Program-made: the position numbers and the translations under genes | In this document: piece by piece, positions 1-49,892 of the stretch | Numbering within the stretch: the stretch's first letter is position 1 | Layout: every line of letters begins with the position of its first letter | The notes under the pieces: model-generated | Seen by the model: only the letters and a program-made list of their open reading frames with translations | Databases searched by the model: none | What the model was told of the DNA's origin: nothing | Assembly: GCA_938017575.1 (NCBI GenBank) | Contig: CALIJC010000043.1 | Span: 1 to 49,892, forward strand | Direction: 5' to 3' | DNA from: an uncultured Patescibacteria group bacterium | GTDB taxonomy: Bacteria; Patescibacteriota; JACMRA01 | Length of the DNA: 49,892 bases

Positions 1-1408
1 AAAGGCTTATGATGAAATTGATCAAAAAGATAAAATTACATTCAAAGATGTTGCTGGAAACGAAGAAGCTAAACAAGAGCTAACTGAAGTTGTTGATTTT
101 CTAAAGAGACCAGAAGAATATATTAAAATGGGAGCAAAAATTCCTAGAGGAGCGTTGTTGATTGGAGCCCCAGGAAATGGTAAAACACTCATGGCAAAAG
201 CTATTGCTGGTGAAGCTAATGTTCCATTTTTCTTTGTGTCAGGTTCAGAGTTTGTGGAAATGTTTGTTGGAGTTGGTGCAGGTAGGGTTCGTGATTTATT
301 CAAACGAGCTAAAAAGAAATCTCCATGTGTGATATTTATTGATGAGATTGATGCAGTAGGGCGACAAAGAGGAGCAGGTTTAGGTGGTGGTAATGACGAA
401 AGAGAGCAAACATTGAACCAAATTTTGGTGGAGATGGATGGTTTTGAAGCAAATACAAGTGTAATTGTCATTGGAGCTACAAATAGACCTGATGTTTTGG
501 ATCCAGCCTTACTACGACCTGGTAGGTTTGATAGGCAAATCACAGTAACTGCTCCTGACATGAAAGAGCGTGAGCAAATTTTGAAAGTTCATGTAAAAAA
601 CAAGAAACTAGATAAAAATGCCGATCTGGGAATTATTGCAAAACGAACAGCTGGGTTCTCTGGTGCGGATTTAGCTAATGTATTAAACGAGGCTGCTATA
701 TTGACAGTACGTGAAGGAAAAAAATCTATTGATAATGATGTTCTTAGAGAATCTGTTGAAAAAGTCGTATTAGGTCCATCACTGAAAACCAAGGTTATAA
801 CAGAGGAGCAAAAGAAATTAACTGCATATCACGAGGCTGGTCATGCTTTGGTTTCTACAGTTCTACCAGAGGCAAACACAGTTCAGAAAATTACAATTAT
901 TCCTCGTGGAAAAGCTGGTGGATATACTTTTTCAGATCAGGGTGATAACGATCCAATTACACGAACAAGAAGTCAGTTTATGGCTGATATAGCTGTTTTG
1001 TTTGGTGGGTATACTGTTGAGAAACATGTATTTGGAGAAATCTCAACTGGAGCTAGTAATGATTTAGCCAAAGCTACTGAAATAGCTAGAAACATGGTTA
1101 GTAAATATGGAATGAGTGATTTAGGTCCGATTTCATTTGATGATTCAAAAGGCCTTAGTTTCCTTGGTAAGGATATGGTTGAAGGAAAACAATACAGTGA
1201 GGAATCTGCAAAATCTATCGATGTAGAAATTCAAAAGATATTGAATGAAGGTTATAAATCTTGTCAGAATATTATTAAAAAATACAAGAAAGAACTCGAT
1301 GTAATTGCAAACACCTTGATTGAAAAGGAGGTTTTGGAATTTGAAGAATTTAATTCTATTACTAACCACATTAATCCGAAATATTCTAAATTATCATCTG
1401 CTAAATAG
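1..1408 (+). CDS. ftsH: ATP-dependent zinc metalloprotease FtsH (5'-truncated by window edge)
   Basis: Frame is open from nt 2 (…TFKDVAGNEEAKQEL…). Walker A GAPGNGKT, pore loop FVG, Walker B IFIDEID, SRH ATNRPDVLDPALLRPGRFDR, HEAGH zinc motif and GASND are present. Confidence 0.98.
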   Translation, partial: KAYDEIDQKDKITFKDVAGNEEAKQELTEVVDFLKRPEEYIKMGAKIPRGALLIGAPGNGKTLMAKAIAGEANVPFFFVSGSEFVEMFVGVGAGRVRDLFKRAKKKSPCVIFIDEIDAVGRQRGAGLGGGNDEREQTLNQILVEMDGFEANTSVIVIGATNRPDVLDPALLRPGRFDRQITVTAPDMKEREQILKVHVKNKKLDKNADLGIIAKRTAGFSGADLANVLNEAAILTVREGKKSIDNDVLRESVEKVVLGPSLKTKVITEEQKKLTAYHEAGHALVSTVLPEANTVQKITIIPRGKAGGYTFSDQGDNDPITRTRSQFMADIAVLFGGYTVEKHVFGEISTGASNDLAKATEIARNMVSKYGMSDLGPISFDDSKGLSFLGKDMVEGKQYSEESAKSIDVEIQKILNEGYKSCQNIIKKYKKELDVIANTLIEKEVLEFEEFNSITNHINPKYSKLSSAK

Positions 1409-1429
1409 ATAATTATTATCTAACAAATT

Positions 1430-1452
1430 AATCCACCTTCGGGTGGTTTTTT
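1430..1452 (+). terminator. Rho-independent terminator after ftsH
   Basis: CCACC-TTCG-GGTGG hairpin followed by a T-tract. Confidence 0.8.
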
Positions 1453-1515
1453 GACATATACTATTTTCTATGCTAATAGTTGGGAGGTTTGATGTTGAGC
1501 TAATGAGGTATAAAA

Positions 1516-2691
1516 GTGGTATTATCTAATAACACTTCTGGAGAAACTATTTATGAGCAATTTTTGCTTAATGGTAAGAGACTTCAAGCGCTAATTTTGC
1601 CAAAGAATGTATTGGGAGGTGACTCTCAAATTAAAACTGCGAGAGTATCTTATTCGACTATTTCTACCCAAGTTAATATCAGAGCCCGCCATGAAAACTC
1701 TTCCGAGGTTGAAGTTATTTATCCTAGTTTTGAAAAGCTTTCATACATAGGAGGTATCGGTTTAATTTATGACAGGTTAAGTTTTGAAGGTGAACACAAA
1801 ATTTTGGCTATATCGCAAAATTGTGCCCGGTTTGGTTATCGGGAAAAACCTGGTAAAAAATATAACTTGGATGAGATTGAGATAAATTACAAAATTTTAT
1901 TATATAAAATTTACTCTCAACAACCTAAGATAGTTCATTTACAGGAATGTTTGTACAATCCTGATTTTGTTCGTCAGCTTCGGTATTATGGATATTCAAT
2001 TGTTTATATACCAACTGTGTTTTTTTCTGATGATAAAAACAACTCGGTTGGAATTTTAACTGCTTATCGTGGTTGGCTGGAGGATATTGATGTTTCGGTA
2101 ATTTTTCATCCGCAGACTTCATACCCTGATTTAAAGAATAATCTAAAAGGGTATTCGATTGAGGATTTATCCTATTGGAGTATAGCAATAACTGAAAAAA
2201 AATCATCTATTTGTTGGGTAAATATTCATAATACCGCCTTTGGTAATCAAGTAGATAGATTTGCAACAATCTTTTCCATTATGGGGATTTGCTTTAAACA
2301 AGAAAAAAATGCTAACATATTAGGTGATATAAATTTATATGGTATAGATTCAACCCCTGGAATTTTACCACGATCGTTTAATTTTATTCCTTGTTTACTA
2401 TCGGTAATTAAAAATTCTCTTTTACAAAATGCAGGGAATCTAAATTATCCAAACGACTTGGAAATAGTTAAACTTCAATCAAGCCTGGCTAGGAAGAAGC
2501 TCGGTTTTAAATTCTATCACAATAACAAACCCTCATTTTATTATGAAATTGGTTTTATGGGGTGGGGATTTAAAGTTCCATGGCTACTAGATGGTTTGTT
2601 TAGTAATTATTTGAGCAATTTTAGTCTAACCCAAGAGTCATTAGGAGGTTGTTTTGATCACGACATGCTTGTGCTAAATCTAAACAATTAG
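1516..2691 (+). CDS. Divergent endonuclease/exonuclease/phosphatase (EEP) family protein with N-terminal extension
   Basis: EEP motifs in the expected order: SQN, HLQE, NIHN, LGDIN, LDG, FDH. GTG start is uncertain. Confidence 0.6.
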   Translation: MVLSNNTSGETIYEQFLLNGKRLQALILPKNVLGGDSQIKTARVSYSTISTQVNIRARHENSSEVEVIYPSFEKLSYIGGIGLIYDRLSFEGEHKILAISQNCARFGYREKPGKKYNLDEIEINYKILLYKIYSQQPKIVHLQECLYNPDFVRQLRYYGYSIVYIPTVFFSDDKNNSVGILTAYRGWLEDIDVSVIFHPQTSYPDLKNNLKGYSIEDLSYWSIAITEKKSSICWVNIHNTAFGNQVDRFATIFSIMGICFKQEKNANILGDINLYGIDSTPGILPRSFNFIPCLLSVIKNSLLQNAGNLNYPNDLEIVKLQSSLARKKLGFKFYHNNKPSFYYEIGFMGWGFKVPWLLDGLFSNYLSNFSLTQESLGGCFDHDMLVLNLNN

Positions 2692-2827
2692 TTAAATTGA
2701 TTTAGAAAACAAGGGTAAGTTCCTGCAATTCTATGTTGCAGGAACGTTTCTTTTAAAAAATTTTTGAAAAATATGACCCATTAAGGGTATTTTTTTACTG
2801 AGTTTCCGTAAACTAATGAAATTTTGA

Positions 2828-2869
2828 TTCTCAAGACTAATCAAACTTATTTCTCAAGACTAATCAAAC
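2828..2869. repeat. 19-bp perfect direct repeat x2 (TTCTCAAGACTAATCAAAC), period 23
   Basis: Copies at 2828-2846 and 2851-2869. Confidence 0.9.
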
Positions 2870-2907
2870 ATGTTCTTTGGACAATTGAAATTTTGATTTC
2901 AATTGTT

Positions 2908-2983
2908 TGGTGGACCCGGTGGGATTTGAACCCACGACCAGCGGATTAAGAGTCCGATGCTCTACCAACTGAGCTACGAATCC
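2908..2983 (-). tRNA. tRNA-Lys(CTT)
   Basis: Reverse complement folds as a cloverleaf: GGATTCG…anticodon loop CT-CTT-AA…GGTTCAAATCC…CGGGTCC-A-CCA. CCA is encoded. Confidence 0.96.
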
Positions 2984-3038
2984 AAGAATTATAGCTTATA
3001 AAACTACAATTTTCTAAATTAGTCAAGTGTATGAACTA

Positions 3039-4106
3039 CTATAAATCAAAATTTTCTTCTAATATTGATATTTGCTTATTGAGTTCTCTGTAACCCCATA
3101 CAACTTCTACTGCTTTATCTCTACTAACATCTCTGAATTCATCTGTTAATAAATCTTTATTCTCAAAACCTTGTTTTCGTTGTTCAATCAATTGTTCCAT
3201 CTTTTCAAAAATCAAAATATATGCTTTATGGCTTGGGACAAATCTGGTTGGAACAGTTGTGTTAATCATTTTGTCTTGAAGCTCTACATATTTTAGTCTG
3301 ATATTTTCTAATTCGTTTACATCTGTGATTTGATAGATTTCTGCAAAGTTAGATAGCTCATCCTGGTTTGTAAAATCATCTAGGATATCAATTCTGAGTC
3401 TAGTATAGTTCAAAAAGTTTTGCCTGTTGTCTTCCTGCTCTAGTACGCCGATTTCATCAATTTCACTTTGTAAATCAATTGATTTAGATAATATATACAA
3501 ACTTGGGAAATCTACACCTTCACGAGCAGCAATTTCAAAGGTGTCTTGGATATTATCCAAAATAGCAAAATCCTGTCTTTTAATTAGAAATTCTGGTTGT
3601 GCATCTAGAGATAGACCGGTAAGAGGGCTGATTCCTTCGGCAACATTTTCTCCATCATTTTTACCGAAGCAGGTTACATCGTCTACGTCTCCGTTACAAA
3701 GTGTGTCAGGGTTGATTGGGGAAGCTCCTTGGAAATATTCTTCTTTGTTAGTTAGACCATCTTTGTCAGGGTCTGCAGCTTCTCCTGATACCAATTGGTT
3801 TGCCAGTTCAGAGGTTTTAAAGAATTTTTTTTGCCATTCAACGGGATATACAGGCAAGTCCGTTAATTTGATTCTTTGTACTAGAATATCAGTAGGTTCA
3901 ACACCATTTTTGGCAGATACAGATAATTTTTCAATTAGTTCGCTTCTAGAAATATTAAAGTCATCGTTATTGTTTTCTGAATCAGATCTATCCGGAGAAA
4001 AAACAGATAGTGAGATAAAAATTATTCCGGCTAAGATTAATAGAGTTAGAAAAATTGCTATGTAGAGTTTATTTCTCTCAGTTAGATTTTTGGTTTTTTT
4101 AGCCAT
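3039..4106 (-). CDS. Membrane-anchored exported protein with a bacterial TSP3-like Ca2+-binding motif
   Basis: N-terminal TM helix, DPDKDGLTNKEEY…P.NPDT motif, helical C-terminal region. Confidence 0.65.
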   Translation of the reverse strand: MAKKTKNLTERNKLYIAIFLTLLILAGIIFISLSVFSPDRSDSENNNDDFNISRSELIEKLSVSAKNGVEPTDILVQRIKLTDLPVYPVEWQKKFFKTSELANQLVSGEAADPDKDGLTNKEEYFQGASPINPDTLCNGDVDDVTCFGKNDGENVAEGISPLTGLSLDAQPEFLIKRQDFAILDNIQDTFEIAAREGVDFPSLYILSKSIDLQSEIDEIGVLEQEDNRQNFLNYTRLRIDILDDFTNQDELSNFAEIYQITDVNELENIRLKYVELQDKMINTTVPTRFVPSHKAYILIFEKMEQLIEQRKQGFENKDLLTDEFRDVSRDKAVEVVWGYRELNKQISILEENFDL

Positions 4107-4256
4107 ATGATTAGTGTTAAAACGTTGGTCGAAATTTAAATAATATTTCTGGACTTGTCTAGTTTTTTGAGATTTTGATTATGTTATAATTACTGATCTT
4201 TGTATGTATTTATTATTTACTTTGACTGAATTGGAAAATTGTATTAAGAAGATATA

Positions 4257-4576
4257 GCTAGTTGTCTGGTAGCTGCAATTTATTTTGTAGAGGAAAGTCG
4301 GGGCACCCATCAATGATGAAGTAGGTGGCAGAATTTAAACTGCCGAGAGTAATCTTAGGGAGCCAGAGAAATTAGCCCTAGTGGTTTTTTTCATAGGCTG
4401 AAAAGTGCAACAGAAAATAAACAGCCTGCAAAGGCGATGGTCAAATGAAGATGAAATAATCTTCTGTGAAGACGGGCAACCGTCCACATGGCAAACCCCA
4501 CCTGGTGCAATGGCAAATTTGGTAGTCAGCTTAGATAAATTACCAGTTAAAACAGAACCCCGCTTACTAAATTAGC
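4257..4576 (+). ncRNA. rnpB: RNase P RNA
   Basis: GAGGAAAGTCGGGG at 4290 pairs with ACAGAACCCCGCTTA near 4552-4566 (P4, covarying). AGTGCAACAGAAA and GGCAAACCCC conserved regions are present; P1 is GCTAGTT/AATTAGC. Confidence 0.95.
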
Positions 4577-4601
4577 AAAACCGCTTCGGCGGTTATTTTT
4601 T
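4577..4601 (+). terminator. Terminator after rnpB (convergent with aqpZ)
   Basis: AACCGC-TTCG-GCGGTT hairpin plus a T-tract. Confidence 0.8.
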
Positions 4602-4654
4602 GGTGGAAAAAGAAAACCCACTGAGGGTTAATCTTGAGTTGATTTAGAGTTAAA

Positions 4655-5341
4655 TTATTCTTCTTCTGATTGTAGATACTTTGAAAATTTTCCGGCGCAT
4701 ATTGCTGCAATTATCGGAACTAATATAAATAGCCATAACTGAGAAATAAATGAACCACCTGCAAACAAAGCTTGGCTAATACTCCTAGCTGGATTTACTG
4801 AAGTATTTGTAACAGGAATACTGATTAGGTGAATTAGAGTAAGTGCCAGACCAATTGTTGCACCTGCAAATCCTTTTGGAGCCTTTTTGTTTAATACACC
4901 GATAATAATTGTTAAGAACATGAATGTCATTACAAATTCTGAGACAATTGCTGCCCAAACCCCATAATTTCCTGGAGAATTTTCACCAAATCCATTGGCT
5001 GCAAAACCAGCAATATCTGATCCGTTTCCTGTTGCAATTATGTATAGAATACCTGCTGCTGCAATTGCTCCAATAGTCTGAGCAATAATGTATGGCAAGA
5101 TTTCTTTGGCCTTGAATTTTCCATTAGCCCACAACCCGAAAGTAACTGCTGGGTTTAAATGAGCTCCTGAAATATGTCCTAATGAATAGGCTATTGTAAA
5201 AACTGTTAAACCAAAAGCTAATGAAACACCGAGGAGTCCAATACCTGAGCCCATAAAATTTGCAGCTAACACTGCGCTTCCACAACCTCCAAGAACTAAC
5301 CAAAAAGTTCCTAGAAATTCTGCTAATATTTTTTTTGTCAT
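4655..5341 (-). CDS. aqpZ: Aquaporin Z (MIP family)
   Basis: [18 protein letters not shown]-terminus, both NPA motifs (HLNPAV, SVNPARS), SIPVTNTS. Confidence 0.96.
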
Positions 5342-5696
5342 ATGATAAAATTTTTTTTGTAAAAAGAGGTAAAACTCTTAGTTTGAGTATATTAATATTT
5401 TTTTTCTGGTGTCAATAATATTGTTTTTTAATTAAAGTATTAATCGAATAATATTTAAAATTTTTAGACTAATCATTTTCTATGTTATTGGTTCGACTAA
5501 TTTTCACATTTTGTTAAAAAAGAATGAAAAAATTACTTCTTATTTTTTTTTAAAATTAGTTTGGAGATTTCTTTTTACCTATGATATGCTACACTAGGGG
5601 TATATATTATACGAATAGATATTAATTTTTTGTCTTGAAATTTCTTGACGAGGGTGTTTTTTAATTTAATAATATTGAGTATCAAATTGATGAATT

Positions 5697-8600
5697 ATGT
5701 TTTTAGGAAAATTTAAAAAAGCAAAAATTTTACTATTGGTTATTCCGATATTGCTTTCATTAGTTTTGAATTTTCCTCAATCAAGATTTAATTTTTCAAT
5801 TGACTCAAATGCAGAGGGTTCTAAAGAGTTAATGAGTAATGGAGGAAATAGACCACGAAAATATGCTAGTAGCCCCGTAAAGGTGTATGTAGAGGTAGGA
5901 GAAACAATATATTTAGGATCAAATACAGGTGCAATAAATTATTCTGCTCCGGATGGGACTGCTGGTAACTGTACAATTACCAATAATTTAACAAATGCGG
6001 CTCAAGAAAATGCAGGACCTCTTCCAAATGCTGGAGGTTATAATCCATGTACGGTTACTGTTGCACCTGGTCAAGAGGGTGTATGGTATATTGATTTTGC
6101 ATCAAATTCTGTACAATATTGGGATGTTACAGTAAGAGACTCTGGCGGTACAACTATTCCAGGTCGAGCATATATGAATAGATTTGTTGGAAACCTTGCA
6201 GGCTTTTCTCGAAATCTAAACTCAACATTTTATGTTCAAACAAATGATTGTTATACATATCAGGTTAATATGAATGGACTAGATCCATATGTTTTTCAGT
6301 TTTATTCTAATAATAAAGGGATTAGGGATGGTTTAGGTAATCCAACATATCAGTCAGGTAACTCTAATACAGGGGTTCACAATCCAGAAGCTCCAGATAC
6401 CGCTACAGATATAACTCATAAATTATTCTTAACACCACCTGATCCAAATATGCCAGCCACTGCTCCAATAGCAGATACAGAAGGTGAGACATGGTTATAC
6501 TGCGATCCAGTGATTCCTTCTATAACTAATGTTGAATTTTTTGGAATTGAAGGAACCCAAGATCAGATGGGGACCAATCCTCTTGGTGGAACAATTTCTT
6601 TTGATTCAAATACTCCTGGATTGTTATCGACTGTTACATTAGATTTAAATAACGATGGAATTTTGGGTAATGGTAATGATAGGACTTTGACTGTGACTTC
6701 TGTTGCGGGAACAAATTCGATTTTTTGGGATGGTCTTGATGGTCTCGGTGTTCCAGTAAATGCTGCTAGTGGTGTTAGTTACAATCTACCTTTGAATCTT
6801 GCTTTTAATGGTGGTGAAGTTCATTTCCCAATTTGGGATGCTGAAGGTAGTGGGGGGTTGCAAATCACTCGTTTGAATGGTCCAGGGGCACCTGATTCAA
6901 CGGTTTATTGGGATGATACTAATATTGGAATTGCCAATTTTAATGATGATGGTGTTGCTTCAACTCCTGTGGGTTCTGAGCCGAATGATGGAGCTGGTGG
7001 TAATGATCCGCAACTACCATCTAAATCTGTGGCTGGTGGTGCAGATTCTACAGTAGCTGGAACTCATGCTTGGGGGAAAAATGGTGCAAATTATGATGGT
7101 GATGGGGATACATTTGGTAATAGAAGATTAATAGATACATGGGCATTTGTAGAAATTCCTCCTGTTGATCAAACTCTTACATTTGATATTGTTGAAACTG
7201 ATTTAGAAATTGTATCAAAAACAATTGACCCTGACACAATTTTTGAAGTTGGGGCAACAACGAATTTTGAAATCGTAGTTCGAAATAATGGAGCTAGTGA
7301 TTCTGTTGGTGCGAAGATTTTAGATTCTATACCTGCAGAATTTACAAATTTATCACTTGGATCCTGTACATCCACAGGAGGAGCTGTTTGTGTGAGTGAT
7401 AGTTTTTCTGGAAGTGATTTTGAAGCGGTGGCTGATATTCCAAGTGGTGATCAAGTTACTTATATTATTAACGCTGAAATCGGATCTTTGCCTGCTAATG
7501 ATATGCTAATGAATACAGCTTATGCTTTGCGTTCTGCTGACTCGACAGATCCAGATGCGACTAATCCTGACAGCGCTCCTCCTGTAGATCCTCAGGCAGA
7601 ATGTGATGCAGCTGGGGCATCAGCTACTTGTAATAATAAAAAGACTGCTGTACTCAAACCTGACCCAGAAATTGGAATAGCCAAAGAAATTTCTTCTTTT
7701 AATGTAAATGCAGATGGAACAGTAACTGCTACGTATGATATAATTGTAGAGAATACAGGGAATATTACCTTGAATGATGTAAATATTGATGAAAATTTGA
7801 ATAATACTTTTTCTGGGGCTAGCTATGTTGTTGATTCATACTCTTCACCTGATTTTACTGTAAATCCAGGATTTAATGGTGGTGGTAATACTACTTTACT
7901 AGACACAGGTCAATCCCTAGATGTTGGGGATAGTGGTTTAGTTCAGGTAACGGTGACTGTAACTCCAGCAACACCTGCAGGTAATTATGATAACTCTGCA
8001 ACAGCTTTCGCTTCAACTCCAGGTGGAAGTGGTGTAAAAGACGCCAGTCAAAATGGTAATGATGTAGATCCTGATAGTGATCCAAATGAGGATCCGACAG
8101 ACAACAATGATCCAACACCTTTTCCGGATTTTGTAAATCTTAATGACTCTAAAAAGGGAGTTACAGATTTAAATGGTGGTAGCACTGAACCAGGAGATGT
8201 TCTAGAGTACACAATTGTGATCACAAATCAAGGTAATGTGACCGCAACTGGTGTAGATGTTGGGGATATAATTGATACTGACACTGTTTTAGACACTTCT
8301 TCGGTGAATTTGGCTAATTGTGGAACTTCTTTTGTTGATTCATCTACAATAACTGAACTTAATTTATCAGATGTGGAAATTTTGGTTGGAACTGATTGTG
8401 AAATTACTTTTAATGTTACTATTAACGATCCAACGGATCAAGGAACTTTGATTGAAAATTCTGCTAGAATTAGACCTACTGATCAACCTGGTAACGGAGT
8501 TGTTGTCGACTCTCCAGATTTGGTGGTGGATGGGACTCCAGATTTATCAACTTCTACTAAATCATACACTGATTTAAATGGTGGTGATGTTGAACCTGAT

Positions 8601-11600
8601 GATGAAATTGAATACACACTCACCTTAATTAACTCTGGTAATGCTCTTGGAACTGGAATAGATGTTTTTGACACTATTGATCCTAACACAAATACCCTTG
8701 CTAATATTACCTTATCAAATTGTGGTGCTGGATTTACAGACTCTTCAACTGGAACTGATCTTGATATTACTGATCTTGAGGTTGCTGTTGGAACAGATTG
8801 TATTATTACATATTCAGTACTTGTAAATAACCCATTACCTCCTGGAACTATTCTGAGCAATGATGTTTTAATAGGTGGTGCAGATGAGGGTGGCTCTGGC
8901 GCTTTTCCAGCTACTAATACCGATCCTGTTTCTTCTACGCCAGATTTATCCGGAGCTTCTAAATCTGCTGTTGATCTTGATGGAGGTACAACTCAGCCTG
9001 GTGATAGAATCGAATTTACTATTACTATTCCAAACTCTGGAAATTCTAATGCAACTGGTGTGCGTATCGAAGATATTGTCGATTCGGTATTTATAGTTGA
9101 TCAATCATCTTTGAGTGTGGTTTCAGGTTGTGGGGCAGGTTTTGATTCTTCTGCTAGTAGTGGAAATACTATTGAAATAGATGATTTAGAAATTGATACT
9201 ACTAATCCATGTATAATTACTTTTGAGGTAAATATTGCAACACCTTTAGATGAAGGAACTTTACTTGATAATGTAGTTACAGTTTTTCCTGCTGATGAGG
9301 GTGGAAATGGTTCTGTTCCTGCGGCTATTCCTACTTTGATTGTTGATGCTACTCCAGATTTATCAACAAGTACCAAAGATGTCGTTGATCTCAATGGAGG
9401 AACAGTTGAACCTGGTGATGATTTAAGATATACTATTAATGTTATTAATACAGGTGATGGAAATGCTACTGGAGTTGACCTGGATGATGTTATAGATATC
9501 AATACTGAGAATATTACAAATTTTTCATTTACAGATTGTGGTGGAAGTTTTGTGAATAATTCAACTTCTACTCTTGTTGACATACTCTCTCTTGAGATTT
9601 CTACTACTGATCCTTGTGTTATTACATACGATGTTTCAGTAAAATCTCCTGTTGACGAAGGCACGGTAATTACAAATCAAGTTGATATAGAACCTTCTGA
9701 TGAAGGTGGTGTAGGTGGAGACCCTTCTTCTCCAGATTTAACAGTTGACGCTACTCCAGATTTATCAAGCAGCACCAAAGATGTTGTAGATTTAAACGGT
9801 GGGACGGTAGAGCCGGGTGATGTTTTACAATATGATATTAGAATAAATAATACTGGAAATGGAAGTGCTTCTGGGGTAGATGTGTTAGACGTTATTGATA
9901 CAAACACGACTTTAACGACGGCGTCAATTATTATAACCAATTGTGGAACTTCTTTTGTTGATTCATCTACAACAACTCAACTGGATATTTCTGATTTGGA
10001 AATTGCACCAAGCACAACTTGTAGAATAATTTTTAGTGTTGTTATTAATACGCCGGTTAATGAAGGAATCTTGATTACAAATACAGCAACTGTTTCACCA
10101 GCTGATGAAGGTGGTTCAGGTTCAACACCCTCTTCTCCTGATCAAACTATCGATGCGACACCTAATTTGATTGTTGATAAATATCACGATAAGCCAACAA
10201 ATATTGTGACACCAGGGGAGACAATCACATATACAATTGAGATTGAAAATGATGGGAATGGTGCGGGAACAACTTCATTTACGGATACTATTTCAAGCTT
10301 TGTAGGTGCTCCATCAAATTTTGTGTATACTAATTGTGGGGGTTCAGAATCAGATTCTTTTGCTGACCCTACATTATCTATTTCTAATTTGGTAATTCAG
10401 GCTGGTACGATTTGTGAAGTGTCTTATGACGTTGTGGCCGACTCTCCACTTAATAGTGGTACAGTAATTAGTAACAGCGCTGATGCTGCGCCTGCTAGTG
10501 AAGGTGGGAATGACCCAGCTAGCGAAAGTTCAGATGACATCAGTGTTGATGCTACTCCAAACTTATCCACTAGTACAAAAACTGTTTCAGATTTAAATGG
10601 TGGCACTGTAGAGCCAGGTGATACTTTGGAATATACTATAACAATGATAAATACCGGTGACGGTTTAGGCACAACTGGTTTAACTGATGAAATTGATCCT
10701 TCATTAACTTTAGATGTTGCCTCAATTACAGAAAATAACTGTGGTGCGATTTTCACAAACACTTCTGATTCAGATACTGTTTCATATACTTTCTTAGAGG
10801 TTGCTGTTGGCACAAACTGTGTAATAATTTTTGAAGCTGAGGTTATTAGTCCTGTAAATGAAGGGGTATTGATTGGTAATACAGCTGTGATTCCGACCAC
10901 TGAAGAGGGTGGACCTGGAGGTAGTCCAAGTGCTCCAGATGTATCTGTAGATGCAACACCTGATTTGTCGATTTCAAAAGACGAAAATGATGCTGATGAT
11001 ATTGTTACCCCAGGTCAAGTTATTACCTATCAAGTAAGTTTAGAAAACAATGGAAATGGACAGGCGACTGGTGTTGATTTGACTGACACAGTTGTTGGTA
11101 ATGTTTCCCTAGTGAATAACTTTACATTTACTGATTGTGGTACAAATTACGTTGATAGCTCAAGTGGACTAAATATATCTATCACTGATTTGGAGATTGA
11201 CCCAGGATCGACTTGTATTGTCACTTATGATATTACGGTAGCAACTCCTAATGTAGAAGGAGACACTATAAATAACTCTGCAGATGCTGGCCCCGCTGAC
11301 GAAGGAGGAAACGATCCAGCGGCGGATAGTGCAGACGAATTGACAACGGATGTAACTCCTGATTTAAGCACCAGTACAAAAGTCGCTGTCGATACAAATG
11401 GTGGAACGCTGGAGCCTGGCGATACTATTGATTATACAATTACAATAATTAACACCGGAGATGGAACTGGAACAACAAATATTACCGATGTGATTCAAGC
11501 TGAGACTGATATTGATTTAGCTTCACTAAGTATTACTGGTTGTGGGACAGGCTTTACTGATAATACCGACAGCACTCAAGTGCAAATTGATGACCTTGAA

Positions 11601-14600
11601 GTTGAGGTTGGAACTAATTGTGTTATTGAATATACCGTCACCCTAGATCCAATTCTAGATGAAGGTACTACAATAAGTAATGAGGTGATTATTGACCCAA
11701 GTAGTGAGGGAGGACCTGGAGCTGATCCAGAATCATCTGATATTGATGTAGATGCAACCCCTCAGTTAAATCTATCTAAAAATGTTTCTGAAGTAGCTCC
11801 TGAACCAGGTGAGACTATTACTTATAATATTGTAATTGAGAATACAGGAAACGGAACTGCGACAGGGGTAGATCTTGATGATACTTTGACTTCTACTGTT
11901 GTTGATTCGATTAGTAACGTAATTATTACAAACTGTGGAACTGCTTTTGCTGATAACTCTACGCCAGCTGCTGTTGGCATTGATGATCTTGAGATTGTAG
12001 TTGGTACTGACTGTACAATAAGTTATGATGTATTGATTTCTAACCCGGCTAACGAAGGGGAGACAATAAATAATTTAGTTGATATTACTCCTGCTGATGA
12101 AGGAGGAAACGATCCAGATCCGGTGAGTGCAGATGAAGCAGTAGTAGATGCTACCCCTGATCTTGCTGTAACAAAAGATAATCAAAATCCAGATAATATT
12201 GTAAATCCAGGTGAAACGGTAACATACCTTGTTGAAATTACAAACAATGGAAATGGTGATGCTACAGGTGTAGACTTGGCTGACACTATCACATCATCAA
12301 TTGTAGATTCAGTTAGTAACTTCGTGCTCACAGATTGTGGAACTAACTTTGTAAATGGATCATCTGGACTTGGTATTTCGATTGCAGATTTAGAGATTAT
12401 TTCTGGCGAAACATGTAGTATTGAATATGATATTTTAGTTTCTAATCCAGCAAATGAAGGTGAGGTGATTAACAACTCTGCAGATGTTAGCCCAGCTGAT
12501 GAAGGGGGAAACGACCCAGATCCCGTTAGTGCAGATGAAGCAGTGGTAGACGCAACTCCAGATCTTGCTGTAACAAAAGATAACCAAAATCCAGATAATA
12601 TTGTAAATCCAGGAGAAACAGTAACATACCTTGTCGAAATTACAAACAATGGAAATGGACAGGCAACTGGTGTTGATTTGACTGATACTATCACCTCATC
12701 AATAGTCGATTCAGTTAGTAACTTTGTATTAACTGATTGTGGGACTAATTTTGTAAATGGTTCTGCTGGTTTAAATATTTCAATTGCAGATTTGGAAATA
12801 AATCCTGGCGAAACATGTAGTATTGAATATGATATTCTTGTTTCTAATCCAGCAAATGAAGGTGAAGTGATTAACAACTCTGCAGATGTTAGCCCAGCTG
12901 ATGAAGGGGGAAATGATCCTGACCCAGTAAGCTCAGAGGAAGTGACAAATGATGCAACTCCTGATTTATCAACCAGTACAAAAGATGTGTTTGATGTTAA
13001 TGGGGGTACATTGGAGCCGGGTGATATTTTAGAGTATACTATTACCATTATTAATACTGGCAACGGTGCTGCTACAACAAATATTACTGATGCTATTCAA
13101 TCAGATACATCTCTCGACATAAGTTCAATTACAGTAACTAATTGCGGGGCAGGATTTACAGATAATTCTGATGCTACTCAGGTTCAAATAGATGATTTAG
13201 TGATTGGGGTAGGGACTAACTGTACAGTTGTATATGAAGTGATAGTTAATTCTCCACTTGATGAAGGTACTGTTATTAGCAACAATGTTTTAATTGACGA
13301 TCCGGTTGAGGGTGGTGACGGAGCAAACCCATCTGCAACTGATGTAGCTGTTGATGCAACCCCTCAATTAGATGTGACTAAGACTCTTTCTTCAGAATTC
13401 CCTGAGCCTGGTGAGACTTTCTCATATAATATTGAGATTGAAAATTCAGGAAATGGTGCTGCTACTGGGGTTGATCTTGTGGATACTCTGTCATCCTCGG
13501 TTATTGATTCTGTATCAAATATCGCTTTGACCAATTGTGGAACTAGTTTTGTTGATAGTTCTTTAGGTCTTTTGATAGACTTAGTAGATCTTGAAATACA
13601 AGCTGGCTCAACATGTGAAATTACATATGATGTTACAGTTTCTAATCCAGCTAACGAAGGTGAGACAATCAACAACTCCGCCGATGTAGGACCAGCTGAT
13701 GAAGGAGGAAACGATCCAGATCCTGTGAGTGCAGATGAAGCCCAGGTTGATGCCACTCCTGATTTAGTTGTTGATAAATCTTCTTCTGATTCTATTGTTA
13801 ACCCTGGTGATAATTTAGAATATACAATCACCATAACTAATACTGGTAATGGAAATGCAACTGGAGTTGATTTGATGGATACTGTTACTTCGTCAGTGGT
13901 GGATTCAGTTTCAAATTTCTCACTAACAGGGTGTGGTAGTAGTTTTGTAAATACTTCAACTGGATTAAACATTACGATATCTGACCTTGAAATTAACACT
14001 GTAGATGATTGTGTAATTACTTATGATGCCCTTATCTCTAATCCAGCCAATGAAGGTGAGGCAATAAACAACTCTGCTGATATAGGACCAGCAGATGAAG
14101 GTGGAAATGATCCAGATCCATTTAGTCCAGATGAAACAAATGTTGATGCTACACCTAATTTAAATGTTTCAAAATCACCATCAACTACCACTATTCAACC
14201 TGGAGGTGCTATCAATTATGAAATTATCATTAACAATGATGGTGATGGTGATGCTTCTGGAGTTGATTTAATTGATACAATAACTTCAAGTGTCGCTGAT
14301 AGTGTATCAAATATTTCGCTGAGTAACTGTGGAACAAACTTCACTGATAACTCAATTGGTTTAGGTATTGATATAGAAAACTTGGAAGTTGTTGTAGGAG
14401 TGGATTGTGTTATTACATATGATGTAAACATCTCTAATCCAGCTAACGAAGGTGAGACAATTAATAACTCCGCCGATGTAGGCCCTGCTGATGAAGGTGG
14501 AATTGATCCAGATCCAGAAAGTGGTAGTGAAGTTAGTGTAGATGCAGTTCCTGACCTATCAACAAGTACGAAAGATGTGGTTGATGTAAATGGAGGTGAG

Positions 14601-15959
14601 GTTGAGTTAGGTGATGAGCTTCTTTATACAATCACAATAATTAATTCTGGTGATGGTGATGCAACAACTAATATTTTAGATGTTATTCACCCTGATACCA
14701 CATTGAATTTAGCTAGTTTGAATATTATAGGATGTGGTTCTACTTTGGTTGATAATTCCTCAGCTTCTCAAATTCAAATTGATGATTTGGTTATTGAAGT
14801 TGGAACAGATTGTGTTATTCAATTTTCAGTTAATATTAACTCTACATTAACTACTGGTATTACAATCTCAAATGAGGTGGTTATTGATAATCCAGATGAA
14901 GGAGGTAATGGTGCAAATCCAACCTCTGATGACCTAACTGTAAACATTGATTTGGGTCTTGATATTCAAAAAACTGTATATGAAGGGTTTAATGCTGGGG
15001 TAGATTGTTCTGCTGCGACAGATGAACTTATTATTGTTGATCCGCTTCAGCTTGATAGAGATATAACTTATTGTTTCACTATAACAAATATCAGCTCAGT
15101 TTACCTTGATCAGATTAGTATTAATGACGCTAATTTAGGAATAACCGAAGTAGATATGTTAATTGAATCAGGGTCTACTCCTTTGGCACCTGGAGACACT
15201 TTGGTTTACTACTATGAGGCGACTACAAATAAGAGCTTGGATAATTTTGTAGAAGTTTCTGCAACTGGAGTTGATAGTAATGGTGATGAAATTTCTGGTT
15301 GTGATTGTGGTGTAAATAATTCTGATGAAGCAAGTTTGGTTATTGTCTTTGACCCACCTTTTGGAATTAAAACTGGAACTTTTGAAGGTAATGATATAAT
15401 AAACTGGAATATGGTTTGGATTAATGGTTCAAATAATCAGGCAAATAATGTAATTATTACTGACGAAATTCCAGAAAATCTTACATTTAACGGTAATTTA
15501 ACTTGCGTTCCTGATGGTGCCTCAGTTGTAATTAGTTGTGATTTTGAATCTCCATCTGCTACTTTTCCAAGAGGGAGAGTGGTTGTGGTGGTAGATATAG
15601 CTCCTGATGGTCCAAGTGCCACAGATGAATTTAACTCGGAAAATGAAATTGTAATTAGCTTTGACAGTATTTTGGTCAATAATGAACCAGGAACTATTAT
15701 TACTAACCAGGCTGAGTTAACTTGGGATGCTGATGGTGATGGAGTAATTGATTTTACTGAATTGTCTGATGATCCTAGTGTAGCTGCCCCAGATGATGCA
15801 ACAACAGTTACAATTCCTGAGCTTAGCCTTCTTAGAACTGGTGGTGAGGTGGGTAGAAGGTTATTACCAATTGTGCTTTTAGCGTCTGGATTAACGATTT
15901 TAGTTGTATTATTAGTCAACAAACAAAAATATAATAACTCTATTTATTATAAGAAATAG
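5697..15959 (+). CDS. Giant acidic cell-surface protein (3420 aa): signal peptide, N-terminal head, about 17 tandem DUF11/isopeptide Ig-like repeats, LLRTGG + TM + basic tail
   Basis: Repeats of about 134 aa: DATPDL..K…PG…Y.I.I.N.G…D…CG…C…N. C-terminal hydrophobic helix followed by KQK…KK. Confidence 0.9.
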   Translation: MFLGKFKKAKILLLVIPILLSLVLNFPQSRFNFSIDSNAEGSKELMSNGGNRPRKYASSPVKVYVEVGETIYLGSNTGAINYSAPDGTAGNCTITNNLTNAAQENAGPLPNAGGYNPCTVTVAPGQEGVWYIDFASNSVQYWDVTVRDSGGTTIPGRAYMNRFVGNLAGFSRNLNSTFYVQTNDCYTYQVNMNGLDPYVFQFYSNNKGIRDGLGNPTYQSGNSNTGVHNPEAPDTATDITHKLFLTPPDPNMPATAPIADTEGETWLYCDPVIPSITNVEFFGIEGTQDQMGTNPLGGTISFDSNTPGLLSTVTLDLNNDGILGNGNDRTLTVTSVAGTNSIFWDGLDGLGVPVNAASGVSYNLPLNLAFNGGEVHFPIWDAEGSGGLQITRLNGPGAPDSTVYWDDTNIGIANFNDDGVASTPVGSEPNDGAGGNDPQLPSKSVAGGADSTVAGTHAWGKNGANYDGDGDTFGNRRLIDTWAFVEIPPVDQTLTFDIVETDLEIVSKTIDPDTIFEVGATTNFEIVVRNNGASDSVGAKILDSIPAEFTNLSLGSCTSTGGAVCVSDSFSGSDFEAVADIPSGDQVTYIINAEIGSLPANDMLMNTAYALRSADSTDPDATNPDSAPPVDPQAECDAAGASATCNNKKTAVLKPDPEIGIAKEISSFNVNADGTVTATYDIIVENTGNITLNDVNIDENLNNTFSGASYVVDSYSSPDFTVNPGFNGGGNTTLLDTGQSLDVGDSGLVQVTVTVTPATPAGNYDNSATAFASTPGGSGVKDASQNGNDVDPDSDPNEDPTDNNDPTPFPDFVNLNDSKKGVTDLNGGSTEPGDVLEYTIVITNQGNVTATGVDVGDIIDTDTVLDTSSVNLANCGTSFVDSSTITELNLSDVEILVGTDCEITFNVTINDPTDQGTLIENSARIRPTDQPGNGVVVDSPDLVVDGTPDLSTSTKSYTDLNGGDVEPDDEIEYTLTLINSGNALGTGIDVFDTIDPNTNTLANITLSNCGAGFTDSSTGTDLDITDLEVAVGTDCIITYSVLVNNPLPPGTILSNDVLIGGADEGGSGAFPATNTDPVSSTPDLSGASKSAVDLDGGTTQPGDRIEFTITIPNSGNSNATGVRIEDIVDSVFIVDQSSLSVVSGCGAGFDSSASSGNTIEIDDLEIDTTNPCIITFEVNIATPLDEGTLLDNVVTVFPADEGGNGSVPAAIPTLIVDATPDLSTSTKDVVDLNGGTVEPGDDLRYTINVINTGDGNATGVDLDDVIDINTENITNFSFTDCGGSFVNNSTSTLVDILSLEISTTDPCVITYDVSVKSPVDEGTVITNQVDIEPSDEGGVGGDPSSPDLTVDATPDLSSSTKDVVDLNGGTVEPGDVLQYDIRINNTGNGSASGVDVLDVIDTNTTLTTASIIITNCGTSFVDSSTTTQLDISDLEIAPSTTCRIIFSVVINTPVNEGILITNTATVSPADEGGSGSTPSSPDQTIDATPNLIVDKYHDKPTNIVTPGETITYTIEIENDGNGAGTTSFTDTISSFVGAPSNFVYTNCGGSESDSFADPTLSISNLVIQAGTICEVSYDVVADSPLNSGTVISNSADAAPASEGGNDPASESSDDISVDATPNLSTSTKTVSDLNGGTVEPGDTLEYTITMINTGDGLGTTGLTDEIDPSLTLDVASITENNCGAIFTNTSDSDTVSYTFLEVAVGTNCVIIFEAEVISPVNEGVLIGNTAVIPTTEEGGPGGSPSAPDVSVDATPDLSISKDENDADDIVTPGQVITYQVSLENNGNGQATGVDLTDTVVGNVSLVNNFTFTDCGTNYVDSSSGLNISITDLEIDPGSTCIVTYDITVATPNVEGDTINNSADAGPADEGGNDPAADSADELTTDVTPDLSTSTKVAVDTNGGTLEPGDTIDYTITIINTGDGTGTTNITDVIQAETDIDLASLSITGCGTGFTDNTDSTQVQIDDLEVEVGTNCVIEYTVTLDPILDEGTTISNEVIIDPSSEGGPGADPESSDIDVDATPQLNLSKNVSEVAPEPGETITYNIVIENTGNGTATGVDLDDTLTSTVVDSISNVIITNCGTAFADNSTPAAVGIDDLEIVVGTDCTISYDVLISNPANEGETINNLVDITPADEGGNDPDPVSADEAVVDATPDLAVTKDNQNPDNIVNPGETVTYLVEITNNGNGDATGVDLADTITSSIVDSVSNFVLTDCGTNFVNGSSGLGISIADLEIISGETCSIEYDILVSNPANEGEVINNSADVSPADEGGNDPDPVSADEAVVDATPDLAVTKDNQNPDNIVNPGETVTYLVEITNNGNGQATGVDLTDTITSSIVDSVSNFVLTDCGTNFVNGSAGLNISIADLEINPGETCSIEYDILVSNPANEGEVINNSADVSPADEGGNDPDPVSSEEVTNDATPDLSTSTKDVFDVNGGTLEPGDILEYTITIINTGNGAATTNITDAIQSDTSLDISSITVTNCGAGFTDNSDATQVQIDDLVIGVGTNCTVVYEVIVNSPLDEGTVISNNVLIDDPVEGGDGANPSATDVAVDATPQLDVTKTLSSEFPEPGETFSYNIEIENSGNGAATGVDLVDTLSSSVIDSVSNIALTNCGTSFVDSSLGLLIDLVDLEIQAGSTCEITYDVTVSNPANEGETINNSADVGPADEGGNDPDPVSADEAQVDATPDLVVDKSSSDSIVNPGDNLEYTITITNTGNGNATGVDLMDTVTSSVVDSVSNFSLTGCGSSFVNTSTGLNITISDLEINTVDDCVITYDALISNPANEGEAINNSADIGPADEGGNDPDPFSPDETNVDATPNLNVSKSPSTTTIQPGGAINYEIIINNDGDGDASGVDLIDTITSSVADSVSNISLSNCGTNFTDNSIGLGIDIENLEVVVGVDCVITYDVNISNPANEGETINNSADVGPADEGGIDPDPESGSEVSVDAVPDLSTSTKDVVDVNGGEVELGDELLYTITIINSGDGDATTNILDVIHPDTTLNLASLNIIGCGSTLVDNSSASQIQIDDLVIEVGTDCVIQFSVNINSTLTTGITISNEVVIDNPDEGGNGANPTSDDLTVNIDLGLDIQKTVYEGFNAGVDCSAATDELIIVDPLQLDRDITYCFTITNISSVYLDQISINDANLGITEVDMLIESGSTPLAPGDTLVYYYEATTNKSLDNFVEVSATGVDSNGDEISGCDCGVNNSDEASLVIVFDPPFGIKTGTFEGNDIINWNMVWINGSNNQANNVIITDEIPENLTFNGNLTCVPDGASVVISCDFESPSATFPRGRVVVVVDIAPDGPSATDEFNSENEIVISFDSILVNNEPGTIITNQAELTWDADGDGVIDFTELSDDPSVAAPDDATTVTIPELSLLRTGGEVGRRLLPIVLLASGLTILVVLLVNKQKYNNSIYYKK
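12147..12950 (+). repeat. Near-identical 402-bp tandem duplication inside the giant gene
   Basis: Two DATPDLAVTKDNQNPDNIVNPGE… units start at 12147 and 12549. Confidence 0.9.
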
Positions 15960-15982
15960 AGCATAGTGTTTAAATGAAATAC

Positions 15983-16010
15983 AATCCACTGTTTTAGTGG
16001 GTTTTATTTT
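15983..16010 (+). terminator. Probable terminator after giant protein 1
   Basis: ATCCACT-GTTTT-AGTGGGT hairpin followed by a T-rich tract. Confidence 0.6.
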
Positions 16011-16099
16011 TAAGTTAATGAAATTAGACTTCGTAAATAAATATGAAATTTCTTTGACATTCTTTCTTTGTTAGTATAAAATACTACTAACTTTTAATC

Positions 16100-18745
16100 A
16101 TGCTAGACGATCTTTATAATAACCAGCCCTCTAGGACACAGGAAACTACCCAAGATGGGGGAGGGAGTGTTTTACCTAGCTTTGATGTTGGTGGTATTTT
16201 TGGAGATCTTTTTACCTATTTGCTGGTTGGGTTAGGGTTAATTTTGGGATTTTGGTTATTGATTAGATATCTTAGAGGTTTGTTATATCGCAAAACTCGA
16301 TTAGCTAAATGGAAAGATACAGTTATTTTAGAAGTTACTAAACCGAAAGAAACCAAAGAACAGGCCCAAAAAGAAGGGGGAAATCAAAAAGATGATAAAG
16401 AAATGTTGGCTTTTGGAGAGCAGATTTTTGCAATTTTGTCAGAATACTCAGTTGGCCGTTGGAAAAACTATATTTTTGGAAATGAGAAATTTAGCTTTGA
16501 GATAGTAAATATTGATAAAGAAACTAGATTTTGGATTACTTGTTCTCGTGAAGTTTCTGAGGTTATTTCTAGACAAATTGTTGCTGTTTACCCAAAGGCA
16601 GCAATCTCAGAACTAAAAGAAACAGAGTTTTTCAAACCAGACACAGCAGCTTATGGCGTGGAATTAGATTTGTCTGTTCGATATGAATTACCATTTAGGA
16701 CATACAAAAACATCGACCAGGATCCTCTAAATATTTTGACTAACTCAATGACAGGTGTAGGGGAGGGAGATTCAATGGCTATTCAAATGGTTATTAGTCC
16801 AGTTGAAGATGGTTGGCAAACTAACCCAAGGGTTCTTGCTAGTAAAATTCAACAGGGTCAATCTCCTAAAGAAATTTTGTTTCCTTCGACTGATTTCTTA
16901 TCTGTAATTAGTAAATTTATTGGTGGGGTGTTTAAATTTTTTGGAAAAAATGATAGTAGTTCTAATTTGGATAACAAAGAGCGCAAAATTGATCTAACTG
17001 GTAAAGAGCAGGCTATTCAACTAACTCCACAGCAACAAGAGATTGTTAAAAAATTAGAAGAAAAATCTAGTCGCCAAGGTTTTGTATTTAATCTGAGATT
17101 GGTTGCTAGCAGTAAAACAGAAGCTAGAGCAAAACAACTTGTTGATGGCATGGTTCCAGCTTTTCAAGTATTTGATAACCGACCTTTTAATTATTTTAAA
17201 AAGAAAAAATCACGCAAACCAAAAGATGTTGTTTTCGATTATGCTATTAGGTCAATTGATAAAGATTTAAAAAAGATAATTAACGTTGAGGAGTTGAATT
17301 CGATCTGGCATTTACCGAATTATTTAACTCAAACCTCGAATATTAAATGGCTGGCTGCTCGAAAACCTGCTGTTCCTTTGTTGATTCCAGGGCCAGGTGA
17401 GGGGAATGTGTTTATTGGGACTGCTAAAAGTGGTGCGGTGGAAAAAGATGTATATATTAAAACTGAAGATAGGCTGAGACATTGTTATGCTTTGGGAGGT
17501 ACCGGAACTGGTAAATCTGAGCTGATGGGACATGTTATTTTGGAAGATATTAAAATGGGTAATGGTGTTTGTGTAGTAGACCCTCATGGTGAATTGATTG
17601 ATAATTTGATGTTAAGGATGCCAAAAGAGGCTCTGGATAGGGTGATTTTGTTTAGTCCTAGTATTACTGATTTTCCAATTGGAATGAATATGCTAGAGGT
17701 GGATGAAAGGAAGCCAACTGAAAAGACTTTGGTGATTGATATGATGTTCTCAATTTGGGATAAATTGTATGATCTAAAAGCGACCGGTGGTCCAATGTTC
17801 GAGCAGTACATGAAAAACTCATTGAGATTGATAATGAGCCACCCTGATAGTGGTTCTACGTTGATGGAGGTTAGTAAAGTATTAGCAGATGAAGATTTTA
17901 GAATGTTCAAATTAGCAATGTGTCAAGATGAACAGGTTGTTGATTTCTGGGAAAAAGAAGCTACGAAAGCTGGTGGAGATGCTAGTTTGGAAAACATGGT
18001 GCCGTACATTACTTCGAAATTGGCTCCTTTTGTAACTAACGATTTCCTAAGGCCGATTATTGGACAGCAAAAAAGCGCGATTAATTTCAGGCAGGCAATG
18101 GATAATAAAAAAATTGTTTTGTTGAAATTAGAAAAATCATTAATTGGTGAAGGTTCTAGTTATCTACTTGGAATGGTAATCATTGGTTCGATATTACGAG
18201 CTGGAATGGGAAGAGCTGATGGAGTTAGGGTGAATGAAGACGGTTCAACAGAAGAGATATTGGCATCTGAGAGAACTCCGTTTTTTGTGTATATTGATGA
18301 GATGCAGAATTTCTTGTTTGATGCTATTCCACAGGCTTTGGAGGAAATTCGAAAATACAAAGTTGGGTTTTATTTAGCTCACCAATTCGTAAAACAGGTT
18401 ATTAACAAAGGAGATGAGAGGATAAAAGATTCAATAATGAATAACTGTGCTAATAAATTTATATACCGCATCGGAGCTGATGATGCAAAATATTTAGAGC
18501 CGTTTTTCTCTCCTACGTTAATCGCTGAGGATTTAATGAACCCTGAGAAATATACAATCAATACGAGAATATTAGTTGATGGTCAGCAAACCACACCGTT
18601 TAATTTCTCACCAGAAACAACCTTTAGCAAGCCAATTGATAAATCTGTTCGTGATGAGATTATAGAAATGACCAAAACAAAATATGGTAAAGCTAGAGAA
18701 CTGGTAGAAAAGGAAATTAAAGAAAGAGGTAATTACATGTTTTAA
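16100..18745 (+). CDS. Membrane-anchored VirB4/TraD/HerA-like P-loop ATPase (type common in CPR genomes)
   Basis: N-terminal TM, Walker A GGTGTGKS, VVDPHGEL, Walker B YIDEMQNF, RKY…LAHQ motif. Confidence 0.88.
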   Translation: MLDDLYNNQPSRTQETTQDGGGSVLPSFDVGGIFGDLFTYLLVGLGLILGFWLLIRYLRGLLYRKTRLAKWKDTVILEVTKPKETKEQAQKEGGNQKDDKEMLAFGEQIFAILSEYSVGRWKNYIFGNEKFSFEIVNIDKETRFWITCSREVSEVISRQIVAVYPKAAISELKETEFFKPDTAAYGVELDLSVRYELPFRTYKNIDQDPLNILTNSMTGVGEGDSMAIQMVISPVEDGWQTNPRVLASKIQQGQSPKEILFPSTDFLSVISKFIGGVFKFFGKNDSSSNLDNKERKIDLTGKEQAIQLTPQQQEIVKKLEEKSSRQGFVFNLRLVASSKTEARAKQLVDGMVPAFQVFDNRPFNYFKKKKSRKPKDVVFDYAIRSIDKDLKKIINVEELNSIWHLPNYLTQTSNIKWLAARKPAVPLLIPGPGEGNVFIGTAKSGAVEKDVYIKTEDRLRHCYALGGTGTGKSELMGHVILEDIKMGNGVCVVDPHGELIDNLMLRMPKEALDRVILFSPSITDFPIGMNMLEVDERKPTEKTLVIDMMFSIWDKLYDLKATGGPMFEQYMKNSLRLIMSHPDSGSTLMEVSKVLADEDFRMFKLAMCQDEQVVDFWEKEATKAGGDASLENMVPYITSKLAPFVTNDFLRPIIGQQKSAINFRQAMDNKKIVLLKLEKSLIGEGSSYLLGMVIIGSILRAGMGRADGVRVNEDGSTEEILASERTPFFVYIDEMQNFLFDAIPQALEEIRKYKVGFYLAHQFVKQVINKGDERIKDSIMNNCANKFIYRIGADDAKYLEPFFSPTLIAEDLMNPEKYTINTRILVDGQQTTPFNFSPETTFSKPIDKSVRDEIIEMTKTKYGKARELVEKEIKERGNYMF

Positions 18746-18835
18746 ATATACCGAAGTTTATATTTGATTCCAAAATTTCTCAGAAAATATTGATAATTAT
18801 TGTATGTACAAACAAGCTAAAGGTGTTTGATGTGT

Positions 18836-19204
18836 TTATAGTTCTTTGAGATGGGTTTTTTTGAATGTACCGGGGTATTTAAGACCATATCCAAATAGTC
18901 TATCAAAATTAATATGAGCTAGTTGGATGAGTGCCAGATAAGTTAGAAATTCATTATTAATATACATTCCAAGGAAAAATATCACTACTCCAATTCCAAA
19001 ATAATGAGTGAAATTATATAAATATGAGCCGATTTTTCCTCCTAATAAATATCCAATGAAAGCAATGTCAGGAAACCAGAATAATAAGACTATCCACCAA
19101 GAGAATAATGAGTGCTGGGAAACTAAATATAAGAAAAAAATGAATAGAAGTAAATATTCAGTTTTGAGCAAAAGTTGTATTAATTTTGGTGTGTCAGTTT
19201 TCAT
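18836..19204 (-). CDS. DUF4260-family membrane protein
   Basis: PDI..IGYL…YN.TH…AHI.FDR.FGYGLKY…FK.THL signature. Confidence 0.85.
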   Translation of the reverse strand: MKTDTPKLIQLLLKTEYLLLFIFFLYLVSQHSLFSWWIVLLFWFPDIAFIGYLLGGKIGSYLYNFTHYFGIGVVIFFLGMYINNEFLTYLALIQLAHINFDRLFGYGLKYPGTFKKTHLKEL

Positions 19205-19294
19205 CTATTTAGATTCAGCTCGATCTTGGTTGTATTGTCAATTTGTCTATTAATTATATAATTGTTATAGTTATTTTTGTAATAAATATGATTT

Positions 19295-19822
19295 ATGAAA
19301 TTTGAAAATTTTGAAAAAGCTTTGACTGGTGGACATCCTAATTCTCTTGGGAATACCGAAGAATTAGTTACAGAGGTGTTTAAGAATCCTGAGAGATTTG
19401 ATGAGCTGTTTAATTGTTATTTTAGCGATGATGAGGTTGTTCGGTTGAGGGTTTCTAGTTGTATGAAAAGAATTGAAAAATCAAGTTCAAATTTGGTTTA
19501 TAATGTAATGGATAGGCTTTTAAGTGAAGTTAGCAAAATTGATCAGGCCTCTACTCAATGGACTTTGGCTCAGCTTTTTTTGGCAATGCAGGATAGGATG
19601 ACGGGAAAAGAAATTGTCCGAGCAAAAGAGATAATGAAAATAAATTTAGATAACTCTGATGATTGGATAGTATTGATTCAAACAGCAGTTACTTTGGCTA
19701 AATGGTCTAAAGATGATAATGAACTACTGAAATGGCTACAACCAAAGTTAGAAAATATGAGTAAAGATAGTAGAAAATCAGTTTCAAACAAGGCCAAGAA
19801 ATTATTATTGGAATTCAAGTAA
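19295..19822 (+). CDS. Conserved hypothetical helical (HEAT-like) protein
   Basis: LTGGHPNSLG…DEVVRLR…QWTLAQL…DWIV; all-helical pattern. Confidence 0.6.
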   Translation: MKFENFEKALTGGHPNSLGNTEELVTEVFKNPERFDELFNCYFSDDEVVRLRVSSCMKRIEKSSSNLVYNVMDRLLSEVSKIDQASTQWTLAQLFLAMQDRMTGKEIVRAKEIMKINLDNSDDWIVLIQTAVTLAKWSKDDNELLKWLQPKLENMSKDSRKSVSNKAKKLLLEFK

Positions 19823-19991
19823 ATATTAATGATATATCTAAATTAGGTAATATATTAATTTTAGTTAAGTATTTCCTGAATAATCTGGAGTTAACCAAGA
19901 AGTAGAATCAACTTTAGTTGGCTAGTAATTTGTCGGGTAGATTGCTATTATTTGACAAAACCTTAACTAGTAGATATCAGTTGTCTAGAAA

Positions 19992-20312
19992 ATGACTCTG
20001 AGAGGGTTTAAGATGAATTTTTTGTTTGGTTATGAATTTGATAATCTAAAAGCAATAACTAAAATAAGACTGCGGATACTAGTCTATGTAACTTTATTAC
20101 TTAGTACTTTTGGATTTATATACACTTTAAATAGATTACAACCAAGCTTGCAAGTACCTGTACTGTTCTCAGGGGCTTTTCTTGCAACTATTTGTTTAAT
20201 TGCAATTACTTTTCAATTTCTGGATGAACTAGGTAAGTGGGTGATAATTTTCTTAGTTGGTTTGGGTGGCGCCGCCTTGGTAACCATGTTTTTTAAAATG
20301 CTTCCTGTCTGA
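19992..20312 (+). CDS. Hypothetical membrane protein (about 3 TM)
   Basis: Three hydrophobic segments; the start may be the Met at 20013, which follows GAGGG. Confidence 0.55.
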   Translation: MTLRGFKMNFLFGYEFDNLKAITKIRLRILVYVTLLLSTFGFIYTLNRLQPSLQVPVLFSGAFLATICLIAITFQFLDELGKWVIIFLVGLGGAALVTMFFKMLPV

Positions 20313-20420
20313 TGCTGGTTTGTATTCTCTTTTGTGAGTGTAGGGTTTATCTACACTCTATTTTTGACAATTTTATATATTTTTGAGAGTTTTAGAAAGT
20401 TATTTTGAGGGTGTGTTAAC

Positions 20421-21065
20421 GTGGTAGCTTCTAAAATGGTTTTGGATAAATCATCATTTGGGTACCAATGTCATATTGGTGGTAAACAAATTAATATTGG
20501 TGTATTAGCTAGTGGGAATGGTACTAACTTTGAGGTGATTCAACAGAATATATTAAATAGAAAAATTAATGGTAGAATTAGACTTGTTATTTGTAATATT
20601 CCAGACGCGCCAGTTATTTCCAAGGCAAAGAGTTTTAATAGAAGAACTTTGGAACTTTATCATCAGTCGTATAATGATCGAGAAGGTTTTGATACAGAGG
20701 TTGTCGAAGCTTTGCAATACTTTGAAATTGATTTAGTGGTTATGGCTGGGTGGATGAGAATCTCCACAAACAAACTAATTGAACCATTTGAAAATAGAAT
20801 TATTAATTTGCACCCATCATTATTGCCAGAGTTTAAAGGAAATAATGCAATTAATCAGGTTTGTGGAGCTTTTCAAGCAAATGAAATTACTGAATCTGGA
20901 GCTACAGTGCATTTAGTTACACCAGAGCTTGATTCAGGCCCAATAATTCAACAAGATAGGTTTATTATTCGACCTGGATATACTATAACAGATATAACTC
21001 GTGAAACAAGAAAAATTGAATATGAAATTTTAACAAAAGCTATTAGAATGTTTGTAAAAACTTGA
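20421..21065 (+). CDS. purN: Phosphoribosylglycinamide formyltransferase
   Basis: ASGNGTNF phosphate loop, AGWMRI, INLHPSLLP (N/H catalytic), GATVH, LDSGPII. Confidence 0.9.
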   Translation: MVASKMVLDKSSFGYQCHIGGKQINIGVLASGNGTNFEVIQQNILNRKINGRIRLVICNIPDAPVISKAKSFNRRTLELYHQSYNDREGFDTEVVEALQYFEIDLVVMAGWMRISTNKLIEPFENRIINLHPSLLPEFKGNNAINQVCGAFQANEITESGATVHLVTPELDSGPIIQQDRFIIRPGYTITDITRETRKIEYEILTKAIRMFVKT

Positions 21066-21090
21066 TAAATAGATCTAAGGAATTTGTATT

Positions 21091-21123
21091 TCGCTCTGAA
21101 AATTTATTCAGAGCGAGTTTTTT
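21091..21123 (+). terminator. Terminator after purN
   Basis: TCGCTCTGAA/TTCAGAGCGA 10-bp stem plus a T-tract. Confidence 0.85.
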
Positions 21124-21179
21124 GACTAAATAAGTAAACATGTGTATAATAAATAGTATCAAACGAAACAAAAACAAAA

Positions 21180-21752
21180 ATGGAATTTTTACTGCTCATC
21201 ATATCTTTGTGGTTTATTATTAGCTTGATTAGATCAGCGTTTAAAGCCAGTGCTAATATTAGTACAGGTGCGCCAAGTGAATCAGGTTGGGTTTATGTTA
21301 TTGAGAGAGATGGGTATTTAAAAATTGGTAGTTATGGATATAATAAATTGGGGTTAGTAAATGAGCTAAAAAAATATGTTAGTTCCGATATTATACCAAA
21401 AGATGGTAATGTGAATTTAGTATATTATTATTATTTTGATAATTTTTCCAAAAAAGAAAATCTACTCTCCGAATATCTAAATGGTATGGCTGATAAATAT
21501 AGTGACTATGTCCATTCCAAATCTCCAAAAACCAAAGAAGGGGTAGCAATTATAGAATTATCTAGAGTTCCAGAAAGACAAAATTGGTTTAAATATGATT
21601 GTCATTATAATAAAATTCACGACAGAATTATTTCTTGGTTTAACCACTCCAAAAATTCTAATGATTCGAAATATAGCAAAGTGATTGCAGAGACTAATCA
21701 GATTTTAAACGAATGGGATAATATATTTGTTCATAGATTACCAGAGTTGTAG
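21180..21752 (+). CDS. TM-anchored protein with a possible GIY-YIG/T5orf172-like nuclease domain
   Basis: N-terminal TM, GWVYVI…YLKIG and a late NWF resembling the EWF motif. Confidence 0.45.
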   Translation: MEFLLLIISLWFIISLIRSAFKASANISTGAPSESGWVYVIERDGYLKIGSYGYNKLGLVNELKKYVSSDIIPKDGNVNLVYYYYFDNFSKKENLLSEYLNGMADKYSDYVHSKSPKTKEGVAIIELSRVPERQNWFKYDCHYNKIHDRIISWFNHSKNSNDSKYSKVIAETNQILNEWDNIFVHRLPEL

Positions 21753-21802
21753 CTTGACTAAAACATTCAATTTGGTTTATTATCAGATTGTAAAAGCTCT
21801 AA

Positions 21803-23140
21803 ATGAATAGGTATACTAAGCCTTTATGTCAGGATACAAATAGTGATAATCCATCGAAGAAAATCTCTTCAGATAAAGACGTTGGTTTGTTTAAAAACTT
21901 GATAGACGTTTTACCTAGTGGGATATTCATAAAAAATGAGTTTGGTAAATACCTTTTAGTAAACAAATACGTTGATGAATTAGTCTCACCAAAGGGTGAA
22001 ACGTTAGTCGGTAAATATGATCGGGATTTTTTCCCAAAAAAAGTATATGAAAAGCTCCTCAAAGCAGATAGGGAGCTATTAAATTACAAAAAAAAAGTTA
22101 TTGAGACTGTTGAAAATATTCCAACCAAAAAAGGCTGTAAACATTTACTTACAAAAAAACAGATCTTACAGAATCCTTTTGGTGGAAAAGAGAGAGTAAT
22201 TTTGGCAGCTACTACAGATATTACAGAAATAAAAAAAATTCAAAAGAAATTAAATGATGTAAATTCACTTCTACGAAAGGTAACACATTTGATTCCGGAT
22301 ATTGTTTTTGTGCTTAATTTAGAAACTAGAGAAATATCAAATTCTAACGATGCATTTTTTAGGTTGCTCGGTTATGATAAAGAGGTTGTTGAAAACACAC
22401 CAAAGTTTTGGTTTCTAAAAATGCACCCTCAAGATAGAATAGACGAAGAGGTTTTTTTCAATAAGCTCAGGACGATGAAAACCGCACAGGTTATTAAAAA
22501 GGAGATTAGGTATAAAAATTCTGATGGAAAATATATTTGGGCCAATACAATTATTACACCATTTAATTATAAAAAACATCAGGTTAGTCATGTTTTAATT
22601 GCTATTGAAGATATTCATAAACTCAAAAAACTACAGCAAAAATTTGAAAAAGAGTCTCACTTTGATCATCTAACTAAAATTTTTAACCGAAGGTATTTCA
22701 TGAAGAAGCTAACGAAGATTCTAAGTAAATCGAAACCCTTTACTTTGTTATTCGTTGATTTGGATAAATTTAAATCTATTAATGATACTTATGGTCATGA
22801 GATAGGGGATAGGTTGTTAGTTGAAACTGCTGGCAGATTAAAGTCAATTTTTCGAAGGAAATCTGATGTGGTTGCTAGATTAGGTGGGGATGAGTTTGTG
22901 GTTATAATTGAAAAAGGTCTTACGGATGAGCCTAACACTGAAATTTCATCTAAACTAAGGCAACAGTTTTCTCTGCCTCTTTGTAGTAATGGAACTAGTG
23001 TTAGCTATAAACCTAGTATTGGAGCGATATATATTGATAGTGATTTTGGTATGAGTCCTGAAGATGTTCTTCATAAAGCTGACCAGGCAATGTATAGGGC
23101 TAAAAGGATTGACAGTATTGATATTGTGTTTTTTGAATAG
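21803..23140 (+). CDS. PAS-PAS-GGDEF diguanylate cyclase
   Basis: Two PAS/PAC domains, DHLTKIFNRR, DLDKFKSINDTYGHEIGD, RKSD I-site, GGDEF, ADQAMYRAK. Confidence 0.95.
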   Translation: MNRYTKPLCQDTNSDNPSKKISSDKDVGLFKNLIDVLPSGIFIKNEFGKYLLVNKYVDELVSPKGETLVGKYDRDFFPKKVYEKLLKADRELLNYKKKVIETVENIPTKKGCKHLLTKKQILQNPFGGKERVILAATTDITEIKKIQKKLNDVNSLLRKVTHLIPDIVFVLNLETREISNSNDAFFRLLGYDKEVVENTPKFWFLKMHPQDRIDEEVFFNKLRTMKTAQVIKKEIRYKNSDGKYIWANTIITPFNYKKHQVSHVLIAIEDIHKLKKLQQKFEKESHFDHLTKIFNRRYFMKKLTKILSKSKPFTLLFVDLDKFKSINDTYGHEIGDRLLVETAGRLKSIFRRKSDVVARLGGDEFVVIIEKGLTDEPNTEISSKLRQQFSLPLCSNGTSVSYKPSIGAIYIDSDFGMSPEDVLHKADQAMYRAKRIDSIDIVFFE

Positions 23141-23318
23141 ACAATCAAAAAAAATTCTGTGAAAGTTAGGAAATTGTATCCAAGAAAGAAGGTGTCGAAA
23201 ATGAATAATTAGGAACTCATTTTAGTAAAATGATATAAAAAATAATAACGCTTAATGAAGACTTTTTCTGCAACACGCTCTTTTATATTATGTTTCTGTA
23301 TGTTATCATATCTTTTGT

Positions 23319-24100
23319 ATGAAAGAAAGTGTATTTTTTGGTAGAAATATGAAGAAGAAAGATAAATCATATCATGGATCTAGACTCAAAAAAGAGGATA
23401 TGGTTAGTGATGGGAACAGTGGTGTTAAATTATATTCTGCAAATAATCCAAAAATCAACAATTTGAAATCTTCTAATAATGATACTTTATGGGGTCCAGG
23501 TGTCTACACCGCGGATTTTGTTTCTGTAGATGCGTATTCGAAAATTCATGGGGGTGATACTTTTGAAATAGAGATTAAGGGTAAAAAAATGTTTGATTTA
23601 AATAAGGTCTTATTCTTGATAAAGATGTTGATGGAGTATATAACAGACTGGATAAACTAAAAGATAGAAATATTGATTTATATAATTTGGTAATAAATGA
23701 ATTGAAGGTATTACTGGAGGGGTTTGTTGAGAGAATTCAAACAGAGTTAGATAATATTGAATTAACTCAGAATACTTTTGCAAAATACGCTATTAAATCA
23801 TATTCACCATTGTGGATTGCTTATTATACAGGGATATTGAGGCAAATTAAGAGTGGTGATTCTATTAACCGACCAATATTAGGTTTAAATTCAGAAAGTT
23901 ATTTTTATAATCTGGACAACTCCTATGTTAAATCACTGCCTAGGATGAGATGGATATTTAATAGCTATATAAATGATTTAGGTTATGATGGTATAATTGC
24001 TAGTGAAAAACCAGATTGGAATAGTAATTTGGATTCAAATGAGAATATATATATTATTTTTGACGACGGAGAGGGTGTTTCTGCTAAAAAAATTGATTAA
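23319..24100 (+). pseudogene. Frameshifted ADP-ribosyltransferase-like gene (ART-PolyVal-like motifs)
   Basis: ORF1 has YHGS and WGPGVYT; ORF2 has GYDGII and YIIFD. The ORF2 frame is open from 23606, so a single -1 shift joins them. Confidence 0.6.
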
Positions 24101-24149
24101 TATAAAACAAAAAAAACGCCCTAAGGCGAATTATTAAACTATTTTAACA

Positions 24150-24224
24150 TGGTCGGGGTGCAGGGAATTGAACCCTGTACCTCTTGCTCCCAAAGCAAGC
24201 ATGCTACCGATGCACCACACCCCG
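24150..24224 (-). tRNA. tRNA-Pro(TGG)
   Basis: Reverse complement: CGGGGTG…CTTGC-TT-TGG-GA-GCAAG…CAGGG-TTCAATT-CCCTG-CACCCCG-A-CCA. Confidence 0.96.
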
Positions 24225-24315
24225 ATTACTAATACAGTATTTAGTTATGTTTATTATATGATTATAATTATGTCAAGGTTTTTGGTGTTGTTTTGAGTTA
24301 TTTAGGAAAAAGTGG

Positions 24316-24345
24316 TTGACAAGATCAGAAAAATTTGTTTTTCTA
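24316..24345 (+). promoter_or_regulatory. Probable promoter of the stand-alone 23S rRNA
   Basis: Perfect TTGACA at 24316 upstream of the processing stem; the -10 match is weak. Confidence 0.45.
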
Positions 24346-24512
24346 CAAGAGCTACGATCAGAAAAAAATATTTTCCTAAATGTAGTTGTTTTACAGCTGG
24401 ATTTTAGTAATTCGGGTATAGAGAATTACACTGAGTTATTTTATTATAGCTCTATGTATTCGATATTCCAATTGTAAATTCGATCAAAATTGTAAGTTCA
24501 AAAATCTGTAAA

Positions 24513-27611
<3,099 letters not shown>

Positions 27612-27681
27612 TGTAGCTTTTTGAGCTTTTGATCAATCAAATCATTTAAAACACTTTACTAAAATCCAGCTGTAAGACAGT

Positions 27682-27704
27682 AACACCCGAAAGGGTGTTT
27701 TTTT
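27682..27704 (+). terminator. Terminator closing the 23S transcription unit
   Basis: AACACCC-GAAA-GGGTGTT hairpin plus a T-tract. Confidence 0.9.
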
Positions 27705-27728
27705 ATAGTATTGATATAATTTTTTTTA

Positions 27729-28190
27729 ATGAAACAGAATATGCCTAATTTAAATACTGCGAAATACTATACTAATTTTGGGTTCAAAGGTTATGAATTG
27801 AAAGACTTTCATTGTACACATTTATATTTAGGAGATTTGAATGATGTAAATGTTTTAGCTATTATAGAACTTATTAATAATTTTTTTATCAAAAAACAAC
27901 TTACTCCATTTTTAGTACGATTTGATTCCCTAGAGAAGTTTAATAATAGAAAAGTGTTACTTGGAGATGCTATAACTTTTGATAACTGTTTTAAAATATT
28001 ATTTAATGAGATAGAAACTATCTGCCGATCTTTGCATGATTTTAAACCACATGTTTCTGTAAAATCTGACATAACATGCTTCGAAGCTGAAATTGATAGG
28101 TATGTAGTTGTTAAAAAACAGGCTGGAAAAATTTACTATATAAAGACATTTGAATTTATTAATAACGAAAATAATAACATAATTTATTAA
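27729..28190 (+). CDS. 2H phosphoesterase superfamily protein (LigT/ThpR-like)
   Basis: Two catalytic motifs, FHCTHLYLG (HxT) and FKPHVSV (HxS), at typical spacing. Confidence 0.75.
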   Translation: MKQNMPNLNTAKYYTNFGFKGYELKDFHCTHLYLGDLNDVNVLAIIELINNFFIKKQLTPFLVRFDSLEKFNNRKVLLGDAITFDNCFKILFNEIETICRSLHDFKPHVSVKSDITCFEAEIDRYVVVKKQAGKIYYIKTFEFINNENNNIIY

Positions 28191-28369
28191 AGTACCGCAA
28201 TTATTCAGATTTTGTACTGTGACTACAGATTATTTTTCAATATTTAATTAGGAAAAACTGTGGAAATATTTAATTTGATTTTAAAGAATTTATGAGAATT
28301 ATAAATGTAGAAATTGATGGCTGTAGGTTATCTACAGCCATTTGTGACTTTTGTTGGTGATTTACAAAT

Positions 28370-28915
28370 TTACCAGCCAGTACTTACTCCGCTTCGGTCA
28401 ATAATTTGTTGAATTCTCGGTAGTTTACTAATGTGATCTTGGTAAATTATCCCAAAATAATAGGTTACACCATTTGTCGATTCTATTGGTTGAGTAACAG
28501 TAATAATTCCCCATTTGTTACTTTGTTTACTGCAGCCTTCGTAGGCTTTTACAATTTTTGGTCCGCGTTCAGTTTTGTTCGAAGGGTGAGGTTTTTTACA
28601 ACCTTTTACAAATGAATCGAAAGAAACTGGAGAATTTTTTTGAATAATAATATGATAAAAAGGTATGTCAGATCTAACTATTGAATCAAAGACGTTTGGT
28701 CCAGCAAGGAGCATTTTCATAGATCGATTACCCCTGGATTCAGCGCTCCAATTGGTAGGGATTTTTGTTGTAATCAGTCCAGAAACATGAGCTTCGGGTT
28801 TTAATTTAGAACTTTCTATGTAATTTTCGTAGCTTTTGCCTCTTCCTTCAAAAGCTGATACTGGCAAACTAATTATTGTTAATAAAACAGTTAAACCTAA
28901 TGCACGTTTTAACAT
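28370..28915 (-). CDS. Secreted hypothetical protein
   Basis: Signal peptide ending in VSA; no recognisable domain. Hairpin at 28318-28341 lies downstream. Confidence 0.6.
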   Translation of the reverse strand: MLKRALGLTVLLTIISLPVSAFEGRGKSYENYIESSKLKPEAHVSGLITTKIPTNWSAESRGNRSMKMLLAGPNVFDSIVRSDIPFYHIIIQKNSPVSFDSFVKGCKKPHPSNKTERGPKIVKAYEGCSKQSNKWGIITVTQPIESTNGVTYYFGIIYQDHISKLPRIQQIIDRSGVSTGW

Positions 28916-29103
28916 TTAGAATCTCAACTTTTTGTGTCCAACAGATATATACTTTTCATATAATTGCTGAAATGTCAAAACTTGGTTAAACTAATAATTG
29001 ATGAAAATTTTGATACTGAAACTTGCATTGTTGGTTATTGTGTGGTATAATGTAGTCATCATATTCGAATATAGCGAATTAACAAAAACAAAAACTAAAT
29101 TAT

Positions 29104-29490
29104 ATGGAAAAATTAGGGAAAAATTTTGTAATTAGTATTTATATCGTGGTTGTTTCAATGATAGTATTTGGGAATCTTTTTGGTCTATTATCTGATATTG
29201 TTGCTTCAGTAATGATTATATTTGTTGGTATCGATTTATTACTATATGCTCTGGTTTCAGATAAATTAATAAGCTTACGAAAAAAAAGTGGTAAAAAATC
29301 TAATCGAAAGTCAAAATCAAAGAAAATTACAAAAAGAAGTACTTTTGGGAATACTAAAAAGAATAAAATTTATAATTCAGAAAATAAAATCATTAACTCA
29401 ATTAAAGTACTAATCAACTTTCAAATTTCTCTTTTTTGTTCCCCTTACAACTTCTTTAAAAATTCTCTTTCTAAAAAATCACAAAAGTAG
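29104..29490 (+). CDS. Hypothetical membrane protein (2 TM, Lys-rich tail)
   Basis: Two hydrophobic segments; upstream TTGCAT…TGnTATAAT promoter. Confidence 0.55.
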   Translation: MEKLGKNFVISIYIVVVSMIVFGNLFGLLSDIVASVMIIFVGIDLLLYALVSDKLISLRKKSGKKSNRKSKSKKITKRSTFGNTKKNKIYNSENKIINSIKVLINFQISLFCSPYNFFKNSLSKKSQK

Positions 29491-29516
29491 ACGAAAAGGT
29501 AAATACTCGTTTAGAT

Positions 29517-30198
29517 TTGAAAATGGACAAAGCAAATCAGATTTTAGATAGTGTAGAGAGAGATTTTATTCAGATAAAAGATGATTTCAAAGTTGATGCC
29601 ATGAAAAAATATATGCGTGGTATGTTTGATTATTTTGGTATCACTGCACCTAATAGAAAAAAAGTTCTAAAAAAATACAAAAATGAAATTCGCGAGCTGG
29701 AATGGGATCAAGTTAAAATATTGGTTTTAGAAATGTGGGATAAACCACAAAGAGAATTTCAACAATTTGGACAGGATGTTCTGGATTGGTTTCCAAAATC
29801 ATATAAAGAAGATGATTGGAAATTTTTGGAAGAGCTAATTACAAAAAAATCTTGGTGGGATACAGTGGACTTTCTTTCTTCCCATCAATATCGGGACTAT
29901 TCATTATTATACGAATCAAATTCTCATAAAATTATTGATAGATGGTTAGATTCTGGTAATATTTGGCTGCAACGATCATGTTTATTGTATCAACTTTTTT
30001 ATCGTGAAAACACGAATATTGAAATCTTGGAAAAATCAATTGGTAAATTGAAAGAAAGTGATGAATTTTTTATACAAAAAGCTATAGGCTGGATTCTCAG
30101 AGAGTATTCCAAAACAAACAATTAACTGGGTCGAATACTATATTAAAAACACAAAATTAAAGCCTTTATCGGTTAGGGAAGGTTCCAAGTTTTTGTAA
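29517..30198 (+). pseudogene. AlkD-family DNA alkylation repair protein with a +1 frameshift near the C-terminus
   Basis: YMR…GI.AP.R, REFQ, SWWDTVD, EFFIQKAIGWILREYSKTN. The family tail INWVEYYIKNTKLKPLSVREGSKFL* continues in another frame at 30121-30198. Confidence 0.8.
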
Positions 30199-30219
30199 TA
30201 ATATCTTTTTGATAGTATT

Positions 30220-30253
30220 TTGCATAAACATATATTTGTGATATAATAATACT
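30220..30253 (+). promoter_or_regulatory. Sigma70 promoter abutting the heliorhodopsin start (probably leaderless)
   Basis: TTGCAT at 30220, TGnTATAAT at 30242-30247, ATG at 30254. Confidence 0.65.
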
Positions 30254-31096
30254 ATGTCAAAAACAAAAATTAAAACATATACATTAAAATTTAATGAACT
30301 GCGTGTTTGGAATTTGGTTATGGGTATTTTGCATTTGGTGCAAGGTATTATCATGATAACTCTGTCTAATGGTTCAACATTTTTAACAAAACTATATTTG
30401 CCAGTGCCGGATGTTGCCACAAGATCTGCGTCAATTGTAGCAGAGGATTTTATTGAAATAAATTTAGGCTATGCAATAGCGGCGTTTTTGTTGTTATCTG
30501 CTGTTGCTCATTTCATAACTATTTTACCCCGTGTTCACCAATGGTATTTGAATAACCTAAAGAAAGAAATAAATTTGATTAGATGGTGGGAATATGCTTT
30601 AAGTAGTTCATTAATGATTGTTGTGGTTGCGGCACTTTCATTTGTGGATGACGCTTCAACTTTGTTGTTAATATTTTTCTCTAACGCTGCAATGAATTTG
30701 TTTGGAGCGATGATGGAAAAGAATAATAGTTTGCTCAAACAAAATGCAAAGCTCGAAAAGAAAATTAATAAAGAAAAGGCTGTCGAATATAAAACAGACT
30801 GGTCTGGATACTTGTACGGAATTTTTGCTGGGCTAGCTCCTTGGATAATTGTATTTACATATTTTTATGCAACACTGGATAGGGTAGATAGTATTACGCC
30901 AATTCCAGATTTTGTTAAAACAATTGTGCCAGTACTATTTATTTCATTCAATACATTTGCAATAAACATGTTCTTGCAATACAAGAAAATTGGTCCATGG
31001 AAAAATTATTTATTTGGTGAAAAAATGTATATCATTCTGAGCTTAGTTGCTAAATCAATTTTAGCTTGGATAATTTTCGGTGGAACTTTGAGATAA
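30254..31096 (+). CDS. Heliorhodopsin
   Basis: Seven TM helices; HLVQG (TM1 His), AHF (TM2 His), RWWEYALSSSLM (counterion Glu), YIILSLVAK (retinal-binding Lys); basic N-terminus consistent with inverted topology. Confidence 0.95.
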   Translation: MSKTKIKTYTLKFNELRVWNLVMGILHLVQGIIMITLSNGSTFLTKLYLPVPDVATRSASIVAEDFIEINLGYAIAAFLLLSAVAHFITILPRVHQWYLNNLKKEINLIRWWEYALSSSLMIVVVAALSFVDDASTLLLIFFSNAAMNLFGAMMEKNNSLLKQNAKLEKKINKEKAVEYKTDWSGYLYGIFAGLAPWIIVFTYFYATLDRVDSITPIPDFVKTIVPVLFISFNTFAINMFLQYKKIGPWKNYLFGEKMYIILSLVAKSILAWIIFGGTLR

Positions 31097-31116
31097 AATT
31101 TCAAACTACCAAAGGT

Positions 31117-31149
31117 AAAAATATGACCCTATAAATTGGGTCATATTTT
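31117..31149. terminator. Bidirectional terminator between heliorhodopsin and the redoxin gene
   Basis: AAAATATGACCC…GGGTCATATTTT inverted repeat overlapping the stop codon of the minus-strand gene. Confidence 0.75.
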
Positions 31150-31695
31150 CCATTTTATATTACAACCAACACTTGGTTTTTGATCAGGATCAATGGGTTT
31201 TTTGGAAATTATATTGTCTAACGCATTTCTAATGTCAGTTCCATTTGGTATTCCTTTTCCTGGCCGCGAATCATCAAATTGTCCTCTATATACTAATTCT
31301 AATTTTTCATTATAAATAAAGAAATCTGGGGTACACTCTGCGCCATAATCTTTGGCAACTTGTTGTGTTTCGTCGTATAGATAAGGGAATTTATAACCTA
31401 GTTCTATAGCCATTTTTTTCATTTCACCTGGGCCATCTTGTGGGTAATATTCAACATCATTTGAGCTGATTGCAATAAAATTTATTCCCTTTTCCATATA
31501 CTCATTTGATAGATTTACTATCTCGCTGTTTAGGTGTTTTACAAATGGGCAGTGGTTACAGATGAACATTATTACAGTTGCTGTACCTGACTTTAAATTA
31601 TCCAAATTTACTACTTCGTTATCAATAGTATTTAGTAAATTGAAACTGGGAGCTGTTGATCCAAGCGGGACCATTGAAGATGGAGTTAATGACAT
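31141..31695 (-). CDS. Thioredoxin-fold AhpC/TSA (peroxiredoxin-like) protein
   Basis: FICNHCPFV, YPQDGP, A.CTPDFF, YRGQFDDSRP, PSVGCNIKWK. Confidence 0.92.
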   Translation of the reverse strand: MSLTPSSMVPLGSTAPSFNLLNTIDNEVVNLDNLKSGTATVIMFICNHCPFVKHLNSEIVNLSNEYMEKGINFIAISSNDVEYYPQDGPGEMKKMAIELGYKFPYLYDETQQVAKDYGAECTPDFFIYNEKLELVYRGQFDDSRPGKGIPNGTDIRNALDNIISKKPIDPDQKPSVGCNIKWKI

Positions 31696-31775
31696 AAAAA
31701 AATAGTTATGGTTTTGTGTTTTGATGTCAAAAGAAAACTTTGACAGAAGATTAAATTAGGTGATTATATAATTAT

Positions 31776-32225
31776 ATGTCTATTAAATTACATCAAATCA
31801 CACCAAACATAATGACAGCAGATGTTTCAAAATCGGTTAAATTTTATACTAATTTATTTGGTTTGGAAATAGAATATTTGGTTCGCCAAGGTGGAGAAAA
31901 TGACGAAGGTTTTGATACCGAAGTTGATGATAACAAAGTATACCAATATGCTGGTTTATCCAAAGATGGATTCAAAATTGGCATACAAGAAAAATTAAGC
32001 TTTATTGCAGATGTAAAAGAAACCACAGATAAAACACCTGGTACTTTTAGCGGTGATTTATATTTTGAAGTTGATGATTTAGAGGCTATAAAAGAAAAAT
32101 TAGATGATAGTGATTTTCGAGAGCTAGAAACAACCTGGTATGGTATGAAAGAAGTTTATTTAAAAGACCCAGATGGGTATGTAATTTGTATTGCAGCCAA
32201 AGATGAGAATTTTAGCATGGTGTAG
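31776..32225 (+). CDS. VOC/glyoxalase/bleomycin-resistance family protein
   Basis: SVKFYT..FG, LYFEVDD, TWYGMKE…DPDGY. Confidence 0.88.
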   Translation: MSIKLHQITPNIMTADVSKSVKFYTNLFGLEIEYLVRQGGENDEGFDTEVDDNKVYQYAGLSKDGFKIGIQEKLSFIADVKETTDKTPGTFSGDLYFEVDDLEAIKEKLDDSDFRELETTWYGMKEVYLKDPDGYVICIAAKDENFSMV

Positions 32226-32317
32226 ATTTTAATTATTGTGGAGTTTGACAAAGGCTGTTTTATGGTGTATAACTAGGTTAGTTAGAAGTTATATCTAGTA
32301 CAAGTTGGAGAAGTGTT

Positions 32318-32830
32318 TTGAAAAAAATTTCTTATTCTTTAGTTTTATTACTTTTATTTTTACTACCAGTACCTTCAGCAAAAGCTGAACAACTATGGTA
32401 TAAAGATGATATAGAAAAAGATGCTAGAAAACACACAAAGTTAAGAAACGATCAGTTTCTAACAAATGTTATTAAAGGTGGTTGTAGGATAACTTTTAGG
32501 AAACCTTATTGGGGTACAATGACTCTGAAAAGGAGGAATAGAAATCCTTATATTTCTGCTCTACGAACTAAACTTAGTTTTCCTTTTGCTGGTAGGGTGG
32601 CTGTTAGAAAGGAAGTTCATTCTGATCACAACCATTTCTATGCGACTATCCCCAAAAATATGGAGAGAGCTTGTAATAAATATGAATGGCTAGTTAGGGA
32701 CTTTGTATTCGAAGGTAAAAAATATACAAAAATTACCTTTGTTTTGAATAAAGTTGTTTATGAGAACCTTCATGTTGATAAATCGATTATATCCAAAACT
32801 GAGATTGAAAATATGCTGATGAATCAGTAA
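32318..32830 (+). CDS. Secreted basic hypothetical protein
   Basis: TTG start after GGAG, signal peptide ending in AKA; upstream TTGACA…TATAAC; hairpin terminator at about 32869-32898. Confidence 0.6.
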   Translation: MKKISYSLVLLLLFLLPVPSAKAEQLWYKDDIEKDARKHTKLRNDQFLTNVIKGGCRITFRKPYWGTMTLKRRNRNPYISALRTKLSFPFAGRVAVRKEVHSDHNHFYATIPKNMERACNKYEWLVRDFVFEGKKYTKITFVLNKVVYENLHVDKSIISKTEIENMLMNQ

Positions 32831-33160
32831 TTTATGTTACTTTCATCTTTGTGGTTTACAAACAAATATACCCATCCGATTTTGCTGGATGGGTGTTTCT
32901 TTTTGAATTTTAAATACTATGTTGACGCACTATTAACTTCTCTATTAATTATGATGTCTACTATAAAACAACTCCTATCTTTGAAAAATGTAGACCATGT
33001 TCATTATTTAAGTGGATTATATTTTATTCTATATAAAAAATATAAAAAAATTTATTTGCATAGATTAAAGTATTGTGATATAATGAAAAGCAAATCAAAA
33101 AGAATAAATAAAAAAAACAAAAAAAAGCTAGAATACAACTAGTATTGAACAAAAATAAAT

Positions 33161-36100
33161 ATGCCCAGCAAATTGAGGAAACCTAAAAAACTAACAGCTA
33201 GAAAGACTTTTGGTGAAAAACGTAACCAAATCTACCAAAAAACAAAAAATTTGTGGTTGATAAATATAATTAGTATATATATATCTACAATATTCAATGT
33301 TTTTTCTAATTTAAAGTATTTTATTCTAGGCTTATTTATCAACAAGTCTCTTTCATTTATGATGATTGGGTTATTGGTTTTTTCTTCTTTTGCTAATTTT
33401 AGTTTTTATACTCCTAATATTAATGTACAAGCAGCTGCTGACCCTCAGGTCAGTTTGAGTGTTCCTGATACATTGATAGGTGACACCTTTGATGTGGTTG
33501 CGTCATTTGATAATGCTGATTCAACCGATACTGGTTTTGGTCCTTATATTGACCTGATTATTCCTTTTAATGGTACAGATGGAATCAATGGTGATACAAC
33601 TTCAGGTTCACCAACTGAGGCTGATGGAATTATTTCTGTTAACTCTGCAACATACTTAGGTACGCCATTAACAACGATTGAATTGGTTTTTCCTGATGAT
33701 ACTGGATTAGGTGCAGGAGTACAAAATACCGGTTGTGTAGATCATCCTTTTGCTGTTGATATTGCAGGAGTTCCATTGGAGGTTTGTGGAAATACAGGTG
33801 ATATTTTGGTTGTTACTCAATTACCTTTTGGATCATTCGTTCCAAACCAACCAAATGCAGATGTAACATTTAACGTGACAATGAGCCAATTAGCTGATAT
33901 TAATCAACCATTAGAATTCCAAGCATTGGGAGGTTTTATGTTTGGTAATGATGAGTTCGTTAATCCAAACTCAGACCCTAGTATTGTAGCAAGTAGCTAT
34001 ACCTCTGCATCTACTTTCCCTCAAGTTGTGATTTTTGAAAAAGAAGTAATCCTTCCAGAAGGTGAGAGTCATACTGGACCTAATAACCCTTTTCAATATG
34101 TTTTAACAGCTACTCTTGCTGTTGGTCAAACTGTTGATAATTTTCAATTTGTTGATGAGTTACCAAATACAGTAGTATATCAATCGCTTATTTTAGCTGA
34201 CACAACTGCAGGTTGTACTGAAACATCCCCAGTTCCACCAACAACGGGAACAGCTAGTGGCTCTATTTTAACTATTGATTGTGGAACTATTGGATTAGGG
34301 GACAACCCTGTGACTGCAACCTATGAGGTGTATGTAAGCGATGTTGACGGAGATGGAGGTAGTGTAATTGACCATGATTCTTGTGATGATACTCCAACTG
34401 TAAACTCTGCCACTTCAGTAGGTGATTGGAATCCGATCGATCCAAGAGATGTTGGACCAACAATAGATAACAGTTTTGTAACACCAGTTGAGACTGAAAC
34501 TGTTACAAATAAATGTATCCAAATCCAAAAATCAAACTCTATCGATATTGATAATGGAAATGCAGGATATACACCTGGTGATATAATTGAGTATACTTTG
34601 GAATTCCAAATCAGTGACTTCTTTATTCTTGATGATGTTGATATACAAGATATCGTAAACGATGGTGTGCATATTTTGGAACCTGGCCACCCTAATTTTG
34701 CTCCACCTACATTAGCTATAAATAGTGGAGTAACTACAACTTCTGGTCCTATTGATTCTGCTAATTATTCAATAACTAATAATTGGACTGGAGCAGTCCC
34801 TGTCCCTCCTTCACCAGATGGGACTACCATCTTAGATGTCGATGTTAGTGGAGAACTCGCAACTAGATCCTTGAATACAGCACTTTTTGGAGGTTGTGTT
34901 TCTCCAAATCCAGCTCAACCGATTGATTGTGAGTCTGCTTCCCCAACTTATAATACTGGTGCAACCACAGGAACAATAACGTATTTGGCAGAAATTCAAG
35001 ATCAATATACTGATATTGCAGGTGACCCTAGTGTTGATCACGCTGATGTGATTACTAACAATGTAACAATAGAAGGTGAAGTTATTGATAATTCTGATAG
35101 AGCAACTCCAACTGGCTCAGTTGAGGAAGATACAAGCTCATCATCTTTTGAAATTGAGTCAGGTACTTTTGCAAAAAATATTTTGGCTATTAATAATGCT
35201 GACCCTTCTGGAATTACATCACTTTCTCCTGGTGATGCAGTAACTTATCAATTAACTTACACTTTACCTTCTTCTGATACAGAGAATTTCATGCTAGAAG
35301 ACTATTTACCTAAGCCAGTTTTTGATGTTTCAACTCTGGATACATTTATAACACCGAATGGTCTTGGTTTAGAACAAGCTACCACTACTCCTTTTTCTAT
35401 GCCACCAATTGGACAAATTTGGTTAGGTCCAATAGATACTTTTTATGGTGTAAGTAACATTGATCCAGTGATTACTCAGGATATAATTGGTAACTCATTT
35501 CTAATTGATTATGGTACCTTTGATGATCCAACAAATACATCATCAATTGTTGATGTTGTTTTCACAGTAGAAGTAAGTGACGCTCCTTTTGGAGATGGAC
35601 TTCAATTAACCAACCAAGCTTTGGCAACAGAACAAAATACTAGTGGATCTCCAGTTACATCGACACAGATTAACCAAATTACTTTGGATGAGCCTGAACT
35701 TGAAATCACTAAAGGTGCTATTGACTCTGATAGCTTGATTGAAACTTATAGTCCAGATCCAGCATATGGTGGAGGAGTTACTTTTGATCCAGTAGGCACT
35801 AGTACAGCTTGCGGACATTTTTCTGGTACAATTAGTTCTGACGTATTAGATTCTGATCCAATTATTAGTGATATCACTGATGTTGATGGTTCTGATTTGA
35901 TTAGGTTTGCAACTGTAATTGAAAATGTTGGTAGTAATGGGGCTTATGATATTTATGTTAGAGATATTTTGCCAGCTGGGTTCTCAGTACCTGCAGGTGG
36001 TGACAATCTCTGTGTTACACGAGGTGATGGAACAGTTTTATCAACTTCAAATATTGGTGGTGGAAGTGGAATGTTCGATCAAGGAATTGAAATTATTGAC

Positions 36101-39100
36101 CCAACAGAAGGGGCTGCTGATGAATTTGATGCAATCAGTGGAGCAAACGTAATTATTGTAACTTATGATATTCAAGCTGATGATGATATGGATTTGCAAG
36201 CAGATACATTTAACCATGCTGCAATCTTTAACTATGCTTCTAGAGATAATGGAACAGATTTTGGAGGTCCTGGAGATGGTGATATTATTTTTGATGATAC
36301 TGATATTTTTCCAACAAATGTTGTTGAGATTGATAAATCTGTGGTTAGCACAGAAGAGCCTAGTGTTGATAATTCTGAGGTTACAATTGGATCTTTGGTT
36401 CAATATGAAATTGAGTTAACAATTAATGAAGGTCTTACAAATGATGTAGTTATTAATGATAATTTGGGAGCTGGATTGGCTTTGGTTAGTATTGACTCAA
36501 TCACTCCATCAACAGATATTACAACAGATGTTGTAGGAGGTTTTGCTTCTGTTCAATCAGGGGTAAATGTAACTGGTTCTGGTCAAAATTTTGAGTTGGA
36601 TTTGGGTAACTTAACTAATCTAAATGATGATAACTCAATCGATGAAACAATCGTTATTGCTTACACAGCAGTTGTCCTAAATGATAGCTCGGTATCAACT
36701 GGAGATTCTGTCAATAATACAGCAACGGTAGAATGGTCAAATATTGATGAAGATGGAGTCCCTGAGATATTATCTGAGGTTGATGATGACAACAGTATTG
36801 AAGTGGTTGAACCAAATATTGAGGTTAACAAAAATATTGTAGAAACCAGTGGAGATGCGGGGGACACTATCACAATTGAATTAACAGTAGACCATTCAGG
36901 TAGCTCAACAGCGAATGGTTATAATTTGACAGTGAGTGATACTCTGCCAGCTGGAATGACTTATGCAGGTGGATTCACAACTGTTAATGGAATTGCTCCA
37001 ACAACTTCTGTTGAATCAGGTGGTGTCATTACATTGACATATGATTCACTCGGATTACTTGAAAATAGTACGGTTAGCTTTACGGTTACTCTTGATGGTA
37101 CCGTAACTCCTTTAGATGTTATTCAAAATGACGCTAGCTTAGAATATTCTTCTATGTCTGATGATGGTTCAACACCAGAATCGCCTTACAATACTGATTC
37201 AATTGAGCAAACTTATACAAATGACGGTCAAGATACACTCACTATTGATAGTTATAGTGTTGAAAAAACCATTGTTGATACCTCTATTAATGATGGCGAT
37301 GTTGATGGTAATGAGATTACTACAGGTAATAATGTAGTTGTGGGTGAGCAAATTCAATATCAAGTGGTTGTTGATATTCCTGAAGGAACTAGCCCAAGTG
37401 TTCAGTTAAGAGATTTTCTAGATGATGGGCTTGATTTAGTTTCAATTGATTCAATCACTGCCTCCCCTGGAGTATCAACAAGTATTGCAGGAGGATTTGC
37501 AGGGGTTGCTAGTAATGTTAGTGTAACTAATGCTAGTTTAGGAAGAAGAAGGATTTTACTAAACTTTGGTGAGGTTCAAAACACTAATAGTGATGCAGCT
37601 GTTGAACAAATTACCATTCTATATACGGTTATTGTAGAAAATGTTACAGCTATTTCTAATGGTGTAGCAAGGAACAATAGTGTGAGATGGAGATGGGACA
37701 CTCCAGTGCATCAGATTATTGATTCAGCACCAAATGTAATTGTGCAAGAGCCTAATCTAGTGGCAACTAAATCAAGTGATATTGATAATGTTAATGCTGG
37801 GGATACTGTGGAATATGAAATTGAGATAACTAATAACGGGACTTCTCCAGCATTGGATGTTGTTGTAAATGATGTTGTCCCAGGAGTTTTCAATTATGTT
37901 GCACTTTCAGCAAATATTGTCACTGCACACACAGCAACTACTGACGATAGTGGTGCACCAAGCTTGGTATTTAATATTGACCAAATTGATGTAAATGAAA
38001 CTGTTACAATTACTTATGAAATGATTGTCACAAACACTGCTGTTGCAGGTAACACATATACAAATGATGTTGATATCGAATGGACTTCATTAACAGGTGT
38101 AAGTGGTGATGAACGAACTGGTGATGACACAGATCCAGGGGGTACTGAAAACGATTACTCAACAACTACCAGTGATGATGTTGTTATGGATGGTGTTGTT
38201 TCTAGCAAATCAATTATCGAAACAAGTGAACCAGATACTGTTACTGGAGTTGATTCAATCGAGAGGGTAGTAATTGGAGAAGTTGTGCGATATCGACTTG
38301 TCAAAGAAATTTCTGAATCAAGTTTACCTAACTTTGAAGTAGTGGATTATCTTCCAAATGGGATGCAGTACTTAGATGATGGTACAACAACAATTGCTTT
38401 GATTTCAAACGCAGGCGGCACTACCAACTTGACCTCTGACTTGATTCCTGTAGGCGGGGAAGTTCTTGGTAACTCAGTAATTACTCCTACTTTTGTAATG
38501 CCAGCAGGATCAATAATAAATGATACTAATGGTGGAAACCCATTTGCTAATGGTGATGATGTTAGATTCGATTTAGGAAATGTTATAAATGGAGACGAGG
38601 ATGATGGAGATACTGAGTATATTGTGATTGAATTAAATGCGATTGTTCTAAATGATATTACTAATCAAGGAGGGACTAATTTAGAAAACAGCTTTGAATT
38701 GTTTGTTGATGATGGTTCTGGTCCAAATAGTTTAGGTACTTCACCAGTTGATGTAAATAATACTGTAACTGTAGTTGAACCTGATATTTCAATTAACAAA
38801 ACTATTACAACAGTACCAAATGATGCAGGAGATCCTGTAGTTTATGAAATTCGTGTTGAAAATGGAACAGGTGCGAATATAAGTACTGCTTATGATCTTA
38901 ATATTCTTGATTTATTAAATAGTAACTTAGTTTTGCAAAGTGTTAGTGTTTCTGGACCTACTAATACAGATAATTCTAACATTCTTGGAAACCTTGTTGA
39001 TGTTGATATTGCTGAACTAGCACCAGGAGAAGTTGTGATTGTCACTGTAAACGCAGTTGTAGCTAGTGGAGCTCAGAATGGAGACACTATTGGAAACGAA

Positions 39101-42100
39101 GGTACATATACATATGATTCAATAAGCGATGATGCTCAAGCAGCCACAAATCCAACAGATTCAAGTATCCCAGGGGGAGAAGGAGATGATGATGGAGCTA
39201 GAAACGGTCAGGATGGTGCTGGAGCTGGACTAAATAACTATGCTGGCTCTTCAAATGTAGATTTGATGATTGGTGTTCCGGAAATAGAGAAAATTAGCCC
39301 TTCTCAAACTGAGTATGTAATTGGTGAAGAGGTGACTTATGAAATCCTGGTTACTTTACCTGAGGGTGATACAGTTGATATGAATATTGTTGATGGTATT
39401 CCTGATGGGCTCGATTATGTATCTCATAACATTTATGAACTTGCTGCTGACTCTGCCAATCTTACGTCAGATTATAATGGAACTCTTGCAGCACCTACAG
39501 TTACTGGTGGGTCTGGAACTGGAGATGATATTAGTTTCGATTTTGGAACAACAAATACTGTTGATGATAACGATCCAGATAACAATAGTTTTGTTATTGA
39601 AGTTACAGCTCAAGTTGTGAACCAAGGTAGCAACCAGAATGGAACTGCTTTGATTAACTCAGCATCGATAGAATGGACTAACCCAGAAACTTCTGCGACA
39701 GATTCAATTAGTGATGACGCTGATGCAATCACAGTTGCCGAACCAGTATTAGATATAGTTAAATCTGTTGATGATGATACAGTACAATTTGGTCAAACTG
39801 TTGAATACACGATTGATATAACTCATAATAGTGCTTCTACTGCTGATGCATATGATATTCTTGTTACTGATATAATCTCAGGTGATTTGGATTATGTAAT
39901 TGGTTCGAGTACTTTGCCAGCAGGCTGGAGCATTGATGAATTAAGTAACCCAACTATAACCTTTACAGGTGACTTGCCAAATGATGGTAGTACTGTCCAA
40001 ATTAGATTTGAAGCAACAGCAAAAGCTCCAGGAAGTTATCTAAAAGGAACTGTAATTGGAAATACTGCTGATATAAATTGGACTTCTCTTGATGGAGCTG
40101 TAACAGGTGAAAGAAGTGGAAGCGGTGGTGTTGATGATTATACGAATTCTGGTAGTGTTGATATTACAATCACTGCACCTGATTTAACTGTAGATATTAA
40201 CGATAGTATTGGAACAACTAATCCAGGAGACACAAATATTTATGATGTAGAAATTATTAATATTGGAAACAATCAAGCTGATAATTCAACTGCAACTATT
40301 ACTATTCCTGCCAATGCAACTTTTGACCCAGGCTCTTCTAGTGCTGGTTGGGTATGTGTTCCAGATAACTCAAGTGGTTCAGTGTGTACTAACAACGTTG
40401 GAACAATTAATCCATCTGGAATTGTAAATATTGACTTTGCTTTGACTATAGATAGTGTTCTTCCTGCTGGAGCTAATGACATTACAGTTGATGTTTCAGT
40501 GGCTGATGATGGTGCTAATGGTCCAGAATGTATTTCAACTAATAATACTAGTTCAGATACAGATGTAATAGATGCTGCTCCAGATCTTGGAATTACAAAA
40601 GATGATGGAGTAACTACAGTTGCACCAGGAGGGCAAACAACTTATACACTGACTATTACTAACACAGGTACCCAAAATGCTACAGGAGTTGTTGTATCAG
40701 ACACACTTCCAACTGCTGGAGTTTCTTACAATACTTCTAGTGATTCAGGTACTGAATCTGCTGGTATTGTTACTTGGCCATCATTTAACTTAAATGTTGG
40801 TGACACGGTCATAAGATCTGTTACGATTGATATCGATGGACCTATTGATAGTGGAATAGCAACAATAGAAAATATTGCAAATGTAACAGATGATGGTAGT
40901 AATGGAACTGATTTGAATCCAGCAAATAATTCTGACAATGATATTGATGATGTTGATGCTGCTCCTGATTTGGATGTATCTAAGTCGATTAGCTCTCCAG
41001 TTGTAGTAACCAATGGTTCAGTGGTTAATTATGCAATTGATTATGGAAATATCGGTGATCAAGATGCAACAGGTGTTGTGCTAACTGAATCAGTACCAAT
41101 TGGGTCAACGTTTGATTCTGGCAATGCTCTAAATACTGGCTGGACATGTGTAGCAAACACCGAAGGGTCAACATGCACCTTTACCATTGGTGATTTAGAT
41201 GTGGGCGATTCTGGTTCAACTAACTTTGTAGTTATCGTTGATGATCCAATTGATTCTGAACAAGAAAATTTGGATAACACTGTATCTATTAGTGATGATG
41301 GTACAAATGGTTTAGACGGTGATCCGAGTAATAATTCATCTATGGACTCAACTCCGATAGACGCTACTCCTGATTTAAGAACAACTAAGACAGACAACCA
41401 AACTGTAGCTACTGCCGGACAGTCGATAACTTACATTATTGAAGTATTTAACGATGGAAACCAAGATGTTGTCAGTGCTCAGTTAACTGATACTTTGCCA
41501 ACTGGTGTAACATTTGTTTCTGCAAGTGGAGGGGGAACAGAAGCTTTAGGAGTTATCACATGGCCAGCTTATGATTTAGATGCTGGGACTAGTAAGATAT
41601 TTACTGTAACCGTTACTCTTGATAATCCTGTAGCTGCTGGAATGGATTCAATTACTAACTCTGCAACTTCAAGTTTTGCCCCTAATAGTGGTGATACTGA
41701 TCCAACAAATAACAACACAGCTGAAGATACTGATACAATTAACGCAGCTCCTGATTTGGTTGTTACAAAAACTGATAATGGATTAGATTTGGTCCCAGGA
41801 TCTTCATTCCCGTATGATATTAACTACACAAATGTAGGAACCCAAGATGCAACTGGTGTCGTTATTACAGATACAATTCCTACAAGTACAGTATTTGACC
41901 CTGCTAACTCAACTCCAGGATGGTCATGTGCTCCTGATAACAACCCAGGTTCAATATGTACTATCACAATTGGAAACTTAGATAGTGGTGATTCTGGTTC
42001 AGTAGTATTTGCTGTAATTGTAGATAATCCATTAGGCTCTGGTATTGATAGTACGAATAATACTGTTTCTATTGCTGATGATGGTGCTAATGGTCCTGAC

Positions 42101-44683
42101 GAAAACCCAAGCGATAACTCTTATGATGAGCAAACAACTGTGGATGCACTCCCTGAGCTTTACTTGCAAAAAGACGATGGTGGAATCACTGTTGAAGCAG
42201 GAGATCCAATCGTGTATACTTTGACATATGGAAATAGTGGAAACCAGACATCAACTGGTAATGTACTTACAGAAACTGTACCAATTGGAACAACAATTGA
42301 TTTATCTGCACCAGAAAATGCAGGCTGGTCATGTACAGGAACTACAGCTGGATCTACATGTACATATTTAGTTGGAGTTATTAATTCTAATGAAGAATTT
42401 AATACAACTTTTGCTGTAATCGTGGATAATCCTGTGGCGAGTGGAATTAATTCAATTGAAAACTCAGCTAGGATTGATGATGATGGAGCAAATGGGACTG
42501 AAACTAATACTGTTAATAATGATGATGGCGCTTCAACTGAACTTAATGCAGCTCCTGATTTGAATATTGTGAAGGATGATGGATTAACAAATATTAACCC
42601 TGGAGACTCTTACACTTATACTTTGACAATCACCAATATTGGTTCTCAAGATGCTACTGGAGTACAAATAACCGATATCCTTCCTCCTGAACTTACTTAT
42701 GTAGGATCAAGCGATAGTGGAAGTGAGAGTGGTGGAACAGTTACTTGGCCAGTTGTTGACGTTGCTGTAGGTGACATAATTGTAAGAACTGTCGATGTAC
42801 TATTTGATGTCCCAGTTAACCAAGTACCTGCTGGATTAGAGACTCTCACTAATACTGCCACTGCATTTGATGATGGAGCAAATGGTCCAGATCTTGATGG
42901 TTCTAACAACATTGCTGAAGATATTGATGATGTGAATGGTGATGTTGATTTAACTGTAACTATTGATGATGGAAACACAACAGTTAGTACTGGGGATTCC
43001 GTTGTATATAAGGTAACAATTGATAACCTTGGTTCACAGTTTGCATCTAATACGATGGCTACAATTACTATACCAGCTGGTGTTAGTTTTGATTCTGGTA
43101 CTTCAACTCCTGGATGGACATGTACTCCAGATGGTAATGCAGGATCAATTTGTACAATCAATGTAGGAACAGTAACAACAATTGCAGAAACATGTGTCTT
43201 CTTTGGGGTTATTGTTGATGACCCAAGTAATGTTGATGAGATTGATATCAGTGTTGATGTAAATGATGATGGAACAAGTGGACCAGAATTAGATGATACT
43301 AATAATGATGATAATGATGTTGATAATATTATTGGTAATCCAAATCTAACTGTAACCAAGACAGATAATCAGAATATTGCTGAACCAGGAGAAACTCTAA
43401 TTTATGAAGTCGAAGTAACAAATAATGGTGATATAATCCTAACTGGAATTGAGGTGATTGATACCCTTCCACAATATACAACTTTCGTAAGTAGTGATAA
43501 TGGAGGAGTCTTTGATTCAGGACTAGGACAAGTAAATTGGTCAGTTCTTTCATTAATTCCAAACGAGAGCATAATTCTAACTGTAGAAGTAGTTGTTGAT
43601 GATACAGTGCCTTCTGGTGTCGAAGATATTACTAATAATGTATCTGGTACCGAAGATGGAACCCATGGTGTTGAAACAGATACTAGTGATAATGAGTTTG
43701 AGGATATTGATACACTTGAGGCTCAACCAGAGTTGGATGTTGTAATTGAAGCAACACAAGATTTGGCTTATCCTGGAGAAGAAGTTGAATTTTTGATTAC
43801 TCATACTAACCTTGGAAATCAAGATGCTACTGGAGTAGAAGTTACCTTTACGATCCCTGAAAATACTACTGGTCAACCAACTGCACCTGGAGTTGGGGCT
43901 TTAGAAGGAGGAGTAGCTCCACTTGGATTAAATGTTGGATGGGTTTGTCCTGATTTAAATCCAGGTACAACTTGCACATATTTAATTGGAAATGTTGCTG
44001 CAGATGAAGATTGTATAATTCCTTTCTTTGTTATTGTAGATGAAGATGTTGCCCCTGGCGATACAATTATTGGTGAAACAACAGTGTATGATGATGGTTT
44101 AAATGGAGCTGAAATTACTCTTGTTAATAATGATTCTAACGATAATGTGATTATTCCATTTACTGATTTGCAGGTTACTAAAACAACTTCAAGTAATCAA
44201 CCTCAATTTGGAGATGACATTGTTTATACAATCTCATACTTAAATAATGGACCAGATGATGCAACTGATGTTGTTATAAGAGATATCTTGCCATCTGAAC
44301 TAGCATATGTATTTAGCACTAATAATGGTGCATTAATCGATCCGATTATTACTAATAATCCTGATGGTACAACGACATTAGATTTCTCTATTGGAGATTT
44401 AGCAAATGGTGAGGTTGGTGAGATTCAACTGATAACAACACTTAACATAAATGTTGGTCAAGAAATCACTAACAATGTTGAAATAAGTGGTAGAGAAGCT
44501 GAGATTACAAATGTAAATAATCAGAGCCTTGCACCAATAACTACTATTGAAAATCCAGGATTGACTATTGATGGTTTGATTAGAACTGGTAAAAAAGGAT
44601 CTAAGATGAGAATGGGAATGATTCTAATTACTCTAGGACTTATGATGGGATTCTCAATTGAGAAACTCAACAAGAAAAGTTAA
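33161..44683 (+). CDS. Giant acidic cell-surface protein (3840 aa) with isopeptide-forming fimbrial D2-like and DUF11 repeats; LIRTG + TM + basic tail
   Basis: Repeats K…G..V.Y.I…PEG…D.L…N and PDL..TK.D…PG…YT; GWxC…CT disulfide loops; long N-terminal leader. Confidence 0.9.
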   Translation: MPSKLRKPKKLTARKTFGEKRNQIYQKTKNLWLINIISIYISTIFNVFSNLKYFILGLFINKSLSFMMIGLLVFSSFANFSFYTPNINVQAAADPQVSLSVPDTLIGDTFDVVASFDNADSTDTGFGPYIDLIIPFNGTDGINGDTTSGSPTEADGIISVNSATYLGTPLTTIELVFPDDTGLGAGVQNTGCVDHPFAVDIAGVPLEVCGNTGDILVVTQLPFGSFVPNQPNADVTFNVTMSQLADINQPLEFQALGGFMFGNDEFVNPNSDPSIVASSYTSASTFPQVVIFEKEVILPEGESHTGPNNPFQYVLTATLAVGQTVDNFQFVDELPNTVVYQSLILADTTAGCTETSPVPPTTGTASGSILTIDCGTIGLGDNPVTATYEVYVSDVDGDGGSVIDHDSCDDTPTVNSATSVGDWNPIDPRDVGPTIDNSFVTPVETETVTNKCIQIQKSNSIDIDNGNAGYTPGDIIEYTLEFQISDFFILDDVDIQDIVNDGVHILEPGHPNFAPPTLAINSGVTTTSGPIDSANYSITNNWTGAVPVPPSPDGTTILDVDVSGELATRSLNTALFGGCVSPNPAQPIDCESASPTYNTGATTGTITYLAEIQDQYTDIAGDPSVDHADVITNNVTIEGEVIDNSDRATPTGSVEEDTSSSSFEIESGTFAKNILAINNADPSGITSLSPGDAVTYQLTYTLPSSDTENFMLEDYLPKPVFDVSTLDTFITPNGLGLEQATTTPFSMPPIGQIWLGPIDTFYGVSNIDPVITQDIIGNSFLIDYGTFDDPTNTSSIVDVVFTVEVSDAPFGDGLQLTNQALATEQNTSGSPVTSTQINQITLDEPELEITKGAIDSDSLIETYSPDPAYGGGVTFDPVGTSTACGHFSGTISSDVLDSDPIISDITDVDGSDLIRFATVIENVGSNGAYDIYVRDILPAGFSVPAGGDNLCVTRGDGTVLSTSNIGGGSGMFDQGIEIIDPTEGAADEFDAISGANVIIVTYDIQADDDMDLQADTFNHAAIFNYASRDNGTDFGGPGDGDIIFDDTDIFPTNVVEIDKSVVSTEEPSVDNSEVTIGSLVQYEIELTINEGLTNDVVINDNLGAGLALVSIDSITPSTDITTDVVGGFASVQSGVNVTGSGQNFELDLGNLTNLNDDNSIDETIVIAYTAVVLNDSSVSTGDSVNNTATVEWSNIDEDGVPEILSEVDDDNSIEVVEPNIEVNKNIVETSGDAGDTITIELTVDHSGSSTANGYNLTVSDTLPAGMTYAGGFTTVNGIAPTTSVESGGVITLTYDSLGLLENSTVSFTVTLDGTVTPLDVIQNDASLEYSSMSDDGSTPESPYNTDSIEQTYTNDGQDTLTIDSYSVEKTIVDTSINDGDVDGNEITTGNNVVVGEQIQYQVVVDIPEGTSPSVQLRDFLDDGLDLVSIDSITASPGVSTSIAGGFAGVASNVSVTNASLGRRRILLNFGEVQNTNSDAAVEQITILYTVIVENVTAISNGVARNNSVRWRWDTPVHQIIDSAPNVIVQEPNLVATKSSDIDNVNAGDTVEYEIEITNNGTSPALDVVVNDVVPGVFNYVALSANIVTAHTATTDDSGAPSLVFNIDQIDVNETVTITYEMIVTNTAVAGNTYTNDVDIEWTSLTGVSGDERTGDDTDPGGTENDYSTTTSDDVVMDGVVSSKSIIETSEPDTVTGVDSIERVVIGEVVRYRLVKEISESSLPNFEVVDYLPNGMQYLDDGTTTIALISNAGGTTNLTSDLIPVGGEVLGNSVITPTFVMPAGSIINDTNGGNPFANGDDVRFDLGNVINGDEDDGDTEYIVIELNAIVLNDITNQGGTNLENSFELFVDDGSGPNSLGTSPVDVNNTVTVVEPDISINKTITTVPNDAGDPVVYEIRVENGTGANISTAYDLNILDLLNSNLVLQSVSVSGPTNTDNSNILGNLVDVDIAELAPGEVVIVTVNAVVASGAQNGDTIGNEGTYTYDSISDDAQAATNPTDSSIPGGEGDDDGARNGQDGAGAGLNNYAGSSNVDLMIGVPEIEKISPSQTEYVIGEEVTYEILVTLPEGDTVDMNIVDGIPDGLDYVSHNIYELAADSANLTSDYNGTLAAPTVTGGSGTGDDISFDFGTTNTVDDNDPDNNSFVIEVTAQVVNQGSNQNGTALINSASIEWTNPETSATDSISDDADAITVAEPVLDIVKSVDDDTVQFGQTVEYTIDITHNSASTADAYDILVTDIISGDLDYVIGSSTLPAGWSIDELSNPTITFTGDLPNDGSTVQIRFEATAKAPGSYLKGTVIGNTADINWTSLDGAVTGERSGSGGVDDYTNSGSVDITITAPDLTVDINDSIGTTNPGDTNIYDVEIINIGNNQADNSTATITIPANATFDPGSSSAGWVCVPDNSSGSVCTNNVGTINPSGIVNIDFALTIDSVLPAGANDITVDVSVADDGANGPECISTNNTSSDTDVIDAAPDLGITKDDGVTTVAPGGQTTYTLTITNTGTQNATGVVVSDTLPTAGVSYNTSSDSGTESAGIVTWPSFNLNVGDTVIRSVTIDIDGPIDSGIATIENIANVTDDGSNGTDLNPANNSDNDIDDVDAAPDLDVSKSISSPVVVTNGSVVNYAIDYGNIGDQDATGVVLTESVPIGSTFDSGNALNTGWTCVANTEGSTCTFTIGDLDVGDSGSTNFVVIVDDPIDSEQENLDNTVSISDDGTNGLDGDPSNNSSMDSTPIDATPDLRTTKTDNQTVATAGQSITYIIEVFNDGNQDVVSAQLTDTLPTGVTFVSASGGGTEALGVITWPAYDLDAGTSKIFTVTVTLDNPVAAGMDSITNSATSSFAPNSGDTDPTNNNTAEDTDTINAAPDLVVTKTDNGLDLVPGSSFPYDINYTNVGTQDATGVVITDTIPTSTVFDPANSTPGWSCAPDNNPGSICTITIGNLDSGDSGSVVFAVIVDNPLGSGIDSTNNTVSIADDGANGPDENPSDNSYDEQTTVDALPELYLQKDDGGITVEAGDPIVYTLTYGNSGNQTSTGNVLTETVPIGTTIDLSAPENAGWSCTGTTAGSTCTYLVGVINSNEEFNTTFAVIVDNPVASGINSIENSARIDDDGANGTETNTVNNDDGASTELNAAPDLNIVKDDGLTNINPGDSYTYTLTITNIGSQDATGVQITDILPPELTYVGSSDSGSESGGTVTWPVVDVAVGDIIVRTVDVLFDVPVNQVPAGLETLTNTATAFDDGANGPDLDGSNNIAEDIDDVNGDVDLTVTIDDGNTTVSTGDSVVYKVTIDNLGSQFASNTMATITIPAGVSFDSGTSTPGWTCTPDGNAGSICTINVGTVTTIAETCVFFGVIVDDPSNVDEIDISVDVNDDGTSGPELDDTNNDDNDVDNIIGNPNLTVTKTDNQNIAEPGETLIYEVEVTNNGDIILTGIEVIDTLPQYTTFVSSDNGGVFDSGLGQVNWSVLSLIPNESIILTVEVVVDDTVPSGVEDITNNVSGTEDGTHGVETDTSDNEFEDIDTLEAQPELDVVIEATQDLAYPGEEVEFLITHTNLGNQDATGVEVTFTIPENTTGQPTAPGVGALEGGVAPLGLNVGWVCPDLNPGTTCTYLIGNVAADEDCIIPFFVIVDEDVAPGDTIIGETTVYDDGLNGAEITLVNNDSNDNVIIPFTDLQVTKTTSSNQPQFGDDIVYTISYLNNGPDDATDVVIRDILPSELAYVFSTNNGALIDPIITNNPDGTTTLDFSIGDLANGEVGEIQLITTLNINVGQEITNNVEISGREAEITNVNNQSLAPITTIENPGLTIDGLIRTGKKGSKMRMGMILITLGLMMGFSIEKLNKKS

Positions 44684-44702
44684 TTCTATATAACGCAAAA
44701 CA

Positions 44703-44735
44703 AAAAATTCTCACCCCAAATACGGGTGAGTTTTT
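44703..44735. terminator. Bidirectional terminator between the convergent surface-protein genes
   Basis: A-tract, CTCACCC…GGGTGAG stem, T-tract. Confidence 0.8.
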
Positions 44736-44757
44736 GTAAAACTTATTTACTATTTGA

Positions 44758-46635
44758 CTAATAACCTCCTGTTCTAACAAGACCTGGAATAGTTGAGCTT
44801 ATTGGTGATTCAGTCAAAGTAATAAATTCATATGCACCCAGATCACACCCATTTAATTGCGGTCTTGATACAGATCTTTGATCATCAACCAAACAAGTAC
44901 TCGAATCACCAGCGTCAACAGCAGGAGAGTTTTCTGTCAAAGCGATTGTGTTTAAACCATTAGAAGCACTGTTTGTTCCAAATGTACCAAATATTGGGTT
45001 GGTATTCTGAAGTGAAAAACCATTGCAAGTCCCATCTGATGATAGGTTCAAACTTCCAGAAATTATTGCATCAATGGCAGGATCAAAAGGTACACAATCC
45101 CCACCAATGTTATTTGCTACCAAGTTATTTTCAAATGTAAGTGAACCAGTGCCAGGGAAGAAATACACAGATCCATCATCAGAAAAATTATTTGCTATTG
45201 TTGTGTTATTGATATCAATTGTTCCATTTCCTTGATCACTGCATGCAGGGGCTGTAACAGCTGTTTCATCACTTCCACCACAAATAAATGTTACACCAGA
45301 CCCTCTGGAGGATTCATTACCTACAATTGTTGTGTTGAGTATCTCTGTTCTAATAGATTGAACTTCACCAGCTGCGTATTCTTCTAATATTCCTGCATTT
45401 ATTGCATTATTTCTGCTATATATACCTCCACCATAAATTGAAGCAATATTGTTTTCTATTAATGACTTATTAATTTGCATATGCCCCCCTATAGTTGCTA
45501 TTCCCCCACCATTTTGAGCTGAATTATTGTAAATATGTGAGTCATTAACATACATACTAAAGGCAACATACTGTCTTTCTTCATGCCAAATACCTCCACC
45601 AAGTGTTACTGCTTGGTTATTGTGGATTGTAGAATTATTAAGATAAACTGAACTTTCTCCTGTACCTGCATATTGAACACCTCCGCCAAAAGATGTTGAG
45701 ATATTACCATGGATGTTGACGTTATCAATGATAAGGTCTGCTTCAGATTCTTTGTAGATTGTGATTCCTGCACCTAAACCAGTATTGTTGTCATTAATTG
45801 TGGAATTAGAAATATTCCCATATACGTTAGTCAAACTAAGAGCGCCAGAATTTGAAACTAAAAGTCCGTCAGTTACATTATTGTCGAATATAGTTAGATT
45901 ATCTATATTCACTTCAGTTGTAAAAGCTGTAAAAATTGCTCCATATTCTGCATTTGCTATATTCGTAGAGGTGTTATCGTTAATTTGCACATTTTGAACT
46001 TCTAATTGACTGTTAGAACCGCTATCAGTTCCAAAAGTTATGGCGCCTCCTTCGGAATTTGTAATAGTGTTGTTTTGAACTATTAGATCAGTAAAAACTG
46101 TTTGTCGCATACTATTACTATTTTCATCATATTTTCTTATAGCAGCTCCACCGTGAGGAGAGTGATCGTTTGCATCAACTAGTCCGTTTTGAATAGTTAG
46201 TCCTGTCATTGTTAAATCTTGATCAGCAGTTGCAATGGTGCTATCATAGAAATCAAACACTCTATCAAGTCCTCCGCCGTCAATGATAGTTTGATCAGAC
46301 CCAGCTCCGATAATGCTAATAGATTCTGAGATATCAAAATCTCCAGTTTGATTTGCATTCTCTAAATTACCAGGTATTGTAGTGGTGTAAGTGCCAGCTG
46401 GGATGTTGATTGTGTCTGCACCGGCCAATGCATTTGATTCGTCTATTGCTGCTCTGAGCGTACAAATTCCGTTACCTGTACCTGTTTCACATACTCCATC
46501 TCCTGGATTAATATCAACTGCATCAATAGTTGAGTTGACTAATAAAGACGCTGTATTTACTTGAATATTGGATAGAGAGGGTGTGAACAGAATTATTGAG
46601 CAAAAAAAAGTTGATAGAATAGATTTTTTGCACAT
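44758..46635 (-). CDS. Secreted CSLREA-domain / beta-helix / choice-of-anchor-Q protein ending in LVRTGGY
   Basis: VNST.D…PGDGVC…CTLRAAI; repeated N.A..GGG[IV]; SPAVDAG…DQR..RPQ…CDLGAYE. Confidence 0.88.
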   Translation of the reverse strand: MCKKSILSTFFCSIILFTPSLSNIQVNTASLLVNSTIDAVDINPGDGVCETGTGNGICTLRAAIDESNALAGADTINIPAGTYTTTIPGNLENANQTGDFDISESISIIGAGSDQTIIDGGGLDRVFDFYDSTIATADQDLTMTGLTIQNGLVDANDHSPHGGAAIRKYDENSNSMRQTVFTDLIVQNNTITNSEGGAITFGTDSGSNSQLEVQNVQINDNTSTNIANAEYGAIFTAFTTEVNIDNLTIFDNNVTDGLLVSNSGALSLTNVYGNISNSTINDNNTGLGAGITIYKESEADLIIDNVNIHGNISTSFGGGVQYAGTGESSVYLNNSTIHNNQAVTLGGGIWHEERQYVAFSMYVNDSHIYNNSAQNGGGIATIGGHMQINKSLIENNIASIYGGGIYSRNNAINAGILEEYAAGEVQSIRTEILNTTIVGNESSRGSGVTFICGGSDETAVTAPACSDQGNGTIDINNTTIANNFSDDGSVYFFPGTGSLTFENNLVANNIGGDCVPFDPAIDAIISGSLNLSSDGTCNGFSLQNTNPIFGTFGTNSASNGLNTIALTENSPAVDAGDSSTCLVDDQRSVSRPQLNGCDLGAYEFITLTESPISSTIPGLVRTGGY

Positions 46636-46849
46636 ATTTATTATTTTTTGATGAGTATATTATGGAATAATAATTGGTAAATAAAAGTGTGTCAACATAA
46701 TTATACATTTTCTAAAATCTCAGTTTTTTGATTATTAACTTTTGAGAAACAGTTTTAATAATTATGATTACTTGGTCATTTAATTACATAGTATTCATGT
46801 AAAAAATATGCAAAGATTATTTCTCGACATATTATGTGGTTGAATTTAT

Positions 46850-47401
46850 TTACTTTGCGTAGGAATCGACTAAGCCTAGGATTAATGGGAATTCTTTGTA
46901 TTGTTGGTTAAATGAATCTGATCCCATGTGTCCCTCTTTTTTGATAATCAGATCACCCCCTAATTGATCAAATATTTTTCTACCCTGGATTTCATTACAA
47001 CCCCAAGGATCATCTACTGAATTTATATTAATGAAATAATTGGCGTTTCCTTTGATTTTTTCCCAGTTATACGAATCTTGTAATATTGGATTTGGCTTAT
47101 CTGTTAGCGGCTCTGAAAATGAAGCTACTAGAATTACTTGGTGAATTTGTATATCGAGTTTTTCCAAAACAGCAAGTGCGAGTGGACATCCAGAGGAGTG
47201 ACCAATAATTATAGTTTCTTTGTTAAAGTTATAATTTTTTAGAGCAAAAGGTAATTGATTTTCTAGACTAGGTGAGTTTGTATCTGGGAGTTGCGGCACC
47301 CATACATGATAGTTTCTTAATAGCAGACTGTTTTTAACATATGGGAACCAAAAGCTATCTGGAGTTCCACCTGTTCCGTGAAATATTACAACATTTTTCA
47401 T
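46850..47401 (-). CDS. RBBP9/YdeN-family alpha/beta hydrolase (start reassigned to MKNVVIFHG)
   Basis: FHG…WFP, GHSSG nucleophile elbow, DDPW, GHM. Confidence 0.88.
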   Translation of the reverse strand: MKNVVIFHGTGGTPDSFWFPYVKNSLLLRNYHVWVPQLPDTNSPSLENQLPFALKNYNFNKETIIIGHSSGCPLALAVLEKLDIQIHQVILVASFSEPLTDKPNPILQDSYNWEKIKGNANYFININSVDDPWGCNEIQGRKIFDQLGGDLIIKKEGHMGSDSFNQQYKEFPLILGLVDSYAK

Positions 47402-47511
47402 AAAATTTTTACTGAAATAACAAAGACTGGTTATAGATATATAAGAAAAACCAATAATGGTCAAACTTTGACAAACTGTAAACATTATCAGAGGATAAAT
47501 TTAATTTTTAT

Positions 47512-47766
47512 ATGAAAGATCCGAAGAAATATTGGTTTAAAAGAAAGAAATATGGTTATGGATGGGTGCCTTCCTCGTGGCAAGGGTGGTCTGTAATTAT
47601 TTTATATGGTTTGGTTATTTTACATTCAATATTTTTCTTCCCAGATGAAAACCTGGTTGGATTTATTATCACAGTAGTTGTATCAACATTAATATTACAT
47701 TTTATATGTCGAATGAAAGGGCCTAAACTAAAATGGAATTGGGGAAAAGGCAAAGACGTTAAATAG
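47512..47766 (+). CDS. Small 2-TM membrane protein (WFKRK.YG.GW.P..WQGW type)
   Basis: Trp/Gly-rich N-terminal motif, two TM helices, KGPK..W.WG tail. Confidence 0.75.
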   Translation: MKDPKKYWFKRKKYGYGWVPSSWQGWSVIILYGLVILHSIFFFPDENLVGFIITVVVSTLILHFICRMKGPKLKWNWGKGKDVK

Positions 47767-47850
47767 CAGTAATATAATACAATGGATATTTAACTTTGAT
47801 TCAATTATATGCTATACTACTAGTTGTAGTTACTAGAGGAGAAAGCAATT

Positions 47851-48637
47851 GTGGTAATAATTGATCATGGTAAAATAATCAATTTACCAGAAGATTTTAT
47901 TAACAGCTGTTCCCAAAAGATTGTTCCCAGTAAACACTGGTATGATTTTTTACATCACTTTTTTACCGATGCAAATATGACAGTATCGTTCTTTACTTTC
48001 ATAATTTTGGCATATTTCTTTTTTCGGGGGTTTGAAATACCCTATGTGATTAGATATTGGACCAATAAGGTTTTCAGCCAAGAACCAGAGTATCTGAATT
48101 GTGACACTATTCTACACCTGTTCAGGATCTGTACAAGGTTCAAAGATTTGCTTATAAAATTGATCATATTTTATGGAAGCTTCGTCTTCGAGATAAAGAT
48201 AACTCAATTGGGTTAAAATCCTGGATTAAACCAGGAGAGATTCCTACCACAGAGATCATCTTTGAGATTGACTCTGTTGTTAACAACCTTTTTAATGATA
48301 CTCAAAAGTCTAAATATATAATTCTAAAAGAAATCTGGAAACTGGTCATTGGATTAGTTGTTGACAGAGATATAATTTTAGTCTATATCCATAGTATAAT
48401 GACTCTTTATGGTACCACTTTAAGAGAGTTAATTTTAAAGAAAGACAGAGTGCACAGTTTATAAATCTATTGAAAACACTTATCTATTTTGAAAATTCAT
48501 CAGAATTTTTTGAATATTCAGAATTATTAAATTTTAATCCTGAATATAACTTAACTGATGATATGAAAGAAGACTTAATGGATTTGTTTTGTTTATATAG
48601 AGTAAATGGAGGATCAAAACATGACTCTACAATCTAA
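47851..48637 (+). pseudogene. Probable fragmented gene in three successive overlapping frames
   Basis: Open frames at 47851-48216, 48105-48464 and 48395-48637, each shifted -1 from the previous one. Confidence 0.45.
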
Positions 48638-48782
48638 AAGACTACCAACTTTAGATGAGCTTGAAACTCAGCTAAAAGAGAATCAAATTTCCAATTTACA
48701 TTACTGGAAAATTAAATCAATTTTATTGCCCGATGACTTTGACACTCAGATTGAAGCTGCTAGAGTTATTATGGCGAAGTGA
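48621..48782 (+). CDS. Small hypothetical protein (53 aa, MTLQSKRLPTLDELE…)
   Basis: ATG preceded by GGAGGA; followed by a hairpin and T-tract at about 48806-48836. Confidence 0.5.
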   Translation: MTLQSKRLPTLDELETQLKENQISNLHYWKIKSILLPDDFDTQIEAARVIMAK

Positions 48783-49062
48783 TATTTATTTTTCAGAACT
48801 ACTTAGTCCATCTTTAAACAAGGTGGGTGTTTTTTTACATTTTTAAATTATTATACGAATTTTAAGTAGTATATCTCTTGGTTTTTATTTGTATCAATAC
48901 TCTGCTGCTAGAGTAGGGTATCAAAATGATAATTTTGGTAAAGGTTTTAAACTGGGGTTTGTTTCCAACATGGACCTGCTTGTGAAGCTTGTGGTAACCA
49001 TATTGGTTGTAAAATATTATAGAAAATTTGAAAGAAATAGGTAACTGTGGTATAATTATACT

Positions 49063-49731
49063 ATGTCAAAATCAAACTACTTCGACGAATTGCAAACATT
49101 ATCAGAGGATCAATTTAATTTACTAAAAGTTATCAAAAAAGAATATGAAATGGGTATGTTAGCCCTGAATTCTTTGGGTTCTCACACATTAACAGTGTAT
49201 GGTGGTGCAATGGTCCAAGAGACAGACGATGCTTATCATTTGGTCTCCAAAGCTACTGAATTATTGAGTAAAAAAGGTTGGGGTATTATTTCAGGTGGAG
49301 GTCCTGGGATTATGTCCGCTGCTTTAGAAGGAGCAAAAGAGGGTAGAGGTAAAGCGATTGCTTTTTGTATTGATATTCCTGGAGAACCGCCAGCACCAAA
49401 TATCGATGTTAGTTTAGTATTCACTCAATTCTCTGCTCGTAAATATTTACTACGACAATCAGATGCGTTTATTTTTGCACCTGGAGGGTTTGGAACTTTG
49501 GATGAGTTAATGGAATTATTAACTTTGATGAAAACAAACAAATATCCAATCAAGCCTGTTTTCCTACTAGATTCTAAATTTTGGAATGGTTATATGAAGT
49601 GGTTTGAGGAAATTTTATTCAACGAACGAAAGGTTGTAAGTGAAGATTTTTTGAAATTATTTAAAGTCGTAGATAAACCTCAAGACATAGTTGATCATAT
49701 TTATAATCATGATGCAACTCTAAAAAAATAG
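49063..49731 (+). CDS. LOG-family nucleotide phosphoribohydrolase (TIGR00730-like)
   Basis: SGGGPGIM, F..RK, PGGFGTLDE motif. Confidence 0.92.
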   Translation: MSKSNYFDELQTLSEDQFNLLKVIKKEYEMGMLALNSLGSHTLTVYGGAMVQETDDAYHLVSKATELLSKKGWGIISGGGPGIMSAALEGAKEGRGKAIAFCIDIPGEPPAPNIDVSLVFTQFSARKYLLRQSDAFIFAPGGFGTLDELMELLTLMKTNKYPIKPVFLLDSKFWNGYMKWFEEILFNERKVVSEDFLKLFKVVDKPQDIVDHIYNHDATLKK

Positions 49732-49754
49732 TTGCTGCCAACGGCAATATTAAA

Positions 49755-49892
49755 ATGGCTAGAACAAAAACAAAAATCAAAATCCCTAAAATTATCTTGG
49801 TATCTTTTACTGGGGTAGTGCTAGCTATTGTTTTGTTTGTTTTGATGCTCTTTAGTATTAATATTAGCACTGCGTCTGAAAATGGGGTGAAT
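49755..49892 (+). CDS. Start of a membrane-anchored protein (3'-truncated by window edge)
   Basis: MARTKTKIKIPKIILVSFTGVVLAIVLFVLMLF… open to the end of the window. Confidence 0.6.
   Translation, partial: MARTKTKIKIPKIILVSFTGVVLAIVLFVLMLFSINISTASENGVN

Follow-up and report, generated by a model that had tools for sequence, protein, structure and literature searches.

The window, a stretch of 49,892 nucleotides (contig CALIJC010000043.1 of an uncultured Patescibacteria group bacterium), encodes three large exported proteins with a shared L-x-R-T-G motif at their C-termini, which raises the question of whether this motif is a sorting signal and, if so, which enzyme reads it. The original prediction proposed a lineage-specific transpeptidase. 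From comparison of the sequences, the best reading is probably a sortase variant with a serine nucleophile that acts on an Arg-containing signal.

The C-terminal signal in the window and in the genome

Translation places LLRTGG, LIRTG and LVRTGG at the positions first claimed for them in the three proteins (Table 1). Proteins 1 and 2 are both arrays of DUF11, DUF7933, DUF7927, DUF7619, DUF7507 and CARDB domains (Pfam), with DUF11 found in 14 stretches of each (E=3.4e-111 and E=1.1e-151, respectively). Protein 3 instead has a passenger of the CSLREA/beta-helix type, as judged from homologs, and a choice-of-anchor Q domain (NCBIfam NF041518, E=1.3e-16) immediately upstream of its motif, in agreement with the claim that the passenger domains differ. 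The translated C-terminal ends are PELSLLRTGGEVGRRLLPIVLLASGLTILVVLLVNKQKYNNSIYYKK in protein 1, IDGLIRTGKKGSKMRMGMILITLGLMMGFSIEKLNKKS in protein 2 and STIPGLVRTGGY in protein 3, each followed by the stop. A hydrophobic helix and basic tail after the motif, claimed for the two giants, are present in both, but protein 3 has neither and stops one residue past GG. P0204 (627 aa), its nearest full-length homolog at 38% identity, has LIRTGGF at its end. An alignment of the protein 1 motif to 19 further tails from this genome shows no variation at R or at the first G. In protein 2 the residue after LIRTG is K instead of G, found in this one of the genome's 26 signals and in no other.

Table 1. Positions of the surface proteins and their C-terminal signals in the window, and of the sortase homologs elsewhere in the assembly
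Feature	Position	Strand	Description
Giant surface protein 1	5697..15959	+	3420 aa ORF; signal-peptide-like N-terminal segment
Sorting motif L-L-R-T-G-G, protein 1	15828..15845	+	from translation
Polar spacer EVGRR, hydrophobic segment LLPIVLLASGLTILVVLLV and basic tail NKQKYNNSIYYKK, protein 1	15846..15956	+	from translation
Giant surface protein 2	33161..44683	+	3840 aa ORF; DUF11-rich repeats
Sorting motif L-I-R-T-G, protein 2	44576..44590	+	from translation
Spacer KKGSKMR, hydrophobic segment MGMILITLGLMMGF and basic tail SIEKLNKKS, protein 2	44591..44680	+	from translation
Surface protein 3	44758..46635	-	625 aa ORF; signal-peptide-like N-terminus
Helix-less signal L-V-R-T-G-G-Y, then TAG, protein 3	44761..44781	-	from translation; LVRTGG at 44764-44781
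Sortase homolog	contig C39:82-1056		324 aa
Sortase homolog	contig C18:1559-2515		318 aa

A scan of 984 non-overlapping ORFs with a minimum length of 80 aa (292,216 residues), as the original prediction had recommended, showed strong enrichment of the motif at C-termini. All 22 occurrences of RTGG fall within the final 60 residues (P=5e-16), as do 26 of the 33 occurrences of [LIVMF]xRTG against 20% expected (P=8e-13). We counted 26 signals with the consensus [L/T]-x-R-[T/S]-G-G, including a second form, T-P-R-[T/S]-G-G. The proposed core L-[LIV]-R-T-G is correct in that Arg is fixed at X and Pro is dispensable, but the invariant part is R-[T/S]-G-G and not L-[LIV]. The tripartite layout of LPXTG signals (motif, hydrophobic segment, basic tail) is found in 20 of the 26, proteins 1 and 2 among them, while the remaining six, including protein 3, are short forms with 1-4 residues after GG. 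Most signal-bearing proteins whose N-termini are complete start with a signal-peptide-like segment. As anticipated, existing sorting-signal models hardly detect these tails: TIGR01167 weakly matched 4 of the 20 helix-bearing ones (best E=0.0016) and PF00746 weakly matched 3 (best E=0.03), with both helix-bearing tails of the window unmatched by either. Judged by its distribution over the ORFs, xxRTGG is a general sorting signal of this genome, used by about 26 proteins, and the LPXTG-type layout first ascribed to it is genuine.

The classical mechanism requires a membrane-retention helix, and this is missing from six signals. We considered whether a read-through stop or a frameshift has cut these short, but in-frame translation downstream gave no consistent hydrophobic segment; at C55:11339 there may be a decayed helix downstream. 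RTGG[FY]-stop also terminates long ORFs in two relatives (three in G012 and two in G027), and since the protein 3 ortholog and these relatives share the same ending, an assembly artefact was rejected as the general explanation. Because homologs bear names such as SR1 and Gracilibacteria, groups that read TGA as Gly, this genetic code was also tested. Of the 775 ORFs with 150 aa or more under table 11, 70 terminate in TGA, and the in-frame TGAs of long frames opened by reading TGA as sense cluster at frame ends or in spurious-looking frames with many TGAs, so table 11 was kept. The signal-bearing ORFs all stop at TAA or TAG.

Two sortase homologs without cysteine

To our knowledge, every sortase that has been studied carries a catalytic cysteine, and this residue is taken to define the enzymes and to be indispensable to them. 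The window itself holds no sortase gene, as originally stated. The suggested search of the whole genome (about 1 Mb, 78% complete) for sortases and exosortases returned exactly two PF04203 matches, on other contigs, and no exosortase (PF09721). Both matches belong to the family by score (38.7 and 31.7 bits versus a cut-off of 26.6), yet neither contains a single Cys, and VVTLQTS and VVTLQGS stand in place of TLxTC. Among the NCBIfam models for sortase classes A-F only class F matched, with scores of 12.2 and 17.2 bits where the cut-off is 166.

A PDB search with the first homolog as a single sequence gave no matches, and alignment to the solved sortase 2xwg required a profile search. In the alignment of a 26-homolog profile to 2xwg, vtLQgS lies on VTLITC, with the Ser aligned to the catalytic Cys, GHsS lies on GHTG and kRwLvrGE on HRLLVTGE. 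Ser300, His229 and Arg315 are invariant in all 26 alignment rows, so that the catalytic His (in GHS) and Arg are retained. An AF2 model (mean pLDDT 78; from residue 140 on, most 10-residue blocks exceed 90, range 82-98) includes an N-terminal membrane helix, and its beta-barrel has the sortase fold: 128 PDB structures matched in Foldseek at E<=0.001, and those ranked highest are all sortases (C, A and D; E down to 8e-11, probability 1.00). The candidate enzymes are thus unusual, as the original prediction expected, but as divergent PF04203 members in which Ser replaces the catalytic Cys rather than as a new kind of protein.

No substrate gene lies beside either sortase gene in the assembly. 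Complex prediction lent weak support, with a median score of 0.34 compared with 0.03 for the best control, at least 77% of contacts in common between runs and a partner pLDDT of at least 49. Of 80 solved complexes, 58 attained the mark used, as did 2 of 110 mismatched pairs; only 7 of the 80 attained it at 0.60 or below, along with both mismatches. Since sortase-peptide complexes have already been solved, the pass may reflect likeness to these.

Serine sortases and arginine signals in other Patescibacteria

A sortase-family match was present in all 21 genomes searched. In 12 of 13 relatives from the same family or order, Ser forms occur together with Arg signals, and the sortase loci fetched from 12 of the 13 contain only Ser forms by the sortase profile, which does detect Cys forms in seven other families (E=1e-13 to 1e-26). 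One relative that is 93% complete (G010) has two Ser forms and no other sortase. With profile A2, which is biased toward Arg, the signals of the relatives, themselves not independent of each other, read xxR[T/S]GG in 23 of 27 loci fetched. The Arg-neutral TIGR01167 gave Arg in 13 of 15 motif-bearing matches. The sole sortase form of G004 is TLQTC, and its signals (IVKTGG, LAQTGI, VTETGG, LVTTGS) have Arg in none of four cases; G024, of the same family, contains both Ser and Cys (TLQTC) forms. A Ser-type relative (G007) has an LTKTGD signal, and another (G011) has TVPTGG, its fetched sortase loci being all Ser with one further match outside the fetched set. We also considered one sortase per signal class (LxRTGG with a spacer versus TPR[T/S]GG with an immediate helix), but dropped this idea because G002 (88% complete) has one sortase match and both signal types.

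Shorter sortases of about 190 aa with the motif TLQTS[Y/W]P are found in Doudnabacteria and other Patescibacteria, and the Ser motif was present in 74 of 80 short-sortase loci fetched. A signal-bearing gene on the same strand adjoins the short sortase in 46 loci, with 42 LPRTG, 2 LPVTG, 1 LPKTG and 1 LPTTG, such that Arg is absent in 4 of the 46. Around TLMTCxP (Cys) sortases, 30 loci yielded four same-strand signals: LPATG, LPSTG, LPKTG and LPETG. The system is therefore not restricted to one lineage, contrary to the original prediction. The short and long groups have in common the replacement of Cys by Ser, a Gln two positions ahead of that Ser, and Arg at X of the signal. They differ in that the short group lacks the long N-terminal region and forms a separate branch (split at 100 in a tree of 67 sortases), its signal keeps Pro and has a single G after the T, and its enzyme and substrate genes are adjacent. 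At least two Ser/Cys changes, four by parsimony, are required in this tree.

The TLQTS[Y/W]P pattern, searched with TCN-coded Ser covered, occurs in 9 of 151 sampled genomes of the phylum, of which about 6 looked genuine on visual inspection; the TLMTCxP pattern occurs in 121 of 401 genomes. Coupling of Ser sortases to Arg signals is not universal. TIGR01167 was run on five TLQTS-carrying genomes from two other families and matched APKTGS, LPNTGA, LPVTG (three times), LPNNGP and GARTGA, with Arg in one of seven. Three of the five (G048, G142 and G161) also carry TLMTC sortases and have no signal gene within 4 kb of either sortase. Their genome-wide matches are LPVTG, LPNTG and LPNNG rather than LPRTG, which disfavours a universal coupling.

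Proposed mechanism, alternatives and relation to known systems

In the mechanism that we propose, [L/T]-x-R-[T/S]-G-G would be a cell-surface sorting signal on about 26 exported proteins of this small-genome bacterium of the candidate phyla radiation (CPR). The proteins would be exported via Sec, the C-terminal helix would hold the 20 helix-plus-tail proteins at the membrane, and the motif would then be recognised by a membrane-anchored enzyme of the sortase family, for which the two Cys-less homologs are the candidates. Attack by Ser on the Thr-Gly bond would give an acyl-ester intermediate, presumably resolved by an amine of the cell wall or of another surface protein in a manner resembling Ser-dependent DD-transpeptidases, with the fixed Arg before Thr as a determinant of specificity, or an aid to catalysis, tied to Ser-type enzymes. 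A broader version is put forward tentatively, at a little under even confidence: natural Ser-nucleophile sortases in Patescibacteria may have originated from Cys sortases on at least two occasions (or reverted), may read LPRTG (relaxed in this class to [L/T]xR[T/S]GG) with Arg aiding recognition or catalysis, and may ligate helix-less xxRTGG[F/Y]-COOH substrates without membrane retention, for example onto other surface proteins.

Engineered Cys-to-Ser sortase A is nearly inactive, so the competence of a Ser nucleophile cannot be taken for granted. This is one reason to consider that the Cys-less homologs are inactive or mere binders and that xxRTGG is processed by a canonical Cys sortase that the assembly lacks; at 78% completeness a third, Cys-type sortase may be unassembled, and TLQTC forms do occur in the same family. 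We nevertheless regard this as unlikely, given the Ser-only loci of 12 of 13 relatives (the 93%-complete genome included) under a profile able to find Cys forms in other families, the invariance of Ser, His and Arg in 26 homologs, unexpected for a decayed enzyme, and the 42 loci in which a short Ser sortase directly adjoins an LPRTG substrate gene. It is also improbable, although slightly less so, that the Ser-type enzymes are hydrolases that cut R-T|G-G to release or mature proteins instead of attaching them to the wall. An acyl-ester on Ser undergoes hydrolysis more readily than aminolysis unless water is kept out, and in the six substrates with only 1-4 residues past GG cutting would serve no anchoring-release logic. 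Ser-dependent transpeptidation is, however, well established in penicillin-binding proteins, 20 substrates keep the complete helix and basic-tail retention module typical of wall-anchored proteins, and the giant DUF11 repeat proteins resemble attached surface fibrils.

A reader from outside the sortase family (a rhomboid protease, an exosortase-like enzyme or another), leaving the sortase homologs some other role, seems very improbable. The genome does have one rhomboid-family gene, and the abstract of PMC3237569 describes Gly-rich C-terminal signals in rhombosortase systems. However, each of 14 control genomes has rhomboid genes as well, so this gene is considered generic, and PF09721 found no exosortase in the genome. 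The signal matches the LPXTG register exactly (x-x-X-T-G), and elsewhere in the Patescibacteria the genes for sortases and LPRTG substrates are physically linked. Short motifs can also be shared by chance or through simple C-terminal paralogy, an explanation to which we give almost no weight: it is refuted by the enrichment of RTGG in the final 60 residues, the passenger domains of the carriers are unrelated, and the signal is conserved among relatives.

Our literature search on sortases of CPR, Gracilibacteria and Patescibacteria found no description of a natural Arg sorting signal with a Ser-for-Cys sortase. Passages of four papers report sortases to be common in CPR and mention neither the motif nor the Ser (PMC6851277, PMC4736985, PMC6744442, PMC13278184). 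LIRTG, LVRTG, LLRTG and LXRTG appear in unrelated contexts only; titles and abstract openings with LPRTG either have no bearing on the subject or deal with ligation by engineered sortase A and with hydrogels, and none treats a natural sorting signal, and titles and abstracts yielded nothing relevant on Ser-replaced sortases or on LPXTG in Patescibacteria. If the serine-sortase reading is true, a natural Ser-for-Cys lineage with its own sorting motif would alter the definition of sortases and explain how surface proteins of many Patescibacteria have escaped LPXTG annotation, here affecting about 26 proteins in a 1-Mb genome, fibrils of 3400-3800 aa included. It would also provide a handle on how episymbiotic cells construct their host-attachment surface and, for protein engineering, thiol-free ligases of orthogonal specificity. 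It raises the question for enzymology of how a Ser-His-Arg sortase reaches transpeptidation and whether the substrate Arg participates.

The system resembles rhombosortase/GlyGly-CTERM and exosortase/PEP-CTERM in its many-to-one pairing and in joining a motif-helix-basic-tail signal to a dedicated enzyme, and rhombosortase also uses a Ser nucleophile, but the folds of those intramembrane enzymes are unrelated. With sortases of classes A-F it shares the fold and PF04203 membership, the catalytic His and Arg positions and the N-terminal membrane helix, and with LPXTG signals the five-residue motif ending in T-G, followed by a hydrophobic segment and basic tail. It departs from them in the invariant Ser, the complete lack of Cys in both homologs here and the poor fit to every class model, and in a signal with Arg fixed at X, optional Pro, nearly fixed GG and a helix-less form. 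Pro is likewise dispensable at position 2 in class E (LAXTG) and other position-2 variants, an LAVTG surface-protein family of NCBIfam (NF058582) being a further entry of this kind; the enzymes of these variants keep Cys, and their signals have no fixed Arg at X.

C-terminal signals in the window and across the genome

An L-[LIV]-R-T-G motif had been noted at the ends of three exported proteins, and translation of the window (G+C about 33%) places it at the C-terminus of all three ORFs. Proteins 1 and 2 also have the full layout of motif, helix and basic tail proposed for the two giants; protein 3 has the motif alone, with neither helix nor basic tail. The passenger domains differ, as originally noted. 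Proteins 1 and 2 are made up of arrays of DUF11, DUF7933, DUF7927, DUF7619, DUF7507, and CARDB (Pfam), versus a choice-of-anchor Q domain immediately N-terminal to the motif in protein 3, which has no Pfam match at E<=0.01 and whose homologs are named as CSLREA or beta-helix proteins. On domain content, then, the carriers are unrelated.

Coordinates of the features in the window (C43) and on other contigs of the source genome
Feature	Contig	Position	Strand	Description
Protein 1	C43	5697-15959	+	3420 aa; ...LLRTGG-EVGRR-LLPIVLLASGLTILVVLLV-NKQKYNNSIYYKK
Protein 2	C43	33161-44683	+	3840 aa; ...LIRTG-KKGSKMR-MGMILITLGLMMGF-SIEKLNKKS
Protein 3	C43	44758-46635	-	625 aa; ...LVRTGGY, then TAG stop
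Helix-less end	C43	44761-44805		no hydrophobic segment
Helix-less end	C55	11315-11368		no hydrophobic segment
Helix-less end	C55	14255-14299		no hydrophobic segment
Helix-less end	C72	15399-15443		no hydrophobic segment
Helix-less end	C28	3179-3229		no hydrophobic segment
Helix-less end	C62	13539-13589		no hydrophobic segment
Sortase 1	C39	82-1056		324 aa; PF04203 match
Other sortase homolog	C18	1559-2515		318 aa; PF04203 match
Membrane protein (position on locus L001)	C39	1397-2389	-	330 aa, multi-pass
Coupling-ATPase-like protein	C43	16100-18745	+	881 aa
tRNA	C43	24153-24224	opposite to 23S	
23S rRNA	C43	24513-27611	+	complete (Rfam)
Heliorhodopsin	C43	30254-31096	+	280 aa; PF18761, E=5.6e-81

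The source genome (1.04 Mb, 78 contigs, 78% complete) yielded 984 ORFs of 80 aa or longer, none overlapping another, with 292,216 residues covering 84% of the DNA. The enrichment at C-termini expected of a sorting signal was found in this set: 26 of 33 occurrences of [LIVMF]xRTG lie in the last 60 residues versus 20% expected (P=8e-13), as do 25 of 28 for R[TS]GG and all 22 for RTGG (P=5e-16). The xxRTGG-type motif is thus the genome's general C-terminal signal. Six of 32 C-terminal matches were judged non-signals (two helicase-like IGRTGR, one enzyme-like IIRTGGD, one membrane protein, and two others without a hydrophobic segment), leaving 26, of which 20 have a hydrophobic segment and basic tail and 6 stop 1-4 residues past the GG. 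One additional signal, TVRSGG, was located at contig ends. Most carriers with complete N-termini have a signal-peptide-like start.

Tail alignment separates two forms, L-x-R-T-G-G with a polar spacer of 5-10 residues before the helix, and T-P-R-[T/S]-G-G with the helix directly after. Over 29 aligned rows, three of them regarded as chance, the six motif positions read L21, T5, I2, Q1; I10, P6, L4, V4, S2, F2, D1; R29; T24, S5; G29; and G24. The signal resembles LPXTG in register and layout, but is defined here by Arg-Thr/Ser-Gly-Gly. Capture by an existing model would have counted against the original prediction; among the 20 helix-bearing tails, the LPXTG models TIGR01167 and PF00746 match 4 (best E=0.0016) and 3 (best E=0.03), and neither matches the tails of proteins 1 and 2, so the prediction is not refuted on this count.

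An element D-G-x-[I/V]-x-D-P-x-G-L recurs 10-40 residues upstream of the motif in several carriers, both helix-bearing and helix-less (...GVDGVIVDPIGL...; ...NGRIVDPVGL... in the compared genome G012), and may be another anchor-adjacent domain. A 3708-aa ORF on contig C6 ends ...ILPQTGDCYPLP, a canonical-looking LPQTG with neither Arg nor helix, which might be coincidental or represent a further type of signal.

The six helix-less proteins end in xxRTGG followed by F, Y, F, FSL, LDL, or EFLN, and all are signal-peptide-bearing ORFs of 219-1175 aa. An assembly accident was considered for this ending and rejected, since the closest full-length homolog of protein 3 (P0204, 627 aa, 38% identity) ends ...LIRTGGF and RTGG[F/Y]-stop closes ORFs of 310-505 aa in G012 (three) and G027 (two). 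The helix-less ending is therefore a conserved form. A further match in G003 was spurious, its frame being 7 aa. As a guess, such proteins might be retained for processing by capture at the translocon or by ligation to other surface proteins. Among the protein 3 homologs P0205-P0322, 39 of 119 end in a different short helix-less tag, [Y/F]-L-P-[L/I/M]-[I/V]-x-[K/R]-(P) (e.g., YLPIIVKP), immediately following the choice-of-anchor Q domain; several bearers are named from Chloroflexota-type bacteria, and this ending is possibly a C-terminal sorting tag in its own right. P0306, also a homolog, ends in LPKTGGRP and has no helix.

Sortase homologs with serine at the catalytic position

The window lacks a sortase gene, as had been noted, and the genome's two PF04203 genes are on contigs C39 and C18. 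Both products have an N-terminal hydrophobic helix and no cysteine at all, and their TLxTC site reads VVTLQTS and VVTLQGS. Most of 56 homologs have T-L-Q-[T/G/A]-S without Cys, and among 143 further representatives Ser is found in most and TLQTC in a minority. A profile of 26 homologs aligns to 2xwg, the solved structure of Actinomyces oris sortase C1 (E=2.7e-4), with Ser on the catalytic Cys (vtLQgS over VTLITC), GHsS over GHTG, and kRwLvrGE over HRLLVTGE; Ser300, His229, and Arg315 (sortase homolog numbering) are invariant in 26/26. The AF2 model has a mean pLDDT of 78, with 10-residue blocks of the catalytic domain mostly >90 (range 82-98), and its top PDB matches are sortases throughout (E=8e-11, probability 1.00). 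Homology and modelled fold thus make both enzymes sortase-superfamily proteins, though atypical ones in which the family's defining nucleophile is absent. No NCBIfam sortase class model fits (class F gives 12-17 bits versus a cut-off of 166).

No exosortase gene was found in the 78%-complete genome, and the family of its single rhomboid is present in 14/14 control genomes. The literature searched touches on sortases of the candidate phyla radiation (CPR) only in passing, with nothing on a Ser form or an Arg-containing natural signal. A multi-pass membrane protein gene is convergent with the sortase 1 gene. Sortase homologs are attributed by name to SR1 / Gracilibacteria, in which TGA is known to be recoded. 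The source genome appears to use the standard code, because TGA terminates 70 of the 775 long ORFs and the TGAs found in frame cluster at frame ends.

Complex prediction, with the sortase catalytic domain and the signal tail each given as an alignment, gave weak support for the pair: the median score of 0.34 (best control 0.03) may reflect likeness only, since sortase-peptide complexes have already been solved. The mark is reached by 58/80 solved complexes and 2/110 mismatches, with 7/80 and both mismatches at 0.60 or below. Runs agreed in 77% or more of their contacts, and partner pLDDT was at least 49. Enzymatic activity, cleavage site, acceptor, and which enzyme acts on which substrate are all inferred for the Ser-type system.

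Enzyme form and signal among relatives

In the collection, the organism's class comprises just 27 species genomes. All 21 genomes of a first set of relatives have a sortase-family match. Ser forms are found in 12/13 relatives of the same family or order, G004 having TLQTC, and seven genomes of other families have Cys forms (SLMTC, TLMTC, TLVTC, TLQTC). G024 combines a TLQTC gene with a TLQTS gene, and Ser forms are also found in G021, G022, G030, and G033. Our own signal profile, which is biased toward Arg, matched in 14/21 genomes, and the 27 loci read with it gave 23 xxR[T/S]G[G/A], one TVPTGG (G011), and three cases of a helix alone in other families. The Arg-neutral TIGR01167, applied to G000, G001, G007, G012, and G002, gave 20 matches, 15 with a motif and 13 of those with Arg; the other two read LTKTGD (G007) and EPKTGE (G012, in a 59-aa frame). 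Arg is found in 0/7 signals of Cys-bearing genomes (TIGR01167 plus one profile match): IVKTGG, LAQTGI, VTETGG, and LVTTGS in G004, LPSTGG in G024, and LPTTGG and VPATGI in G014.

Distant homologs of about 190 aa with LLTLQTSYP form a second group, with 333 relatives in a scan limited to one genome for each species. The best 80 of these loci belong to Doudnabacteria and other Patescibacteria; 74 have T[LVI]QTS[YW]P, one has TLMTCTP, and five were unmatched by the search expression. At 46 of the best 80, a same-strand gene beside the short sortase, encoding up to about 1550 aa, ends in a motif-helix-tail signal, which by our count is LPRTG in 42, LPVTG in two, and LPKTG and LPTTG in one each. 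As a contrast set, TLMTCxP occurs in 121/401 sampled genomes of the phylum, and in 30 such loci (3 kb each) the signals on the same strand number four and all lack Arg (LPATG, LPSTG, LPKTG, and LPETG). When 67 catalytic domains are placed in a tree, the long group splits from the short one with a support of 100, and Ser and Cys interchange at least twice (4 by parsimony); a TLQTC clade (98) falls among the long-group Ser forms, in a weakly supported placement. Since the groups split and Arg signals accompany both, the Ser-with-Arg pattern is found on two distinct branches.

In two other families, a TLQTS sortase is present in five genomes, accompanied in three by TLMTC. The TIGR01167 matches of these five (APKTGS, LPNTGA, LPVTG three times, LPNNGP, GARTGA) have Arg in 1/7, and no signal gene was found within 4 kb of their sortases. 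The association of Ser with Arg is strong in the window's class and where the enzyme adjoins its substrate. It is not a law, and the compared genomes are related and hence not independent samples.

Other genes of the window

The 23S rRNA gene has no rRNA neighbours: apart from it, Rfam located just one tRNA across the 49.9-kb window, and neither a 16S nor a 5S rRNA. The 23S match of 3099 bases exceeds the 2925-position model, so the gene may hold an insertion. The 881-aa protein, with weak HerA / TraG / VirD4-type coupling-ATPase domains, begins 140 bases downstream of protein 1, and a heliorhodopsin is encoded by this small-genome member of the Patescibacteria.
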